From: Candidatus Altiarchaeota archaeon | Lineage (GTDB): Archaea > Altiarchaeota > Altiarchaeia > IMC4 > SCGC-AAA252-I15 | Assembly (NCBI GenBank): GCA_043800255.1 | Contig: JAZDNF010000008.1 | Coordinates: forward strand, 32,001-96,000 | Length of the DNA stretch: 64,000 nt | Reading direction: 5' to 3' | In this document: one piece after another, positions 1 to 64,000 of the stretch | How the letters are laid out: the number at the start of each line of letters is the position of its first letter | Numbering within the stretch: position 1 is the first letter of the stretch | Notes under the pieces: generated by a model | Told to the model about the DNA's origin: nothing | What the model saw: only the letters and a program-made list of their open reading frames with translations | The model's database searches: none | Made by a program: the position numbers and the translations under genes

Positions 1-7
1 GAAAAAG

Positions 8-98
8 GGTGAGGCTTCAGTCTTATGCGATTCAGCCAGATCAGTGTAAGCAGAGGTGTTTACTGATACATAGATTCATAGGTAATCCGAGCCTCACC
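8..98 (-). ncRNA. Candidate ~91-nt structured small RNA (unassigned)
   Basis: 9-bp terminal stem GGTGAGGCT/AGCCTCACC (8-16/90-98) with inner stems; TTTAAA-like box at ~120-126 about 25 nt upstream on minus strand; U-tract directly after the stem; no sizeable ORF. Confidence 0.35.
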
Positions 99-172
99 AT
101 AATCATATGGTACTAAGGGTTTAAAAGATTGTCGGTTGCTGGTTTTAATACTTTTTCAACAATATGTAACCC

Positions 173-700
173 ATGTTGGGCAATATACTGCATGGCCTGT
201 GGTTCATACTTCCGGCCTATTTTGCCAATTCTATAGCAATAGACGTCACAGTTCTGCCTTTTCTTAAGCGCCTGAGCGCTCCAGTAGACTTCGGGAAAAG
301 CTTGAGGGGGAGGAGGCTATTGGGCGACGGTAAGACTTGGAGAGGCCTGTTCTCGGGCGTCCTCGGCGGGACTTTCGTCGGCTTCCTCATGTCCTACTAT
401 CAGCCGGCTGCCATAGGGTTTGCGCCTATGACTGTGAAGCTCGCGTTTCTGCTCTCTCTGGGGGCGATGTTGGGCGACATGACAGCCAGCGCCATAAAAA
501 GGCAGTCAAGGTTCGAGAGGGGAAGCGCTATCCCATTCCTCGACCAGCTTGATTACATATTCGGCGCTTTTTTCCTGGCGTGGACTGTGGTTCCAGTCGA
601 CATTAGCCTTTTCCTGACAGTCTGCGTAGTCACTCTGCCGCTGCACGTTTTTGCGAACATCGTCGCCTGGGCGTTGAAGATAAAAAGCGTTCCCTGGTAA
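173..700 (+). CDS. carS: CDP-archaeol synthase
   Basis: LPAYFAN, PVDFGK, LGDGKTWRG, GDMTASAIKRQ, PFLDQLDY motifs; hydrophobic. Confidence 0.9.
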   Translation: MLGNILHGLWFILPAYFANSIAIDVTVLPFLKRLSAPVDFGKSLRGRRLLGDGKTWRGLFSGVLGGTFVGFLMSYYQPAAIGFAPMTVKLAFLLSLGAMLGDMTASAIKRQSRFERGSAIPFLDQLDYIFGAFFLAWTVVPVDISLFLTVCVVTLPLHVFANIVAWALKIKSVPW

Positions 701-701
701 C

Positions 702-2039
702 ATGAGCTATGACGCCATAGTTGTCGGAGGCGGGATAAGCGGTCTGCTTTCAGCCCTCGTGTTGACGAAGGAGGAGAAGGATGTCATCCTCCTGGAGAGG
801 GATTCTTTTGTAGGCGGCAATGTGCGCTCCTACGAGCTCGAAGGCTACAGGGTGGACACGGGCCCTCATGCGATAACGTACATAAATGATGGGCCTCTGC
901 GGGAGCTCATGGACAGGTACTTTGTGAGGGTTCCCGAGTTCCTGCCTTATGGGAAGTATTATGTGAGGGATTCCAGGAATTTTCTGCCTTTCCCGTGGAC
1001 TATGCTGGCTTGGGCCAGGTTCGCCATTCTCCCTCTGGAGGACAGGCTGCAGCTTATAAAGGTGATGGGCTCCGCGATGACGGCATCGGCTTTCAGGGGA
1101 GTCGACCTCAACGCCAGCCTTTACGACTATCTCAGAGCGTGCAGGCTGTCTGACAGGACATGGAAGTTCGTCGACGCCCTCTCCTATTTCATGAGCGGGA
1201 AGTCGATGAAAGAGATGCCAGCCTGGAGGATGCTTAAGGGAGCCAGGTACGTGCAGGAGACCGATAGAAGGAGTCTTGGCGAAAGATTTCGTAAAGTGCT
1301 CAAGCTCTTCAGCTATGATGGAGCCTACCACCAGGGCTATCCGCGTGAGGGCTTGGGCGACATACTATCCTGTCTTCTGGATTCCATCCCTGTGGAGAGG
1401 TTCCAGCTGAAGTTGGACTCCAATGTCGAGTCGATTCTCGTGTCAGACGGCAAAGTCAGAGGGGTTTCCACCTCTGATGAGACGTTCGACTCGGATCTTG
1501 TCATATACTCAGGGTGTGCGAGCCAGCTTCCGAATCTTGTGGGAGGCCTTCCAGAGGAGTATGCGAAGAAGCTGTCGTCCCTTGAGCAGTCGACTTCTGT
1601 CAGCATATGGCTGGGCTTCGGGAAGCGGCTGCCGGAGCTGGATTACGTTGGCTCTGAGATATGGTTCGAGAGCGGGAAACCGTACTGGGGGATGCCAACC
1701 TCTAACTATAACAGCAGGTTCGCCCCTGATGGGAAGCAGCTTGCAGTGTTCACATCCTATGTTGAAGGCGACGCCAGAAAGGCCGAATCAGAGCTTCTGG
1801 AGACGGTCTATTCCGCTATACCGTCTGCCGAGGGGAATGCCGAATTCAAGCATGTTCAGGTCACCCACCCTGAGAAGGCTGCGCTGTCTGTCAATTATCA
1901 GTTCCCACAGGCTTCTACTCCTGTCGCCGGATTGTATCTTGTCGGCACCGACACTGACATGAGGAGCATGGGCATCACGCGGGCTGCGTTCTCTGTTCAG
2001 ACTCTTGTGGGCCTGCTAAAACAGAAGAAGACGTTATGA
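702..2039 (+). CDS. FAD-dependent oxidoreductase, phytoene desaturase-like
   Basis: N-terminal GGGISGL dinucleotide motif, GG..RS, DTGPH, C-terminal GLYLVG. Confidence 0.8.
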   Translation: MSYDAIVVGGGISGLLSALVLTKEEKDVILLERDSFVGGNVRSYELEGYRVDTGPHAITYINDGPLRELMDRYFVRVPEFLPYGKYYVRDSRNFLPFPWTMLAWARFAILPLEDRLQLIKVMGSAMTASAFRGVDLNASLYDYLRACRLSDRTWKFVDALSYFMSGKSMKEMPAWRMLKGARYVQETDRRSLGERFRKVLKLFSYDGAYHQGYPREGLGDILSCLLDSIPVERFQLKLDSNVESILVSDGKVRGVSTSDETFDSDLVIYSGCASQLPNLVGGLPEEYAKKLSSLEQSTSVSIWLGFGKRLPELDYVGSEIWFESGKPYWGMPTSNYNSRFAPDGKQLAVFTSYVEGDARKAESELLETVYSAIPSAEGNAEFKHVQVTHPEKAALSVNYQFPQASTPVAGLYLVGTDTDMRSMGITRAAFSVQTLVGLLKQKKTL

Positions 2040-2587
2040 ACCGTAAGGTAAAACATTTTTTCATAGTCTCATCCCTGCTAGGAGTCTTAGATTATATCAC
2101 AACAGCGTTGGCTGCTGCCGCTGTCGGCTTGGAGTATGAGTCTAACAGGCTGGTCGCTTCCCTCATAGGGCAGTCAAATAGTCCTGCATTGTTGTTGGCG
2201 TCTTTTTCCATGGGTTTGGGCTGCGTTCTGTTGTACGAGGGTTTTGGCAGGTTAAGGGCTGGGTCGGGGCATACGATGGCTTTGGCCTTTGTAGGCGCCC
2301 AGCTGACTGTCGTAGTCTCGAACATGGCATCCTTCGCTTTTGGAATGTCTTACATCAACCATCAGTGGATTCTCTACCCTGTTCTGGCTCTTCTAACTTA
2401 TAGTGGAGTATTCTATGCTTCTGACAGGAGGAATCTTCCAACAACAATCGGGTGCGTTTTTTTGAGCGTGCTGTCAGCCTTCTTCCTTTACTTTTTTATC
2501 GGCCTCAGGTTTCAAGCTTATTATATGGCCCCGTTGCTCGGCGTAATGCTCTTCAAGGCCGTTGTTGAGGTGTCAAAAAGGGGTTAG
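2036..2587 (+). CDS. Hypothetical multi-pass membrane protein (DUF5658-like N-terminus)
   Basis: LDYITT...ESN motif, several TM helices, ATGA overlap with upstream gene. Confidence 0.6.
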   Translation: MNRKVKHFFIVSSLLGVLDYITTALAAAAVGLEYESNRLVASLIGQSNSPALLLASFSMGLGCVLLYEGFGRLRAGSGHTMALAFVGAQLTVVVSNMASFAFGMSYINHQWILYPVLALLTYSGVFYASDRRNLPTTIGCVFLSVLSAFFLYFFIGLRFQAYYMAPLLGVMLFKAVVEVSKRG

Positions 2588-2969
2588 ACGTTCTCCTCGA
2601 ATGCCTTTTTTATAAGAGCTAATAGTTCGCTTTTTTGAATGGTTTCTTCAGGTAATAGTTTTTCGCGTGATTTCGTATGAACTCTTCCTTCTCCTCCCTG
2701 CCCAGATCAACAACAGTTAAGTAGATTATGGGTATTTCAGCCCACTCTTTAGCTTCTCGTATAAGCCTTCTGACCTCACGACCGTCCATCCCCGGCATCA
2801 GAACATCCAACAGTATGAGGTCTATCCTCTCTGCAGCCATCAGATTCAGGCATTCCTCGCCTCCGTAGGCTATGAGGACGTCATAGCCTTCCCTCTTGAG
2901 CAGAGTCTCCAGCAACTCCACTATCTCAGCATCGTCGTCGACGACGAGGACTGTCCTGCCCATGATCAT
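2584..2969 (-). CDS. Single-domain response regulator, apparent frameshift in A6 run near C-terminus
   Basis: VLVVDDD, LLDVLMPGMDG, KPF; in-frame stop at 2619, but the shifted frame continues SELLALIKKAFEENV to TAA at 2584. Confidence 0.8.
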
Positions 2970-3023
2970 ATTATTGAAAGGAAAAATTTATATATGAAAC
3001 GAGGGCAGATGTGAGAAGAATTA

Positions 3024-3150
3024 CGCCGAGGTTTGCGCAAGCCTATCCGGCTTGCTAACCTCTGCGTTCACCTTAACTATTGCCATTAAGAGCCACTAAG
3101 CGAACGAAGTGAGCGCATGTGGCTCATTTGATGAACCTTTGGAAAAGGTT
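3024..3150. repeat. Hairpin-module cluster 3' of tRNA-Ser, including 10-nt copy of tRNA 3' end
   Basis: CGCCGAGGTT at 3024-3033 equals 3151-3160; hairpins at 3090-3125 and 3133-3151. Confidence 0.7.
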
Positions 3151-3307
3151 CGCCGAGGTTGGGATTTGAACCCAAGTGGCCACAAGGACCACGGACTAGC
3201 TGCCACCTTGTCTTGTTTTTTCTTTTTCGTGCACGTTTTTCTTTTTTTCTAAAAAAGAAAAAGGTGCTAGCAGGCCCGCGCGTTAGACCATACTCCGCCA
3301 CCTCGGC
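3151..3307 (-). tRNA. tRNA-Ser(GCT) with 70-nt intron at 37/38 (3198-3267)
   Basis: GCCGAGG/CCTCGGC acceptor, long variable arm, GGTTCAAATCC T-arm, perfect BHB (CTGC/GCAG helix). Confidence 0.95.
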
Positions 3308-3339
3308 ATTGTGTTATCGGGTTTTGTTATCCTCTTGGC

Positions 3340-3436
3340 GAGGTGGTGGGTCTGAGCCCTTGCAGGGCGAAGCTGACCGCCACCTCAGCATTTTATGGCG
3401 ATGTTAACGACCCTCAGGTCGCGACCACCTCGGCAT
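3340..3436 (-). repeat. Two partial copies of tRNA-Ser 5' end, each joined to hairpins
   Basis: CCGCCACCTCAGCATT (~3377-3392) and CCACCTCGGCAT (3425-3436) match the gene's 5' end and leader at ~3295-3310. Confidence 0.75.
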
Positions 3437-3442
3437 AAAAAA

Positions 3443-3619
3443 TTATTCTAGCTTCTCTGCCTCGTCGATGAGCATTATGGGTATGTCGTCTTCCACCCTG
3501 TATTTGAGTTTGCAGGCGTGGCATGTGAGGTAGTGCTCTTTCTTGTTGTTCACGTACTCGAGGTCGCCTTTGCATTTGGGGCATGCGAGTATGTCCAGTA
3601 GTTTTTTGTCTAATGCCAT
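3443..3619 (-). CDS. trm112: Trm112 family methyltransferase activator (58 aa, absent from ORF track)
   Basis: Manual translation MALDKKLLDILACPKCKGDL...CHAC...YRVEDDIPIMLIDEA. Confidence 0.9.
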   Translation of the reverse strand: MALDKKLLDILACPKCKGDLEYVNNKKEHYLTCHACKLKYRVEDDIPIMLIDEAEKLE

Positions 3620-3652
3620 TTTTGGTGTAATATTTTAGTTCAAGGGCTTATA

Positions 3653-4621
3653 TTAATCGCTTTTCCACATGCGGGGGTAGACGCCGGTTTCCATGAAAAC
3701 CCTTTTGGATTTGACTATTTCCCCTTTTTTGAGTTCCAGCATCTGTTTCGAGTCGGTAAGGGCTTTTCCGACTGATATGAGCTCCCCTTTGAGGGTGGTT
3801 ATCGCAACATGGTCTCCTGCTTTTATGCCGGATTCCAGCTTCGACACTCCCGGCGCTTTCAGGGTTGCGCCGTGGCATATGGAGTCAACGGCGCCGTCTT
3901 TGACCCAGATTTTTGGCATCCCCTTGAGGGCGTCTTCCACGTGTGTCAGGCGTTCAATAAGTTTGCGGCTGTCTCCCTGCTTGTGGTATTCGAAGGCGTC
4001 TCTCAGATCATGCAGTCTGATGCAGTCGTCCTCGGTTATCCATCCTACCTTAGTCCTCCTGAGTTCGAGCATGTGCGCTCCGACTCCGAGGACTGTGCCG
4101 ATGTCGTGGCAGAGTTTTCTGACGTATGTGCCTGCCTCGCAGTTCACCTTCAGGAGGACTTTTCTCCCGTCTTTTTCGAGGATGACGATTTTGTGGATTG
4201 TCCTGACTCTGAGCTCTCTTTTGACTGCTGACTTCAGGGGCGGGCGCTGGTATATGCCGCCTGTGAATTCTCTTAGCACGCCTTCCAGGTCTTTGTCAGG
4301 CACTTCCTTGTGCAGTTCCAGGATGCCTACGTACTCTTTGTTCAGGTTCAGGAAGGTCAGCACTCTGGTGGCATACTCTAGTCCTATGGGGAGCACTCCA
4401 GTAACGTTCGGGTCCAGTGTTCCTGAGTAGCCTGCCTTTTCGATGCCAAGCATCCTCTTCACCCACACTGTGACCTGGTGGGATGTGGGGCCGCTTGGCT
4501 TGTTGAGGTAGACGAAGCTCTTTTTCAGTCTTTCTTCGACTGTTCTAGAATCTGGCTCGCAGCCGAAATCTGGGTTCGTCTTCTCCTCGTCTTTTACGAG
4601 AATGTCCTTGGCGCCTTCCAT
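3653..4621 (-). CDS. cbf5: H/ACA RNA-guided pseudouridine synthase Cbf5
   Basis: KPSGPTSHQV, GTLDP catalytic Asp, QRPPLKSAVKR, AGTYVRKLC, PUA domain. Confidence 0.95.
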   Translation of the reverse strand: MEGAKDILVKDEEKTNPDFGCEPDSRTVEERLKKSFVYLNKPSGPTSHQVTVWVKRMLGIEKAGYSGTLDPNVTGVLPIGLEYATRVLTFLNLNKEYVGILELHKEVPDKDLEGVLREFTGGIYQRPPLKSAVKRELRVRTIHKIVILEKDGRKVLLKVNCEAGTYVRKLCHDIGTVLGVGAHMLELRRTKVGWITEDDCIRLHDLRDAFEYHKQGDSRKLIERLTHVEDALKGMPKIWVKDGAVDSICHGATLKAPGVSKLESGIKAGDHVAITTLKGELISVGKALTDSKQMLELKKGEIVKSKRVFMETGVYPRMWKSD

Positions 4622-4622
4622 T

Positions 4623-4859
4623 TCAGGGGAGGTCGGCTTTCTTCATCGCGTCTAACACTGTTTTACTGTCCGCGCCTTTCTTGATTTTCACTGTCGCGGG
4701 GAGGGGTTCGATGTGTTTGATGTTTACTTTGCCTCTTTTGACGTTCTCCCCTTCCACTATTACGGTGTTCTTGTCTGCGGTGTCTGCTATCACGCAGTAT
4801 TCGCCAGCGTCGTTTCCGCGCAGTTTGACGCAGACTCTTCCAACTTCTATCAAAGCCAT
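4623..4859 (-). CDS. rpl14e: 50S ribosomal protein L14e
   Basis: IEVGRVCVKLRG...VNIKHIEP; adjacent to cbf5 as in many archaea. Confidence 0.93.
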   Translation of the reverse strand: MALIEVGRVCVKLRGNDAGEYCVIADTADKNTVIVEGENVKRGKVNIKHIEPLPATVKIKKGADSKTVLDAMKKADLP

Positions 4860-4902
4860 TTTGAGATAAATGATAGGGTGTTCAGCCTTAAAAAGTAAAC
4901 GC

Positions 4903-6315
4903 CTATAGTGTGTCGAGGCAGTCGGGGTCTGCGGGCGGGCACACTGGATTCTGGCCTGGGCAGTTCTGGCATGGCAGGCTATTCCAGTCGACGCAGCAGC
5001 AGGTTTCCCCCTGGAACTCGTAGAAGGCGCTTGCGACGCAGCTTGTCTTGCAATTCTGGGTTATCTGCTGCAGCTTCTGTGAGGCCCAGTCCTTGCACTG
5101 CTGTTGCGTGTTTATCACCGGCGCTCCGAAGACTCCGGTGTTTATCCACTGGTATCCGTTCACGCCCTGGTCATCGCAGTACATCTGGCAGTTAGGATAG
5201 CACAGGCAGTCGCTCTCGCATCCCAGATATATGTCGATGTCCTCGCAGTCGAAATCTGATTCGCACTCCTCTCCTGGCTCCACAACATCGTTGCCGCATT
5301 CGTACTCGTAACAGTAATAGCAGTGGCTGCATGTGTCCCACTGTTTGCAGTATCCGACGTCAGGGTCGTTGCAGTATTTTATGCATTCGGTGTAATTCTT
5401 CAGCACCAGCGCGCCTCCCAATGTTGAGCAGTCTTTGTCCTTGCAGTAGTTGCATGGCGTGCTCTGGTACTGGGAGCATTCTTCACACTCCGCATCGCAG
5501 TTTCCGCCGCAGTTCACATCGTTGTAGAGGCTTCCGCCGCAGGTCACGGAAACTGTCGTGGTAGCCTGTACAGATGTCGTTGGCGTTGATGTGGTAGCTC
5601 CTCCCACGGTTGTCGGCGTCGAGGTCGTTGCTCCGGCAGTTGTTGTTGGTTGTGTCGAAGTTGTTGGGGTCGTGCCCGTCTGGCAGTAGGCTGTGCACTT
5701 GCAGGCTGATTCATCCCAGACGCAGTTCAGCACCGTCTGGCCTCTTGAAGTGCACTGGCTGTTGCAGTGGGCTGTGCAGTCGTCTTTGCCCCAGGCGCAC
5801 TTTTTCGTGCTCGAAACTGGGACTCCCTCATCGTCGGTGCACTGCCCGTTGAGGCATCTTTCAGCGCATGTTTCGACTATCTCGGTCTTTATGCTGCCCA
5901 TGCACTTCGAGTCTGCCGTTCCCGGCTTGCTGCAACGGTATGAGGTTACATCCTGGACTACCTTCTCCTGGTAGCATCTTAGCTGGCCCAGATTCGGGCC
6001 GCCGCAGTCAGCATTTATAGTGCATGTGAACTTTGTGCTCGTGGTAGTCTCAACGCTCGTTGTTGGTTCAGCAGTTGTCGTTGATTCTACAGTGCTGGCG
6101 ACGGTCGTCTCCTCTAAAGTGGTTGTCTTCTCGTCGTTGTCGCATATCGAGTTGTTATCACCGTCCAGGCAGCATTCTTTCCCGACCTGGATGTAGGGCA
6201 CGTTGCAGACAATTTCCGCCTGAGCGGGCGCCTTCTGGCTGGGGGAAGTGCAGCCAGCAGCAAGCATTACAGAGACTAGAAACAGGACTGTGATGATCTT
6301 TTCATTCAGCTTCAT
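4903..6315 (-). CDS. Cys-rich, Thr-rich secreted lipoprotein
   Basis: Signal peptide ending AAGC, CCLDxxxNxICD motif, Thr-rich linkers, many Cys. Confidence 0.8.
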   Translation of the reverse strand: MKLNEKIITVLFLVSVMLAAGCTSPSQKAPAQAEIVCNVPYIQVGKECCLDGDNNSICDNDEKTTTLEETTVASTVESTTTAEPTTSVETTTSTKFTCTINADCGGPNLGQLRCYQEKVVQDVTSYRCSKPGTADSKCMGSIKTEIVETCAERCLNGQCTDDEGVPVSSTKKCAWGKDDCTAHCNSQCTSRGQTVLNCVWDESACKCTAYCQTGTTPTTSTQPTTTAGATTSTPTTVGGATTSTPTTSVQATTTVSVTCGGSLYNDVNCGGNCDAECEECSQYQSTPCNYCKDKDCSTLGGALVLKNYTECIKYCNDPDVGYCKQWDTCSHCYYCYEYECGNDVVEPGEECESDFDCEDIDIYLGCESDCLCYPNCQMYCDDQGVNGYQWINTGVFGAPVINTQQQCKDWASQKLQQITQNCKTSCVASAFYEFQGETCCCVDWNSLPCQNCPGQNPVCPPADPDCLDTL

Positions 6316-6362
6316 CCAACTTCCCAGATAATTATCTGATAGAGTCTATAAAAATCCCCAAA

Positions 6363-7067
6363 TCAGTTGTGAACAGTAACCTTGTTCTCGTAAATCTCAT
6401 AAACTGTCTTATCCCCTCTGATTCCCCCCTTGAGAGTGTGATATCTTGTCACGTCGGCTCTGCCGTCGTTTTTCAGCGTGATGTTCGTGACATTGTCTCC
6501 TCGCGGCTCGCCTGCGACCGGCTTCTCGAAATCCTCATACGATACTTTGAATTCCCGCCCGGACAGTTCGTCTTTTGTGAATTTTATCATGTCTGTCGCA
6601 GTGTCCTTCTCGCCGATGCCGTTCCCCTTGACCAGGTAGACAATGGTGTCCTTTGCTTTCGCGAGCTTGAGCCATTCGTCCAGGAAGCCGCCGATGTCTA
6701 CAGTAGTGTGAGTGTGTGCCAAACCTATCAGCTTCTTCTCTTTATTGACAAGGCACACGTACATGCAGCTTGAGGCGAACTCAGACGCCAGGCTTTCGAG
6801 TTCGTTGGTTATGCGCCCGTATCCCTGGATTATGCTGCCTTCTGATGTGGGGCTTCCCTTCGCCTCCTCTAGGAACGCGTCGGTGAGCCTTCCGTCGCCT
6901 GTCCGGTATTTTTCCCTGCGGGCCAGCCTGAACGTCCAAGTCCCGACCGCGTCCTCAGCTAGTTCAGTCCTCGTCTTCCATCGTTCTCCGACCTGGCGGA
7001 TTTGCTCGACCTCGTCATATTCCCTTCTCTCGTGAGGGGGGTGGCCGGCCTCTCTGGTGACGCTCAT
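6363..7067 (-). CDS. Hypothetical protein with CheD-like deamidase motif
   Basis: SSCMYVCLVN...IGLAH resembles CheD GSC..V.L.D....GGLAH. Confidence 0.55.
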   Translation of the reverse strand: MSVTREAGHPPHERREYDEVEQIRQVGERWKTRTELAEDAVGTWTFRLARREKYRTGDGRLTDAFLEEAKGSPTSEGSIIQGYGRITNELESLASEFASSCMYVCLVNKEKKLIGLAHTHTTVDIGGFLDEWLKLAKAKDTIVYLVKGNGIGEKDTATDMIKFTKDELSGREFKVSYEDFEKPVAGEPRGDNVTNITLKNDGRADVTRYHTLKGGIRGDKTVYEIYENKVTVHN

Positions 7068-7102
7068 AGTATATTACAATACGCTGCCGGCAGATTAATA
7101 GC

Positions 7103-7756
7103 TCAGAGGGTTGAGAAATCTTTCCCGTGTTTTTGGAGGAATTTTTTCAGATTTTTTTGGGGGATCTTGTGAGGTTTCCCTATCAGCTTAGCTCCAACGT
7201 AGACTTTCGCCATCTTCTCAACGAGTTCTGCCATCTTCACGGTATGTTCGACGGTGCGACCGCAGACTAGGGCGCCGTGGTTCGCCAGGAGCGTCCCGTT
7301 CCTGTTCCCAAGAGCCTTCACAGCCTTTGCCCCTATTTTTTCGGTGTTGGCTTCTGCGTATTCTGACACGTTGACTTCTCCGCCTAAGAAGATTGCCATC
7401 TCTTCCAGGAGTACGGGTATCTTTTCCCTGGCTGCTGACAGCATCGTGGCGTACGGCGAGTGCGTGTGTATGACACACTTTGCTTTAGGCTTCGCCCTGT
7501 AGACTGCAGCATGCAATCGATACTCTGATGAGGGTTTCCTGCCTTTGCTGACCTGTGTTCCGTCGAATCTTATGCGTACTATGTCTTCTGCAATCAGCTT
7601 TCCATAGTCGTTGAACGTTGGCGTTATGTAGAGTTCCTCCCTGTCAGGGACTCTGACACTCACATTCCCTTCACCGGTCTCAACCAGTCCCCTCTCGTGT
7701 ATCGCCTTAGCAGCCTTGAGAACCTCTCCCCTGAGCTTCTTCTCTTCTGAGTCCAT
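7103..7756 (-). CDS. Class II aldolase/adducin family protein (fuculose-1-P aldolase-like)
   Basis: GNVSVR, PSSEYRLH, HTHSPYAT, LLANHG. Confidence 0.92.
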   Translation of the reverse strand: MDSEEKKLRGEVLKAAKAIHERGLVETGEGNVSVRVPDREELYITPTFNDYGKLIAEDIVRIRFDGTQVSKGRKPSSEYRLHAAVYRAKPKAKCVIHTHSPYATMLSAAREKIPVLLEEMAIFLGGEVNVSEYAEANTEKIGAKAVKALGNRNGTLLANHGALVCGRTVEHTVKMAELVEKMAKVYVGAKLIGKPHKIPQKNLKKFLQKHGKDFSTL

Positions 7757-7892
7757 CTCCTCTGGAATATTATTAACCGAATTCTATTAAAGATTATCTA
7801 GGGACAGGAGAGAAGCCAGCTTATACGCTTACAGTGGCTGATTTCCCGGTTAGTTGGTTTTTAATCGGCAGGCCAGAATCTTATAATAGGAC

Positions 7893-8882
7893 ATGGTCGA
7901 GTACGATACTGCGGAGAGGAGCGTCGTCACGGATGTGCCGTCCATACAGTTGGGTTCTACGTTAAAGGACGCTGAGAGTCTCCTTATGAGGGGGGCGAAA
8001 TATTACAGCACGGTAGACTACGTGTACGTTCTCAACAAATCTGGGGTGCTTGTCGGCGTCATGTCCGTGAGGGAGATTCTCGGCGCCGCGGACAAGAGCG
8101 TGAAAGTGGACGATGTTATGGTCAAGAATCCTGTGGTCGCGCACCTTCACACTCACCAGGAGACTCTCGTGTACAGGGCTCTCAAGCATGGCATAAAGTC
8201 GATGCCCATCGTAGACAGGAGCGGAGTGTTCATCGGCGTCGTGCCTTTCAACACCATTCTGCAGATTTTCAACGAGGAGCTTCACGGCGAGATACTCAAG
8301 TTGGGAGGAGTCTACCATAAGGTCGGGAAGGAGTTCGCAACCATAAACTCTAAGACGGCGACGATGATCAGGCACAGGATGCCGTGGCTTGTTGTGGGAG
8401 TCCTTGGCGGTGCTGTCACCGCTACCATCGTCGGCAGCTTTGAGGATGTGTTGAGCAGGCTTATCACCCTCGCAGCGTTTACCCCGGTTCTCGCCTACCT
8501 CAGCGATGCTGTCGGCACACAGTCTGAGACGCTGGCTGTTAGGAGCATAGCATTAGACCCGAAACTTTCTGTCAGAGCCTATTTTGCGAGGGAGCTTTCT
8601 GTCGCGCTTGTGCTGGCGTTAACCTGCGGGATACTTTTGGCCGCGGTGGCTGAAATCGGCTGGGCTGACCCAGTCCTCAGCGTCATAGTCGGCATCTCAA
8701 TGTTCCTGAGCATCATAGCAGCGGTCATGATCTCAACAACGTTGCCTTTCATCCTGAGGAAATTTAACGTAGACCCAGCATACGCTTCAGGCCCCTTCGC
8801 TACCATGATAAGCGACATCGCAACCGTCACCATATACTTCCTCACCGCCACACAACTCCTAACAACCAACGGCCTGCTCTGA
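7893..8882 (+). CDS. mgtE: MgtE magnesium transporter (CBS pair + TM domain)
   Basis: Two CBS domains, RMPWL, GTQS, DPAYASGPFATMISD. Confidence 0.9.
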   Translation: MVEYDTAERSVVTDVPSIQLGSTLKDAESLLMRGAKYYSTVDYVYVLNKSGVLVGVMSVREILGAADKSVKVDDVMVKNPVVAHLHTHQETLVYRALKHGIKSMPIVDRSGVFIGVVPFNTILQIFNEELHGEILKLGGVYHKVGKEFATINSKTATMIRHRMPWLVVGVLGGAVTATIVGSFEDVLSRLITLAAFTPVLAYLSDAVGTQSETLAVRSIALDPKLSVRAYFARELSVALVLALTCGILLAAVAEIGWADPVLSVIVGISMFLSIIAAVMISTTLPFILRKFNVDPAYASGPFATMISDIATVTIYFLTATQLLTTNGLL

Positions 8883-9139
8883 AAAGAACTAACACGCAGC
8901 TTCTGAGATGATTTAGATTCCATATAGAATCACCTCAGCTTGGCTATATGAACCTAAAACGAAGAAGTGATTTGTTTTTATTCTCGTTCTAATACATAAC
9001 TGAGGGGCTGATATGGCAACTAAAAACAGGGTATGCGGGATACATACAAGAGTGTAATGGAGCTTGTCAGAGACGCTTTAACAAAACCAACTCCTGAGGA
9101 ATAACATCCTAGATATACACTCCAGCCTCTTGTCCGAAA

Positions 9140-9667
9140 ATGAAGGAGAAAACAAAAAACGTGGTAGTGCATCTTGGGGATGTTGGACCCGATGACTCGG
9201 CTAAAGGTAGAGAGTATACTGAGAGGTTCCCAGACATTATGTTCATTGGAATAGACATTGAGGAGCGTCTTGAAAAATTCGAACTCGACAATTATAGGCA
9301 TCTCACTGCCGATTTTATAGGCGGGCTTAAAACCTTAGAGGACAACTCCATAACATTAATCTCCTCTAATCTGGCTTTAGGCTACTATGATGTGGCAGGT
9401 AATATGATCAAAGCCAAAGAAGCGGCAGACTATACTATGCGAGTAGCTCAATTAGCCCACGATAAACTAAAGAGGGGTGGGAAACTGCTGGTAGTAGTGG
9501 CTGAAGATCAGGCTGATATAATAAAGGAAGCCGTCATTAAAGGATCCTTTCATCCTGAAGATGTCAAAACACGCCCCCTAGAACCAAACGAGTATAAACG
9601 AACACACTGGATAAAGGATTACGTCAAAGATAACATTCCCCTCTGTCAGATAACTGCGACAAAATAA
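9140..9667 (+). CDS. Divergent class I SAM-methyltransferase-like protein
   Basis: Degenerate motif I, FIGID, LKRGGKL; AT-rich segment next to tRNA-Ile. Confidence 0.55.
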   Translation: MKEKTKNVVVHLGDVGPDDSAKGREYTERFPDIMFIGIDIEERLEKFELDNYRHLTADFIGGLKTLEDNSITLISSNLALGYYDVAGNMIKAKEAADYTMRVAQLAHDKLKRGGKLLVVVAEDQADIIKEAVIKGSFHPEDVKTRPLEPNEYKRTHWIKDYVKDNIPLCQITATK

Positions 9668-9794
9668 AACGTTTTAAAGTTTGGGGCCAGTGACTTATTG
9701 GAGTCTGAAATCTAGCTATTATTGTGAAACAACCGCGTAAGAAGAAGTTAGGTGTAGGATTTTTACCTTCGTTTTTAATACATAAGAGATGGGA

Positions 9795-9965
9795 TGGGCC
9801 TGCGGAGATTTCTTAACCGCGGGGGCTCCCGCCCCCTCAGTTTCAAGTTCTTCCTGAACCCCCGAAACGAATTGCGAGGTCTCTCGACCTCGCGAATGCA
9901 TTATCACGCTCAAGGGGACTGAGCGAAGCGAAGTCGCCGCCGCATGTAAACTGGGCGTGACAGTT
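9795..9965. repeat. Hairpin cassette bounded by 17-bp direct repeat of tRNA-Ile 3' end
   Basis: TGGGCCTGCGGAGATTT at 9795-9811 and 9966-9982; interior is a series of hairpins. Confidence 0.8.
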
Positions 9966-10128
9966 TGGGCCTGCGGAGATTTGAACTCCGGACCTCTCGA
10001 TTTCAGAAGCGACGCGTAATTCGCGTCCTGCACCTCCCGTCTTTTTTCTTTGGGGGTGAAGCACCTTTCTTTTCTAAAGAAAGGGGCTCTATCAGTCGAG
10101 TGCTCTAACCAGTCTGAGCCACAGGCCC
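9966..10128 (-). tRNA. tRNA-Ile(GAT) with 88-nt intron at 37/38 (10002-10089)
   Basis: GGGCCTG/CAGGCCC acceptor, CTCGA/TCGAG anticodon stem, GTTCAAATC; BHB with one U.U mismatch. Confidence 0.95.
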
Positions 10129-10173
10129 TTGTAAGCAAAAGGTGAGTTAATCTTAGTGATTTAATACTAAAAT

Positions 10174-10436
10174 AAGTTTTTCCTAAAAGAAAAAGGCTTG
10201 TCGAGTGCTCAGCGCGAGAAGCTCTGCTTCTCGGCTCGCCAAAATCGCAGTGGCGATTTTGCGCGTAACCAGTCTGAGCCACAGGCCCTTGTTTATTCTT
10301 TAGTTATTATGGGCCATTAAGCGACCGAAAGGGAGCGCATATGGCTCAACCGAGACATCCGTCTCGGTGAGCACGAAGACGAATGTCTTCGTTGCTCCTT
10401 TGGCCAGCCTTTAAAAAGGCTGTGAGCCACAGGCCC
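10174..10436 (-). repeat. Two truncated tandem copies of tRNA-Ile 5' part with inserted hairpin modules
   Basis: 10200-10210 plus 10266-10292 identical to 10095-10132, split by a 55-nt insert; 10423-10436 is a 14-nt copy. Confidence 0.9.
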
Positions 10437-10482
10437 GTGAAAATTTGAGGTTATTTTTAGTGTTTTTAAGATAAAAAATAGT

Positions 10483-10821
10483 CTACTTAATCCATTTTTG
10501 TCTGGCTTTTTTGATGGTGCCGCTGACTCCTATGATGTGGGGGAGTACGGGCGTCTTGTTTATCTCTGTTATTGTTACTATTGAGGCTCTCACTGGGTCG
10601 ACTGTCTTATGGTTTGTTTTTAGTATTCCAATGTTCTTGTTCTCATCCCATTCTATGAGCCAGAGGCTGGTTGTGGCGGCCTGCACCTCCCCCAGAAGCC
10701 TCTGAGTTGCGTTCAACAGCGCGTGTAGGACGTCCTTCTCATTCAGCCTAACGCTGGATTCTACCTTCAAGACCAGGTACCGGTTCCGTTCCCTCAATGT
10801 TGGGGGGTAGCGTGCTGCCAT
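10483..10821 (-). CDS. rnp2: RNase P protein component 2 (Pop5/Rpp14)
   Basis: PPTLRERNRY ... GVSGTIKKA; start placed at MAARY. Confidence 0.9.
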   Translation of the reverse strand: MAARYPPTLRERNRYLVLKVESSVRLNEKDVLHALLNATQRLLGEVQAATTSLWLIEWDENKNIGILKTNHKTVDPVRASIVTITEINKTPVLPHIIGVSGTIKKARQKWIK

Positions 10822-10823
10822 GG

Positions 10824-12278
10824 TTATTTTTTCTTCCAGTAATCTGCGTGTTTTTTCTCCACCTTTACTCTGCTGAGGAGGTTTATTATCGCATAGGATG
10901 CGAACATTATCTCGAACGGTATAAGCGGCACCTTGTACCTCTGCATGTAGAAGCTGACCATGTAGGTGACCGTGGTTATCGCAAAATATAGGTAAAATAT
11001 GCTGTGCTGCTTCCAGTATCGTTTGCAGGTTAACGCGACCCCGGCCAGAGTTAGAATCCACAGAGGCCACGCGTATGCGAGGTAATTCTCAGGATACCAT
11101 CGTAGTATGCACGTTTCAGTGGGTATGAACCAGAATTCTGTCAAGAAACGGTTTATCTTCTGTATGAAGATGTCCGGGTGCGCGGTTATGTGCTCTAGCG
11201 CGAGTTTTATCGCCAGCCTGTTCTTCGCCGCATCGTAGTTGGGCTGCGCCGGGTCCAAATTCTCGAAGGGGCTATAGTGGACTCCCTCCGGAGGCGAGTG
11301 CTCGTAGCATCCTGAGCTGTAGGGGTTGTTCCCGATCCAGAAGTTGACTCCGCTGTTCGTTGAGACGAACACGATTTCTCCGCCGCTGACGTTGTAGTTC
11401 CTGATGAACCAGGGCAGCTGTATTATGAGCACGGCCGCCAGGAGTATGGCCGAGAGCCGGAGCACATGCTTGCGGTCTTTCAGGTTTATGAGCAGCCAGA
11501 TTATGATCGCAGGTATCAGGAACACGGTCTGGGCTTTCAGGTACAAGGAAAAACCCACGGCAGCGCTAGCAACAATCCACGATTTCAGGTTGTTGTATTT
11601 TCGGAAGATGAACATGCAATAGAATCCAACCAGGAGAACGGATATGAGAAGCATCTCATTGTAGAGGTTTGTGGCATGGAAGAATAGGTCCAAATCGACC
11701 AACGAGATTACGAACGACGCCCACGCGACTCTGTCGTTGAAAAGCAGCTTCGCTATCTTCCACAACAGGAAGGCGTTTATTACGCTAAGGAGCACGAGAC
11801 TGAGCCTCCCGATAACATAGTCTCCGCCGAACAGGTAGTAGACCATGCCCAGGAAGTACGAGAACCCGGGCTCGTAATAGTATCCTGGGAATCCCTTCCC
11901 GCCTGCTATGCTCAGCCCGAACCTGTGATAGCCTTCGTCATCTTGGCCTGGGAGAGGCGCCCTATAGTCTCTGGCGAAGTCGACCTTCATGTAAGTCGAG
12001 CCTATGAGGATGAACAACGTTATGAGGGCGACAAGCGGCCTCTCTTTTATGAAATTGACCACGTCGGAGAGTGTGGAGTTGATGTCCTCCAGCAGGTTGT
12101 ATTCGTTCTCGAACTCGAGGCCACAATTGGGGCAGTAGGGGTAGTCGTCTCTTATAGGTGAGTCGCATTCACCACACCTGAGTTCTGTTTTCAGCTTTTT
12201 CACCACCCTGGTCCTGCATTCGGGGCAGCTGCTGTCGCCTTCAGCAAGCTCTCTCCCGCAATTGTAACAGTAGGCCAT
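10824..12278 (-). CDS. GT-C (GT39/ArnT-like) glycosyltransferase with N-terminal double zinc ribbon
   Basis: Four CxxC, DDEGY, P.FSYFLG, PWFIRNY, NFWIGNNP, RYKVP; many TM helices. Confidence 0.85.
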   Translation of the reverse strand: MAYCYNCGRELAEGDSSCPECRTRVVKKLKTELRCGECDSPIRDDYPYCPNCGLEFENEYNLLEDINSTLSDVVNFIKERPLVALITLFILIGSTYMKVDFARDYRAPLPGQDDEGYHRFGLSIAGGKGFPGYYYEPGFSYFLGMVYYLFGGDYVIGRLSLVLLSVINAFLLWKIAKLLFNDRVAWASFVISLVDLDLFFHATNLYNEMLLISVLLVGFYCMFIFRKYNNLKSWIVASAAVGFSLYLKAQTVFLIPAIIIWLLINLKDRKHVLRLSAILLAAVLIIQLPWFIRNYNVSGGEIVFVSTNSGVNFWIGNNPYSSGCYEHSPPEGVHYSPFENLDPAQPNYDAAKNRLAIKLALEHITAHPDIFIQKINRFLTEFWFIPTETCILRWYPENYLAYAWPLWILTLAGVALTCKRYWKQHSIFYLYFAITTVTYMVSFYMQRYKVPLIPFEIMFASYAIINLLSRVKVEKKHADYWKKK

Positions 12279-12315
12279 CTTCTGGAGTATAAGATTATGT
12301 TTAATTAAAATTTAA

Positions 12316-13341
12316 GTGAGGATGAAATCCGAGGTACTATATTATAGTAATACTGGGAGGATTAGGGAGGGCGTTGACAGGTTCCTCAAGGTTGTCTCCG
12401 ATGACCTTGGAAGGGACGGGGTAGCTTTCAAGATACACTTCGGCGAAAAGGGGAATGATACGCACATAAGGCCCAAATGGGTTAAGGGCATTCCCGAATA
12501 CTTCAACGACCCTGTGTTCGTCGAGTGCAATGTGATGTACAGGGGCTCGAGGACGAGGCGTTCAGACCATCTGAAGATGGCGAAAGAGCATGGCTTCGAT
12601 TTCATCAACATAGACATACTGGACGGCGAGATGGGTGAGGATTCTGTTGACGTGCCAGTCGCGCTGAAAGGCAGGAAGTCCGTGAAGCTTGGGGCTGGCA
12701 TACTAAAGTATGACAGGCTGGTGGCGCTCTCACACTTCAAAGGCCATATGGCGACCGGCTTCGGAGGCGCGCTGAAGAACATTGGCATGGGCTTGGGCTC
12801 GAGGGCTGGGAAGATGGAGATGCATTCTATAATCTCGCCCTACGTTGACAGCGCCAAATGCACTGCCTGCGGCGTCTGCGTGGAAAACTGCGACTTCAAC
12901 GCCATCGAATTGGGCAAGGCTGCCAGCATAGACAAAGAAAAGTGTGCAGGCTGCGCCAGGTGCATCGCAGTATGCCCGAACGGCGCGGTCAGCATACCCT
13001 GGGATATGAGCGACGAGGTTAATAACAGACTAATGGAGAACATCGCAGACTACGCCTTCGGCGCAACATCAGGGAGGAGATGGTGGTACATCAATTTTTT
13101 GACTGACATGACAGTGGACTGCGATTGCATGCCGCACGCCCAGAAGAGAATCGCCGATGACATTGGGATTCTGCTGTCAAAGGACCCGGTAGCGATAGAC
13201 CAGGCCTCCCTGGACTTAATAGTCGAGAAGAACGGCAAAGACCCGTTCAAAGCAGCCAACAAAGTGGACAGCTCCCACATTCTGGAGTATGGCGAAAGCA
13301 TCGGCCTCGGAACCAGGGAGTATACGCTGAATCGTATTTAA
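12316..13341 (+). CDS. DUF362 domain Fe-S protein with 2x[4Fe-4S] ferredoxin domain
   Basis: KIHFGE, SHFKGH, GGALKNIGMG, two CxxCxxCxxxC, DPVAIDQAS. Confidence 0.9.
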   Translation: MRMKSEVLYYSNTGRIREGVDRFLKVVSDDLGRDGVAFKIHFGEKGNDTHIRPKWVKGIPEYFNDPVFVECNVMYRGSRTRRSDHLKMAKEHGFDFINIDILDGEMGEDSVDVPVALKGRKSVKLGAGILKYDRLVALSHFKGHMATGFGGALKNIGMGLGSRAGKMEMHSIISPYVDSAKCTACGVCVENCDFNAIELGKAASIDKEKCAGCARCIAVCPNGAVSIPWDMSDEVNNRLMENIADYAFGATSGRRWWYINFLTDMTVDCDCMPHAQKRIADDIGILLSKDPVAIDQASLDLIVEKNGKDPFKAANKVDSSHILEYGESIGLGTREYTLNRI

Positions 13342-13365
13342 TTGCGGGCTTCCAATAATAATGTT

Positions 13366-15300
13366 ATGCGCACAGCAGAGGCTGGTTTAAAGCAGAAACC
13401 TGAAGGCACTTCTAAGTTTGACGTCCCGCTCAAGCAGGTCACAGGCTCAGACAAGCAATCGGAAGGGCAACTTGTTCTAGTCATCCTGGACGGCTGGGGT
13501 TTGGACAAAAAACTGAACGGTTGGGCTGACCCAGCTAACAGGAAGAAACTGACGGGAAATGCGATAGCGATGGCTAAGACCCCGAATATGGACTGGCTGT
13601 GGGCCAGTTACCCTCATCTCGTGATGAAAGCAAGCGGAGACCACATCGGCCTCAGGCCGGCAGACCCGACCATCGGACGGCAGGATGAGGAGGGGAACAG
13701 CGAAGTAGGCCACATGAACACCGGCTCAGGCCAGAAGCTCACGCTCTCGAAAGGCATAGACGAGAAGCTCGCTGACGGCTCCTTCTTCGAGAATCCTACA
13801 CTGAGAAAGGTCATGCAAAATGCCGTGGACAACGGCAGGCCGTTGCACATCTTTGGGATGGTGTCTGACATGGGCGTCCACAACAGGATAGACCACATGT
13901 TCGGGCTTTTTGAACTTGCGAAACGCGTTGGAGTGAAGGACGTACTGGTTCACGCCTTCACGGATGGCAGAGACACTGTCGAAAAGAACGAGGCAGTTTT
14001 GGGCGACGGGACAGGATACTTCGAGAAAGTGGTTGACGGGATAAAAAAATTCAACGCAGAAGCCGGAGGAAAGACTAGGGTCAAAGTAGCTTCCATCATG
14101 GGCCGCAGCTGGGGAATGGACAGAAACGATGAGAACTGGGACAAGACCGTATTCGCCTACAAGAGCATGCGATTCGGCGTTATTGTGGATGATAATGTGA
14201 CGGTTCGGACAGCTAAGGACCCGATAGAAGCCGTTAAAGCAGCGTATACGACTGAGAAGAAGAGGGGGGAATTCGAATCGGACGAGGACATAGTTCCAAC
14301 ACTGATCGTCGGGGCAGACGGCAAACCGATAGGCATAATACGCGACGGCGACTCAGTAATCGCAGCCAACTTCAGGAAGGACCGGATGATACAAATCACC
14401 AAGTGCTTTGTGGAGGATAACCTCTGGGACAAGAAGCACAACCCTGTTGACCTCAAAAGAGGGCCGGGAGACAAAGACGAGAAACCGGAGGTCGCCTTCA
14501 CAGGCCTGACATACTACTATGACGAGCTCAGAGGCAAGGTTGGGATGGCATTCACGACGGAGCCGCCGAAGAATACACTCTCAGACGTCCTGTATGAGGC
14601 TGGCAGGAAATCCTGGGCATGCGCAGAGTCGAACAAGTACAGTCACGTGACCCAGTATTTCGCAGGAGGCGAGCGCGACAAGCCGCTTCCCAACGAGGTC
14701 TGGGATCTCGTGGAATCTCCAACAGTGGTAGTGAATGGGAAAAAACAGAAAATCCAGACCGTAGACCTGTGGAGGAAGCCTGGCATGAGCGCGGCAGCCG
14801 TCGCAGACCACGCGGTTGATGCCATCAGCTCCGGCAATTACGATTTTGTCAGAATGAACTTCGCGAACCCGGATATGATAGGACACTGCGATCCTGTAAT
14901 AGGAGCAACCGATTTGGAGGGCAACAGGATAACATCAAGCGTAGATTCGGCAAAATTCGCCGTGGAGGCTGTCGACCGCCAGGTTGGCAGAATCGTGGAA
15001 GCCTGCCAGAAAACCAACTCCACCCTCATAATCACAGCAGACCACGGCAACGCTGAGGTGATGATCAACCAGAAGGGGACTACGAGCAAAAAGCACACGA
15101 ACAACGACGTGCCCTTTATCGTCATCCCCGCCAGGGGGACGAAAGTCGAACTCGCTTCTGATGATGCCCGCGGCAGGGCGGCTGAACTGAGGGACATCGC
15201 GCCCACGATACTCACCCTCATGAACTTAAAAGACAGAATCCCTAAGGAGATGACAGGGAAAAACCTTGCGACCAGGATAACCCACGCCAACACCGTCTGA
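13366..15300 (+). CDS. gpmI: 2,3-BPG-independent phosphoglycerate mutase (bacterial GpmI type, with insertions)
   Basis: LVILDGWG, GNSEVGH, DGRD, NFRKDR, NFANPDMIGH, TADHGNAE. Confidence 0.92.
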   Translation: MRTAEAGLKQKPEGTSKFDVPLKQVTGSDKQSEGQLVLVILDGWGLDKKLNGWADPANRKKLTGNAIAMAKTPNMDWLWASYPHLVMKASGDHIGLRPADPTIGRQDEEGNSEVGHMNTGSGQKLTLSKGIDEKLADGSFFENPTLRKVMQNAVDNGRPLHIFGMVSDMGVHNRIDHMFGLFELAKRVGVKDVLVHAFTDGRDTVEKNEAVLGDGTGYFEKVVDGIKKFNAEAGGKTRVKVASIMGRSWGMDRNDENWDKTVFAYKSMRFGVIVDDNVTVRTAKDPIEAVKAAYTTEKKRGEFESDEDIVPTLIVGADGKPIGIIRDGDSVIAANFRKDRMIQITKCFVEDNLWDKKHNPVDLKRGPGDKDEKPEVAFTGLTYYYDELRGKVGMAFTTEPPKNTLSDVLYEAGRKSWACAESNKYSHVTQYFAGGERDKPLPNEVWDLVESPTVVVNGKKQKIQTVDLWRKPGMSAAAVADHAVDAISSGNYDFVRMNFANPDMIGHCDPVIGATDLEGNRITSSVDSAKFAVEAVDRQVGRIVEACQKTNSTLIITADHGNAEVMINQKGTTSKKHTNNDVPFIVIPARGTKVELASDDARGRAAELRDIAPTILTLMNLKDRIPKEMTGKNLATRITHANTV

Positions 15301-15301
15301 G

Positions 15302-15455
15302 CTTTTGTCAAGAACCGCTGGTGTGGCGGAGGCAGATGCCTCCGACACGCGCCCGAGCAAGGCTCGGCCGCGTCAGAGACCGGCGGCATGAAATCAGAGG
15401 GGAAATAGTCTTGACAGAAGATTTCCGCCACCAGTCAATAGACTGGTGGAAATCT
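15302..15455. repeat. MITE-like nested inverted repeat with double-hairpin core
   Basis: 12-bp inverted repeats (11/12) at 15302-15313 and 15409-15420; internal hairpins CGGAGGC/GCCTCCG and CCGAGC/GCTCGG; further hairpin ~15419-15455. Confidence 0.55.
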
Positions 15456-15486
15456 CTGATTTATACCGTGCCATTTCATAGTTATC

Positions 15487-16035
15487 ATGGAGTTCATGAC
15501 AGATGCGTTGCTGGAAGTCGGAAAGGCAGGATTGTTAATTGCATCTGAGGTTGTAATCATCATAGTAGTCGCCCACGTTCTCATAAAAACCGTGGACAAA
15601 CTGCTTGGAAAGATCCTCAAGTTCACTAACTTCGACAGGACGCTTGAGAAGTTCTTCCACAAGAGCGTTATAATGCTGCTATGGATACTGACAGCAGGAG
15701 TCATCCTGCTGGTTCTGGGAGTCGACCTGAACACGCTCCTAGCCAGCTTCGGGGTGATGAGCTTCATAGTCGGTTTCGCGCTGAAGGACACCCTCAGCAA
15801 CTTCGCCTCAGGGATTATGATACTCGTCAACAAACCATTCGTCGTCGGGGATGACATAGAAATCAAAGAGGCGAAGGGCACGGTCAAAACGGTCAGCATG
15901 ACGTACACCAAAATCGTCACAAAAGACGGCGCCAAAATAACCATCCCCAACAATGTAGTCTGGAGCAACCCCATAATAAACCACACAGCATACAGGGCGA
16001 AAGACAGAGTCAGGAGAGAGGGGGAAGCTCAGTAG
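15487..16035 (+). CDS. mscS: Small-conductance mechanosensitive channel family protein
   Basis: GFALKDTLSNFASG, KPFVVGD, IPNN. Confidence 0.9.
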   Translation: MEFMTDALLEVGKAGLLIASEVVIIIVVAHVLIKTVDKLLGKILKFTNFDRTLEKFFHKSVIMLLWILTAGVILLVLGVDLNTLLASFGVMSFIVGFALKDTLSNFASGIMILVNKPFVVGDDIEIKEAKGTVKTVSMTYTKIVTKDGAKITIPNNVVWSNPIINHTAYRAKDRVRREGEAQ

Positions 16036-16126
16036 GTTGTTTATTTTTCTACGGAACCGCGGGGGGAGAGCACAATCTCGTGTAATGCGCTCGGTTTAAT
16101 AACGGAACTGATACATAGGTGATAAT

Positions 16127-16273
16127 ATGGCCTCTAAGAGATTTTTCAGGTGTAATGTCTGCAATGACGTACACTTCGGGCTGGCAGGCCCCGCAGTATG
16201 TCCGACATGCCAGGCTAAGAACGCCTACGTCGAGATTGACGCCCAGGAAGCTAGGAACGTGATGAACTTATGA
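16127..16273 (+). CDS. Small rubredoxin-like protein (48 aa, absent from ORF track)
   Basis: Manual translation MASKRFFRCNVCNDVHFGLAGPAVCPTCQAK...; AGGTGA SD; ATGA overlap with next gene. Confidence 0.8.
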   Translation: MASKRFFRCNVCNDVHFGLAGPAVCPTCQAKNAYVEIDAQEARNVMNL

Positions 16274-16536
16274 ACAAACAGGAGCTTAGGGCGGCTTGGG
16301 AAAAGTTCACGGAAAAAAACGACTTCAAACTGAACCCTGACGACGAACACGTATCTCTCGTCATAGAAGGCGTTCTCGAGAACGAGAGAAAATGCGGCCT
16401 CAAACTGTGCCCCTGCAGGCTGAGGGACGGCAGCAGGGAGATGGATTTGAAGCTCATATGCCCATGCAACTTCAAGGCCCAGGACACATGGAAAACGAAG
16501 GGACAGTGCTGGTGCGGCCTGTTCGTCAGAAAATAG
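16270..16536 (+). CDS. Ferredoxin:thioredoxin reductase catalytic subunit
   Basis: CPCR, CPC, CWCGLF motifs. Confidence 0.92.
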   Translation: MNKQELRAAWEKFTEKNDFKLNPDDEHVSLVIEGVLENERKCGLKLCPCRLRDGSREMDLKLICPCNFKAQDTWKTKGQCWCGLFVRK

Positions 16537-16574
16537 GTTAATATTTTATAATACAATAATATTGGGGTGACAGC

Positions 16575-17426
16575 ATGAGAACAGCAGTTATCGGAATATT
16601 CATCGCATTACTTGTTTTGGCTTCAGGGTGCACTAAGGAACCATCAGTCCCTGCGACAACGACGGTTACGCCCACATCAGCCGAGACGACTGTCGCAGTA
16701 AAGCCTTCGATAAAGGTCTCCACCAACCCAGCTGGCAGCACCGTCAGCGTCGACAGCCTGTACGTGGACGAGGACGGTTTCGTGGTAATACATAAGTTCG
16801 AGAACGGCCAGCTTGGGGAAGCCGTAGGCAACACTTACGTCACAGCAGGCCAGAAATCCGACGTCGAAGTTGGGATTTCCGGCGTCGAGGCTCCAGCGGA
16901 GCTTATTGCGATGCTCCACTATGATGACGGCGACGGAGTCTACGAGTTCCCGGGGCCTGACGGGCCGGTGAAGATTGGCGACATGATAGTGATGACAAAC
17001 TTCAGCCTCGTTGAGGCAACAGGAATCCAGTGCATAGACTGCGCTACAGGCTACACTGGAGGCGGATGCGCGACCGTGGATGATGTAACAGGAGAGATTG
17101 TCTCACCGCCGCCGTGCGTTCTGGAGGAGACTACCACATCCGTCACCGTGAGCGTTAAGGAATTCGACATCACAGCCAAACGGTTCAGCTTCACCCCGTC
17201 AACGATCAGGGTAAAGCAGGGCGACAATGTCAGGATAAGATTGACGAGCGCCGACGTCACGCACGGCTTCGCGATATCAGAATACGAGATAGACGAGAAG
17301 GTTAGCGGAGGCGAGACGAAAACGTTCGAGTTCACTGCTGACAAGGAGGGTATGTTCACCTTCAAGTGCTCCGTCTACTGCGGCACAGGCCACATGAACA
17401 TGAAAGGAACTCTGATAGTGGAGTAG
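16575..17426 (+). CDS. Lipoprotein with C-terminal CuA-type cupredoxin domain
   Basis: LASGC lipobox; HGF ... CSVYCGTGHMNM. Confidence 0.85.
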   Translation: MRTAVIGIFIALLVLASGCTKEPSVPATTTVTPTSAETTVAVKPSIKVSTNPAGSTVSVDSLYVDEDGFVVIHKFENGQLGEAVGNTYVTAGQKSDVEVGISGVEAPAELIAMLHYDDGDGVYEFPGPDGPVKIGDMIVMTNFSLVEATGIQCIDCATGYTGGGCATVDDVTGEIVSPPPCVLEETTTSVTVSVKEFDITAKRFSFTPSTIRVKQGDNVRIRLTSADVTHGFAISEYEIDEKVSGGETKTFEFTADKEGMFTFKCSVYCGTGHMNMKGTLIVE

Positions 17427-17427
17427 G

Positions 17428-17646
17428 ATGGCAATCGACATAGGATACTATGAGGTATGGGGTGTGCCGTTGATAATCTACGGCGGCATCATAACCCTAT
17501 TATCTCTTTTTATAACAGCATCAATAGCTGTATTGAACCGCAAGGGAGTTACAAAAATCCCATTCAAATGGCATCCTAGGATGGCGAAACTTTCGATAAT
17601 CCTTGCAGTCACTCACGCGACTTTGGTTGTGCTCTCAAGGATCTAG
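17428..17646 (+). CDS. Small two-TM membrane protein
   Basis: Two hydrophobic helices with His residues; 1 nt from upstream stop. Confidence 0.65.
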   Translation: MAIDIGYYEVWGVPLIIYGGIITLLSLFITASIAVLNRKGVTKIPFKWHPRMAKLSIILAVTHATLVVLSRI

Positions 17647-18050
17647 CCCTCTTCTCTCATCCTCGAACACAGTTCGCAGTCCATTCTCTTGCAGTCGAAG
17701 GTGCCCTTTCCGCCCCACTTCAGGCCATAAGCCTTGAACCCTTCTATGATGTCGCAGGCGTCCCTGCCTTTTTCAGTCAGGATATAGTCGACTTTCACAG
17801 GCTTGACTTTAGAGTAGACTCTCCTCCTCAAGAGGCCGTCCCCCACCATCTCCTTAAGCCGCTCTGAGAGGACTTTTGTGCTTACGTTCCCCAGTCTGGT
17901 TTTCACTTCCATGAAACCCAGCCTCTTCTTTTTTGAATAGTATACTTCCTTGAGGATGAGCAGAGTCCATCTTTTGCCCAGAAGCCTGAGGGTCTGCCTC
18001 ACGGGGCAGAACTCGTTTATCGGCAGCCTGCTGGTGGATCCCTTTTTCAT
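17643..18050 (-). CDS. HxlR/DUF24 family transcriptional regulator
   Basis: CPV...LGKRWTLLIL, LSERLKEM, V.Y.LTEKG; N-terminal Cys. Confidence 0.92.
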   Translation of the reverse strand: MKKGSTSRLPINEFCPVRQTLRLLGKRWTLLILKEVYYSKKKRLGFMEVKTRLGNVSTKVLSERLKEMVGDGLLRRRVYSKVKPVKVDYILTEKGRDACDIIEGFKAYGLKWGGKGTFDCKRMDCELCSRMREEG

Positions 18051-18055
18051 CTCAA

Positions 18056-18120
18056 GGTAACTTTATGGTTACTGTCAGTTATTAATATTGTCAGATTAAT
18101 ATTAGTTTATAAAAGTAACC
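18056..18120. promoter_or_regulatory. Putative HxlR operators flanking divergent AT-rich promoter boxes
   Basis: Palindrome GGTAAC-N6-GTTACT (18056-18073) and related box at 18104-18120 either side of ATTAATATT repeats. Confidence 0.45.
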
Positions 18121-18204
18121 AACTCATGAGGTGAGCGCAATGGGGCCAGGCTGCTGTTAATCTGAAGGATAATTAGTATAGCACCATCTTCTTTATTTAT
18201 TAAT

Positions 18205-18714
18205 ATGAAACTGACTGAGAATAGGATTTTCGCATTTATACTGTTGGTTGTTATCCTCTTTGTATTCGCAGCCTACGTTGTGAACTACAACAGGGAGGGA
18301 ATTACAAGACCTATAGAGGCGCAATCGTCTACGACAACGACATTGACTGCAACGACAATCCAGACCACGACGATAGAGCCTGTCTCGGACGTTAACTCGC
18401 AACCGACAGAGGTGGAAGAACAGTCTACGACGACCACGCTGCAACCGGCCTCCACGGCGAACTCGTACTTTTCCAGGTTCGAGGGGAGGGGCTACAGGCA
18501 CGCATACGTTGGCGTCATCTATCAGTGCCCGAGCTGCGTGCCGGCGATAGCCTCAGTACTTAATGACGAGCCGGGAGTAATCGCAAAGAGCATGGCATAC
18601 AAGCAGAAAGTCAGCTGGGTTGTCTATGACCCAACGGAGGTCACACCAGAGAGGATGGTCTCGATCTTGGGCAGTAGCGGCGAAGCCAGCCTGATAAACG
18701 ACACAGCCATCTGA
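18205..18714 (+). CDS. Membrane-anchored heavy-metal-associated (HMA) domain protein
   Basis: N-terminal TM, Thr-rich linker, CPSC, VVYDP. Confidence 0.75.
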   Translation: MKLTENRIFAFILLVVILFVFAAYVVNYNREGITRPIEAQSSTTTTLTATTIQTTTIEPVSDVNSQPTEVEEQSTTTTLQPASTANSYFSRFEGRGYRHAYVGVIYQCPSCVPAIASVLNDEPGVIAKSMAYKQKVSWVVYDPTEVTPERMVSILGSSGEASLINDTAI

Positions 18715-18715
18715 C

Positions 18716-19063
18716 ATGGACCTCAGGGGAGTCTACACTGGCGTCAAGGCGAGCATACTGGCATCAAGCTGCTGCACTTTACCCCTCCTGCTGGTCTACG
18801 CATTCAGCCTGCTTGGCGCAGGCAGCGTAACCGCGGCGCTTGCGATACCTAGATACAAGGGCTTTTTTATAGCCGCAGGCATGGTATTCCTGGCATCCTC
18901 GCTTTACATGACCATAAAGAAGCGCTGCAGGGGAACATGCAACTTAGGGGACGTTAATGCGAACAGGAGCCTTGTGCTTGTCAGCGTCACAACATATGTC
19001 ATCCTGACAATAGTCATAATATACTATCTGCTCCCCGTTATAGCAGAACTGGTTTTCAGCTGA
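18716..19063 (+). CDS. MerT-like metal transport membrane protein
   Basis: ASSCC.LP in first TM, CxxxC loop, three TMs. Confidence 0.7.
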   Translation: MDLRGVYTGVKASILASSCCTLPLLLVYAFSLLGAGSVTAALAIPRYKGFFIAAGMVFLASSLYMTIKKRCRGTCNLGDVNANRSLVLVSVTTYVILTIVIIYYLLPVIAELVFS

Positions 19064-19137
19064 GCTCCATCAGGTTACATAGGGGATACTAGCCCATTTT
19101 TATATGCTCTTTCAATCAATAATGTTGAGGTGATATT

Positions 19138-19503
19138 ATGACAGATGATAAATGCGACGGAGACCTGTTCTGCGGCGTTAACAAGGCAAATAGTTCGAGA
19201 GTGGAGGATATGTCCGACCTCGAGAAAAAACACACTCCAGTGATTGACGTGAAAAAGGAGGGTGACGCGCTTACCGTAACCGTCAAGGTCGGCAAGCTCC
19301 TGAAGCACCCGAACGAGCACGGCCACTTCATACAGTGGATAGAACTCTACAGCGGGGAGACATTCCTCGGGCGTGTCGACTTCGCGTCAGAGAGGACCGA
19401 ACCGAGCGCAGCGTTCACCGTCAGATTAAACCACAATCATCCGCTGCGGGCGATAGGGCACTGCAACATGCACGGCACATGGGAGTCGGAAAAAGGAGTA
19501 TGA
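19138..19503 (+). CDS. sor: Superoxide reductase (neelaredoxin, class II)
   Basis: EKKHTP, HPNEHGHFIQWIEL, CNMHG. Confidence 0.92.
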   Translation: MTDDKCDGDLFCGVNKANSSRVEDMSDLEKKHTPVIDVKKEGDALTVTVKVGKLLKHPNEHGHFIQWIELYSGETFLGRVDFASERTEPSAAFTVRLNHNHPLRAIGHCNMHGTWESEKGV

Positions 19504-19513
19504 GGTGAGGACT

Positions 19514-19807
19514 ATGGGAGAGACATTCGAGGAGAAGATGGAGCAGATGGCCGAACTCTCAGACGAGGAGGTGGCCGAGAGGATAGAGGAATTGAAAGAC
19601 GTGTGCAAGAGCTACTGCGGCGAGTGCCCCAGCTACACGGGCACGGACGAGACGGAACTGGGCTTCTGCGCCATAGGCAGGAGCGAGAACATCACCGAGG
19701 AGAAGGGTTGCCTCTGCGGGAGCTGCCCCATTACGGAGAAGATGTCACTACGCTGGAGCTACTACTGCACTAGAGGCGCTGGCAGGGAGCAGGCGGCAAC
19801 AGAATAG
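19514..19807 (+). CDS. DUF2769 family Cys-rich protein
   Basis: CGECPSY, FC, GCLCGSCP, YYC; GAGGTGAGG SD. Confidence 0.8.
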   Translation: MGETFEEKMEQMAELSDEEVAERIEELKDVCKSYCGECPSYTGTDETELGFCAIGRSENITEEKGCLCGSCPITEKMSLRWSYYCTRGAGREQAATE

Positions 19808-19851
19808 CTTATCACGCTATTTAATGGATTTCATACTAATAACCCCAACAG

Positions 19852-20964
19852 GTGGTTAAGATAGCCGCTAAATCGGGGGTTGTTAATTTTCCGTTAAAGT
19901 ATCACAGAAGGCTGAGCAGAAGGTATCCATCCTATGTTATCGGCGCCGACGTTGGCGGGACGAACACATGCATTGGAGTGGCTGGCATCACAGGAGGTAA
20001 GCCGGAGCTGCTGTTCTCCTTCCATTTCAGCAGCAGGGAGCTGGATTCTCTCAGCCCGGCGCTGTCTGTGGTCTTGGATTACGCACACAGAGAGCATGGC
20101 ATACGGCTTCAGAAGGCCTGTATCGCTGCCGCAGGCCCGCCCTCAATCGGAAACGATTACTGCAAACTGACCAACCTGGACTGGAGTGTGAGCGTTAAGG
20201 ACATTCTCAGGAAGACGGGCCTGGAGTCTGCCTTCATAATAAACGATTTCGAGGCTGTGGGATACAGTGTGAATCTCTTAAGTACCGGCAGTAAGACTAT
20301 GTTCAAGGCAGGCGGCGGCCGCTCCAAAAAGTCTAAGGCTGCGAAGGCCGTATTGGGAGCAGGCACAGGCTTCGGGAAGACCATCCTAGCCTACAGTGAG
20401 TGCCACAAGGCTTACATTCCCCTCCCAAGCGAGGGAGGCCATGCCGACTTCCCCGCTCAAGACGGCGACGATATCAAACTGCTGGATTTCATCCGCGATT
20501 ACAGGAACACCAGCCAAGTCACCTGCGAGGATGTTCTGTCAGGGAGAGGCATAGAGGCAATCTGCATGTTCCTCCTTAGAGGCAAGAAGTTCAGAGGTAG
20601 CAAGTACACGGAGGAGATAGAAGACGCTGCTGATAAGGTGCCGCTGATTTCAAAGTATAGGAGGAAGGATGAAACCTGCAGGGAGACTTTCAATATTTAC
20701 TCACGATACTATGGGAGAGTTGCCAGGGACTTTGCGCTGGAGGCGCTCGCCACGGGCGGAGTGTACATTGGAGGGGGTGTCGCGCAGAAGAACAGTGAAA
20801 TATTCAGGAGCAGAGGATTCCTGAACGAATTCAGGAGGTCTGAGGCATACTCTAAACTGCTCGGCAGAATACCAGTATATGTCATAGTAGACTCTCACGC
20901 GGGCATGCTCGGAGCAGCTTACGCTGCCGTTATTAGAGACGATATTATTAAGCGAGTGGGCTGA
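19852..20964 (+). CDS. glk: ATP-dependent glucokinase (bacterial Glk family)
   Basis: DVGGTN, LTNLDW, INDFEA, GAGTGFG, SEGGH, GGVYIGGG. Confidence 0.92.
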   Translation: MVKIAAKSGVVNFPLKYHRRLSRRYPSYVIGADVGGTNTCIGVAGITGGKPELLFSFHFSSRELDSLSPALSVVLDYAHREHGIRLQKACIAAAGPPSIGNDYCKLTNLDWSVSVKDILRKTGLESAFIINDFEAVGYSVNLLSTGSKTMFKAGGGRSKKSKAAKAVLGAGTGFGKTILAYSECHKAYIPLPSEGGHADFPAQDGDDIKLLDFIRDYRNTSQVTCEDVLSGRGIEAICMFLLRGKKFRGSKYTEEIEDAADKVPLISKYRRKDETCRETFNIYSRYYGRVARDFALEALATGGVYIGGGVAQKNSEIFRSRGFLNEFRRSEAYSKLLGRIPVYVIVDSHAGMLGAAYAAVIRDDIIKRVG

Positions 20965-20971
20965 ATAGGAT

Positions 20972-21583
20972 ATGGTGGAATCCATGAGATGCTGGAGGGG
21001 CAGAATATCCGTTTGCATTATCATCCTGTCAGTACTGCTTGCGTCTGGCTGCACCAAATCAAACCCCAAAGGCGTCTCGGATGCTAATATTGCGTCATCG
21101 AACGATACCTTGAATCTGACCTCTAATGGAACGGTCAACGGTCTGAACCTGACCGGCTGGAGGGAAACACAGCTGGAGGATGTGCTGACAGGCGATGCCT
21201 TCAGGGTGAGCGACTTCGAGGGGCAGCCCGTCCTGGTCGAGAGCTTCGCAGTATGGTGTCCGACCTGCAAACAGCAGCAAGACCAGATGAACAGCCTCCT
21301 GAAGCTTGTCGTGGGCGAAGTCGTTGTCATATCATTGGACACTGATCCAAGCGAGGATGCTGGGCAGATAAAACAGCATATCGAAAAAAACGGTTACACT
21401 TGGCTTTTCGCCGTCCCACCGCCTGAGATGACAAGAGAGTTGATTAAGGAGTTCGGCGTGTCGGTTGTGAACGCCCCGGCCGCGCCTGTGATACTTGTCT
21501 GCGAGAACCAGAGCGCCAGGCTCCTGGGCAGAGGCATAAAATCGGATGAGACGCTGTTGGACGAGATCTCAAGAGGCTGCTAG
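20972..21583 (+). CDS. TlpA-like thioredoxin lipoprotein
   Basis: LASGC lipobox, WCPTC. Confidence 0.85.
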   Translation: MVESMRCWRGRISVCIIILSVLLASGCTKSNPKGVSDANIASSNDTLNLTSNGTVNGLNLTGWRETQLEDVLTGDAFRVSDFEGQPVLVESFAVWCPTCKQQQDQMNSLLKLVVGEVVVISLDTDPSEDAGQIKQHIEKNGYTWLFAVPPPEMTRELIKEFGVSVVNAPAAPVILVCENQSARLLGRGIKSDETLLDEISRGC

Positions 21584-21617
21584 TTCTGCTAATTTTATTT
21601 AAAACACAATATATAGC

Positions 21618-21782
21618 ATGGCCAAATGGAAGTGCCAGGCGTGCGAGTTCGTCTACGTCGAGGAGGATGGGCTGCCAGACCAGGGCATACTTCCTGGCAC
21701 CAAATTCAAAGAGCTTCCTGATGACTGGGTGTGCCCGCTGTGCGGCGTCGGCAAGGAGCTCTTCGAGAAGCTTGAGGGGTAG
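21618..21782 (+). CDS. Rubredoxin (54 aa, absent from ORF track)
   Basis: Manual translation [13 protein letters not shown]...[21 protein letters not shown]. Confidence 0.93.
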
Positions 21783-21786
21783 GATT

Positions 21787-22263
21787 ATGGAGAACATGGA
21801 GAAGACCATCCGCGAGTATGTTGAAAGCCACAATGTCTGCACCATCGCCTTGTCAGACGGCAACAGCCCGAACGCCCACACGGTGTACTACGTCAGCCAA
21901 GGCCTCAACCTGTATTTCGAGTCCGACCCAGGCTCGCAGAAGATTCACATCCTGAAGTCCAACCCCAAGATATCCGTAACCATCAACGAGGACTATCGAG
22001 ACTGGAGGAAAATCAAGGGCATTCAACTGTTCGGTAAGGCTTATCTGAGCGATGAGAAGCACGCACCAAGCCTCCAGAAACTCTTCCTCAAGAAGTTCCC
22101 CAACCTTAATGAGATGGGCGGCATCCCGGAACATCATATTTTCGTCGAAGTCGTGCCTGAGAAGATTTATTTCCTCGACTTTGAAAAGAACTTCGGGAAC
22201 AAGAGCGTCTACTACCCTAATGAGAAGGTTTCCAGGGTAAGGTGGAATGACATCGGCAAGTGA
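21787..22263 (+). CDS. Pyridoxamine 5'-phosphate oxidase-like flavin-binding protein
   Basis: SQKIHILKSNPKIS, IKGIQLFG; start placed at MENMEK. Confidence 0.85.
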   Translation: MENMEKTIREYVESHNVCTIALSDGNSPNAHTVYYVSQGLNLYFESDPGSQKIHILKSNPKISVTINEDYRDWRKIKGIQLFGKAYLSDEKHAPSLQKLFLKKFPNLNEMGGIPEHHIFVEVVPEKIYFLDFEKNFGNKSVYYPNEKVSRVRWNDIGK

Positions 22264-22275
22264 GCGCCCGATAAG

Positions 22276-22728
22276 ATGATTCCCGACCTCGAGGTGCCGC
22301 CTGAGCTGGAGGAGAAAGCTACTGAGCGGAAGGGGGCACTCAGAATCAGAAGAATCAGCCTCTTCAAGGTTGGACTGCTCATTCTCTTGTGCACTATCCT
22401 CATCCTGGCATTCATCTACTATAATCTCAGGAACTCCGGGAAGGGCGGACTCATAGTCGAGGTTCCGCTCATATTCTCTGACGCTCTGAAACTTCCAGAA
22501 TCCTATCTGATCGTCATCAACAGCACCAGGATGTCAATCACACGTTCAACCTGCCTTGACGACACCCTGTACCCTTCGTCCGAGCCTCGGGATGCCTGCT
22601 GGCGTAGGATGGCATTAGATTCGAAGCTCCCTAAGTTCTGCGAACATATCTCAGACGCATCTCTTGAGGGAGAATGCAAGGCCGAAGTCAGAGAGCTTAT
22701 TATGGACTCGTTTTCGAACGGCAGGTAG
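22276..22728 (+). CDS. Hypothetical single-TM protein with Cys-containing C-terminus
   Basis: One TM; RDAC...CEHI...C pattern. Confidence 0.6.
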   Translation: MIPDLEVPPELEEKATERKGALRIRRISLFKVGLLILLCTILILAFIYYNLRNSGKGGLIVEVPLIFSDALKLPESYLIVINSTRMSITRSTCLDDTLYPSSEPRDACWRRMALDSKLPKFCEHISDASLEGECKAEVRELIMDSFSNGR

Positions 22729-22771
22729 GATTATGCGTTTTTATTCTGATGTAAGTAATGAATAGATTTTT

Positions 22772-24010
22772 ATGCCACTCTCGATTGTTATCCTCCTTGC
22801 TGTGTTTGTCCTGATAGCGGTGAGGAGAATAGGCAACCTCAGACTGGAGATATGGCAGATCATGCTCTTTGGCGCCTTGGCTGCACTGCTGACCGGACAG
22901 ATATCTGCGGCGGAAGCGCTCATGTCCATAAACTTGGACGTCATGCTCTTCCTGTTTGGGATGTTCGTCGTAGGCCAGGCTCTTGAAGAAAGCGGCTATC
23001 TTGCGCACATCTCATACAAGTATTTTAAGCGGGTGAAATCCGTTGACGGTCTTATACTTGCAATCCTGTTTGGCATGGGCACGGCGTCAGCATTTCTCAT
23101 GAACGACACACTGGCTATTATTGGAACGCCTGTGGTGCTGTTGCTTGCAAGGAAGCACGGCATAAGTCCTAAGGTACTGCTTCTTGCGCTTGCGTTTGCG
23201 GTGACGATAGGCAGCGTTATGAGCCCCATCGGGAACCCCCAGAACCTGTTGATTGCAGTACAGGGCGGGATAGGAAACCCGTTTCTGACGTTCTTCAAGT
23301 TTCTGCTGATACCGACAGTAGTGAACCTGTTCATGGCGTATCTCCTCTTGAAGTTCTTTTATGGGGAACACTTTCATAGCAGCTCATTGAGCCATTCCCA
23401 GGAGCCTATACGAGATCACAAGCTTGCGGTGCTTTCTAAGATTTCCCTCCTCCTGGTCGTAATCATGGTTCTTCTGAAGATGGTCGTATTTTTTGTCGGT
23501 TTGGGCTTTGAATTCGGGCTTACCTATATCGCGCTTGTTGGAATGTTACCTGTCCTGTTGAGCGGCAGGAGGCTTCATATTCTAAAATCGATAGACTGGC
23601 ATACTCTGATCTTCTTCGCCGCTATGTTCATCCTGATGGAAAGCGTGTGGGATTCCGGGTTTTTCCAAACGATTATCGATGATACGGGTTTCAGCATATC
23701 CTCCATTGGCATGATATTCGCCGTTGGCGTCATCCTGAGCCAGCTCATATCGAACGTGCCTTTGGTCACACTCTACCTGCCCCTGCTGGTACATGCAGGC
23801 GCCTCTACGAAGGAGATGTTAGCATTAGCTGCCGCCAGCACGATTGCCGGCAACCTGTCGATTTTGGGCGCAGCGAGCAATGTCATAATAGTGCAGAACG
23901 CTGAGAAGAAGTCGGGGGAGACGCTGACCTTCTGCGAGTTCGTCAGAGTCGGCGTACCGCTCACGGTATTGAATGTTGGAGTATACTGGGTTTTCCTTGT
24001 GCTTGTTTGA
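22772..24010 (+). CDS. ArsB/NhaD (SLC13-like) anion permease
   Basis: AFLMNDT, SPIGNPQN, ISNVP, GAASN. Confidence 0.9.
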   Translation: MPLSIVILLAVFVLIAVRRIGNLRLEIWQIMLFGALAALLTGQISAAEALMSINLDVMLFLFGMFVVGQALEESGYLAHISYKYFKRVKSVDGLILAILFGMGTASAFLMNDTLAIIGTPVVLLLARKHGISPKVLLLALAFAVTIGSVMSPIGNPQNLLIAVQGGIGNPFLTFFKFLLIPTVVNLFMAYLLLKFFYGEHFHSSSLSHSQEPIRDHKLAVLSKISLLLVVIMVLLKMVVFFVGLGFEFGLTYIALVGMLPVLLSGRRLHILKSIDWHTLIFFAAMFILMESVWDSGFFQTIIDDTGFSISSIGMIFAVGVILSQLISNVPLVTLYLPLLVHAGASTKEMLALAAASTIAGNLSILGAASNVIIVQNAEKKSGETLTFCEFVRVGVPLTVLNVGVYWVFLVLV

Positions 24011-24064
24011 CTGCTTTTTTAGTTGGAGGTTCAATCATCTCTTATTAGTTTTTATCTTGAGGGG

Positions 24065-24505
24065 ATGATGCGGGGCGTTAAGTTGAATCAAAGATTGAAG
24101 GACTTTTTTGACAGGACTCTTAGGGCTAAGAGGTCCCCTCATTCCATAGCATTGGGTTTTGCCATCGGCAGTTTCATCGCCATAATGCCGACGCCAGGCT
24201 TCGGGACGCTGTTAGGCCTTCTTGTAGTCTTACTTTATAAGAAGGTTAACAAGCTCTCTGTTTTCCTGGGGCTGGCATTTTGGAATCCGCTGACGCTGGT
24301 GCCGCTCTACATACTGAGTTACAAGATCGGGGACATGCTCTTAGCCCCTGTGCCCGTGGTAGACTATGATATAGGGGTGATGTACGCCGGCTACCATTTA
24401 ACGAGGCGGTTCCTGTTGGGCAACCTTATCCTCTCAACACTGTTGTCAACAGTCAGCTATGCTGCTGTGAGACTGTACGTCGAATCTCAGCAGAAGAAGC
24501 TGTGA
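24065..24505 (+). CDS. DUF2062 family membrane protein
   Basis: SPHSIALGFAIG, NPLT..PLY..SYKIG. Confidence 0.85.
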   Translation: MMRGVKLNQRLKDFFDRTLRAKRSPHSIALGFAIGSFIAIMPTPGFGTLLGLLVVLLYKKVNKLSVFLGLAFWNPLTLVPLYILSYKIGDMLLAPVPVVDYDIGVMYAGYHLTRRFLLGNLILSTLLSTVSYAAVRLYVESQQKKL

Positions 24506-24595
24506 GGAACACACAAATCTAGGATATACTCTAGACTGTCCGCAATATAGATTAAAAAAAAAGGATAATGGGCTTTTTTGCAGCCCCGCTCATCT

Positions 24596-24790
24596 TCAGA
24601 TGACTTTCACGTTTCCGGCTTTTGGCCCGCGGTCTCCTTCTACTATGTCAAATGAAACGCGGTCGTTTTCGTTGAGCGTTTTGCCGCTTTTGAGGGCGCT
24701 CTCGTGGACGAAGTAGTCTTTACCGTCGTCGCCGTTTATGAAGCCGAACCTTTTCATCCTGTTAAAGAATTTGACTGTTCCTTCAACCAT
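24596..24790 (-). CDS. csp: Cold-shock domain protein
   Basis: GTVKFFN, FGFI, DYFVH, GPKAGNV; GGAGGTGA SD. Confidence 0.93.
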   Translation of the reverse strand: MVEGTVKFFNRMKRFGFINGDDGKDYFVHESALKSGKTLNENDRVSFDIVEGDRGPKAGNVKVI

Positions 24791-24956
24791 TGTAGTATCA
24801 CCTCCATGTAATGCTTATTTTCCGCCCGAATTGGACGTTAAATCCTAGTTGGATTCTGTTAGAAACAGAAAGAACATGCGGGAACATAAGTCAACAATAG
24901 GTAAGTGTTTTTCTACCTATTAGGGTTTTATGCTTAAAAATCAAACTATCCTGTCC

Positions 24957-25481
24957 TTACAGGTCGTCCAGGGCATCTCCCAGCAATCCCCGCACCCGTT
25001 TCTTCTCATTCAGGAAGTATTGCCTCACAAGGGCCAGGTGGTATATGGGCTTGGCCATTATCTGAGCGGGGGTGGAATCAGCCAGCAGTTTCATCACCGC
25101 CTCCTGGTCCCACGAGTCCATACCCCTCTCAACTCTTATAGTCTCCGCCTTGCTGTCCAGTCTTCCGCCTTCGGATTCCCACAGCTGCTTTAACGCTGAG
25201 AAAACTTTGGAGTTGAGGTCGTCTTCCAGCTTTTTCATAGAGAGGCCGAAAATCACAGCATCGATTTCTTGTTTGCCTAGCATGTCCCCTAACTGCGGCC
25301 CGAAGGTTGCTGCACCCTCAATCAGCGAGTCTTCTGATAGCTGGGTTCGTGGTTTCCGGCCTAAAGATTTTGGCATAAGCTCTCTCAGCTTCTGGATAGG
25401 GGAGCCCTGCTTTTCCCTGTCGTCTTCTTTTTTCTTAGGCTGCCGGCGCCTGTCCTTTGGGAATTCTATCAGCTCTCCCAT
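24957..25481 (-). CDS. Hypothetical protein
   Basis: 174-aa ORF with charged N-terminus; divergent from next gene. Confidence 0.6.
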   Translation of the reverse strand: MGELIEFPKDRRRQPKKKEDDREKQGSPIQKLRELMPKSLGRKPRTQLSEDSLIEGAATFGPQLGDMLGKQEIDAVIFGLSMKKLEDDLNSKVFSALKQLWESEGGRLDSKAETIRVERGMDSWDQEAVMKLLADSTPAQIMAKPIYHLALVRQYFLNEKKRVRGLLGDALDDL

Positions 25482-25516
25482 GGTTTATTACAATGAACGC
25501 CGGGATAATATATACT

Positions 25517-26665
25517 ATGGACCGGGTTGTCTTGCGCAGGGCATCTGATGGACTCGCGCAAGAGGTCAGGCAGAACCTGGAAGCCATTGAGAGGCTGACT
25601 CCCAAGGAGGCTGGCAAATTGAAGCCTGCTGTCACGGAGGAGCTGAAAGTTGACTTGCACCATCACTTCGTGCCTTCTACGAATCCTGCCAAGCGGGCTA
25701 AACAGGTTAGGGCGTTCTGGAAGGCTGTGCAGGCGAGCGATTTGGATGCTGTCGCCGTAACAACGCACAGTGACATCGAAAGAGGCGACGTCAATCCTGA
25801 GTCCATCTATCGTGAGCTTAGGGAGGCAATGCCTGAGAAGCTCAGGAAAGGCAAGTTCAAGCTTTTGGCTGGGCTTGAAGTCCAGTGCAGACCGAATAAA
25901 ACGGAGATAGGTCTGATATCCCCTGAGCCGGACCTCCTCTATAAGGATCCCTTCTGGTATTCGATGCCCTCTGCAGATGATGTTGGGAGGAAAATAAGAG
26001 ATGACAGCAGGCTGCTTGGTTATTTGCCGCATCCTTTCTCCGGTTCTGGGGGAGCTGCTCATGGATCACACATGGGCGCGGACGAGGCTAGGAGGCTGGT
26101 GGGAGAATACGGCCTCGGCGTTGAATTCACTGGCATGTACAGGGACGGTAAGCTGCTGACGCAGCAGCCTATTTTGAGGCAGCTTTTAGGCCTTTTTGAG
26201 ATGCTGCCTCAGAAGAATAAGGTTCTGACGAAGATTGCGGCCGTGTCCGAGGGCTTCAGGCGGGCGGATGAGGAGGTGCATAGGAGCGGGCTGGCGGGTG
26301 AAGCCAGGTTCGTAACAGTCGGAGGCGACTATCATGATGCGAAAGACCTCGGCAAATCTTACATACTCGTTCCTGTGAAGAAAAAGTCCGATAAGCCGCT
26401 CAGCCAACAGTATGACATTCTGGAGAGCGGGGGCGGCATGATCCTGTTGGAGGCGAGCAAAAGCGCAGTCTCGGATGCTGCTGGCAGGCCTGCCTCAGAG
26501 GAGGAGATCATCGAAAGCATCAAAACGACAAAAGACACTGCGGAACCCCACCTGCAGGGAGAGCAGGGGAAAGACTTCAAGCTGCTCCTGAACCTGACAG
26601 CCGAATTCGCAAGAGAGACGAAAGCCAACCTCAGAGAAAAACGCCTAGTGAAAAAACAAGAATAG
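25517..26665 (+). CDS. Divergent PHP-domain metallo-hydrolase-like protein
   Basis: DLHHH, AVTTH, GLEV, PHPF, GGDYH. Confidence 0.7.
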   Translation: MDRVVLRRASDGLAQEVRQNLEAIERLTPKEAGKLKPAVTEELKVDLHHHFVPSTNPAKRAKQVRAFWKAVQASDLDAVAVTTHSDIERGDVNPESIYRELREAMPEKLRKGKFKLLAGLEVQCRPNKTEIGLISPEPDLLYKDPFWYSMPSADDVGRKIRDDSRLLGYLPHPFSGSGGAAHGSHMGADEARRLVGEYGLGVEFTGMYRDGKLLTQQPILRQLLGLFEMLPQKNKVLTKIAAVSEGFRRADEEVHRSGLAGEARFVTVGGDYHDAKDLGKSYILVPVKKKSDKPLSQQYDILESGGGMILLEASKSAVSDAAGRPASEEEIIESIKTTKDTAEPHLQGEQGKDFKLLLNLTAEFARETKANLREKRLVKKQE

Positions 26666-26846
26666 ACTCTGTCAAATCCGAATCTTGCCGAAGGTGGGAA
26701 CCTAAACATTGGTACAAGAGGAGTTAAAAACGTTAGACTGTGAGGTAACAAAAAAGACGGCATAAAATAGATTTCAGACTGATTCTACTGAAGATATTAT
26801 AGAACAATGATATAAAAAGCGTTATGTTCTTATACATAAACTGAGG

Positions 26847-27221
26847 ATGAAAGCGTTGCATAGTTTTGTTCATCAGAGTAGGGAGGGTAAGATAACTTCT
26901 TTGTCAATGTATTTGGCTGATTCTGGGCAGGCGTTGAACATGTCAGTTAGTGAGAAGATCAACGACACATCGGAGATAATCCGGGTGAAATTCAACTTGA
27001 ACGAGATCGCAGCAATGTCTAAACTAAACACTTGGTCTACCTACCACTCCTTTGAGAAGGAGGGTAAGACGTCAGAGACTCGGATAAACTGGAACACCCC
27101 CTTCTTCAGCGTTGAGAAGGAGGGTAAAAAGATCGCGATAAAATTCACCGACGCTGAAATTTATGGGTTTCAGATGACGCTGGAGACCGCATTCCAAGAG
27201 CTGATCAGAAGAGGAAAATAG
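26847..27221 (+). CDS. Hypothetical protein, possible Whirly/PC4-like fold
   Basis: Two-fold internal repeat (KFNLNEI / KFTDAEI); EKEGK twice with a 16-nt DNA repeat. Confidence 0.55.
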   Translation: MKALHSFVHQSREGKITSLSMYLADSGQALNMSVSEKINDTSEIIRVKFNLNEIAAMSKLNTWSTYHSFEKEGKTSETRINWNTPFFSVEKEGKKIAIKFTDAEIYGFQMTLETAFQELIRRGK

Positions 27222-27228
27222 ATTATTT

Positions 27229-28758
27229 CTAGTTGTTTTTAGATTCGCTGATACCTTCAAAATCGATATACCCTCGCGTGGGATCCACATTGATCAATCT
27301 AACACGAACTTTCTGTCCGACAGCCATTCTTTCCCCTCCATGCATGACCCTGCCTTCTACTGGTGGTGAGATAATCCGTACATAAGTTCCCTTTTCAGAA
27401 GCCCCGGTGACAATCCCATCAAATGAGTCCCCTAATCTATCACCCAATAATACCGCTGCCGCTGCCTTTCGCATGAAACGTTCAACCTTCTGAGCAGCTT
27501 TGTCGCGATCAGTACACCACAATGAAAGTTCAATTAACTCTTTTTGAGTATACGGACTTGATTCTTTTGCCAGAACTGATTTAAAAAGCCGTTGAAGAAT
27601 AACATCCACATAACGTCGGTTAGGGGCTGTAGCATGAGTGTAGTCCATAACGGCAAGGCCAAAATGGCCATATGAAGGCTTACCCGGCTCAAGCATGACA
27701 TATTCGCCTGCCCCCAACAACTTTACGATCGTTAAAGACAGATCAGGGAAATGTTCGGAATCAACCTCTTTTTGCCTAATGAGAAATTGTGAAAGCGCCT
27801 TTGAGTCAGGTTCAGAAGGCAAAGTCTCACCGTGGGCGACAGCGACATCCATTATACCCCTCCAGTTTCGAGGAGTGCGGACGACCCTCTGGATTACCGG
27901 AATTCCTGCTTTTTCTAAAAAATTCATCATCGTCACATTGACGGCTATCATAAGGTTCTCAATCAAGTATCGTGCTCGATTTTTCCTTTGGATTACTAAA
28001 CCTTTTACCCTCTCGTTCTCCACAACCGGTTTAGGTTCGATTGTGTCCAATTCAAGAGCCCCTTTGTCCATACGAAATTTTCTTAAACGTTGCGAGGCCT
28101 CATCCTGCAGGGCAAGTTGTTCTTCTAGCCCGGGAATTTCCCGTACGAGATGGGGAGCAGGGCCCTTCCCCTCAAGCCAGTCACCGATTTCTTCATAAAT
28201 AAGCTTTGCTTTATTGCGCACAATCGCACGGTATATGTCTCCTGAGCGGATGCTCCCGTCTAAAAGGACTGCAAACTCGATGACAACTGCCAAGCGGTCT
28301 TGGCCAGCTCGCAGAGAGGAGAGATCAGTAGACAACCTATTTGGAAGCATTGGGAAAATCTCTATCCCAGTATAAACCGATGTGCCATTTTGAACGGCAT
28401 GCTGGTCAGTTTGGGAGTTTTTTGGGGCAAACAAATCAACATCAGCAATAGCAACCTTAACCAGTATCTCTTGGTTGGAACCATGCTCACAGTATTCTAG
28501 TTGATCAAGGTCCAGAGAATCCTCATTATCGATTGAAGACCATAATAATGAACGAAGGTCTCTGGCATCATTTTGACCGCCTTTCAAAAGCTGTTTTACA
28601 TTGATAGCGTTGACTTCATTTATCACAAGCTTTGGGAATTGGGATTGGAAACCATATTTATTCATCGCCTTTCTGGCTATGGCCTTAAGGTCTAGGTTAC
28701 GGTAATTAGCGATATTTCCTATCCTCTCTCCCCCACTTTTTCGCTTAGGACGTTCCAT
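27229..28758 (-). CDS. RNB-domain exoribonuclease (RNase II/R family)
   Basis: SIDNEDSLDLDQ, VAIADV, LIENLMIA, HFGLA...YTHATAPNRRYVD, C-terminal S1; start uncertain. Confidence 0.92.
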   Translation of the reverse strand: MERPKRKSGGERIGNIANYRNLDLKAIARKAMNKYGFQSQFPKLVINEVNAINVKQLLKGGQNDARDLRSLLWSSIDNEDSLDLDQLEYCEHGSNQEILVKVAIADVDLFAPKNSQTDQHAVQNGTSVYTGIEIFPMLPNRLSTDLSSLRAGQDRLAVVIEFAVLLDGSIRSGDIYRAIVRNKAKLIYEEIGDWLEGKGPAPHLVREIPGLEEQLALQDEASQRLRKFRMDKGALELDTIEPKPVVENERVKGLVIQRKNRARYLIENLMIAVNVTMMNFLEKAGIPVIQRVVRTPRNWRGIMDVAVAHGETLPSEPDSKALSQFLIRQKEVDSEHFPDLSLTIVKLLGAGEYVMLEPGKPSYGHFGLAVMDYTHATAPNRRYVDVILQRLFKSVLAKESSPYTQKELIELSLWCTDRDKAAQKVERFMRKAAAAVLLGDRLGDSFDGIVTGASEKGTYVRIISPPVEGRVMHGGERMAVGQKVRVRLINVDPTRGYIDFEGISESKNN

Positions 28759-30887
28759 CTCTCTTTTTCTTCTTCGTTAAACGAGCTTTTTACCTGCTTT
28801 AATGCCTGCTGGAAGTGTTTCATGGTGACTTTCCTTGAAGTCGGCTTGTCTTTGCTTTGGCCTATTGACTCGCGTATGGCGTTCATCCCAGCTTCCCTAC
28901 ATACTGCGGAGATGTCTGCTCCGTTATAGTTTTCAGTCGCGTTCACCATTTCATCTAGTTTTATGTCTGAGTCAAGATTCATCTTTTTCATGTGCACTTT
29001 AAAAATCTTTTCGCGGCTTATCTTGTCTGGGAAGGGGACGTAGATAATCTTGTCCAATCTTCCGGGGCGCATCAACGCTTCATCCAAAAGATCCGGCCTG
29101 TTTGTAGAGCCTATTATCATGACGTCCTTAAGCTCTGATACTCCATCTATTTCGGTTAATATTTGAGCGACGACTTTTTCGTTCACGTCGCTTCCGAAGC
29201 TTTCACCTCTTTTCGGGATTAGGGCGTCCAGTTCATCGAAGAATATGATTGCTGGAGCAACTTGTCTTGCCCTGCTGAATACCTTCCGTACTCCTCGCTC
29301 AGACTCTCCCACGTACTTGTTCAATAGTTCCGGGCCTTTTATTGATATGAAGTTTACTCCGGATTCTTTTGCAATGGCTTTAGCGAGCATGGTTTTTCCG
29401 CAACCTGGCGGCCCGTATATCAGCACACCTTTAGGCGGCGCTACTCCAGTCTCCTTGAACATGCTGCTGTATTTGATAGGCCATTCAATGCTTTCCTTGA
29501 GTTGTCCTTTGACTTTTTCAAGTCCGCCTATATCGTCCCAGGTTACGTTGGGTATTTCAACTGAGACTTCACGCATGGCTGATGGTTCCACCCTGCTCAT
29601 GCCCTCATGGAAGTCTTCTCCAGTAATCTTTATTTTGTTTAGTATGTCCGTTGAAAGCTTCATATCTTTCGCCTTCTTTATATCCGGCATCAGTTTCCTC
29701 AACGCTTTCATGGCTGCTTCCTTGCAGAGTGCTTCAAGGTCCGCTCCAGTGTAGCCGTAAGTTATGTCTGCAAGGTGGTCAAGATTCACGTCTTTAGCTA
29801 GAGGCATGCCTCTTGTATGAATCTGCAAAACTTCCTTCCTACCGTTCCGGTCTGGAACCCCAATCTCAATCTCTCTGTCGAACCTACCCGGCCTTCTAAG
29901 GGCAGGGTCTATTGAGTCCGGCCTGTTGGTTGCTGCAATCACTACAACTTCTCCTCTCGACTGGAGACCGTCCATAAGCGTTAAGAGCTGGCTTACGATT
30001 CTTTTTTCAACTTCGCCATGGACTTCCTCACGGCTGGGTGCTATAGCGTCAATCTCGTCAATGAATATTATCGCGGGAGTGTGTTCTTGCGCATTCTTGA
30101 ATACTTCCCGCAAGTTTTCCTCACTTTGACCGTAGTATTTGCTCATAATTTCCGGGCCGTTCAGTGATATAAATTGAGCGTCGGTTTCGCTTGCAACCGC
30201 TTTTGCAAGAAGGGTTTTTCCGGTTCCGGGAGGCCCGTATAACATGACTCCTTTCGGCGGTTTTATTCCTAGCTTTTGGAAGACTTCAGGATGTTTTATC
30301 GGAGTTTCAATCATTTCTCTTATCGCGTCTATCTCATCTTTGAGCCCGCCGATGTCCTCATACCTTATTCCAGGAGACAGTTCAGTAGTCTTCACCGGAT
30401 TTTTGGATATCCTGATTTCAGTGTCGGGGGTTACAATGACTATCCCTTTTGGCTTGATGCGGGTAACCATCAACGGGAGTTGAACTCCCATGACATCTAC
30501 AACGACAACATGTCCTTGCATGAAGGGCATATTCATTAACTTCTCCTGCAGGTATATTGGAAGATCATCTCCAAACTCTATGGGCTGAAAGGGACTGAAT
30601 TGTATCTCACTCGCCTTACTGTAGTCGACTTTTTCTACTTTGACCTCTTCGTCAATGCTTGCGCCAGCATTGTGCCTTATTATCCCATCAAGCCGTATAC
30701 TACCCCGCCCCTCATCTTCCATCTGCCCGGGCCAGGCTCTTGCAGAAGCTTTCTTTTTACCTTCTATGACAAGTATATCCCCCGGTGAAAGCTTCATCTT
30801 TCTGAATACTACAGGGTCTATCCTTGCAATACCCCCACCCACTTCGTTTACCCTAGCCTCCTTGACTTTTAAAATCGCGTCTTTCAT
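28719..30887 (-). CDS. cdc48: CDC48/VAT AAA+ ATPase
   Basis: N-domain, two AAA modules ([16 protein letters not shown]), RRPGRFDRE. Confidence 0.95.
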
Positions 30888-31198
30888 TCTACCCTCTCTC
30901 TGGATCTCCATCCACAATGTCTTTCACATAGACGGTCATACCATCAATAAAGGAAATGCAAACTACTTGGGAAGGATATTAGAATACAACAATAAATCCA
31001 CTGTTTTGGCTTAGTCAAGGAAGATAGAACGCAACGCGGCTTAGAGTAGGTAAAAGTAGTGAACATCACAACACAATAAGCAAAGTGAGTGGGCTAAGTG
31101 CTCTGACACATCAACTGGAGGATAAGGTTCGAAGTTACAGTGTTAGAGTTCAAGTCCCTAAGGGCTCTGAAAAAACACGAATCAAAAGGATGCTCAGT

Positions 31199-31231
31199 GC
31201 GGCTAAGCGAGCGTTAGCGAGCGCATGCCGC
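31199..31231 (+). repeat. TAAGCGA...GAGCGCAT hairpin module (also at 3090-3125 and 10311-10347)
   Basis: Invariant core with covarying stems across three tRNA loci. Confidence 0.8.
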
Positions 31232-31259
31232 TCCCTGGCGTAAACGGACAGTGTCGGTT

Positions 31260-31444
31260 TGCCGAAGGCGGGACTCGAACCCGCGACCTCCAGATAACTC
31301 AGCGTTATCGTGAAATCTTCCCTAGCCTTTGGCTACGGTGCCCGGCCCCAAAATTTTTTCTTTGGGGGTGAAGCACCTTTCTTTTCATAAAAGAAAGGGG
31401 CTCGCTTATGAGTCTGGCACTCTGCGCTACTGAGCTACTTCGGC
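31260..31444 (-). tRNA. tRNA-Met(CAT), elongator type, with 111-nt intron at 37/38 (31296-31406)
   Basis: GCCGAAG/CTTCGGC acceptor, CCAGA/TCTGG stem, GGTTCGAGTCC, perfect BHB; D-loop lacks GG. Confidence 0.9.
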
Positions 31445-31470
31445 GTAACTGGAAATCCAGTTAGCAGATT

Positions 31471-31749
31471 GTACTGTCTTCGGCTCCGGCCTCGACAGTA
31501 CTGAATAATATTATCTTGACGTATTATATTTCTTTTCCATCAACGCTTTTCTTTCCTAAAGAAAAGGGTTGCTGGATTCAATATTATGGGCGTTAGAGTA
31601 TATTAATTTTCTTTTTCGCCAACGCAAACGAGACTTTGTCTCGTTGCGCACGAAGACGCTAGTCTTCGTTGCGTTTTTCTTTTCCCTAAGGAGCGAAGCT
31701 CCTTGGGCGCAGGGAACGAAGTTCCCTCGCGTCTAAAAGAAAAAGGTTG
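31471..31749. repeat. Cluster of T-rich/A-rich hairpin elements with nested double hairpins upstream of tRNA-Met
   Basis: Simple copy at 31541-31571; interrupted copy at 31620-31749; hairpin at 31471-31501. Confidence 0.8.
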
Positions 31750-31788
31750 TTAGGGGTTAAATAGGGGTCGGTTGTAATAGTCTCTTGT

Positions 31789-33576
31789 ATGGTGAAGCCC
31801 AATCTCCTGTTTGAGGTCTCCTATGAGGTTTGTAACAAGGTTGGCGGCATTTACGCTCTGCTGAGGTCTAAGGCCCCGTATGTGCTGAGAGAGTACGGAG
31901 ACGATTATGTTATGGTGGGGCCGTACGTTCAGAACAATGCTGCCGTTGAATTTGAGGAGCAGATGACTCCTGAAGAGCTTTCTGATGTTGTTGATGACCT
32001 CCTCAAGCTGGGGATAAAATGCCACTATGGGAGGTGGCAGATGGACGGGAAGCCTAAGGCGATACTGGTAGACCACAGCGGCTACATGCATGAGGCTGAT
32101 GATATTAAGGCCGGCTTGTGGGAGTACGCTCAGGTCGACTCGTTGAATGCTGACAACTGGTTCACTGACCCACTGGTGTGGTCTACTACAGTTGGGATGC
32201 TGTTGGAGAGGATCGTCAAAAAGAGGAAATGCAAATGCAGGTGCATCGCCCACTTCCACGAGTGGCTTACTGGTGGGGCGCTGCTGAAGCTCAAACAGGA
32301 CAAGTCGGAGATTTCAACGGTGTTCACGACGCATGCTACGGTATTGGGGCGGGCGCTGGCTGAAGCAGGGGAGCCGCTGTACAGTATAATAGGGAGGGGA
32401 GAGGACGGCCAGAAGAACATCGACCTAGCAAAGTGGTATAATGTGCTCCCGAAGCATACGATGGAGGTCGCATGCGCAAAACACGCTGACGTTTTCACCA
32501 CCGTGAGCGAGGTGACGGCGAAGGAGGCTGCGTATTTTTTAGACCGGACGCCTGACCATCTGCTGTTGAATGGCATAGACTTGTACAGGTACCCGCCATT
32601 GGACGAGCTGGTCGTACAGAGGAGGTCCAAGAGGAGGCAGATGAGGGACTTTCTCACGTCATACTTCAGCAGATACTATCACATGGATTTCTACAACATC
32701 AGGAGCATGTTCATCTCTGGGAGATATGAATTCAGGAACAAGGGGATAGACCTGTTCATAGACTCCCTCGGCATGCTCAACAGGAGGATGAAGAAGGAAA
32801 AGACAGGGAAGAATGTCGTAGCATTCCTCTGGATTCCGTCCAACGTCAAAGGGGAGGACTTCCAAGTATTGAAGAACAAGTCCCTCTATGAGGAGATGAA
32901 AGACCACATCGAGGAACTGTGGCCTGACATAGAGGACAGGATGACCCATGTGCTGACCGACGGCGACATGCCTAAGAGCGTCTTAGACGACGAGGACAAG
33001 CAGAAGCTGAGAAAGCTGGCTCAACATTTCGTCGAAAAGAGGGGTGAGACGCCGCCGCTGTGCGCCTTCGAGCTAGCCTATCCGAAGGAGCAGGACACTA
33101 TAATGCAGGCCCTCTGGAAGAACGAACTGTTGAACAGGGAGGAGGACAAGGTCAAAGTGATATACTACCCATCCTATCTGTCAACGACCGACAGGCTCAT
33201 ATCGTTGGACTATGGGGACGCAACGCTCACCTGTGATGTCGGAGTCTTCCCATCCTACTATGAGCCTTGGGGTTACACGCCGCTTGAGACCGCGGCGCAG
33301 GGGAGCCTGGCGATAACGACAGACTGCGCAGGCTTCGGCAAGTTCGTCGAAGGCAAGGGGAAGGGCATATACGTTCTGAAGAGGTGTAATAGAACGTGGG
33401 AGAACATGGTCAAAGACCTCTCGGAGAAGCTGTTCGAGATAGTCACTCTCTCGAGGGAGGAGATGGTGGAGAGGCGCGCTAACGCGCGGGAGCTGGCTGC
33501 ACTGGCAGACTGGAAGGAACTGGTTAAAGGATACTTCAAAGCATATGAGACGCTGGCAGGCCAAAAAGTCAGATGA
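31789..33576 (+). CDS. Glycogen synthase, GT3 family
   Basis: FEVSYEVCNKVGGIY, HFHEW, FTTHAT.LGR, GRYEFRNKG, PSYYEPWGYTP.E. Confidence 0.93.
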   Translation: MVKPNLLFEVSYEVCNKVGGIYALLRSKAPYVLREYGDDYVMVGPYVQNNAAVEFEEQMTPEELSDVVDDLLKLGIKCHYGRWQMDGKPKAILVDHSGYMHEADDIKAGLWEYAQVDSLNADNWFTDPLVWSTTVGMLLERIVKKRKCKCRCIAHFHEWLTGGALLKLKQDKSEISTVFTTHATVLGRALAEAGEPLYSIIGRGEDGQKNIDLAKWYNVLPKHTMEVACAKHADVFTTVSEVTAKEAAYFLDRTPDHLLLNGIDLYRYPPLDELVVQRRSKRRQMRDFLTSYFSRYYHMDFYNIRSMFISGRYEFRNKGIDLFIDSLGMLNRRMKKEKTGKNVVAFLWIPSNVKGEDFQVLKNKSLYEEMKDHIEELWPDIEDRMTHVLTDGDMPKSVLDDEDKQKLRKLAQHFVEKRGETPPLCAFELAYPKEQDTIMQALWKNELLNREEDKVKVIYYPSYLSTTDRLISLDYGDATLTCDVGVFPSYYEPWGYTPLETAAQGSLAITTDCAGFGKFVEGKGKGIYVLKRCNRTWENMVKDLSEKLFEIVTLSREEMVERRANARELAALADWKELVKGYFKAYETLAGQKVR

Positions 33577-33577
33577 A

Positions 33578-35452
33578 CTATTTCTCATATGGAGGGCGCC
33601 TGCCAAGGGCATCCTCCAGGTAGGCTCTCAACGGCTCAGCAACACTCCACGCCTGCGATATGCAGCCTCTCGGAAGGTGAGGCGCATCCCCGTCGAATAT
33701 CTCATTGATCGAGCCTAAGGCTCCAACCGATAGGGCACGGTCGAAGAAATCCTCTAAGAGTTTCCGGGCCCTCCTGGAAGCGGCTTTTCCGCCGTACCTG
33801 ACGGATGCTCTCACATAGGGCCCGAGAAGCCAGGGCCAGACTGTCCCATTATGGTATGCCTCTTCCCTCTGCCGGACGCCTCCAGAGTATGAGCCACAAT
33901 AGCTGGAATCATCAGAGGATAGCGTCCTCAACCCGAAAGGAGTCAGGAGTCGTTTCTCAACAGCGGAGAGTATGGATTTAGCTCTCGACTTGTCAACGCA
34001 GGTGTAATCGAGGGACAATGCCATCAGCTGGTTAGGCCTGAACGAGTCAACGCCGATGCAGTCCATAAGATGACTGCCATTCCAGTACTCTCTCAGAAAA
34101 GTTGACTCGAAATCTCCTATAATCTCTGCAGTTGGGAGGGTATTGTCAAGTTGGGCCAGAGTCGAGAATTTCTCAAACGCTTTGAGCGCATTATACCAGA
34201 GAGCCTGGACTTCGACAGCATCATCCCGTCTGAGAGTGTCCATCCAGGTTCCACTGTCATGCATTATGAGGCCGTTTTCGGATATGCTGCTGTAGTATTG
34301 CATGAGGTCAGACAGCCGAGCCCAGTGTTTCCTCAATAGTTCCCTCCCCATATCAGGGCCTGCGTATTTTATGTACTGCATGATGCTGTCAAAAAGCCAC
34401 AAGCTTGAATCATAGTCCCTGTAGACGGGAGTTCCGGACTCGGATTCGGTCATAATCCTGCCGTCATGAACTCTGCCGAGAAAATGCTCTAATATGAGCC
34501 TGGCATCATCTATCCTGCCCCTCACGAGCGTCAGACCAGGCAAGCTTATCATCGCATCCCTTCCCCACTCCCCAAACCAGTGGTAGCCTGCGACCACCGT
34601 CATCCTGCTGCCAGCATCTATGACAAAAGAGTCGGCAGCGGAGCCGAGAACGTCTAACACACTCTCCTTGGTTCTCTTCCCAGGCTGGCCGTATGCCAGC
34701 TTACTCTCCAGACCATCCAAGCCAACAGCAATGACATAGGAGCATGTACTGTCCGGGCTGACATCAGCAGAGTAAGTGAAAGGTATGAGAGACTCGTCGA
34801 CTGCAGGATAGCCTCTCCCCGCCTCCTGCCGGTAGTAGATGTTCCTCATCCAAAGGTTGAGGGAGTTGAAGTCACCCTCAGACGCCCGGAACATGAGCTT
34901 ATGCCCTCCAACCGAGACTGATGCGTTCATCCCATCAGCATTCACTTCAAAATTTTTCTCGCCCTCACGCAAAAGCTCATGGATGCTGCGGAAGCTGATG
35001 TGGGGGGAGACGACATGCCTTATGCGCTCCCCAGACCTGTTACTTAGAGCGTAAGAGACCATGATCTCGTTCTTTCCTGAAGCGATTTTTACCCTCTTAT
35101 CCAGCCTGAAGCCGTCACCCTCATACGTGAAGATGACGTAATCCCTGCCTTTCTCGAATCCGACGAGCTTTTCAAGGCCGGGAGAGACAATACTGCCGCC
35201 GAATTCGACGCAATGGAGTTCGACTCTCTGTGAGCCGACGTATAATGCATCCTCCATCTTCTGCAGGCACACCATCCTCCTCAAGTTCTCAAGCGACGAG
35301 ACCAGCAGCCCATGATACTTCCGCGTGTTCAGCTCCATAACGGTCGAAGAAGAGTAGCCGCCTATGCCGTTGGAAAGAAGCCACTCCAGCTCGGAAGCCG
35401 CTGGAAAACCAAGAGCATTGGGTTTGACCCGCATTCCACAGTCCACGGACAA
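33578..35452 (-). CDS. Amylo-alpha-1,6-glucosidase (glycogen debranching enzyme)
   Basis: EWLLSNGIGGY, TRKYHGLL, AGYHWFGEWGRD, RPNQ, YHNGTVWPWL, QAWSVAE. Confidence 0.93.
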   Translation of the reverse strand: MSVDCGMRVKPNALGFPAASELEWLLSNGIGGYSSSTVMELNTRKYHGLLVSSLENLRRMVCLQKMEDALYVGSQRVELHCVEFGGSIVSPGLEKLVGFEKGRDYVIFTYEGDGFRLDKRVKIASGKNEIMVSYALSNRSGERIRHVVSPHISFRSIHELLREGEKNFEVNADGMNASVSVGGHKLMFRASEGDFNSLNLWMRNIYYRQEAGRGYPAVDESLIPFTYSADVSPDSTCSYVIAVGLDGLESKLAYGQPGKRTKESVLDVLGSAADSFVIDAGSRMTVVAGYHWFGEWGRDAMISLPGLTLVRGRIDDARLILEHFLGRVHDGRIMTESESGTPVYRDYDSSLWLFDSIMQYIKYAGPDMGRELLRKHWARLSDLMQYYSSISENGLIMHDSGTWMDTLRRDDAVEVQALWYNALKAFEKFSTLAQLDNTLPTAEIIGDFESTFLREYWNGSHLMDCIGVDSFRPNQLMALSLDYTCVDKSRAKSILSAVEKRLLTPFGLRTLSSDDSSYCGSYSGGVRQREEAYHNGTVWPWLLGPYVRASVRYGGKAASRRARKLLEDFFDRALSVGALGSINEIFDGDAPHLPRGCISQAWSVAEPLRAYLEDALGRRPPYEK

Positions 35453-35508
35453 ATATTAAACTTTTATACCTATAATGACATAATAGGAAAATAGACCGGC
35501 CTGACAAG

Positions 35509-36657
35509 ATGATACCAAAGGACGATAAGACGCTGAAGCTCCTTCTGATCGGGCTCGCATCCGCTGCCATAGTACTGAGGAAAATGCCGCTGGCCGCTCT
35601 CTCGCTCGCCATGCTCGGCATACTGTTACTTTCAGAGCGGGCATCCCATCCCATCACAGTGAGAAAGGTGAAGTACAACAAAGACACCGGCAGATTCGAA
35701 GTCTTCGTCGAGAACAAGGGATCAAAGCCTCTGACCGTGAACTATGCGATACGCTCAGTCCAGCCGGAGTATGCTGAAAGCGTCGGCCTCACAGATGAGG
35801 ATGGAATCGAGTTCCTGAGAGGCAGCAGCGGAGGCTACAGGGAGAACTTCTCGCTGATTTCCGCGGAATTCCCAGGCAAGACTCTTGGAGCATGCCAGGC
35901 GGAGCTGATCGAAGCTGCTAGGATGGCACCAGAGGACGGCTGGGACCCAGCGCTCCAGAAGACCGTCCGAATCACGGCAGCATACACCGGAGAGGACATG
36001 GACGCTGTTAGGAAGCTTGAACTCACGGTCCCCGTCGAAGTGTCAGAGAACCACCCTTACCTGAGGAAGGTCGGGGCTGAGAGAGAGTTCGTACTATCGG
36101 ATGGATATGGTGTGGCAGGCAGGGCAGCATCATTGGAGGCCCTGGCAGACCACGTCAGAGGGAAGTCCAGCCATGTTTTGGCACACGTCAGGAACGAGGA
36201 CATACAGCGCTGGGTGATGAACGTCGTGGGCGACAGCGAACTGTCAGACAGGATTTCAAAGATTACCAGCCTGCCTGACGAGCAAATATTGGACACGCTC
36301 GAGGAAACCCTCAGGGAGAGGATTCTTGAACTGAGATACGGTCATCTCGTGGAGAAGCACCCGCTCCTGGCTGATGTTGAGCCATGGCATGCCTTTCACA
36401 TGAAATCAGACCACGAGAATATCATAGGAGTCTGCAGGAGCCTGTCCTCCCTTTTGGAGCTTATTAGAGCATCACCAGAAGAGTGCGTCGGATTCCACCT
36501 CAGAGGGGATAATGACTTCTCAAAGTGGGTGGCGAACACAGTAGGCGACCTGAAACTGTCCGATAGGATAGACGTAATAGACGCCTCAGACATGAGGTAT
36601 GCGAAGCTTAAGCTGATAAGCCTGCTAGAGGAGAGGATACGGGAGCTGGAAGGCTGA
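35509..36657 (+). CDS. Membrane-anchored protein with two DUF5752-like repeats
   Basis: N-terminal TM; repeated H....ND(F/I)..WV...VGD..LSDRI units. Confidence 0.65.
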   Translation: MIPKDDKTLKLLLIGLASAAIVLRKMPLAALSLAMLGILLLSERASHPITVRKVKYNKDTGRFEVFVENKGSKPLTVNYAIRSVQPEYAESVGLTDEDGIEFLRGSSGGYRENFSLISAEFPGKTLGACQAELIEAARMAPEDGWDPALQKTVRITAAYTGEDMDAVRKLELTVPVEVSENHPYLRKVGAEREFVLSDGYGVAGRAASLEALADHVRGKSSHVLAHVRNEDIQRWVMNVVGDSELSDRISKITSLPDEQILDTLEETLRERILELRYGHLVEKHPLLADVEPWHAFHMKSDHENIIGVCRSLSSLLELIRASPEECVGFHLRGDNDFSKWVANTVGDLKLSDRIDVIDASDMRYAKLKLISLLEERIRELEG

Positions 36658-36698
36658 CTTCTGATTTTTAAAAGCATTTGAACAAATAGGGTATTCCA

Positions 36699-37952
36699 AT
36701 GACTGCAGTCTGCTTTTACTTTCAGGTGCACCAGCCGTTCAGGACCACCTGGTTCTGGCCTGACAACGGCATAGACTATAAGGGAAAGCTGGAGGACCTG
36801 TACTTTGACACCAAACTCAATGAGTTCACCTTCAGGAAGGTCGCCGGCAAATGCTACCACAGGGCCAACGACATAATACTGTCGCAGATCGACAGGTTCA
36901 AGGGAGGTAAGAGAAAGTTCAAGGTCAGCTTCTCGCTGTCAGGCACGTTCCTCGACCAGTGCGAACGCTGGGATAAGGACCTGATGGAAAAATTCAGGCA
37001 GATGGCAGACTCCGGGTGCGTTGAATTCCTCGGCGAAACCTACTACCACTCGCTTGCAGGCTTGTACGAGGACAAGGAGGAGTTCACAGACCAGGTCGAA
37101 CAGCACAGGCAGGCGATGAAGGACCTCCTAGGCATGAAGCCGGAAGTCTTCAGGAACACGGAATTACTGTACCATGACGGCATCGGCGAAACGATAGAGA
37201 GGATGGGCTTCAAGGCCACCATGACCGAGGGGACGGAGCGCATACTTGAAGGCTGGAAGAGCCCCAACTACGTGTACAGGAGGAGGGGGGGAGACATCAG
37301 GATACTATTAAGGAACTATAAGCTGTCAGACGACGTCGGATACAGGTTCTCGTCCAAGTGGTGGGAGGAGTATCCGCTGACGGCTGACAAATATTCCGCA
37401 TGGCTCTCATCATCGCCGGGCGACACGATAAACATCTTCATGGACTATGAGACCTTCGGAGAGCACCAGTGGGAGGACACCGGCATATTCTGGTTTTTAG
37501 GGGCAATACCGCAGGAAGTACTCAAGTGGGAGAACCTCGAGTTCTCAACACCGTCTGAAGTTGTCAGAAAGCACGCCCCGAGAGGGGAGATAACAGTCCC
37601 CTACTATGAGACGGTCTCCTGGGCTGACATAGAACGCGACCCCAGCGCATGGTTGGGCAACCACATGCAACATCTGAACTTCAGCCAGATGAAGAGGCTC
37701 GGAAAGCTGGTCAAAGAGTCCGGCAACGAGGAGTTCATCAGAATATGGAAGTACCTGCAGACCGGCGACCACTTCTATTACATGTGCACCAAGTGGCTGG
37801 CAGACGGCGACGTGCACAAGTACTTCAGCCACCACGGCAACCCCTACGACGCAGGCATAAACTATCTGGCCATACTCTCAGACCTTAAGGAGAGGGTTCT
37901 GAGATATATGCTCGAAAACGGCGGAAAGGCTAAGCCGAGAAGAAAAAATTAG
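36699..37952 (+). CDS. GH57 alpha-amylase
   Basis: FQVHQP, ETYYHSL, FRNTEL, LSDD.GYRFS, MDYETFGEH, DHFYYM. Confidence 0.93.
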   Translation: MTAVCFYFQVHQPFRTTWFWPDNGIDYKGKLEDLYFDTKLNEFTFRKVAGKCYHRANDIILSQIDRFKGGKRKFKVSFSLSGTFLDQCERWDKDLMEKFRQMADSGCVEFLGETYYHSLAGLYEDKEEFTDQVEQHRQAMKDLLGMKPEVFRNTELLYHDGIGETIERMGFKATMTEGTERILEGWKSPNYVYRRRGGDIRILLRNYKLSDDVGYRFSSKWWEEYPLTADKYSAWLSSSPGDTINIFMDYETFGEHQWEDTGIFWFLGAIPQEVLKWENLEFSTPSEVVRKHAPRGEITVPYYETVSWADIERDPSAWLGNHMQHLNFSQMKRLGKLVKESGNEEFIRIWKYLQTGDHFYYMCTKWLADGDVHKYFSHHGNPYDAGINYLAILSDLKERVLRYMLENGGKAKPRRKN

Positions 37953-39124
37953 GCGCTCATCCCATCATACAGGCTGACGTATTTTTTCGCGATATGAGAC
38001 CATGTGAAGTCCCGGACGCTTCTTTTCGCGTTATCGCCCATCCTCCTTATGCTCCCGCCGGTGGGGTCGCCCAGCAGGTATTTAATGCCCCATGCGATGC
38101 TCGACGGGTGCTGGTTTACTTTTATCCCGTTGTAGAAGTTCTTGACAATCTCCCTCGGGCCTCCGATGTCGGTCGCGACAACAGGCTTGGAGGAAGCCCA
38201 CGCCTCCAATGTTATGATCCCGAAGGGCTCGTTCCTGCTGGGTATGCACACCATATCGCATGATTTGAAGAGTTCGTGCTTCTCCTCCTCGCTGACATAT
38301 CCTAGGGTGTGCACTTTGCCGTCCACTCCCAGCCAGTGGGAGCGACCGTTTATGTGGTTTATCATGCTGTCTCCCCCTCCTGCGAAGACGAACTGGGCAT
38401 CATGTCTGAATGATAGAACATCGGGGACTGCCTCAAGCAGCAGGTCAGGGCCCTTCTGATGGCACATCCTCCCCATGAACAGCACGACAGGATCCAGAGG
38501 CCATATCCCATACCGTTCCTTCACCCTGCCGGGGTCGATTTTGCCCTCGAATTCGGACGCGTTTATGCCGTTGTAGTTGACTTCTATCTTATCCCCCGGT
38601 ATCTGGTATTCGCGCATGAGCTCGTCTTTCATAGAGTATGAGACTGTTGTGACAAGCTTGGACAGGTATCCGCCAAGCCACTCGCGGTGCCTCACCCTAC
38701 CAGAGAACCAGTTATCCTGGTAGCTGTTCCCGTTTCTCCCGAGTTCGGTTGAATGGCAGGTCCACACGAAATCATAGCCTTTGTGGTTTTTCAGGTTGGC
38801 GAGGGCGTTCACAACATGCCAGTCGTGGCCGTGGAGTACGTCGAATTTGCCGTATCCGCTTTCTACGTGATGGAAGCAGGATACCATGCTGTCGCACATG
38901 TGGTCCATGTATTCTATGAAGTCCTCGCAGCCTGGGCTCACGCACCTGTGCTCATAGTAATCGTTTATCATCTCATGCTCAGGCTGCCCGTGCCCCATCC
39001 TCGTGAACACGTGAACCTCATGCCCCTGTTTGGCTAGGGCCTGCGCTAGGTTGGATACCACCTCAGCCACACCCCCCACTGGGACAGAATGCTTAGTCTC
39101 CCAGGAGAAGAAGCCAATCCTCAC
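37949..39124 (-). CDS. GT4 glycosyltransferase (glycogen synthase-like)
   Basis: FSWE...GG, HGHDW, HSTE.GR, QKGPD, EPFGI..LEAW. Confidence 0.9.
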   Translation of the reverse strand: MRIGFFSWETKHSVPVGGVAEVVSNLAQALAKQGHEVHVFTRMGHGQPEHEMINDYYEHRCVSPGCEDFIEYMDHMCDSMVSCFHHVESGYGKFDVLHGHDWHVVNALANLKNHKGYDFVWTCHSTELGRNGNSYQDNWFSGRVRHREWLGGYLSKLVTTVSYSMKDELMREYQIPGDKIEVNYNGINASEFEGKIDPGRVKERYGIWPLDPVVLFMGRMCHQKGPDLLLEAVPDVLSFRHDAQFVFAGGGDSMINHINGRSHWLGVDGKVHTLGYVSEEEKHELFKSCDMVCIPSRNEPFGIITLEAWASSKPVVATDIGGPREIVKNFYNGIKVNQHPSSIAWGIKYLLGDPTGGSIRRMGDNAKRSVRDFTWSHIAKKYVSLYDGMSA

Positions 39125-39136
39125 GTCATCACTTCC

Positions 39137-39340
39137 TTAGTTTGTCTTCCTAACGTATGTCTTCGCCTTGCTCCTGTTGATCTCTATCTTGCCTTCGCGG
39201 GCAAGCCATCCTAACGCCATGTAGAAGATGTCATCATTCTTCTTGATCTTCTTCTTCACAGCGCCCACTTCAACGGGAGTGTCTATGCCGCAAAAATAGA
39301 TTTCGCCAGCGGCAAAGCCGACATCAGGTTTTATGTCCAT
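39137..39340 (-). CDS. Small winged-helix protein (DUF2582-like)
   Basis: VGFAAGEI ... MALGWLAREGKI; GGAGG SD. Confidence 0.85.
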   Translation of the reverse strand: MDIKPDVGFAAGEIYFCGIDTPVEVGAVKKKIKKNDDIFYMALGWLAREGKIEINRSKAKTYVRKTN

Positions 39341-39490
39341 CTACCCAACCTCCTAGAGCATGCCAGAACACGCTGACAGTGCCAATAATTTATCAAACGG
39401 AGGGCTTAAAAACCCTTCGGAATCAGACCCTACCAGGATATTTATACAATCAAACCAATATGGTAAACTCAAAAAAAACCTCAAAAAAAA

Positions 39491-39615
39491 CCCGCCTTAG
39501 CGTAGCCTGGTTTAACGCGGCCGGCTGTAGTTTGGATCAAGAGGTAGAAGCCTCTCAAAGGCCGTAAAAAATAGCAGGCACCGGCAGACCCCCGGTTCAA
39601 ATCCGGGAGGCGGGA
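39491..39615 (+). tRNA. tRNA-Tyr(GTA) with 49-nt intron at 37/38 (39531-39579)
   Basis: C1-G72 acceptor CCCGCCT/AGGCGGG, GCCGG/CCGGC stem, GGTTCAAATCC; relaxed BHB. Confidence 0.95.
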
Positions 39616-39708
39616 AAATTCTTCTTTTTGATGTATTGGCGGGGCTTTATGCCCCGCGATTCGTTATGAGGTTATAGTGCTAACTGCCTTATGCAAGAAA
39701 CCCTATGG

Positions 39709-39912
39709 TTATGTGAGTCCTCCGTTGTTTCCGCCTAGCAGTTCTAGGTACTTGGCGGAGCATTCCACGAGTTTCTGCCTGAGTAGGGGTGCTGACTGCC
39801 AGAAGATAATGCTAACAGTCACCAATGACGCTCCGACTGGACTTAACACGTTCACAAAATCAGAAATAAAAAAGATATAGTCGTCTGCCTGCCTCCGAAG
39901 TGGGTTTTTCAT
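39709..39912 (-). CDS. Small hypothetical membrane protein
   Basis: ATGA overlap with upstream AbrB-like gene; hydrophobic core. Confidence 0.4.
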   Translation of the reverse strand: MKNPLRRQADDYIFFISDFVNVLSPVGASLVTVSIIFWQSAPLLRQKLVECSAKYLELLGGNNGGLT

Positions 39913-40073
39913 TTTCTTTTTTTCCTGGATTCTCCGATTACTGTCAACTCGAGGTTACCTCTCTCGTTGAAATCCCAATCCAGCTCATCCCCCTTCGCAA
40001 GCCCGAGCCGCTTCACCTTCTCCTGCGGAATGCTCACGAAAAATCTTTTTTGGCTTTCCTGAAGCCGCACCAT
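39909..40073 (-). CDS. AbrB/MazE/SpoVT-type DNA-binding protein
   Basis: FFVSIPQEKVKRLGLAKGDELDW; start placed at MVRLQ. Confidence 0.75.
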   Translation of the reverse strand: MVRLQESQKRFFVSIPQEKVKRLGLAKGDELDWDFNERGNLELTVIGESRKKRK

Positions 40074-40278
40074 CGTGCTAACATTATACAAAATATAATA
40101 AAAGATTAATGTTTTCGTATATAAAAGCTTACTTTGGCTCAATCAGACAGCCAGAGCGAGAGGCCGGAGACGTCAAAGCCCAACCCAATCGCATAAAACG
40201 AGGATTTAATGCGGTTCTTGCTTCCGAAGAGCTGACTTTTTACGTTTATAATGGTTACTACCAGATAGGTAAGTTCAC

Positions 40279-41358
40279 ATGGACACAAATGCAGCGGCAC
40301 CCATCGTCTTGAAAGCAGACGCGCCGAGGAGGGCGTTCTGCGTGGCCATGCAGAAGGACAACAAGCCAGTGAGAGTCGAGGGCGAATCCTCTGCCGATTT
40401 CACAACCCTTCTAGAGGAGTCTGATGTAGCGTGGGTCAACTTTGTCGTAGACGACATTAACGCCGATGGAGAGGCTATCGCAACCTCTCTAGGATTCAGC
40501 CAGAATCTGGTTTCCACCCTCCTGACAGGGTTCAGGTCCAACTATGAGGACAGGGACGTCGAGCTGGGGATTATGATACCCGCAGTCGACACCGAGAGAC
40601 TAGAGGTCACCATACACCCTCTGGTAATACTGATCAAAAGAGGCCTTATTCTGACAATCCACGGGAAGAACATAAGCCGGCTGGTTAAGTTCTCAAGATA
40701 CGCGAACACCTTCATGAAGAAGATAAAACAGAACATCCCCTGGCAGGACAAGATGACCATACTCCTGTGGAGGATCATGGACGAGAACAATTCCAAGAAT
40801 TTCGACCACCTCAGGGAAATCGAAGAGCAGGCTGATGAGTTGGCGAAGGACATGATGAACCCGATGACGCCGAGAGACAAGCTCGGTCCGGACATCTACA
40901 GGATGAAACATGCCCTCATAATATACCTCGACTCCCTCTGGGCGACGCTTGACGTAATCCACACCCTAAGATACGGCGACGCTGAAGTCCTGTCAGACAA
41001 CAGTAAGATACTTGAGAGGATATCAGTACTCGCGTCTGACGTTACCAGCCAGATATCAATAAGCGAGCACATGTCAGAGGTGCTGGCATCTGGCCTGGAA
41101 GTCTTACAAACCATATACAACAACCAGCTGCAGATGCTGAACAACAGGCTAGCCTTACTGGCAACATGGCTGGCAATCATCGGCACGGCAGTCCTAGTGC
41201 CCAACACCCTGGCAACGATATTCGGAATCCCAACAATATCAGAACACCTAGACTGGCGCCTCACAATACTGATACTAATCGCCTCAACGCTGCTGTCAGC
41301 TTGGATAGCATACTGGGCCATAAGAGCAAAAGGATTAATACCCAAAAGCGTGGAATAG
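40279..41358 (+). CDS. CorA family divalent cation transporter (divergent signature)
   Basis: Long helical soluble domain, two C-terminal TMs; FGIP instead of GMN. Confidence 0.8.
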   Translation: MDTNAAAPIVLKADAPRRAFCVAMQKDNKPVRVEGESSADFTTLLEESDVAWVNFVVDDINADGEAIATSLGFSQNLVSTLLTGFRSNYEDRDVELGIMIPAVDTERLEVTIHPLVILIKRGLILTIHGKNISRLVKFSRYANTFMKKIKQNIPWQDKMTILLWRIMDENNSKNFDHLREIEEQADELAKDMMNPMTPRDKLGPDIYRMKHALIIYLDSLWATLDVIHTLRYGDAEVLSDNSKILERISVLASDVTSQISISEHMSEVLASGLEVLQTIYNNQLQMLNNRLALLATWLAIIGTAVLVPNTLATIFGIPTISEHLDWRLTILILIASTLLSAWIAYWAIRAKGLIPKSVE

Positions 41359-41426
41359 ATCCTTTCACCAGTAACCGCCCGCCAACCCCCATTTTTATTC
41401 CCCAAAGTTTAATATTAACCTTCGCT

Positions 41427-41470
41427 GCCCCGGTAGTGTCAGCAGCCTTTTAAGAAAAGGCTGGCGAAAA
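41427..41470 (+). repeat. 13-nt copy of tRNA-Asp 5' end fused to CAGCCTTTT..AAAAGGCTG hairpin element
   Basis: GCCCCGGTAGTGT at 41427-41439 equals 41491-41503; element at 41443-41470. Confidence 0.8.
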
Positions 41471-41490
41471 GAGGATAGAACACTAAAATT

Positions 41491-41616
41491 GCCCCGGTAG
41501 TGTAGCGGACTATCATGTAAGCCTGTCGCAACCCTTTTCCGCCTACGGCGCAAAAGCGTTGACGGAAAAAAGATTGCAGTCAGCTTACGACTCGGGTTCG
41601 AATCCCGACCGGGGCG
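41491..41616 (+). tRNA. tRNA-Asp(GTC) with 53-nt intron at 37/38 (41529-41581)
   Basis: GCCCCGG/CCGGGGC acceptor, TAAGC/GCTTA stem, GGTTCGAATCC, BHB (CTGT/GCAG). Confidence 0.95.
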
Positions 41617-41911
41617 TCCAACCCGTAGACCCAATTTAGGGGCCAACAGAGCCCTGCTCTGTATATTTTTCTAGATTCTTCTTATCATAATTGATGGAAT
41701 TACGCGAGTTAGAATATCTATTTAATTCATATGGGAAGAATGAGACCCCAACTATAGCCTATCGGCTGGGGGAGTATTTCTATGACCATCCTGAGCGTTT
41801 TAAATATCTCCAGATAGCAATCGCTGGCCAGATAATGTTTTTGTATCGGATAACCCAGAAACCCGTATATCCGATACATTAGATATAAACCTGTAAGAAC
41901 TAACTAAAGCC

Positions 41912-42325
41912 CTATCTGAACACGTAAAAAATAGCCACTACCAGCAATTCAAGTACGATTACGCTCCATCTCAAAGCTCCTTTTTTACTATACGTTTTGA
42001 GATAATACACATAAATGAGAAGTAAAAACTGCGATATCAATGGAATGAAAAATCGCTTGTACGTAAAGAGAATGTTCTGGATTATTAACTGCAATACATA
42101 ACCAGCAACAAGCATAGCAAATATATTTAAAAGGAAATATTTGAAACCCTTGTTCAGAGTTTCAAAAGTATTTTTGAACCCTTTTACCCAACCTTTTCCT
42201 CCTGAAAAAAGTAGTCCATCGAAATAAAGAACTATTCCCCCGGCCAATAGGATAGACAAATATGGGATTAATGGATCTATGATGTTGTTAGTATAGTCGA
42301 TAATTTCTACTATCATATTTACCAC
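41912..42325 (-). CDS. AT-rich hypothetical membrane protein
   Basis: About four TM helices; within AT-rich segment after tRNA-Asp. Confidence 0.6.
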   Translation of the reverse strand: MVNMIVEIIDYTNNIIDPLIPYLSILLAGGIVLYFDGLLFSGGKGWVKGFKNTFETLNKGFKYFLLNIFAMLVAGYVLQLIIQNILFTYKRFFIPLISQFLLLIYVYYLKTYSKKGALRWSVIVLELLVVAIFYVFR

Positions 42326-42575
42326 TTGATAACACCATGGAATCTATACTTTTAAACATCTTTTGCCCGTATCTGGACGTACCCTCTCTAGATCTACAAG
42401 GTTCTTATTCTCCAACATTTAAAACCTCTTTTTAAGCGGGAAACACATAGATAGCCGTCAGTGGCAAAATGCTACTGGCATGTAAATAACGTTGCGGATT
42501 TGTAAGCGCTTGATCGGGGCGTCTGGCATTTTCAGCATTATGATGGCTTTTTTAGCCTGTTTTAGGCGGGTTCAT

Positions 42576-42596
42576 TGGGCCGGCAGGGATTTGAAC
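42576..42596 (-). pseudogene. Orphan tRNA 3' fragment (att-like)
   Basis: GTTCAAATCCCTGCCGGCCCA = T-loop, 3' T-stem, acceptor strand and discriminator; no 5' half; matches no tRNA in the window. Confidence 0.65.
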
Positions 42597-42612
42597 ACTT
42601 GGTATGGTTTCA

Positions 42613-42963
42613 CTATTCTTGTTTTTCCAGTTCTTTCAGGAGTTGCTTTAGGGGTGTTTTTATCTCCGGTAGTTTTTCTTGGATTGTTTTCCATATGACA
42701 TCGTAGTCGACTCCGAAGTAGCCGTGGATGATTTTGTCCCTCGTCTTGGCCATGTCGCTCCAGGGGATGGCTTTGTTTTTCTGCCTTATGTCGGATGGGA
42801 CGTTCTTCGCCGCCTCGCCGATTATTTCGAGTTTTCTCACGACGGCGCTGGACGTCTTGTCGTCATCTTGGAACTGGGTTAGGCTCATACCGCCTGTGAA
42901 CGTTTGTATCTGAGCTATGGCTTCCAGGATGTCTTTTATCAGCAAGCTGTGTTTACGTTTCAT
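42613..42963 (-). CDS. hepT: HEPN (DUF86) ribonuclease toxin
   Basis: AVVRKLEIIGEA, IPW, RDKIIHGY (RX4HXY). Confidence 0.93.
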   Translation of the reverse strand: MKRKHSLLIKDILEAIAQIQTFTGGMSLTQFQDDDKTSSAVVRKLEIIGEAAKNVPSDIRQKNKAIPWSDMAKTRDKIIHGYFGVDYDVIWKTIQEKLPEIKTPLKQLLKELEKQE

Positions 42964-43253
42964 ATCATCACTGCCTCGGACAGGATGTTCCTTCGAAGCT
43001 CCGGCCTAATGGCCCCCTTTCTCACCACGTCTACTTTCCTGCCCAATGACCTTCGCAGGCTACCTTCAAGTCTTACCAGTTCGAAAAGATCTGGTGTTGA
43101 TGTGAAGTCGACGAGTATGTCGATGTCGCTGCTTTTCTTCTGCTCCCCGCGCACAAACGACCCGAAGACTCCAATCTCGCGAACACCATACTCCGTATGC
43201 AACTTCGCCTTCCTCTTCTGGAGTATCCGTTTAATGTCGCTTAATTTTTTCAT
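42960..43253 (-). CDS. mntA: Minimal nucleotidyltransferase antitoxin
   Basis: FGSFVRGEQ...SDIDILVD (GSX10DXD); ATGA overlap with HEPN gene. Confidence 0.93.
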   Translation of the reverse strand: MKKLSDIKRILQKRKAKLHTEYGVREIGVFGSFVRGEQKKSSDIDILVDFTSTPDLFELVRLEGSLRRSLGRKVDVVRKGAIRPELRRNILSEAVMI

Positions 43254-43408
43254 CTCCTATACCCAAGATAATTCTCATCTGGCATCCCAGTAGGAACGCC
43301 AGAGCGCATGTTGTACAGATAAGAATGGTGTGCTTTTCCCTAAAATACTCCGATAGCCCCGCTCTAATTGGATAAATGTGGGCTGAGCCAACAAGGCCTG
43401 AATCTAGC

Positions 43409-43807
43409 CTACCTGCTGGTTTTCATGCTCAGGAGGACAACCAAGGTAACGACGACGCCGTATCCTATGAGCACGTTGACGTAACCCACCTGCCTGCCGA
43501 GGAACAGTAGAACCCCTACGATTAGGGAAAGCAACCCAGTCGTCAGAAACACCATCTCGATGATCGATCGGATGAGAGACCTCTTGACGGCGTAGGCAGC
43601 CTCGATGGCGTTCTCCTTCAGCTCCTCGGCTCGGGCTTCAGTCTCCTCCCTGAAGTCGTCAATCCTCTTCTCGATCTGGTAGACGTGGTCCAGGTAGGAG
43701 ACGAACAGGCGTGCGATGCCGTCAACCACGCCAGCGCCCCTCTCGATGCCATGCGACAGCAGCCCCTCAACAGGTGACCTGTCCTTTTTCGACTTTCTGA
43801 ATCCCAT
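43409..43807 (-). CDS. Hypothetical membrane protein (coiled coil + 2 TM)
   Basis: ORF 3 nt downstream of Lys-rich gene; two C-terminal TMs. Confidence 0.65.
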   Translation of the reverse strand: MGFRKSKKDRSPVEGLLSHGIERGAGVVDGIARLFVSYLDHVYQIEKRIDDFREETEARAEELKENAIEAAYAVKRSLIRSIIEMVFLTTGLLSLIVGVLLFLGRQVGYVNVLIGYGVVVTLVVLLSMKTSR

Positions 43808-43810
43808 AAT

Positions 43811-44176
43811 CTACTTCCTCAGCTTCCTGACCAGCAACGCGGCTGAGATGGCCGCTATAGTCACCCCAACAGCTGCTGCAGCTGCTGCGGCCGCGGTCTT
43901 GGTCGGATGCTTCCTGACTGTTGTGACAATCCTCTGCTCGGCCTTAGAGATGTCAGCCTTTATCTTCTTCTCGTATTTTTTCTTCTCCCGGTTCCAGTCC
44001 TTGCCGGCTGCACTGACCTTCTTCTTGTACTCTGCCCTCAGCTTATTCTCGAGAACGCTCATATCCTTCCTGACCTTGGACTCGTATTTTTTCAAATCCT
44101 TCTTGGCTATTGCCTGGACCTTTTTGACATTTGCCCTGATCTTCCTCTTCGTAGAACTTTTCACCTTGAAAATCAC
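43811..44176 (-). CDS. Lys-rich tail-anchored protein, ElaB/YqjD-like C-terminus
   Basis: VRKHP followed by Ala-rich TM and basic tail. Confidence 0.6.
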   Translation of the reverse strand: MIFKVKSSTKRKIRANVKKVQAIAKKDLKKYESKVRKDMSVLENKLRAEYKKKVSAAGKDWNREKKKYEKKIKADISKAEQRIVTTVRKHPTKTAAAAAAAAVGVTIAAISAALLVRKLRK

Positions 44177-44227
44177 CTCATTATAGTTAAATGTTACAGT
44201 ATTAAATTATTAAAATAAAAGCAGCTG

Positions 44228-44959
44228 ATGATGATGGAACACTGGAAAGCCTTCAAAAAGCCGTTCGACGACGTCTACAAATTGGCTGTTGGAGTGGCGT
44301 TAAGCAGCATACCGATAGTAAGATGGGTCTCGAAAGGCTACATGCTCGAGAACTCAGGGATCGGGGCAGAAAAGCCTTCAGATGAGATGCCGGGATGGGA
44401 GGACTGGCGGACTCTATGGGTGAAAGGATTCCACGCCGCCCTCATAATGATAGCCTACAATCTGCCTGCGATAATAGTCGGCATCGTGGGAGTGAGCATC
44501 GCATCTGCCGGCCTGATTAGCGCATACTCTGCCATACTGACGCCCGACATCATGGAAGAGATGCGAAGCGGGATGCTGGACTTGAAGACCATAACGGAGC
44601 TGACAGTCTCGAATGCTGAGGCCATTATGCCCCACCTTTACAGGCTGATGCCGGCGGTCGCCATAGCTCTGCTCCTGAAGATAATGGCAAGCATACTGAC
44701 GCCGATAGCAACCCTCCAATACCTTGAGAGGGGGAGGATGTCAGACGCCTTCAAATTCAAGAGAATTCTGAGAGTGGTCGCCAGCCTAGACTATGTCATA
44801 GCATGGTTCACCGTGCAAGCCTATACGATGGTGGCAGGCATCATGTTCGCCATGATCCCGCTGGCAGGATACGGGACAGCATACTTTATAACAGGAATAT
44901 ACGCTTACACAGTATATGGCCAAGTATACCGGAATCAGTCCTCGGATACTGTGATGTAG
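44228..44959 (+). CDS. DUF4013 family membrane protein
   Basis: GY...MPGWEDW..LWVKG, AFKF. Confidence 0.8.
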   Translation: MMMEHWKAFKKPFDDVYKLAVGVALSSIPIVRWVSKGYMLENSGIGAEKPSDEMPGWEDWRTLWVKGFHAALIMIAYNLPAIIVGIVGVSIASAGLISAYSAILTPDIMEEMRSGMLDLKTITELTVSNAEAIMPHLYRLMPAVAIALLLKIMASILTPIATLQYLERGRMSDAFKFKRILRVVASLDYVIAWFTVQAYTMVAGIMFAMIPLAGYGTAYFITGIYAYTVYGQVYRNQSSDTVM

Positions 44960-45399
44960 ACTACGTCCTTAGCGCCTTCGTTGTAATTCTCAGGCTTCGC
45001 TGTCACATCCACACGATACTTGCCTGGAAGAGAGCCTGTCAGAGCGCGGACGTCGAATTTGACCTTCCTCGACTCCTCAGGACCAATCAGGACGTCACTC
45101 TCGAATGCGTATTTTGTCCCGGACTTGACGAAGACGAAGCTCTCATCGTGGGTCTGCGCTTCGATGCTTATTCGCGCATCCTCGTTCTCGTCCAGGTTTT
45201 TGACCTCAATCTCTATGGTGGAGCGTTCACCGATTTTCACCTTCCCAGGGTCGGCGCTGGCGGTTACGCCGATGTTGCCCTGCACAGAGTACCTTGAAGG
45301 CAGATTCAGCAGGATTAGGGCGACTATGATGATAACCACAAGAAGGGCTAGGACAGAGGTCCAGCGCACCTTCGAAAACAGCCTCTTAAGGTCTTCCAT
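44935..45399 (-). CDS. Membrane-anchored Ig-like hypothetical protein
   Basis: N-terminal TM, beta-rich domain with PGKY. Confidence 0.65.
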   Translation of the reverse strand: MEDLKRLFSKVRWTSVLALLVVIIIVALILLNLPSRYSVQGNIGVTASADPGKVKIGERSTIEIEVKNLDENEDARISIEAQTHDESFVFVKSGTKYAFESDVLIGPEESRKVKFDVRALTGSLPGKYRVDVTAKPENYNEGAKDVVYITVSED

Positions 45400-45460
45400 G
45401 TCCTATTAGATTAGTATTTCGCGTATAAAAATTATTAACCAACCAATCACAGTAGATGAC

Positions 45461-46150
45461 ATGATAGGAGTTCTGGGTGGGACTGGACTGGCTGACGGGT
45501 TCCTGAGAGAGTACAGGAAGACGAGGATAAAGACGCCCTACGGGACAGTGACCGTATTGAGAGGCGACGACATACTCCTGGTGCAACGCCATGGCGCGGA
45601 CAGGAAGACGCCGCCTCACATGATAAACCACAAGGCGAACGCATACGCCCTCAAAAAAGCAGGCATCTCGACTGTTGTCGGCGTGAACTCCTCAGGGTCA
45701 TTGAAGAGGAACATCAAACCAGGATACTTCGTAGTGCCCCACGACTACATCAACTTCTACAACGTGCAGACATACTATGACAGGACGATAAAGCACATAA
45801 CGCCCGGCCTGAGCGAAGATATCAGGGAGAGGATAATAAAGGCCGCACGAAAGGAGAAGGTCAAATTGGTAGAGAGGGGAGTCTACTTCCAGACGAGGGG
45901 GCCGAGGCTCGAAACCAAGGCGGAAATCAGAATGATAAAAGATTACGCTGACATAATTGGGATGACCATGGGCACCGAGGCGACGCTGTGCAAGGAGCTG
46001 GGGCTGGAGTATGCGTCACTGTGCACTGTGGATAATTACGCTAACGGGATTGCTGACGAGAGGATAGACTTCGAGGAAATCTTCAAGAAGTCGAGGAAAA
46101 AATCCGAGAAAGTGAAGAGGGTATTGTACACCATCGCAGGGGAGCTTTGA
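45461..46150 (+). CDS. MTAP-family purine nucleoside phosphorylase (probably MTI-specific)
   Basis: GVLGGTG, TPYG, RHG, GPRLETKAE, GMT, VDNYA. Confidence 0.9.
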   Translation: MIGVLGGTGLADGFLREYRKTRIKTPYGTVTVLRGDDILLVQRHGADRKTPPHMINHKANAYALKKAGISTVVGVNSSGSLKRNIKPGYFVVPHDYINFYNVQTYYDRTIKHITPGLSEDIRERIIKAARKEKVKLVERGVYFQTRGPRLETKAEIRMIKDYADIIGMTMGTEATLCKELGLEYASLCTVDNYANGIADERIDFEEIFKKSRKKSEKVKRVLYTIAGEL

Positions 46151-47406
46151 TGAGCATACTGGTAGAGGACGTCCTGGTCGACGGAAAAGAGACCAGCATC
46201 TACGTCGAAGAGAACGTCATAACAGAGGTTGGGAGAAAACACGACGCAGACGTTACCATAGACGGAAAAGGAAAGGCAGCCATACCTGGGCTAATAAACG
46301 CGCACACCCACGCTGCCATGACGTTGATGAGAGGATACGCCGATGACTTGGAACTCCACGACTGGCTTCAGAACCACATATGGCCGCTGGAGGCGAAACT
46401 GAAGGAGGAGGACGTCTACTGGGGCGCGAAACTCGCATGCCTTGAGATGATAAAAACTGGCACAACATGCTTCAACGACATGTACTGGCAGCCGGAGGGA
46501 ACTGCAAAAGCTGCCGAGGAGATGGGCATAAGAGGAGTCATATCAAGCGTGTTCATAGACCTCTTCGACAATAAAAGAGCAGAGGAGCAGATAAGAGAGA
46601 ATGAGAAGCTGATGCCGCGGCTCAGGAAAAGATACTCGGACAGGATTGTCCCGGCCCTGGGGCCGCACGCAGTCTACACGGTCTCGAAGGACAGTCTGGA
46701 TTGGATCAGAGAATACTCGCAGGAGAACAACACGCTCATCCACTTCCACCTCGCTGAAACGAGGAAGGAGAACGAGGACTGCCTGAAGCGGAACGGGAAA
46801 AGGCCGATACCATACCTCGATGGGATAGGCTTCCTAACTGACAAACTGGTAGCCTGCCACAGCGTCTGGCTGACGAAGGACGAGATCAGGACGATGGCTA
46901 AACACAACGTTAAGGTCGCCAACAACCCCACGTCGAATATGAAACTTGCGACTGGGGGGGTCATAGCATACCCTCAGATGAAAGCTGCCGGGATGACTGT
47001 AGCATTGGGAACAGACGGCTGCGCGTCAAACAACAACCTGGACATGTTCGAGGCGATGAAATTCGCATCACTGCTGCAGAAAGCCCACCTGTGGGATCAG
47101 ACGGTGATGCCGGCGAAGGAAGCCTACCAGATGGCAACGACAGAGGGAGCTAAAGCCCTGAACCTCAATGCAGGAGCCATAGAAGAGGGCAAACTGGCTG
47201 ACATAATCCTGATAGACCTGAAGAGGCCGGAGCTGACGCCGCACTATAACATCCACTCTGACCTGGTTTACGCTGCAAACGGATCATGCGTTAACACGAC
47301 AATATGCGATGGAAAAGTGCTCATGGAGGACAGAAGAGTGGAGGGGGAGGAGAAGATAATGGAGAAGGCTTCAGAGGTCGCTAAAAAATTGGTGAAAAAT
47401 GCTTGA
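46147..47406 (+). CDS. mtaD: MTA/SAH/5'-deoxyadenosine deaminase (amidohydrolase)
   Basis: PGLINAHTHAAM, PHAVY, HFHLAET, SNMKLA, GTDGCASNN. Confidence 0.88.
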   Translation: MMSILVEDVLVDGKETSIYVEENVITEVGRKHDADVTIDGKGKAAIPGLINAHTHAAMTLMRGYADDLELHDWLQNHIWPLEAKLKEEDVYWGAKLACLEMIKTGTTCFNDMYWQPEGTAKAAEEMGIRGVISSVFIDLFDNKRAEEQIRENEKLMPRLRKRYSDRIVPALGPHAVYTVSKDSLDWIREYSQENNTLIHFHLAETRKENEDCLKRNGKRPIPYLDGIGFLTDKLVACHSVWLTKDEIRTMAKHNVKVANNPTSNMKLATGGVIAYPQMKAAGMTVALGTDGCASNNNLDMFEAMKFASLLQKAHLWDQTVMPAKEAYQMATTEGAKALNLNAGAIEEGKLADIILIDLKRPELTPHYNIHSDLVYAANGSCVNTTICDGKVLMEDRRVEGEEKIMEKASEVAKKLVKNA

Positions 47407-47962
47407 AATGCTGAAAAAATCATTGGAAGAGGCGCCTGTGATGAAACGCGGAGAATACAGCTACTTCATACACCCTCTCACGGACGCAATACCCAGAATA
47501 CAGCCTGAACTCCTGGACGAGGTCGCGGAGGCAATCATAGAAAACTCTGAGATGGACGTTGACACGATACTGACGATGGAGGCCATGGGAATCCACATCG
47601 CAGCCGCCATCAGCCTGAAGACAGGCCTGCCGTTCAACATCATAAGGAAGAGGGAATACGGCCTGCCGGGAGAGGTCGTGCTGGACCAGAGCACAGGCTA
47701 CAGCAAGGGGAAGATGTACATCAACGACATCCGCAAGGGAGACAAGGTGACCATAGTGGATGCAGTGATAAGCACTGGCGGGACACTCAACGCGGTCATA
47801 AAAGGGCTTGAGAGGATTGGAGCGGAGATAAAAGACATAATATGCGTCATCGAGAGAGGAGACGGCGTGAAAAAAGTAATGAAGGAGACAGGTTACAAGG
47901 TAAAGACTCTAGTCAAGATAGAGGTTGACGGGAACGTCAAAATAGTGAAGTCAATAGGCTAA
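47399..47962 (+). CDS. hpt: Archaeal hypoxanthine/guanine phosphoribosyltransferase
   Basis: YSYFIHPLTD, EAMGI, RKREYGLPGE, VISTGGT. Confidence 0.9.
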   Translation: MLEMLKKSLEEAPVMKRGEYSYFIHPLTDAIPRIQPELLDEVAEAIIENSEMDVDTILTMEAMGIHIAAAISLKTGLPFNIIRKREYGLPGEVVLDQSTGYSKGKMYINDIRKGDKVTIVDAVISTGGTLNAVIKGLERIGAEIKDIICVIERGDGVKKVMKETGYKVKTLVKIEVDGNVKIVKSIG

Positions 47963-48138
47963 GGCAGCCTGTCCAGAAGGTCATCGGGGACGCTGTCAAC
48001 CTTCCTGCCCTGCAGGCACTCCCTGCAGATACCGCCAACAGTGATATCGTTGGGGCAGACCCGCCTGCCGCACAGAGGGCAGGTTAGCAGCTGCTTGGCT
48101 GCGTCACCGCATATGTCGCACAGCCCCGCCGAATTCAT
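47959..48138 (-). CDS. Small zinc-finger protein (59 aa, absent from ORF track)
   Basis: Manual translation MNSAGLCDICG...TCPLCGRRVC...GICREC. Confidence 0.75.
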   Translation of the reverse strand: MNSAGLCDICGDAAKQLLTCPLCGRRVCPNDITVGGICRECLQGRKVDSVPDDLLDRLP

Positions 48139-48139
48139 C

Positions 48140-48562
48140 TTAGCTTGCTTTTTTGAACTTGAGCTGCTCCGGCTTCACCTCAACCTTGGGAAGCTGCATC
48201 GGAGGCGGAAGCTGCAGCTTTCTGGCTATCTCAAGAGACTCCAGGAGGGATTCCCTGACGATTGCAGTCGAAATCTCGGCCACAACGTCCTTCTTCAGCT
48301 CGATACTGTCCTTCGACACCTTGATCATCTTCTCAAGCTCAGAGTTAACGTACCAGAGTCTGCCCTGTACTAGAATGTTCCCGATGTCAGGCTCGTAGTT
48401 GACATCATACTTGAAGGCGACTACAAGATGGTCGCCTATGTTCTTGTCCTTCTCCTTCTTGATGGAGGATATCGTCGACCTCGCGTTAGCCGTAACCCTG
48501 TCCTTGACATCCCCCTTCCGCTCCCCGCTAATCTTCTCAATCTTGATGTTCAGAATTGGCAT
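48140..48562 (-). CDS. Conserved archaeal hypothetical protein
   Basis: F.Y.VNYEP.IG.I...G, LQLPPP.QLPKV; GGTGA SD. Confidence 0.75.
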   Translation of the reverse strand: MPILNIKIEKISGERKGDVKDRVTANARSTISSIKKEKDKNIGDHLVVAFKYDVNYEPDIGNILVQGRLWYVNSELEKMIKVSKDSIELKKDVVAEISTAIVRESLLESLEIARKLQLPPPMQLPKVEVKPEQLKFKKAS

Positions 48563-48610
48563 AGTATCACCGTGTAGCATATATTAGAAGGTCGGATATA
48601 AAAGTCACCC

Positions 48611-49318
48611 TCAGTCGAGGAACGGGTTACTTCTTATGTAGATTTCGCCGAAGAGCTTCTCCTGCCGCAGGTGAACCTGCTCCCTGTTGGAGAGGTGCAG
48701 AAGCGAAAGGAATGTCGAGATTATCTCCCGTTTGGTCTTAGCGAGCTCGGAGAATAGAACAACCTCCTTCTTCGTCAGTAGATCGAGAACCCGGGTGTAC
48801 GTCTCCTCTATTATGGTGTTAAGGTCGAACTCCTCAGACAGCACCAGGACGTTCAACTCCGGCTCATTCGCGGACTCGAAAAGCCTGCTCTTCTTCACAG
48901 AGTACTCTAAGAGGGCCTTCTCTATGGCCCCGATAAGCTCCTCAGCCGTGACCCGCCGCGTTATGACCCTCTTAGGCTTCAGCCCGAACTCCAGCTCGTC
49001 GAGGCCTGCACCGGTGAAGCTCGAATAGTCCGGAATCTCCTCCCCGAAGAAGTACTGGAAGGATGCTGCCAGCTCATTGTAGGGCTCCTTTTCCACTGGG
49101 TTGAGTATGTCAGCCTTCATCCTGAGGAGGACACTAGAAACGAGCACAACATTCGCGGGAATCCTGAAGTTCATCTCCCGCATCTCCTGAACCCGCTTAG
49201 AGTACCGTGTCGCAAGCTCCGAGAGGTCAATATCCCAGGGGTTGCTCTCCTTTATCACTTCGTAGAGTATGTCCCTCCACGTCAGGTCTTCCGATTCGAT
49301 AAGGGTGTCAAAGTCCAT
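48611..49318 (-). CDS. scpA: Segregation/condensation kleisin ScpA
   Basis: NPWDIDL, SVLLRMKA, FLSLLHL, QEKLFGEI. Confidence 0.9.
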   Translation of the reverse strand: MDFDTLIESEDLTWRDILYEVIKESNPWDIDLSELATRYSKRVQEMREMNFRIPANVVLVSSVLLRMKADILNPVEKEPYNELAASFQYFFGEEIPDYSSFTGAGLDELEFGLKPKRVITRRVTAEELIGAIEKALLEYSVKKSRLFESANEPELNVLVLSEEFDLNTIIEETYTRVLDLLTKKEVVLFSELAKTKREIISTFLSLLHLSNREQVHLRQEKLFGEIYIRSNPFLD

Positions 49319-49427
49319 CCTAGAATGATATCACATCAGCCAAAAAACACCCTAGTAGTATATGCACTCCCAGCCTTAAAAACGGAGGGCCTTGTTTTTT
49401 ATCCTCAGTAGTAATAAGTTATGGTGA

Positions 49428-53632
<4,205 letters not shown>

Positions 53633-53828
53633 ATAGTATCACCTGGTTACGTGTTCCAAAAAAAATAAGTAAGAATATCCGATTTTATCCTTATATATGC
53701 GGCGTAAGATTCGACTACGAGAGAATCGGGGCAGGATGGGAGAAGCACATGAAACCCGGGAACGACCTGAAAAAATGCATAAAAGCAGGCTGGCCGTCGG
53801 TTAATAAAAACTGCGGTAAATTACTATT

Positions 53829-55913
53829 GTGACGACCTCCATTTTCGACGCTAAGTCCATTGCAGTCGTAGGCGCATCAAAGGATAAGAGGAAGGTAGGC
53901 CATGCGGTCATCTACAACCTGAAGAGCACATTCAATGGCAGACTCTACCCAGTAAACCCAAAGGAGGACAGGATACTCGGGCTGAAATGCCATCCTACCG
54001 TTAAGTCCATCGGGAAAAAGGTCGACATGGCCGTCATCGCAGTCCCCGCGAAGATTGTGCCCAGCATACTGGAGGACTGCGGGAAATCGAAAATAAAGAA
54101 TGCAGTCATCATATCAGCGGGCTTCAAGGAGGCTGGGAAGGACGGCGGCAAGCTCGAAATCCAGTGCCTCAAGATAGCGAAAAAACATGGCATAAGGATT
54201 CTGGGGCCGAACTGCCTCGGCGTAATAGACACGGAGTCGGGTTTGAACGCGACCTTCGCAAGCCAGAAGGCCCTCAGAGGGAATATAGCGTTCATGTCGC
54301 AGTCAGGCGCCCTCTGCACCGCCATACTCGACTGGGCTGAGAAGGAGAGGATAGGGTTCTCCAAGTTCGTGTCACTGGGCAACAAGGCAGACCTGTCCGA
54401 GAACGACTTCCTGCAGGCCTTCCTCGAAGACAAGAACACGAAGGTGATTCTCACATACCTGGAGGGCTTCGCTAAAGGGGAGGAGTTCATAAGGCTGGCC
54501 AGGCACGTGTCAAAGTCGAAGCCGATAGTACTGCTAAAGGCAGGCCGCACTGCAGCCGGCGCGAGGGCGGTCGCATCCCACACTGGGACCCTCGCAGGCT
54601 CTGACAGTGCATATGACGCTGCCTTCAGGAAGGCCGGCGTGATAAGGGTTGACAACATCGAAGAACTGTTCGACTATGCCATAGCATTCACGACGCAGCC
54701 GATACCGAAGAGCGAGAACGTCGGCATACTAACCAACGCAGGAGGCCCTGGCATAATAGCGACAGACGCGTGCGAGAGGAAAGGCCTGACGCTCTCAACC
54801 TTCAGCCGCTCGACAGTCGCCAAACTGAGCAAGGGGCTGCCGCCGGCAGCGAACATCTACAACCCGGTCGACGTACTGGGTGATGCATTAGAGGACAGGT
54901 ACGAGTACGCGCTTAAGACGATGCTTCAGGACGGAAGCGTCCACTCTATGATAGTCCTGCTCACCCCCCAGCTTATGACAGACTCGAGAAACGTGGCGAA
55001 TGTTATCATAAAGGCTGCGGAAAAAAGCAAGAAGCCGATACTCTGCAGTTTCATCGGAGGCGTCAAAGTGGAGCAAGGCTCCGCACTTTTGAAGAGGGCC
55101 AGCATCCCCAACTACCAATTCCCTGAGAAGGCGGTCAGCAGCCTGAAGTCGCTTGTCACATACAACCAGATAAGGAGGAGGAAGATGTCAAAGCCCCCGA
55201 TGTTCAGATTCAGGGAGGAGCAGATAGGGGACATCATCGGAAGACACGTTAAGGCCGGCAAGGTCAACATCGGCTTAGAGTCGCTGGATATACTTAGACA
55301 CTGCGGGATCAGAACCTGCAGGTCTTTCACTGCGAAAAACGCGGACGAAGCCGTCAGCTTCCAGAAGAAACTCAAGGGACAGGTGGCGATGAAGATCGTG
55401 TCAGATGACATACTGCACAAGACTGACATCGGATGCGTCGCACTCAACGTCAGAGAGCATGATGTGAGGGCAACCTACAACAGGATAGTCTACAACGCCC
55501 TCAGGTACATGCCGCACGCGAGCATCGACGGGGTCCTGGTGCAGGAGATGGTAGGCGACAGCAAGGAGGTCATAGTAGGCGTGAGCAAGGACCCGCAGGT
55601 AGGCCATCTTGTGATGTTCGGTTTGGGCGGGATATACGTTGAAGTCCTGAAAGACGTCTCATTCGGCGTTACCCCCCTGACAGATGATGAGGCGCTCAGC
55701 ATGATAGAGGACGTCAGAGGCTATGGCATACTGAAGGGCGTCAGAGGCGAGGCGCAGTCTGACATCAGCTCCATAAAGGACGTGCTCCTGAGAGTCTCAC
55801 AGCTTTCAAAAAGATTCCCGGAGATTGTCGAACTCGACATTAACCCCTTGAAGGTTTTCGAAACAGGAAAAGGATGCGTCGCAGTTGACGCGCGCATAAT
55901 ACTCAAAAAATGA
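53829..55913 (+). CDS. acdAB: ADP-forming acetate-CoA ligase, fused alpha-beta
   Basis: AVVGAS, GPNCLG, SQSGA, ASHTG, NPVD, LHKTD, ELDINP. Confidence 0.88.
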   Translation: MTTSIFDAKSIAVVGASKDKRKVGHAVIYNLKSTFNGRLYPVNPKEDRILGLKCHPTVKSIGKKVDMAVIAVPAKIVPSILEDCGKSKIKNAVIISAGFKEAGKDGGKLEIQCLKIAKKHGIRILGPNCLGVIDTESGLNATFASQKALRGNIAFMSQSGALCTAILDWAEKERIGFSKFVSLGNKADLSENDFLQAFLEDKNTKVILTYLEGFAKGEEFIRLARHVSKSKPIVLLKAGRTAAGARAVASHTGTLAGSDSAYDAAFRKAGVIRVDNIEELFDYAIAFTTQPIPKSENVGILTNAGGPGIIATDACERKGLTLSTFSRSTVAKLSKGLPPAANIYNPVDVLGDALEDRYEYALKTMLQDGSVHSMIVLLTPQLMTDSRNVANVIIKAAEKSKKPILCSFIGGVKVEQGSALLKRASIPNYQFPEKAVSSLKSLVTYNQIRRRKMSKPPMFRFREEQIGDIIGRHVKAGKVNIGLESLDILRHCGIRTCRSFTAKNADEAVSFQKKLKGQVAMKIVSDDILHKTDIGCVALNVREHDVRATYNRIVYNALRYMPHASIDGVLVQEMVGDSKEVIVGVSKDPQVGHLVMFGLGGIYVEVLKDVSFGVTPLTDDEALSMIEDVRGYGILKGVRGEAQSDISSIKDVLLRVSQLSKRFPEIVELDINPLKVFETGKGCVAVDARIILKK

Positions 55914-56965
55914 CGACCGCTGTAGTATATCATGAGGGCTGCCTCAAGCACAGGCAGCTGCCAGGACATCCTGAGACACCGGAGAGGCTGAAGTCTACGA
56001 TGGAATACTACGCGAAAAAGGGGGTGCTAGACCATGTGAGACTGCTGAAGCCTGAAAATGCCACTCTGGAGGACATACTTAGAGTCCACGACATAAAACT
56101 AGTAGAGCATATAAGGGAGCTGGCAGAAGGAGGAGGCGGGAGCATAAACTCAGACACATACGTGAGTCCTGAAACCTACGACGCCGCCCTATTGACTGCG
56201 GGAGGCGTTAAGCTCGCTGGAGAGGTTGTCATGACAGGCGAATACGATAATGCGTTTGCGCTGGTGCGCCCCCCAGGACACCATGCTTCAAGGTATGAGG
56301 CAACAGGCTTCTGCTACTTCGACAACGTTTCGGTGATGATAAAGTACCTGCAGCAGAGATACGGCCTGAAGAGGGCGCTAGTTTTCGACTGGGACGCCCA
56401 CAACCCCAACGGCACGATGGACACCTTCTACCATGACCCCACAGTGTTGAACGTCTCGATACACCAGGACCCGCACACACTGTACCCCGGGACAGGGTTC
56501 GTTGAGGACATCGGAGAGGGCAGCGGCAGAGGGTACACCATAAACCTTCCCGTGCCGGCTGGCACAGGAGACGCAGACTATATGCACCTCATAGATGAGG
56601 TCATAACGCCTGCCGCAGAAAGGTTCAGACCCGAACTGATAGTGCTTTCGGCAGGCCAGGACTCACATAGGGATGACCTGCTCTCAGGGCTGTCAGTCAC
56701 AGAGGCAGGCTATGCCGCCATGACCATGAGGTTCATGGAACTGGCTGAAGAGCACTGCAACAGGAGGCTTGTGGTCGAACTCGAGGGAGGATACAATTTG
56801 AACGCCCTCAGAGAGTCGAACTATATGATAATCTCAGCCCTTATGGGAATGAAATTCCTCCCCAATATAACCGGGAAGGTGAGGGAATCAACGAAAGAAC
56901 TGGTAAAAGAATACAATGAGGTGATGATGTCTGCCAGAATATGGGCCGACGCTCCAAGAATATGA
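55910..56965 (+). CDS. Zn-dependent histone deacetylase family protein
   Basis: HPETPERL, RPPGHHA, GFC, DWDAH, SAGQD, LEGGY. Confidence 0.93.
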   Translation: MTTAVVYHEGCLKHRQLPGHPETPERLKSTMEYYAKKGVLDHVRLLKPENATLEDILRVHDIKLVEHIRELAEGGGGSINSDTYVSPETYDAALLTAGGVKLAGEVVMTGEYDNAFALVRPPGHHASRYEATGFCYFDNVSVMIKYLQQRYGLKRALVFDWDAHNPNGTMDTFYHDPTVLNVSIHQDPHTLYPGTGFVEDIGEGSGRGYTINLPVPAGTGDADYMHLIDEVITPAAERFRPELIVLSAGQDSHRDDLLSGLSVTEAGYAAMTMRFMELAEEHCNRRLVVELEGGYNLNALRESNYMIISALMGMKFLPNITGKVRESTKELVKEYNEVMMSARIWADAPRI

Positions 56966-58017
56966 AAGGCATACTGATAAGCTCCACGGAGCCCTACTCC
57001 GGGAAAAGCGCAATCGTCGTCGGGCTGACGCTCGCGTTGAGGAAGAGAGGATACGACGTCGGCTTCATGAAGCCTGTCGGCAACCTGATAACAGACGTTG
57101 ACGGCGTATTGTGCGACGAGGACACGCTTAAGATAATAGACGCCTTGAGGATCAGGGAGCCGCACGAGCACGTGTGCCCCATCCTGCTGACCGACAGCCT
57201 GCTTGTTGACGTTCTGAGCGGGCAGAGCAAGAGGATAAAGGAGAAAATCAGGGAAGCCTACGACAGACTGAAGAAGGGCAGAGACGTGATGCTGGTCGAA
57301 GGCCTTGGAGATTTCGGAGGCGGCGCAATGATGGGCCTATCCGACATCGACATGGCGAAACTCCTCGATCTGAGGATACTGCTGATAGTAAAATACGGCT
57401 CAGTGTACGCGGTCGACAGCCTGCTCAAGGACATCAGTTTCATAAAAGACAGGCGGACGCTTGTCGGAGTAATCCTAAACGACGTCAAGCCGGCGCGCAT
57501 GAACGAAGTCAAAACCAAGGTGAAGCCATTCCTGGAGAGGAGAGGCTTAAGAGTATTGGGCATACTGCCGAGGGACGACATACTGCGCTCGATAAAAGTC
57601 TCCGACATAGTGGAGCAGCTGCACGGGAAGGTCCTCGCAGGCGAGGACTACCTTGACAACCTTGTCAGGAACATAGTCGTCGGAGCCATGGAACCGCACA
57701 ACGCACTGCGCTTCTTTAGGAGAGTAGACGACAAGATTGTGGTGTCAGGCGGCGACAGGTCTGTCGTCCTGACCGCGGCACTGGAGACGTCTACAAAATG
57801 CCTGCTGCTCACCGGAAACCTTAAGCCGACCGCCCAGCTGCTCGCGAGAGCGGAGGAGAGGCACGTGCCTGTGATACTAGTGCCTGACGATACCGCATCG
57901 ACTGTCTACAGGCTGGGGGAGATGCACTCCAGGATAAGAGTCTCAGGCAGCAGGAAAGTGAGCAGGATGAAGTCCATGGTGGAGAAGAACGTAGACCTGA
58001 AGGCGATACTGAGATAG
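56962..58017 (+). CDS. Phosphotransacetylase N-terminal family protein (BioD-like P-loop + DRTGG)
   Basis: SGKS, FMKPVG, LVEG, GGDR, LTG; lacks PTA catalytic domain. Confidence 0.88.
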   Translation: MKGILISSTEPYSGKSAIVVGLTLALRKRGYDVGFMKPVGNLITDVDGVLCDEDTLKIIDALRIREPHEHVCPILLTDSLLVDVLSGQSKRIKEKIREAYDRLKKGRDVMLVEGLGDFGGGAMMGLSDIDMAKLLDLRILLIVKYGSVYAVDSLLKDISFIKDRRTLVGVILNDVKPARMNEVKTKVKPFLERRGLRVLGILPRDDILRSIKVSDIVEQLHGKVLAGEDYLDNLVRNIVVGAMEPHNALRFFRRVDDKIVVSGGDRSVVLTAALETSTKCLLLTGNLKPTAQLLARAEERHVPVILVPDDTASTVYRLGEMHSRIRVSGSRKVSRMKSMVEKNVDLKAILR

Positions 58018-58043
58018 CGGCGCGTAGACAACGGAAACCAAGT

Positions 58044-58454
58044 TCACCTATCGTGAAAGATGCAGGATAATGCGTCAGATACGATTTTCCAGTGGTCGAA
58101 AGCCAGTTCCGGGAGCTTTTCCACGTCGAACATCCTGCACTCGGCAGCGTCATCGCCTCCGGCAGGCTCACCCGACAGCCTCTCGCAGAGGAACACTATG
58201 GAAACGCTGTGGCCTCTCGGGTCTCTGCCAGGGTCAGAGTATACGCCCAATAGCTCTCGAACCTTCACCTTAATGGAAGTTTCCTCATAGACTTCTCTGA
58301 CGACGGCATCCTCGACCCGTTCACCATATTCGACGAATCCGCCAGGAAGAGCCCACATGCCCTTAAACGGCTGGTTCCCCCTCCTGATGAGGAGTATCTT
58401 ATCGTCTTCGACGACCACACCGTCAACCATCAGACTCGGCTTCCTATCGTCCAT
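58044..58454 (-). CDS. NUDIX hydrolase (ADP-ribose pyrophosphatase-like)
   Basis: WALPGGFVEYGE...REVYEET, RDPRGH, LAFDH. Confidence 0.92.
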   Translation of the reverse strand: MDDRKPSLMVDGVVVEDDKILLIRRGNQPFKGMWALPGGFVEYGERVEDAVVREVYEETSIKVKVRELLGVYSDPGRDPRGHSVSIVFLCERLSGEPAGGDDAAECRMFDVEKLPELAFDHWKIVSDALSCIFHDR

Positions 58455-58492
58455 CCTACAGAAGTTAGAACAATTTTACTAGGTGCTGTTGA

Positions 58493-58701
58493 GGCGACTT
58501 CGTTGCGCTCAGCCCCATCGCAATACTCCTCTTTAGGGTCGTCGAGAGGGCGAAGCCCACGAAGACGGCCCCTTTTCGCCAGCCTCCCAATCGACCTTTG
58601 GTCGATGTTGGAGAGCTTGAAGCTCTCCGACTTTCGGGAAGCGAAGCTTCCCAAAATGGGCGCAAGTTGCCGAAGGCAACTTCGCGTTTGTTAAAAGGCT
58701 G
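58493..58701. repeat. Nested hairpin-element cluster 3' of tRNA-Val
   Basis: Outer element 58573-58585 + 58687-58701 split by 101-nt multi-hairpin insert; module 58493-58516 matches reverse complement of 9914-9938. Confidence 0.85.
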
Positions 58702-58703
58702 AG

Positions 58704-58777
58704 TGGGCCCAGCCGGATTCGAACCGGCGATCTTCGCCTCGTAAAGGCGACGTCATAACCAGCTAGACTATGGGCCC
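58704..58777 (-). tRNA. tRNA-Val(TAC), intronless
   Basis: GGGCCCA/TGGGCCC acceptor, TCGCC-TTTACGA-GGCGA, GGTTCGAATCC. Confidence 0.96.
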
Positions 58778-58826
58778 TGACGTATAGGAGGTATTATTAT
58801 GGGATATGCGGGTTATAAATCTTGCG

Positions 58827-59363
58827 CTAGATTGTTGTTGTGGTTGTTACTATTGTGGTCGTTGGAGGTGGCGGTGGCGGCCCTCCGATGGTTATGCCAG
58901 TGTCCAATGAGGCGCATGTGCTGTAGTCGACGTCTATGCCGACGACTGCTGCGAATTCCACAATAGCTAATACTATGAGAGCCCCGATTATCGCGTTTTT
59001 TATGTACTCTTTGCCTTCGGATCTCTTTTCCGGGTTGTCGGCGTTTACGGTGGTGATTATCACTCCCAGTATTAGCATTATCACAACAAGTGCGGGCGTG
59101 AGGAGTAGGAGTATGCAGAGTAGTCGGCCGACTGCGACAAAAGAGCGCGGCAGACAGGCTGTGCTCCCCCCCGCAAAGCATTGTTTGTTGCCTTGGATGT
59201 CGGCGAAACCGCAGACCTCTCCGGACGCGCATAGATTTGGACCGCACCTGCAGGAGTAACTGCTCGGTGAGGCGCAGTTGTCAGCGCATCTAATCTCTTG
59301 CGCCCCAGCATATCCTATCGCACTTGAGAGGATCAGGATGAGGATTAGAAAGTTTTTTGTCAT
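58827..59363 (-). CDS. Secreted Cys-rich protein with TrbC/VirB2-like pilin segment
   Basis: Signal peptide; Cys cluster; TM - NPEKRSEGKEYIKNAIIG - TM; Pro/Thr tail. Confidence 0.6.
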   Translation of the reverse strand: MTKNFLILILILSSAIGYAGAQEIRCADNCASPSSYSCRCGPNLCASGEVCGFADIQGNKQCFAGGSTACLPRSFVAVGRLLCILLLLTPALVVIMLILGVIITTVNADNPEKRSEGKEYIKNAIIGALIVLAIVEFAAVVGIDVDYSTCASLDTGITIGGPPPPPPTTTIVTTTTTI

Positions 59364-59365
59364 AT

Positions 59366-60292
59366 TTATTCGAATTCTATCGTAGCCGGGGGCTTGTTTG
59401 TCAGGTCGTATAGTACTCTTGTCACTTTGGGAAGCTCTCTTGGTATTCTGTCAGCTATTTTTCGCAGGATTTTCCAGTCAACTTCTTGCGCGTTCGCTGT
59501 CATAGCATCCAGTGAGTCGACGATCCTGACGCATATCATGTGCCCATAGTCTCTTGAGTCTCCTTTGACGCCTGTCACCTTCCCTTCCAGGAGGACTGCG
59601 AAAGCCTGCCAGGATTTCAGGCGGGCTTTGTCAACCTCATCTTTCACTATCGCATCAGCCTCTCGTACTAGGTCTACCTTCTCAGGAGTTATCTCTCCTA
59701 CGACGCGGACCGCCAGGCCAGGCCCTGGGAAGGGCATTCTCTCGCTTATCTCCTCGGGCAGGCCCAGCTTGCGGGCGACTATCCTAACTTCGTCCTTGTA
59801 CAGCTCCCTGAGGGGTTCGACGATTTTCAGCTTCATCCCATGGGGGAGCGTCACATTGTGGTGGGATTTTATCTTCCCGCCGGTTTCAATCCAATCCGGG
59901 GCTATGGTGCCCTGCACCAGGCATTTGGCTTTCTCCTTCTTCGCGTGCCGTTCGAAGACTTCTATGAACTTGTGTCCTATGATCTTCCGCTTCTCCTCCG
60001 GGTCGGAGACGCCGTTCAATTCTTTCATGAACTCCTTGCCCGCGTCCACAAGCCGGAAGTTCAGGTGGAACTTCCCCTCAAACGTCTTTTTTATCTCATC
60101 AGCCTCGCCCTTCCGCATGAACCCGGTGTCAACGAAAATAGAGACTAAATTGGCTCCGACGGCCTTGTGAGTCAGCACCGCGGCCACAGAGGAGTCCACT
60201 CCCCCGGAAAGGCCGATAATCGCCTTACCACCGCCGATATCCGCCCGGATTTTCTTCACAGCATCATCGATAAAGGCCTTCGCATCGAACAT
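59366..60292 (-). CDS. guaAB: GMP synthase subunit B (ATPPase)
   Basis: LSGGVDSSV, IKSHHNV, LYKDEVR, PFPGPGL, KPPATIEFE. Confidence 0.95.
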   Translation of the reverse strand: MFDAKAFIDDAVKKIRADIGGGKAIIGLSGGVDSSVAAVLTHKAVGANLVSIFVDTGFMRKGEADEIKKTFEGKFHLNFRLVDAGKEFMKELNGVSDPEEKRKIIGHKFIEVFERHAKKEKAKCLVQGTIAPDWIETGGKIKSHHNVTLPHGMKLKIVEPLRELYKDEVRIVARKLGLPEEISERMPFPGPGLAVRVVGEITPEKVDLVREADAIVKDEVDKARLKSWQAFAVLLEGKVTGVKGDSRDYGHMICVRIVDSLDAMTANAQEVDWKILRKIADRIPRELPKVTRVLYDLTNKPPATIEFE

Positions 60293-60336
60293 GTTATCTT
60301 ATGACAGTATGGATTTTAAAGCAGAGCCTGTTGAGA

Positions 60337-62133
60337 CTATTTCGGCAGTATCACTGTTACGGTTGTGCCCGCCCCCTCCTCGCTTTCTATCTTCAGCTCG
60401 CCGCTGTGGGCTTTTACGATACTGCTGACGCTCCAGAGCCCTAACCCAGTGCCGTCTTGGACGCCATGCTGCCCTCTGAAAAATTCTTCTGTCACCTTAG
60501 CCCTATCTGATTCCGGTATCCCGATACCGTTATCTTTGACGTAGATTTCAACGTATTTTTTGCCGTCGCGTTCGACTTCACGCACGCCTGCCGTTACTCT
60601 GCCCTTCTCGCCTTCCGGAAACTTTTTGGCTGCCGTGAATTTTATCGCATTATTGACCATGTTATCAACAGCCTGCATTAGCTTGGACCTGTCTGCGGGA
60701 ACGTCTATCCTGCTTTTTTCGAGTTGCTGGTCAAATTCCAACTGCACACCCCTAACGGCTGCAAGTTGTCTGTGGCCGGAGACGCTGATGCCTACCACCT
60801 CACCCACGTTCACCGACTTTTTTAGGATATCAATCCTCCCCTTTTCTCTAAACCAAGCGTTCAGCTTATAGGCTTCAACTGCATCTTTCATAGTAGTTGC
60901 CCGCGCTAGGATGTCAGTTATCACGTCAATAGCCTCATCGTTGCCAGCAAACATTTCTGCAAGATCCTCTGCGCTTGATATTATTATATTAGTATCGTTT
61001 CCAATATTGTGGATTGCCCCGGCTGCCATCTTTTTGACTGTCTCATGCGTGCGGGCGTTTATTATTGCCGATGCTGTCACGTTCGTGAGTGCTCGGAGTC
61101 TGTCGATGTTGGCGTGTTTCGCCTTTTCGGGGTCCTTGTAGTAGACTCGCATCGCGACAATGTCCTCGCCCTTCAGTTCTATCGGTATGTTGTAGATTAC
61201 GCCGTCCTCCATATCAATGTCGCGCATAAGCTCTGGGTCGACTCTGCTTTCCTTCCCTTTTGCAACCTCATCCTTGACGTTTATCACCTCAACGTCCTTT
61301 TTTTCCAGCAATTCGCGGATTAGAGGCCTGGTTTCGCCTTTTTTTCTCACCTCTGCGATGTAACGGTCCAGACTCTCCTGTTCTTTCCCGCTGAAGCCTT
61401 TCATGTAGATGTCAATATCGTGCAGGGTGTGTACGTTCCTCAATCTTATGTCAACCTTGTCCGCTCCGGATACTTTCAGTGCGGCTTCCATGATGTCCTC
61501 TATCGTATCGTCCAGTTTTAATCTGTTGGCGTGCGCTGTTACCGCGTACAGTAGGTTATCATGGTAGTCTTTGACTTGGGCGCCCCTTATCATGGCACCC
61601 CCAAGCTTGCTTAGGAGGTTCAGCCCGAACAGCTGCTCTCCGGTTATCTCCTTCTTGTCCTCATTGTCCGCCCATATGACTCCGACCAGTTTTTGTTTGT
61701 CATCGAATAGTGGAACGGTGGCGAACTCCTGGAATTCTATGTAACCCCTGGATAATCTTGGATCGCGTCTAGCGTCCTTAAAGTGGTGGGCTTCTGTGTT
61801 CCCCGCCAGCGCCTCGCGGGCCGTATGCGCCATCGCATCACCCTCAGCGTCCAATGGCATGGTGGCTTTCCCAGGGGGAGAGGACAGTCTCTTACCCTTC
61901 AGTTCGAATCTGCTTTCCAGGGTTTTCTCCTCCGGATTGAAAAAGTACAGTCCTGCGCGTTTCAAACCTAAGTCATCCACCACATGTTTCAGGATATCCT
62001 TTGATGCCGTGCTTAACGCAGATGCGCTTGTATACTCTTTGAACGCGTTTTCAACATCCCACACGCCTGGAAGCCCCTTCTGCTGCGTTGGGGATGTATT
62101 ATCCTGAGGAGTTTTGAAAGCCTCATGCACCAT
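60337..62133 (-). CDS. Cytoplasmic GAF-domain sensor histidine kinase
   Basis: GAF-like regions; H box (IHNIGN), NMVNNAIKF, DNGIGI, GTGLGL. Confidence 0.9.
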   Translation of the reverse strand: MVHEAFKTPQDNTSPTQQKGLPGVWDVENAFKEYTSASALSTASKDILKHVVDDLGLKRAGLYFFNPEEKTLESRFELKGKRLSSPPGKATMPLDAEGDAMAHTAREALAGNTEAHHFKDARRDPRLSRGYIEFQEFATVPLFDDKQKLVGVIWADNEDKKEITGEQLFGLNLLSKLGGAMIRGAQVKDYHDNLLYAVTAHANRLKLDDTIEDIMEAALKVSGADKVDIRLRNVHTLHDIDIYMKGFSGKEQESLDRYIAEVRKKGETRPLIRELLEKKDVEVINVKDEVAKGKESRVDPELMRDIDMEDGVIYNIPIELKGEDIVAMRVYYKDPEKAKHANIDRLRALTNVTASAIINARTHETVKKMAAGAIHNIGNDTNIIISSAEDLAEMFAGNDEAIDVITDILARATTMKDAVEAYKLNAWFREKGRIDILKKSVNVGEVVGISVSGHRQLAAVRGVQLEFDQQLEKSRIDVPADRSKLMQAVDNMVNNAIKFTAAKKFPEGEKGRVTAGVREVERDGKKYVEIYVKDNGIGIPESDRAKVTEEFFRGQHGVQDGTGLGLWSVSSIVKAHSGELKIESEEGAGTTVTVILPK

Positions 62134-62215
62134 GAGTTACTATAGGACGGCGGAAACTAAAAGGTGTTCAGATGCCAACAGACGGGTTTTATTGTCCAAA
62201 TCCCCAAGGTAATAC

Positions 62216-63046
62216 ATGAGCACTCCGATAAGGTTAAATAGCAATCGTGCCTTCATTGTCGGAGGGTACAGCCACGTTAATCCCGCTGAATTCTCAGACC
62301 ATATAAACTTTTTCGATTCTGTGTCGATGCTCTTGCAGTACCGTTACAGGATGAACCCATCCTACGCCCTCAGGGATAATGAGGCTAACCTTCTTAATCT
62401 TCCAACGTGGGATGAGCAGCGCCGGGCAACCTACCAGGGAGACATCAGTTACGTAACACACTCCGGGCTGATAGTGGCCGAGCTGACGCACCCTTCAACA
62501 GGGACCGGGCAGGAGCTGCAGTCTGCGGCAGACAACGGCATCCCAGTAATCGCCCTGATGAGAGGCGAAGAGGGCAAGCGCGTTGACATAACGTATGCCG
62601 TGCGAAACAACGACCATGGAGCTGAAGAAGGCTTCAAGCTTACGCGCGGCGTCGGCGGGATATCGAAGATGGCGGATGGCAATCCTGCAATAATTGCCAG
62701 ACTACCTTATGGGACCTACTCTGAGGCGCTGAGGAAACTGGACAAGGTGCTGCAGGAGAAGTTCGGCCTCGTGCCAGAATCTAAGAAATACCTTGAAGCC
62801 GCGAGCATCGAAGAAAAGTCTGGGAACGTTGAAAAGGCTTCGGAACTCAAGAGGAAGGCGCGATTGATAGACAATCTTCTGGAGTTCAAGCCAGAGGAGA
62901 ACAGACCTAAGAAATACGAAAAAGAGTTCCCGCACAATGAGCGGCTTCCGTTGGAAGACGTCGAGTGGGAGCTTAAGAAGAATCCATCTCACAAGAGGGA
63001 GCCACAGTCCGGGGAAGTGACAAAGCACGTTAGAAAGACGACATAA
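62216..63046 (+). CDS. Nucleoside 2-deoxyribosyltransferase/DNPH1-like protein
   Basis: D......IVAELTHPSTGTGQE...GIPVIAL. Confidence 0.7.
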   Translation: MSTPIRLNSNRAFIVGGYSHVNPAEFSDHINFFDSVSMLLQYRYRMNPSYALRDNEANLLNLPTWDEQRRATYQGDISYVTHSGLIVAELTHPSTGTGQELQSAADNGIPVIALMRGEEGKRVDITYAVRNNDHGAEEGFKLTRGVGGISKMADGNPAIIARLPYGTYSEALRKLDKVLQEKFGLVPESKKYLEAASIEEKSGNVEKASELKRKARLIDNLLEFKPEENRPKKYEKEFPHNERLPLEDVEWELKKNPSHKREPQSGEVTKHVRKTT

Positions 63047-63051
63047 GCATA

Positions 63052-63645
63052 ATGTTAGATTATAGCACCATCGTCAAGGGCATTGTGCTGTTATCTTGGG
63101 GTATTGTCATTCTTGTCTCAGTCGCCAACCCCCTGACGTTGATGTTCAGGAGATTCTTGCGCAGGATATTCTCAAAGTTGGGCGAAATCCCGTACCTTAT
63201 CCTGTTAGCTCTGATGTTACTGTCAACACTGCTGCTTGCCTATTCGCTGAGGGAGAGAATCCTCTCCCATCGCCTGAGTCTGCCGCCTGCAGCAGACTAT
63301 GCCGGCGTTCTCATCCTGCTGTCCGGATTTTTCCTGGATTTCTGGGCCACCTCGAGTTTAGGGTGGAAGGCAGTGCTGAATATTCCAACAGCGGTAGGCT
63401 CTGAGGGCATGAGGAGACTGACAAGAGAAGGCGCCTACGCGTTCTCGAGGAACCCCCTCTACGTCGGAGACGCCCTAATCGTGGCAGGCCTTCTGCTGCT
63501 GACAGGTTATGCGAGCCTCATTCTCCTGTTAGTAATCTACTTGGCTCATGTGCTCGTCCAAGTCAGGCTTGAGGAGCATGAGCTGACAGAGACTTTCGGA
63601 AAAGAATATTATGGGTATATGAGGACAGTGCCCAGATTCTTGTGA
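63052..63645 (+). CDS. Isoprenylcysteine carboxylmethyltransferase/PEMT family membrane protein
   Basis: GAYAFSRNPLY, EEHEL..TFG.EY..Y...VPRF. Confidence 0.88.
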   Translation: MLDYSTIVKGIVLLSWGIVILVSVANPLTLMFRRFLRRIFSKLGEIPYLILLALMLLSTLLLAYSLRERILSHRLSLPPAADYAGVLILLSGFFLDFWATSSLGWKAVLNIPTAVGSEGMRRLTREGAYAFSRNPLYVGDALIVAGLLLLTGYASLILLLVIYLAHVLVQVRLEEHELTETFGKEYYGYMRTVPRFL

Positions 63646-63656
63646 AAACAGCTAAA

Positions 63657-64000
63657 CTATTTTCTGCGGGGGACATAGAGCGTCTCAGCCGAGTACATGT
63701 CGACTGTGAGGAACCTGTTCAGGCGCTCCAGCGCGTCGTTGTGTCTTCTTCTCTCCTCAGACGACTTCCACATGTCGTTGGACACTTTCATCATGTGCGA
63801 GTAGAGCGTTTTTATGCTGTCCTTGATCTTTTGGGCGTTGATGCCTGAGAGGCCCGCCCCCCTGCTGCATGAGTAGGCGAATGACTCCCACTCGTCATAG
63901 GAGAATGAGGATTTCGGCTCTAGCGTGTCCTTTATCACCATGTTAGCAACACGCCAATCGTAGCATGCGTTTATTTCGGCTTTGCTCAGGTTGCGTGACC
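63657..64000 (-). CDS. Hypothetical protein, 5'-truncated by window edge
   Basis: Frame of ORF 63657-63941 stays open to the end of the window. Confidence 0.55.
   Translation of the reverse strand, partial: SRNLSKAEINACYDWRVANMVIKDTLEPKSSFSYDEWESFAYSCSRGAGLSGINAQKIKDSIKTLYSHMMKVSNDMWKSSEERRRHNDALERLNRFLTVDMYSAETLYVPRRK

Follow-up and report, generated by a model that had tools for sequence, protein, structure and literature searches.

Duplicated tRNA ends and hairpin modules at tRNA genes of an Altiarchaeota genome, possible scars of duplication-insertion

The window analysed here, a stretch of 64,000 nucleotides from a Candidatus Altiarchaeota archaeon (contig JAZDNF010000008.1, positions 32,001 to 96,000), contains intact tRNA genes that are accompanied by short copies of their own ends, joined to hairpin elements. 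The features are as follows.

3024-3033, minus strand: 3' fragment (10 nt, AACCTCGGCG) of the tRNA at 3151-3307
3151-3307, minus strand: class II tRNA gene, with two 5' fragments and one 3' fragment of its own
3377-3434, minus strand: the two 5' fragments of the class II tRNA, 10 nt at 3434-3425 and 13 nt with one mismatch at 3389-3377
9795-9811, minus strand: 17-nt 3' fragment of tRNA-Ile (AAATCTCCGCAGGCCCA), T-loop to discriminator, without CCA, 154 nt past the gene
9966-10128, minus strand: intact tRNA-Ile(GAU) gene, its anticodon-loop intron beginning with an AGCCCC T-run hairpin
10129-10288, minus strand: tRNA-Ile 5' fragment 2, with nt 1-23, a 54-nt D-loop insert, GAGCACTCGAC, a degenerate T-run hairpin and an A/T-rich stretch
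10289-10422, minus strand: element A (134 nt), with a CAGCC hairpin and purine tract (10422-10397), a double-hairpin module, a ATGCGCTC...TCGCTTA-core module and an A/T-rich end
10423-10436, minus strand: tRNA-Ile 5' fragment 1, nt 1-14, identical in 14/14 positions to the intact gene that starts at 10128
41427-41439, plus strand: tRNA-Asp 5' fragment, nt 1-13, same sequence as the start of the intact gene
41440-41490, plus strand: Asp element, with CAG, a CAGCC hairpin (41443-41463), GCGAAAAG and a 27-nt tail
41491-41616, plus strand: intact tRNA-Asp(GUC) gene with intron, Rfam 26.5 bits, under cut-off
58572-58701, minus strand: CAGCC...GGCTGGCGAAAAG element, beginning 2 nt past a complete tRNA-Val (58704-58777), its loop enlarged by some 110 nt of inserted hairpins

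Both junctions of the original prediction were found as described: at the Ile locus, 10436 to 10423 of the minus strand (GGGCCTGTGGCTCA) run directly into CAGCCTTTTTAAAGGCTGGCCAAAGG, and at the Asp locus, 41427-41439 of the plus strand (GCCCCGGTAGTGT) are followed by CAG and then CAGCCTTTTAAGAAAAGGCTGGCGAAAAG. Orientation and layout are alike at the two loci, the tRNA sequences differ, and each fragment lies, as claimed, upstream of an intact, intron-bearing gene on the same strand, 149 nt upstream for Ile fragment 1 and 64 nt upstream for the Asp fragment. These two intact genes are overlooked by ARAGORN and by Rfam, the latter reporting only the Asp gene and only below threshold. The word CAGCCTTTT occurs four times in the window against 0.74 expected. 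The second Ile 5' fragment, the Ile 3' fragment, the Ile-like locus described below and the CAGCC element after tRNA-Val had not been noticed in the original prediction.

Element A has a second copy, 96% identical, at C11 96761-96892, ahead of a second Ile-like tRNA (CAU anticodon) just beyond the window, which is likewise preceded by a 14-nt fragment and the near-identical element. Despite the similarity of the two elements, each flanking 14-mer agrees with its own tRNA (G9 vs A9), a match to the local tRNA that depends on one informative base only. Since nearly the same element is thus bordered by different, locally matching 14-mers, the repeat appears to be made from the target and not carried by the element. 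A metagenome contig of a relative joins 10289 to 10438 and thereby skips 10290-10437, 148 nt that correspond exactly to fragment 1 plus element A; this is one low-depth contig, with the intervening sequence given as not known, and a deletion between the repeats is equally possible. Another join from metagenome contigs of relatives, of 10345 to 10397, skips the 51-nt double hairpin and has a single letter C in its place. At the class II locus, where each of the two 5' fragments forms a hairpin with a stretch complementary to it, a relative's metagenome contig spans the region with small indels.

For a genome-wide view, tRNA genes were located by T-arm and acceptor pairing and curated by hand, 32 being kept of 44 candidates in a catalogue that leaves out genes with unusual T-arms. 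An exact copy of the first nine or more nucleotides was found within 400 nt upstream of 11 of the 32 genes, and the 3'-terminal 9 nt (positions 64-72) were repeated downstream of five. Among the same 32 tRNAs, three control words (the first 9 nt searched downstream, the word reversed and its reverse complement) gave 0/32 each, and an internal 9-mer recurred upstream once, the single case being Ile fragment 2. The Ile and Asp repeats are thus not due to chance, the upstream recurrence of 11/32 standing against none in the three controls, and the two junctions are instances of a genome-wide pattern. The 3' fragments mirror the 5' layout: they extend over 10-20 nt from the T-loop to the discriminator, and none is followed by CCA. 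At least 13 different tRNAs each bear their own fragment, and the inserts between fragment and intact gene measure 45-170 nt, contain no ORF and are built from modules that also occur in introns and trailers.

The original prediction placed both junctions at the start of the D-loop and proposed targeting by structure or by distance from the transcription start. The compact CAGCC form does keep to this region, with junctions at nt 13-16, but the catalogue as a whole does not: the 5' junctions all fall early in the gene, at positions 7, 7, 9, 9, 9, 10, 13, 13, 14, 14, 16, 18, 20, 20 and 23, without a fixed point. Relatives from three families have 5' fragments of 14, 15, 18, 18, 21, 21, 23 and 27 nt, and DPANN-titled loci add junctions at 11-18 and 15. 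The CAGCC element is also found beyond the D-loop site, 0-6 nt past complete tRNA 3' ends and at the head of anticodon-loop introns, and on a Micrarchaeota-titled contig the first 23 nt of a protein gene are present twice, with the element in between. The early fragment ends and the difference between the two tRNA sequences stood, the single target position did not, and targeting of the D-loop would not be required to account for the junctions.

The CAGCC hairpin is the short form of the commonest module in the tRNA flanks and introns. This module heads 18 of the 32 anticodon-loop introns and comes after 15 of the 32 tRNA 3' ends; introns and trailers share their modules, which are located almost solely at stable-RNA genes. 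Its parts are, in order, a clamp, then a T-rich arm and, past a loop, an A/G-rich arm; a short linker separates this purine arm from its mirror copy. The purine arm was exactly mirrored at +8, that is 8 nt past the arm, in 20 of 81 hairpins, and the same 81 contained no mirror copy at any other offset from 0 to 20 and no direct copy; in the CAGCC form, L057 excepted, so short a tract carries no information on the mirror. All 33 listed module copies at intron starts and trailers are oriented in the tRNA sense; an inverted copy lies deeper inside one trailer. With its three arms the module resembles PIT-like intrastrand triplex motifs and would have the potential to form a triplex; the folds given below are of Watson-Crick pairs only. 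Bacterial intrastrand triplex repeats (BoxC/PIT and 'TM' motifs) have been linked with local rearrangement; they are likewise intergenic and multi-copy, and their three successive arms share a strand, two being complementary and one suited to a triplex (PMC4666352). They are described there as G/C-rich and bacterial, unlike the A/T-rich, tRNA-sense-oriented archaeal modules within tRNA introns, and the word tRNA does not occur in the main text of that article.

Folding of Ile fragment 1 with element A gave -67.6 kcal/mol (z -7.5 vs shuffles), with all 14 fragment bases paired to element sequence. Such a fold would suit a functional RNA, a leader or tRNA-like decoy that shares the 5' strand of the tRNA and acts in processing, in the control of folding or as an alternative first exon. 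So would the three class II tRNA loci at which the fragment forms a hairpin with a stretch complementary to it, immediately upstream of the tRNA, the Rpp14/Pop5 gene that adjoins the Ile locus, and a genome of another family (G026), in which the A14|CAGCC junction again precedes a tRNA-Ile and the fragment tracks that genome's own tRNA at position 6. The first 29 nt of the Asp element, counted from CAGCC, are identical to the element at this G026 locus. However, the fold of the Asp element does not stand out from those of shuffled sequences (z -1.2), the exact Ile junction word is present in only 3 of 49 genomes of the order, one of the three being a tRNA 3' end, and no bulge-helix-bulge arrangement was seen at the junctions by inspection. 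Moreover, fragments deviate from their tRNAs by one to four mismatches in several cases (G026, L039, L074, L016, C7 37011), the decay of neutral DNA. We therefore regard a functional RNA as quite improbable.

A different history is suggested by Ile fragment 2. Starting at 10288, it is longer than fragment 1 and covers nt 1-34, with a D-loop insert that is absent from the intact gene, and it ends in a degenerate hairpin of the intron type. Fragments of this kind could be exons, 5' or 3', left behind by older alleles that were interrupted differently; a tandem copy of the gene would then have arisen or been acquired, with decay of the old one to its first exon and the start of its intron. The same type of D-loop insert recurs in two partial tRNA copies of a relative (G020, L014), a further genome (G036) has a 27-nt fragment followed by the conserved AGCCCC intron hairpin ahead of an intact gene that is free of introns, and in general the modules behind the fragments are those that head introns. 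Against this history, the T-run hairpin occurs within the 32 intact genes at the anticodon-loop position only (18 cases, at offsets 39-45 of the gene), with none in the D-arm, so that a boundary at nt 13-20 has no living counterpart here. The genome also encodes a single EndA homologue, a 179-aa ORF, a length that would fit an enzyme confined to canonical motifs. On this evidence orphaned exons appear unlikely as the origin of the fragments.

SSV1-type and pNOB8-type integration into tRNA genes leaves fragments, and the T-loop, in which the 3' fragments begin, is a usual crossover site for integration. The fragments could accordingly be att repeats left by site-specific integration of a plasmid or virus at tRNA ends, with the 45-170 nt between them as the remnant of the element. 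A reconstituted tRNA with a direct repeat of its terminus, foreign DNA between the two and a repeat that ends at the tRNA boundary constitutes the classic footprint of integration and is what we find; in addition, one 3' fragment lies 1.4 kb from its tRNA, and the genome encodes one tyrosine recombinase. Fragments left by integrating elements have been reported for tRNA-Thr of Caldiarchaeum, where a 5' tRNA fragment accompanies a 1.8-kb recombinase-bearing insert (PMC3293823), and for Thermococcaceae (10.1101/2022.07.05.498093). The present inserts, by contrast, hold neither ORF nor integrase and consist of the genome's own intron and trailer modules, and one tRNA gene in three is involved. 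With at least 13 different tRNAs each bearing their own fragment, one element family would need 13 different att sites. Furthermore, the 1.4-kb interval holds a pseudouridine synthase gene and no mobile-element gene, the only Phage_integrase match (C7:191315-191800) is far from every catalogued tRNA, and the repeats appear target-made, sometimes including the promoter: at the Ile loci they follow the local tRNA (by the one informative base) and not a carried attP, and in G020 the repeat takes in host DNA upstream of the tRNA. Integration at att sites would therefore be an improbable source.

The repeat extends into upstream DNA in G020, in which a perfect repeat of 41 nt of upstream DNA and 18 nt of tRNA (59 nt) surrounds a 70-nt insert. 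In G010 an upstream stretch is common to all three copies (by eye), the 45 nt upstream of Ile fragment 1 match those upstream of the intact Ile gene better than any of 300 shuffles, and at C8 133094 the upstream alignment was equalled by just one of 300. In these four loci the repeat thus reaches into the promoter region, which argues for duplication at the level of DNA.

Several other classes of element were considered. A transposon or MITE with target-site duplication was rejected, as the duplications vary from 7 to 23 nt, with 59 nt in G020, and of transposase-type enzymes the two looked for, Y1 transposase and TnpB, were not found; by eye, no terminal inverted repeats were seen at the ends of element A. 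An archaeal bulge-helix-bulge tRNA intron was rejected at the junctions, since the downstream gene is already complete from nt 1. By eye and in the minimum-energy folds, no pair of 3-nt bulges 4 bp apart was seen there. Split tRNA genes, known from Nanoarchaeum and Caldivirga, also have a separate 5' tRNA piece followed by non-tRNA sequence; they were rejected because here the same tRNA has its complete gene immediately downstream, and pieces of 7-23 nt are too short for halves. Cas1-type integrases duplicate the leader-proximal repeat in CRISPR adaptation, and casposons make 14-15 bp duplications; the formal order of leader, repeat, new DNA and repeat is shared with our loci, as is a repeat of 13-16 nt in the CAGCC case, but the repeat length here is variable, and neither Cas1 nor a reverse transcriptase was found in the genome, which is 93% complete. 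No match to any Rfam family overlapped the elements at E values of up to 5, and only tRNA matches were obtained at the tRNA loci.

We give roughly an even chance to the reading that small duplication-insertion events in the DNA of tRNA genes left these junctions as scars, and that no cut was aimed at the D-loop. The inserted material would be one or more modules from the small set of hairpins that makes up the tRNA flanks and introns of the lineage. An event at the 5' end would yield promoter, tRNA 1..N, modules, A/T-rich stretch and intact tRNA, and an event at the 3' end intact tRNA, modules and tRNA M..73. The process might be template switching from one module copy to another during stalled replication or break repair, possibly aided by non-B DNA that the modules could form. 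As the tRNA genes are single-copy and essential, an intact copy would remain only if the duplicated stretch reaches the gene end, so that survivors would cluster within about 7-27 nt of either end; given the promoter-including repeats in four loci, such a survivorship filter may account for the early junctions, with or without an added preference linked to the transcription start. The fragments themselves are most likely inert and, where transcribed as part of a leader, could be removed by RNase P.

Some observations run counter to duplication-insertion. In 11 of 13 loci of the genome the similarity begins at tRNA +1 without a significant upstream match, which is not predicted by simple duplication, short of faster divergence or replacement of the flanks. 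The A14|CAGCC junction in another family requires a site preference or a function, and all fragments meet the 5' boundary of a module precisely, which resembles a defined mobile unit more than random filler. Neither an enzyme nor a donor copy was found.

Similar tRNA intron families across tRNA types of Thermoproteales have been ascribed to 'intron transposition' (10.64898/2026.10.13.758758, section 2.5). Highly similar intervening sequences in different tRNA genes of one genome are shared with our case, which differs from the families as described there in that the modules also occupy leaders and trailers bordered by duplicated tRNA ends, a footprint at the DNA level. Duplication-insertion would bear on how archaeal tRNA introns arrive, the sequences that form introns here being found in leaders and trailers as well. 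More broadly, though this is doubtful, the loci may be frozen intermediates in the movement of intron and flank modules, a triplex- and hairpin-forming family that would spread at the DNA level without an element-encoded enzyme, enter by duplication-insertion and be kept as an intron where a splicing motif forms, or as fragment, module and intact gene near the ends; the mirrored purine tract would then be a new DNA or RNA triple-helix element in DPANN-type tRNA introns and trailers. For annotation, ARAGORN detected one tRNA in the window and Rfam two at gathering score (three with the sub-threshold match) where at least six genes are present; fragments and long introns defeat the standard finders, and gene sets for such genomes will consequently be wrong. 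The mirror-repeat design of the module points to a possible part for non-B DNA or an RNA triple helix, and the footprint of duplicated ends, with duplicated promoters in four loci, is datable, countable and comparable between strains.

A tRNA gene start fused to a hairpin element was confirmed at both tRNA-Ile and tRNA-Asp, as the original prediction had claimed, with the two junction sequences and the intact genes located as follows:

10436->10423, minus strand: 5' fragment of tRNA-Ile (fragment 1), GGGCCTGTGGCTCA, directly joined to CAGCCTTTTTAAAGGCTGGCCAAAGG
9966-10128, minus strand: intact tRNA-Ile(GAU) gene with an anticodon-loop intron
41427-41439, plus strand: 5' fragment of tRNA-Asp, GCCCCGGTAGTGT, followed by CAG and CAGCCTTTTAAGAAAAGGCTGGCGAAAAG
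41491-41616, plus strand: intact tRNA-Asp(GUC) gene with an anticodon-loop intron

Sequence comparison revealed that the intact tRNA gene lying downstream of each fragment, on the same strand, begins with exactly that sequence. At the Ile locus the arrangement is nested: fragment 1 leads into a 134-nt element (element A, which opens with a CAGCC hairpin), then into a second fragment at 10288 (fragment 2, comprising nt 1-23, a 54-nt insert and 11 further tRNA bases), and finally into the intact gene, with a 17-nt copy of the tRNA 3' end, from T-loop to discriminator, at 9811-9795, 154 nt downstream of the gene. The same layout was found at a second Ile-like tRNA (CAU anticodon) just beyond the window; the element preceding it is 96% identical to element A, and its 14-mer follows the local tRNA, position 9 being A as opposed to G at the Ile(GAU) locus. 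A CAGCC element whose loop carries an insert of about 110 nt of hairpins also begins 2 nt past a complete tRNA-Val.

In the window, ARAGORN reported a single gene, tRNA-Val, and Rfam two tRNAs at gathering score and a third (38.9 bits) only at a looser E-value threshold. The intact tRNA genes, with long introns, number at least six:

3151-3307, intact tRNA gene
9966-10128, intact tRNA gene
31260-31444, intact tRNA gene
39491-39615, intact tRNA gene
41491-41616, intact tRNA gene
58704-58777, intact tRNA gene

Since standard finders miss these genes, they were located by T-arm and acceptor-stem pairing across the assembly (1.75 Mb, 17 contigs, 93% complete), in which the window is C11:32001-96000. 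This yielded 44 candidates, from which 12 without tRNA-like D regions were dropped by eye and 32 were kept; genes with odd T-arms are missed by the scan, so that all counts from the catalogue are lower bounds. A word search showed the first 9 nt repeated within 400 nt upstream for 11 of the 32 tRNAs, and for none of the 32 was this word found downstream, reversed or reverse-complemented. An internal 9-mer was repeated upstream at one tRNA (1/32), that case being Ile fragment 2. The 3'-terminal 9 nt (positions 64-72) recurred downstream of five of the 32 tRNAs and upstream or reversed at none. Including two 7-nt cases and second copies, 15 5' fragments were catalogued at 13 genes, and three genes carry a 3' fragment in addition to a 5' one. 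Fragments of the 3' end measure 10-20 nt, begin in the T-loop or T-stem, and are in no case followed by CCA. A distant example lies on contig C5 (7824-9254), where an 18-nt 3'-end copy is found 1.4 kb downstream of its tRNA, with a pseudouridine synthase gene (S4 and PseudoU_synth_2 domains) between them; this trailer also holds a 20-nt 3' fragment of another tRNA (window 31260-31444).

Arranged by tRNA position, the genome-wide catalogue did not reveal one fixed junction position, as the lengths of the 15 5' fragments spread from 7 to 23 nt (7, 7, 9, 9, 9, 10, 13, 13, 14, 14, 16, 18, 20, 20 and 23 nt). The original interpretation, targeting by structure or by distance from the transcription start, is partly supported: ends cluster near the gene start, but aiming at one structural position is not needed to explain this. 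With relatives included, 5' fragments end at nt 7-27, and 3' fragments start 10-20 nt before the gene end. If a duplication-insertion strikes a single-copy essential gene, an intact copy would remain only where the duplicated stretch reaches the gene end; for duplications no longer than about 60 bp, surviving events must sit near gene ends, and the shared structural position would be explained without aiming. Three features are left unaccounted for by such a survival filter, namely identity that so often begins exactly at +1, fragments that always abut the exact 5' end of a module (a small hairpin unit), and the recurrence at tRNA-Ile of A14 joined to CAGCC in two families; these keep several rival explanations, and a bolder one based on mobility, alive.

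Four results point to a duplication at the DNA level that was made from the target. Element A is near-identical at two Ile-type loci and the repeats match the local tRNA, which indicates that the repeats derive from the target. In G020, a relative within the order, a 70-nt insert is flanked by a perfect repeat that combines 41 nt from upstream with 18 nt of the tRNA, and in G010, another relative, an upstream stretch is common to all three copies, as judged by eye. For the 45-nt stretches that precede Ile fragment 1 and the intact gene, the alignment beats all 300 shuffles, and that at contig C8, 133094, was equalled by only 1 of 300 shuffles; no significant upstream match was obtained in this test at the other 11 loci. 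Among metagenome contigs (DNA, three runs, one groundwater study), one from relatives joins 10289 to 10438, skipping exactly fragment 1 and element A (one contig, side 45, 'between: not known'), and one contig with a joint at 10345-10397 has the double hairpin alone removed, with one letter left. A further joint, 10105->10266, which skips 160 and has 27 letters that fit both sides (13 unique), was too weak for use. A metagenome scan for the empty-site allele gave no match.

Terminal tRNA fragments beside reconstituted genes are described for integrating elements in two sources (PMC3293823; 10.1101/2022.07.05.498093). That an att-type integration left the fragments is improbable in our assessment; a single tyrosine recombinase was found, far from any catalogued tRNA. 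It appears similarly improbable that the fragments are orphaned exons of older alleles. One EndA, a 179-aa ORF, is present. Splicing of an upstream fragment to the downstream gene was rejected, as no bulge-helix-bulge complementarity was seen by eye between the fragment/element junction and nt N/N+1, and the presence of an intact copy makes it unnecessary. A functional leader formed by fragment plus element is also improbable; mismatches in the fragments of several genomes fit neutral DNA. Directly upstream of the tRNA-Ile locus, an ORF (10483-11070, minus strand) encodes about 95 residues without a Pfam match, followed by an Rpp14/Pop5 domain (RNase P protein); given this adjacency, leaders are presumably removable by RNase P in this genome.

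Several other routes and roles were considered and set aside. Retro-copying as a general route is contradicted by 3' fragments without CCA, the lack of an RVT_1 match and a promoter co-duplicated in four loci. Searches for RVT_1, Y1_Tnp, TnpB and Cas1 gave no match in the 93% complete genome, and on this basis single-strand transposition of the IS200/IS605 type (Y1_Tnp/TnpB) and Cas1-type integration were rejected, absence from an incomplete genome not being proof. Compared by eye with the consensus sequences of K-turns, C/D and H/ACA RNAs, the modules fitted none, and no Rfam family matched any module.

The commonest module is a T-run hairpin, of which the CAGCC element is a short form. It begins no more than 6 nt from the 3' end in 15 of 32 tRNAs (one of the 15 looks spurious) and begins the anticodon-loop intron in 18 of 32, at gene offset 39-45. 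Of its 78 strand-hits in the genome, 57 fall within 400 nt of the 32 catalogued tRNAs, which argues against a general gene-end signal and led us to reject the hairpin as a general terminator; several remaining hits lie beside putative genes for other stable RNAs. Perfect hairpins whose 5' arm is pyrimidine number 81; in 20 of these an exact purine-arm mirror stands precisely 8 nt past the hairpin, whereas no mirror copy at other offsets from 0 to 20, and no direct copy, was found for the 81. The linker of 8 nt has the sequence CGTTCACG or one close to it, and G positions shift in step across all three arms. Examples from tRNA introns and trailers in the window are:

3232-3266, minus strand: mirror-arm T-run hairpin
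10060-10088, minus strand: mirror-arm T-run hairpin
31542-31570, minus strand: mirror-arm T-run hairpin

Judged from sequence, an intramolecular triplex would be arranged in this way, either as purine-purine-pyrimidine on the tRNA-sense strand or as pyrimidine-purine-pyrimidine on the opposite strand. The CAGCC element follows the same plan in shortened form (AAAAG, GCTGGC, GAAAA), its tract being too short to inform except at one Iainarchaeum-titled locus with a mirrored G.

Further modules, with 2-5 copies each, always lie within or adjoin tRNA genes: a double hairpin, a ATGCGCTC...TCGCTTA core whose stems vary between copies yet stay complementary (by eye), a CGACC-loop-GGTCG hairpin, and a GTGYCATCTTCG...CTCGATGACAC form. 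The double hairpin (window 10345-10397, and copies) has stems GAAGAC/GTCTTC and GAGAC/GTCTC, variable loops and a CGCAA/TTGCG closing, and is inserted at one and the same point within the hairpin unit, whether in leaders, introns or one relative's trailer. Long trains of stable tetraloop hairpins (window 58500-58701; C15:22190-22480; C7:325186-325239), with blocks in common at 89-100% identity, follow tRNA-Val, another tRNA and, by eye, an apparent SRP RNA gene on C15.

In relatives that share the order but belong to other genera and families, fragment, module and intact gene are laid out as in this genome:

G026: tRNA-Ile, 14-nt fragment (1 mismatch) running into the CAGCC hairpin found here
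G020: a fragment of 18 nt and one of 21 nt that is present twice
G005: fragment of 18 nt
G036: 27-nt fragment, then a conserved AGCCCC intron-type hairpin; intact gene intron-free
G010: fragments of 15 and 23 nt

Three genomes out of 49 from the order contain the exact Ile junction word; the match in one of them (G006) is a tRNA 3' end plus trailer, so that among the 49 the junction itself is common to this genome and G026 only. In a metagenome scan the word matched 120 stretches, with the hairpin in 0 of the 80 listed, and given the very large collection these matches are ascribed to chance.

A pattern scan of 185,579 species' genomes gave at least 80 matching loci. Among the matches listed (80 loci), 60 are Clostridia repeats fitting the pattern and 20 are archaeal-titled (Iainarchaeum, Woese-, Pace-, Micr- and Altiarchaeota, 'uncultured archaeon'); 'DPANN-type' here refers solely to the titles of element-sharing records. 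A mirror copy (one mismatch, offsets 4-12) accompanies 12 of 35 informative hairpins in archaeal-titled loci versus 1 of 15 in bacterial-titled ones, among the matches listed. Archaeal loci among these matches hold the element in five settings:

L018: element opens a tRNA intron
L064, L069: element after tRNA 3' ends
L039, L074: element after 5' fragments, upstream of intact genes
L042: element between two copies of a tRNA 3' end
L085 (Micrarchaeota-titled contig), ~2797-2890: CAGCC element flanked on both sides by an exact copy of a protein gene's first 23 nt (ATG onward)

At L085, GGAGG precedes each 23-nt copy, and the ORF that starts in the upstream copy is 23 codons long, its stop codon overlapping the real start. 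Tandem arrays with a period of about 130-365 nt occur at four loci titled 'uncultured archaeon' or Altiarchaeales (L019, L063, L088, L092); in them the CAGCC element alternates with modules GGTGGGGCAT...GCTTAGCCCCACTGAA and GTGCGCTTGAGCCC...GGGCGAAACGCAC, both partner hairpin modules being conserved. The bacterial-titled loci (L020-L096) contain an Oscillospiraceae, Ruminococcus and Butyricicoccus repeat that fits the same CAGCCTTT...AAAGGCTGGCNAAA pattern as the element, with many copies per genome and up to several per contig.

Keyword searches of the open-access literature, which are not proof of absence, returned nothing on miniature module inserts bordered by tRNA-end repeats, no mirror-purine motif in tRNA introns, and no fragment-module layout for DPANN-type archaea. 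Bacterial intrastrand triplex repeats are linked with local instability in PMC4666352. Intron families common to different tRNA types are known from Thermoproteales, and their arrival route is called open in 10.64898/2026.10.13.758758. The bolder reading of the junctions as footprints of intron-module mobility is, in our view, somewhat unlikely, and the structural motif attached to the finding is probably new and unexplained.

Follow-up and report, generated by a model that had tools for sequence, protein, structure and literature searches.

Directly behind the tRNA-Val(TAC) gene of this archaeon, in the 64,000-nt stretch of contig that we analysed (the window), a small conserved hairpin seems to be split by a group of other hairpins, and the question arises whether these were inserted there and, if so, when and by what means. 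A first-pass annotation had joined positions 58573–58585 and 58687–58701 into a 28-mer and counted 27 of 28 positions as identical to the reverse complement of 41443–41470. Recomparison gave the same figure, and the sole mismatch, G against C, lies inside the 3-nt loop. Chance as the source of this match was rejected because of the rarity of the 28-mer in the assembly and the family evidence described below. The 101 nt between the two arms (58586–58686) were correctly described there as a run of short perfect hairpins without obvious target duplication: there are four of them, at 58590–58606 (7 bp), 58610–58628 (9 bp), 58636–58652 (7 bp) and 58664–58682 (8 bp), and the direct repeat read at the outer junctions is 0 nt long. 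The tRNA gene itself occupies 58703–58777 on the minus strand and has no intron (ARAGORN; Rfam RF00005 at 58704–58777, 71 bits). The stem arm starts at 58701, 2 nt past the discriminator at 58704, as had also been reported.

Read on the sense (minus) strand, the 5' half of the split hairpin (58687–58701) consists of the stem arm CAGCC (58697–58701), a T-run, a loop and most of an A-run, and it pairs in predicted folds with the 3' stem arm AGGCTG at 58580–58585, which was located by sequence and by the same folds. It is followed by a conserved tail, GCGAAAA (58573–58579; sequence and phylum pattern scan), and by a second stem-loop (58536–58572), by reading a divergent form of the stem-loop that comes after the tail in other copies, a family defined with nhmmer. 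In the predicted RNA fold of the sense strand the closing stem encloses all four hairpins at −68 kcal/mol (z = −6.31, 0 of 200 shuffles as good), and a second computation of this four-hairpin form gave −66.4 kcal/mol and z = −6.69. No Rfam family matched 58536–58701 even at E values up to 10, and at gathering score only tRNAs were found across the 64-kb window. The insert lies in the 3' trailer, at least 2 nt past the discriminator of an intact tRNA, and interrupts no mature RNA. A bulge-helix-bulge (BHB) intron was considered and rejected, as in the predicted folds the closing helix borders immediately on the insert at either end (by eye). A protein-binding palindrome in duplex DNA was likewise rejected, since the two stem arms covary.

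The uninterrupted hairpin, which we call the T-hairpin, has a covarying stem of 5 bp, a T-run, a short loop and an A-run, and is followed by a tail of the form xxxAAAA. In the whole 1.75-Mb assembly the uninterrupted 28-mer occurs exactly once, at the 41443 site, and with up to five mismatches just two more times; one of these lies directly after tRNA-Cys and has compensatory stem changes. Empty T-hairpins in the window include the copy at 41443–41470 (plus strand; CAGCC/GCGAAAA subtype, a 9-bp hairpin with a 3-nt loop), one of CAGCC type at 10398–10422 (minus strand), which is preceded by a 14-nt copy of the 5' end of tRNA-Ser(GGA), and one of the GAACC/ATCAAA subtype at 3126–3151 (minus strand), directly 3' of tRNA-Ser(GCT). 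Most tRNAs have a T-hairpin within 0–3 nt downstream. In a tally of 21 short-type copies (17 from the pattern scan and 4 read by eye), 13 abut the 3' ends of stable RNAs, namely 11 tRNAs, the SRP RNA (C15:21916-22190) and the 5S rRNA (C16:63889-64004), and three more come after partial 5' tRNA copies. At 15 other loci Rfam returned only SRP RNA, 5S rRNA and tRNAs, plus a weak match to the C/D-box family sR2 (E = 0.0017, under its cut-off) and two weak tmRNA matches, the latter two taken as noise.

The closing stems vary (CAGCC, CAACC, GAACC, AAACC, GAAAC, CAAAC and AAACT), and each is paired with its exact complement. C.C is the commonest lone mismatch in the stems (12 of 24), and by reading, 8 of these 12 are at one fixed position in distinct long T-hairpins; G.U and A.C mismatches number 1 and 5 of 24, so there is no excess of G.U. 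An outer xAAC/GTTx pairing with the fixed C.C mismatch accounts partly for what looks like a separate mini-hairpin in the long T-hairpins. A triple helix of pyrimidine, purine and mirror purine strands was considered for these long forms and rejected.

At tRNA-Val the hairpin, whose loop is normally 3 nt long, holds the four others, added in two nested steps of 50 and 51 nt. The nesting, and the wider context, were absent from the first-pass annotation. The outer step is a module of two bulged hairpins on the minus strand. Its first hairpin in the sense direction (58656–58686) has the 8-bp stem at 58664–58682, a 1-nt bulge and a 3-bp GC clamp, and its second was delimited to 58586–58604 by comparison with paralogues; the last 2 nt of the 7-bp stem 58590–58606 overlap the repeat at the inner junction. 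The same 50-nt module is found at the same position in two other T-hairpins of the genome, and the first hairpin has identical stems at C15:22263-22340 and beside tRNA-Cys at C7:325250. Among the three copies, 0 of 44 non-loop columns differ as against 4 of 6 loop columns (Fisher p = 6.5e-5). The host stem is CAGCC in two of them and AAACT in the third, where the AAACT/AGTTT stem adjoins tRNA-Cys. It is hard to explain the same module in so unlike a host stem without copying of the module between elements.

The inner step is a pair of hairpins (58610–58628 and 58636–58652) within 51 nt at 58605–58655 on the minus strand, missing from the two paralogous copies. This is a clean filled/empty pair: in both paralogues the junction is uninterrupted and the flanks are identical except in the hairpin loops. 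The boundary is ambiguous by 3 nt, as ATG is repeated at 58605–58607 and 58656–58658 (plus strand). No further copy of the inner pair was found anywhere in the genome, and no donor was identified. By eye, its two hairpins have a short palindromic core in common.

To place these forms in the phylum, 61 genomes were scanned. The AACC/ATCAAA subtype was present in 21 of the 61, and the reversed control gave 0 matches across all of them; the pattern of CAGCC stem plus GCGAAA(A) tail gave 80 matches in 19 genomes and 2 in the reversed control. When the rows of the CAGCC/GCGAAA subtype were read by eye, about 77 copies were empty and 4 were filled, with 40–70 nt between the arms. Copies of CAGCC type filled with two hairpins were seen in three other genera (G003, G013 and G042), at the same insertion point. 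In an alignment of five sequences of the filled form, 9 of 25 consensus pairs have compensatory changes, and the closing stem is kept in all six folded forms, with z from −5.15 to −6.69 in the five filled ones and −1.86 in the short one. A wider pattern (CAGCC, 71–101 nt, AGGCTGGCGAAA) gave 11 matches in 5 genomes, most of which, by reading, span two neighbouring elements; the tRNA-Val copy, with 111 nt between its arms, lies outside the ranges searched, and the four-hairpin forms of other genomes are uncounted. Of 26 T-hairpins sampled in the other genomes, just 4 directly adjoin a tRNA 3' end called by ARAGORN; either T-hairpins are not always linked to the 3' ends of stable RNAs, or many small RNA genes in those genomes lack annotation. 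Two T-hairpin patterns matched 12 and 2 viral contigs, the first figure being near chance for A/T-rich DNA on a rough estimate. One viral contig (L147) has two T-hairpin copies within a 140-nt repeat with a GC fraction of 0.60.

The presence of the two-hairpin form in three other genera, with compensatory changes in its stems, indicates that the outer module is an old, maintained variant and no recent hop. With the two-hairpin form as old as this (four genera), 'insertion' and 'ancient stable variant' are inseparable for the outer module.

An uninterrupted tRNA-Val allele was sought in related strains. Seven DNA sequencing runs, and no RNA run, were identified as containing the stretch, and contigs from four of the seven (X1–X4, all from one study) were compared. 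Only the filled form was seen: the contigs of X1 and X2 have the four-hairpin form with 0–3 differences over about 170–190 nt, and those of X3 and X4 cover the element partly or not at all. The neighbouring coding flank of the sister strains has 17 differences in 442 nt. In one sister strain, 58442–58572 is replaced by 72 other letters. Exact patterns of the tRNA-Val 3' end plus stem arm and of the first module hairpin plus linker gave 0 matches each in metagenome contigs, and the 31 relatives searched included no genome of the same genus. As no empty tRNA-Val allele was found, the polarity rests on paralogues and on counts. The first-pass annotation had called the locus direct evidence that hairpin modules insert into the element. 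The evidence supports that the short and long forms are the same element, that the modules sit in its loop, and that an intermediate two-hairpin form with identical stems exists at two loci; the claim of direct evidence for insertion at tRNA-Val does not hold, because the comparison is between paralogues, not alleles, and the outer module is old.

The same building blocks occur inside tRNA genes. A long T-hairpin opens 18 of the 27 introns called by ARAGORN (by eye), and four of these have extra GC hairpins in a loop or junction; at least six introns have the opening hairpin and the motif that follows it in common. One example is tRNA-Asp(GTC) at 41490–41620 on the plus strand, which was missed by the default ARAGORN run and recovered when introns were allowed: its 53-nt intron starts with a T-hairpin bearing a GC hairpin in its loop. 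The empty T-hairpin at 41443 is immediately preceded by a 14-nt copy of the start of this tRNA (41428–41441, plus strand; 1 nt of leader and positions 1–13). Partial copies of this kind, 11–23 nt long, were found beside 8 of 33 tRNA calls for the 5' end and 4 of 33 for the 3' end. They stop in the D arm or begin in the T arm and contain 1–3 nt of upstream DNA, and between the fragment and the intact tRNA there are 50–170 nt of hairpin cassettes and no gene. An integrase att-site remnant would be expected to have direct repeats of a tRNA end; for tRNA-Val(TAC) none was found in this genome.

The GC-rich modules are usually paired and have a perfect stem of 7–9 bp and a loop of 3–5 nt, often with a 1-nt bulge and a 3-bp clamp. 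Their stems are diverse (447 distinct inner 7-mers, 32 of them recurrent) and the feature in common is the shape. Of the 531 perfect hairpins in the genome, 117 lie within 300 nt of the 36 listed RNA genes, a zone that makes up 1.5% of the genome (p = 8e-96), and the bulge-plus-clamp extension is present in 38 of these 117 as against 13 of the 414 elsewhere. Other cassette loops are interrupted by unrelated modules; examples are the second stem-loop behind tRNA-Val(GAC), the second of the cassettes behind the SRP RNA, and the T-hairpins of introns.

Given the anatomy and nesting of the locus, the empty and filled states of its paralogues, the covariation, the distribution across the phylum and the enrichment at stable-RNA genes, we consider it somewhat probable that Altiarchaeota-like archaea have a conserved structured cassette with loops populated by hairpin modules, and that the stretch is one of its copies. 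Such a cassette would consist of the T-hairpin, the xxxAAAA tail and the second stem-loop. It would sit in the parts of precursors that are discarded: behind tRNA, 5S and SRP RNA it would lie in the 3' trailer, and a longer form of it would open most tRNA introns. The GC-rich modules would form a second family, which fills the loops and junctions of the cassette and leaves its closing helices undisturbed. At tRNA-Val, a 50-nt double-hairpin module would have entered the A-run side of the T-hairpin in an old step common to other genera, and the 51-nt pair would then have entered the linker of that module in a step specific to this lineage.

The most serious alternative is that nothing has moved. 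The closing stem and two bulged hairpins would then be an old functional structured RNA or RNA domain, the short T-hairpins would be a separate class or deletion derivatives, and the two extra hairpins of tRNA-Val would come from local duplication and divergence. The filled form in four genera at one fixed insertion point, with 9 of 25 pairs compensatory, agrees with this, as do the retention of the filled form in sister strains (0–3 differences, against 17 in 442 nt of the coding flank) and the palindromic core common to the two inner hairpins. Nevertheless, all 44 non-loop bases of the module are identical although the host stems differ at most positions, which under vertical descent needs several compensatory changes in the host and none in the module. 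The empty copies also outnumber the filled ones by about 77 to 4, across 19 genomes, unrelated modules occupy other cassette loops, and an old RNA domain has no counterpart in Rfam over 58536–58701. Taken as a whole, with the local duplication included, this explanation seems unlikely.

As for what the cassette does, it may quite possibly act as a folded RNA of the sense strand, in 3'-end formation or in the handling of precursors, a proposal that we put a little below even chances; the lack of a G.U over A.C excess in the stems counts against a constraint purely at the RNA level. A different view is that the T-hairpin is a signal in DNA, either a bidirectional terminator (each strand has a T-run) or, in the case of tRNA-Asp, a TATA-like promoter, and that the inner hairpins are neutral filler which disables the copy. 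The 13 of 21 copies directly at annotated 3' ends of stable RNAs are in line with termination, as is the conservation of T-run, A-run and tail in sequence throughout the phylum, and by eye the tRNA-Asp hairpin is about where other tRNAs have an A/T-rich box. In reporter assays described for Haloferax in PMC7237163, transcription is terminated by T-stretches, by hairpins lying upstream of 3' ends and by an AGATC motif downstream. But the compensatory covariation of the arms points to a folded single strand and not to a site in duplex DNA, and long T-hairpins stand at the start of 18 of 27 introns, where the gene has to be read through. Instead of decaying, the filled forms have been kept in sister strains and in other genera, and many loops have CC or GG and would make poor TATA boxes. 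A DNA signal of this kind is quite unlikely in our estimation.

Returning to the cassette and its modules, how the modules spread is a more tentative matter. They could perhaps be copied from one cassette to another as DNA, through break repair or gene conversion where hairpin tips are extruded, and with no dedicated transposase; of the possible routes this is the one that we would put forward, with reserve. Repair would use the short T-run and A-run that the elements share as homology, and the same breakage at the tips would scramble the loops. For conversion into the AAACT-type host, the right-hand homology is only 2 nt long. In the genome, which is 93% complete, there was no match to PF01797 (Y1/RAYT) or to PF00078 (reverse transcriptase), and PF00589 gave a single tyrosine recombinase (C7:191315-191800), far from any copy; the searches covered these three families. 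A target-site duplication of fixed length was not seen (0 nt at the outer junction, a 3-nt repeat at the inner one), and the T-hairpins are without a flanking repeat of constant length. The T-hairpin arms can also be read as inverted ends of 9 nt, but their covariation between copies is more in keeping with a folded hairpin than with a transposase site.

Spread at the RNA level is a less probable route, and we hold it to be improbable. Here the tRNA splicing endonuclease and ligase would cut out modules and cassettes and join them into the loops of precursors, from where they would return to DNA, and they would be the source of this lineage's many tRNA introns. An RNA route has been proposed for the double-hairpin elements of Allomyces, which are without flanking duplications, in the account given in PMC2800124. 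It would suit the construction of introns and trailers from the same blocks, the restriction of modules to the loops of folded precursors, the outer junction without target duplication, and the ends of the partial tRNA copies in the D arm and T arm, which are single-stranded landmarks of tRNA. The genome has no PF00078 match, though, the junctions of the 101-nt insert form no bulge-helix-bulge, G.U pairs are not in excess, and the partial tRNA copies include 1–3 nt of upstream DNA which is absent from the mature RNA.

Imperfect palindromes with a bulged base are similar to the hairpins that HUH transposases bind, and insertion into single-stranded hairpin loops without target duplication suits their chemistry. 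That the modules are non-autonomous DNA transposons mobilised by an enzyme whose gene lies elsewhere (REP/BIME with RAYT, IS200/IS605-like elements, or MITEs) is nonetheless very improbable, despite the highest archaeal MITE density, 146 per Mb, given for Ca. Altiarchaeum hamiconexum in PMC11602168: there is no PF01797 match, the lone tyrosine recombinase is far from the copies, many stem sequences with one shared shape are a poor fit to sequence-specific recognition, and by eye no head tetranucleotide is conserved.

Among the known systems with which we compared it, the closest likeness is to organellar double-hairpin elements. The double-hairpin elements of Allomyces mitochondria and the repetitive hairpin-forming elements of sponge and fungal organelle genomes are, as here, short GC-rich units of one, two or more hairpins (PMC2800124). 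According to the account in PMC2800124, they too are dispersed in spacers, introns and variable regions of RNA genes, often in tandem or multiple, and lack flanking duplications. Their mobility has been deduced from filled and empty sites (PMC2800124); in our case such states are found between paralogues only, the sister strains being all filled. The elements described here differ in that they belong to an archaeal chromosome, that a second, conserved cassette associated with stable-RNA genes serves as host to the modules, and that a bulge-plus-clamp shape recurs with identical stems and scrambled loops. The comparison is one of kind and not of homology, and no sequence relationship is expected. 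Bacterial REP/BIME sequences are similarly imperfect extragenic palindromes, clustered, in many copies and sometimes nested; however, no RAYT/Y1 gene and no conserved GTAG or CGTC head was found here, the stems are unrelated sequences of one shape, and the elements are confined to the flanks and introns of stable-RNA genes, unlike the mRNA 3' ends of REP/BIME.

Transposition of introns between tRNA genes has reportedly been described in Thermoproteales, by Sugahara in 2008 and Fujishima in 2010. These studies are cited in section 2.5 of 10.64898/2026.10.13.758758. As in that order, one family of intron sequence is found across many different tRNA genes of a single genome; in contrast, the phylum is another, the unit is not confined to genes but also forms trailers of tRNA, 5S and SRP RNA, it takes up nested modules, and the 101-nt insert has no BHB junctions. 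In Caldiarchaeum subterraneum foreign sequence likewise separates a 5' tRNA fragment from the intact gene downstream of it, but the intervening 1.8 kb described in PMC3293823 encode a recombinase, whereas the 50–170 nt of cassettes in our genome contain no gene. The terminators of Haloferax volcanii described in PMC7237163 resemble the T-hairpin in having a hairpin and T-run at the 3' end of the gene and then a short conserved motif (ATCAAA or GCGAAAA here), but here the T-run is inside the hairpin and the element is also found in introns. The literature searches found no description of such cassettes or modules in Altiarchaeota; some of the elements may already be included in the MITE tables of PMC11602168.

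The tRNA-Val copy is one example of a little-described family of hairpin building blocks. The T-hairpin is a strongly conserved, phylum-wide motif at the ends of stable-RNA genes that is new to annotation pipelines and to Rfam, and it may explain why Altiarchaeum scores as the most MITE-dense archaeon in automated surveys. Loops that are scrambled beside stems that stay identical point to hairpin tips as places of unusual mutation or repair. If the element were only a terminator with inert filler, the result would be a useful annotation and otherwise ordinary.

The findings also bear on how archaeal tRNA introns arrive and spread. One small genome shows blocks shared by introns and flanks, paralogous states with no, two and four hairpins, and partial tRNA duplications, and with all three together the process can be traced by comparative genomics, in a clade represented by many metagenome-assembled genomes. 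A speculative view, to which we give a low probability, is that cassettes and modules form one self-propagating system living in the discarded parts of stable-RNA precursors, by which tRNA introns arrived in this phylum. Cassettes would arrive where a tRNA gene has a single-stranded landmark, be it at its 5' end or D arm, in its anticodon loop, or at its T arm or 3' end, and such an event would survive only if the cassette could be excised as RNA, as an intron or trailer, or if a partial duplication left an intact gene; the 5' tRNA fragments beside 8 of the 33 genes and the 3' fragments beside 4 would count among the survivors. If this view is true, the nesting at tRNA-Val would capture such elements while they are still growing by hairpin accretion.

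We compared the sequences slice by slice and recovered the 27/28 identity noted in the first-pass annotation between the joined segments 58573-58585 (13 nt) and 58687-58701 (15 nt) and the reverse complement of 41443-41470; the sole mismatch lies within the 3-nt loop. The hairpin formed by these segments starts just past the tRNA-Val discriminator, as had been described, with tRNA-Val(TAC) ending at 58704/58703 and the stem arm running from 58701. The 101-nt insert that splits it was indeed a run of perfect hairpins, four in number, with stems of 7, 9, 7 and 8 bp. In the predicted fold of the sense (minus) strand the four hairpins are held within a closing stem (z = -6.3 to -6.7), a stability that none of 200 shuffles reached. 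The assembly (17 contigs, 1.75 Mb, 93% complete), in which the window is C11:32001-96000, contains one exact occurrence of the uninterrupted 28-mer and two near-copies, one of them after tRNA-Cys with compensatory stem differences. The split hairpin at tRNA-Val is a real and non-trivial feature.

When the 170 nt downstream of every tRNA were listed for comparison, a hairpin of the same design was found within 0-3 nt of the 3' end of most tRNAs. In this T-hairpin a 5-nt arm is followed by a run of three to five T, a short loop and a run of three to five A; the complementary arm closes the stem, and behind it stands a tail with variants such as ATCAAA and GCGAAAA. Frequently a second stem-loop, conserved in its loop, comes next and completes what we call the cassette. 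The stem covaries, with CAGCC, CAACC, GAACC, AAACC, GAAAC, CAAAC and AAACT each paired with its exact complement. The short type was counted 21 times in this genome (17 by pattern scan and four by eye). Thirteen of these adjoin an annotated stable-RNA 3' end, namely those of eleven tRNAs, the SRP RNA (contig C15:21916-22190) and the 5S rRNA (C16:63889-64004); three, including the copy at 41443, stand behind short copies of a tRNA 5' end, and five have no annotated neighbour. A profile made from eight hairpin-tail-stem-loop units detected nine complete copies, along with about a dozen that are partial. After a tRNA-Cys at C7:156230-156286 two T-hairpins stand tail to tail, with the tails overlapping on opposite strands, which suggests that the T-hairpin can face both directions.

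BLAST of the tRNA-Val region against the genome, followed by reading of the matches, revealed two further T-hairpins that carry the outer two hairpins of the insert only. One, with a CAGCC stem, belongs to the second cassette after the SRP RNA (C15:22263-22340); the other, which follows the tRNA-Cys at C7:325250 directly, has an AAACT/AGTTT stem, of which an empty counterpart was found after tRNA-Leu(TAA). When the three 50-nt modules were aligned, differences were seen in 0 of 44 non-loop columns and in 4 of 6 loop columns (p = 6.5e-5), and in all three hosts the module is positioned immediately before the final A of the A-run. A further 51 nt (58605-58655) interrupt, in the tRNA-Val copy, the linker that joins the hairpins of this outer module. 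They comprise two additional hairpins with a 3-nt repeat on either side; BLAST found no second copy of these inner 51 nt in the genome. A fourth filled T-hairpin, after tRNA-Leu(TAG), holds an unrelated double hairpin on the T-run side. We are highly confident of this anatomy and nesting of the tRNA-Val copy, and its growth in two steps is probable.

For the CAGCC/GCGAAA subtype there are about 77 empty copies to 4 filled, in a tally of rows read by hand where one of five filled-pattern matches was an empty hairpin behind a chance CAGCC within a tRNA. This excess, the presence of an identical module in hosts with different stems, and the nesting itself all favour insertion or copying of the modules. 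The first-pass annotation, which had proposed module insertion, was right in kind; its wording of direct evidence was too strong, and it had noticed neither the nesting nor how old the outer module is.

As for that age, the full four-hairpin form is present in contigs of related strains, whose coding flank has 17 differences over 442 positions. The runs with related sequence are groundwater metagenomes; records 1-3 of run X1 differ from the tRNA-Val copy at 0-1 positions across the covered parts, and record 8 of run X2 has three differences plus one altered loop. An empty allele was sought in the related-strain contigs, and no joint skipping the insert was seen. Additionally, three other genera, represented by genomes G003 (upstream of tRNA-Thr), G013 (upstream of tRNA-Val(TAC), behind a 20-nt copy of that tRNA's 5' end) and G042, possess CAGCC-type T-hairpins filled at the same point as here. 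The first hairpin of their modules is recognisably the same as that of the outer module, with compensatory changes. Over five filled sequences, double changes affect 9 of 25 consensus pairs, and the closing stem is retained in all filled forms when folded. Since sister strains and three other genera share the filled form, the outer module represents a state that is old and has been maintained, not a recent event; a lineage-specific look is limited to the inner 51 nt. In the sister strain of X1 record 1, the 131-nt spacer 58442-58572, including the second stem-loop of the cassette, is swapped for 72 unrelated letters, and the T-hairpin beside it is nearly unchanged with its four hairpins.

Genome-wide, 117 of 531 perfect hairpins (stem of at least 7 bp, loop of 3-5 nt) lie within 300 nt of 36 listed stable-RNA genes, that is, in 1.5% of the genome (p = 8e-96). 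A 1-nt bulge with a 3-bp clamp extension was found in 38 of these 117 versus 13 of the 414 elsewhere. The modules are mostly paired, with a short GC linker between, and belong to many families with unrelated stems and a common shape; within a family the stems are identical and the loops differ. They occupy the T-hairpin loop, that of the second stem-loop (behind tRNA-Val(GAC), behind 5S and in the second of the cassettes that follow the SRP RNA), the junction of tail and stem-loop, introns, and the D-loop of a partial tRNA-Ser copy. The host helix is retained at every site read. A separate family of palindromes with 9-bp arms and a 3-4-nt loop, of CCACCGGTC or CCACCAGTC type, is not tied to tRNA genes. 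It was seen at window 15327-15450 (C11:47327-47450) and about 16 other sites, often paired about 60-70 nt apart (for example C2:4136 and 4208; C16:9652 and 9714; C1:24216 and 24277) and sometimes with a CGGAGGC palindrome alongside; at one site ARAGORN wrongly reports a tRNA, with a 165-nt intron.

With introns allowed, ARAGORN reported 36 tRNA genes, of which 30 were intron-bearing; later counts use the 33 that remain after exclusion of three calls longer than 260 nt. Introns of 23-113 nt are found in nearly all tRNA genes, and most intron-bearing genes escape default ARAGORN and Rfam at the gathering score. A long T-hairpin opens 18 of 27 ARAGORN introns. By eye, an xAACC arm leads into a pyrimidine strand, which is joined through a loop to a purine strand; next stands a CGTTSACG-like motif that uses its first half to pair with the arm, leaving a fixed C.C mismatch within the pairing, and then a second, mirror-image purine strand. 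The pairing of one intron, drawn by hand, suggests that the inner helix of the splicing motif could arise between the arm and a GGTT complementary to it close to the intron 3' end. At least six different tRNAs have a further type of intron, with openings that are nearly identical. In two introns, those of the window tRNA-Asp (41530-41582) and of a tRNA-Ser, the loop of the T-hairpin contains a GC hairpin, and in the tRNA-Gly(GCC) and tRNA-Thr(GGT) introns a double hairpin stands behind the purine strand, the same one being found upstream of several other tRNAs. Exact copies (at least 11 nt) of a tRNA's own 5' end were located 64-174 nt upstream in 8 of the 33 calls, and of its own 3' end 117-166 nt downstream in 4 of 33. 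Such partial copies (window 41428-41441; C8:132921; C11:42268 and 42437, which are window 10268 and 10437; C11:96906; and on C5 and C12) adjoin T-hairpins or hairpin modules, and one tRNA-Ser 5' copy contains a double hairpin within its D-loop.

Across the phylum, the exact AACC/ATCAAA pattern was present in 21 of 61 genomes and six of nine families, and the reversed-pattern control gave no match in the 61 genomes. The CAGCC/GCGAAA subtype, which includes the tRNA-Val copy, gave 80 matches in 19 of 61 genomes (control, 2 matches). In G037, a genome of another family, contig C31 has a tRNA 3' end followed by the identical two-base spacer and CAGCC arm. Among the loci sampled in other genomes just 4 of 26 T-hairpins adjoin an ARAGORN tRNA 3' end, and many stand at intervals in tandem arrays whose units are about 120-130 nt long. 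Arrays of this kind were seen at G019:C236:5625-6037, at three G037 loci (L125, L132 and L134) and in our genome at C13:11691-11838; one example has four copies with a 129-nt period, and one own-genome unit has a weak C/D-box match (sR2, E = 0.0017, below its cut-off). They may be arrays of small RNA genes. A 12.6-kb IMG/VR contig classed as viral (L147, GC 0.60) has a CAGCC-type hairpin with a GCGAAA tail at 3061-3084 and 10440-10463, with three successive GC hairpins ahead of each copy, within a repeat of about 140 nt.

Because the arms covary, the T-hairpin would be a folded single strand and not a protein site on duplex DNA; strand specificity is seen in the tail, which keeps one orientation, and in the fixed C.C mismatch. 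A purely RNA-level constraint is not favoured, since single-mismatch stems (n=24) lack a G.U excess, with 1 G.U versus 5 A.C. The reading we tentatively prefer is that the cassette works as RNA within discarded parts of precursors. Y1/RAYT transposases and reverse transcriptases had no match in our 93% complete genome, and its one tyrosine recombinase is distant from every copy. Modules might be copied from cassette to cassette at the DNA level, breaks at the tips of extruded hairpins being repaired through short T-run/A-run homology. We prefer such repair as the source of module copying and regard it as doubtful; it would also account for the scrambled loops.

Closest in kind are mitochondrial elements of fungi and sponges (double-hairpin and repetitive hairpin-forming elements), which PMC2800124 describes as dispersed, sometimes multiple, without flanking duplications and of unknown mechanism. 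Three phenomena are related: the sharing of introns in Thermoproteales, a tRNA fragment in Caldiarchaeum and the terminators of Haloferax. In Thermoproteales, intron families are common to several tRNA genes; these families are cited in the Asgard preprint (section 2.5). The Caldiarchaeum fragment comes with an integrated element (PMC3293823), and the Haloferax terminators consist of a hairpin and T-stretch (PMC7237163). In a survey of MITEs, the highest density among archaea was that of Ca. Altiarchaeum hamiconexum (PMC11602168). Our literature search found no description of the cassette or modules, some of which may be included in the supplementary lists of that survey. The feature is one of dispersed hairpin repeats inside a conserved stable-RNA cassette that is apparently undescribed, and it bears directly on the spread of archaeal tRNA introns.
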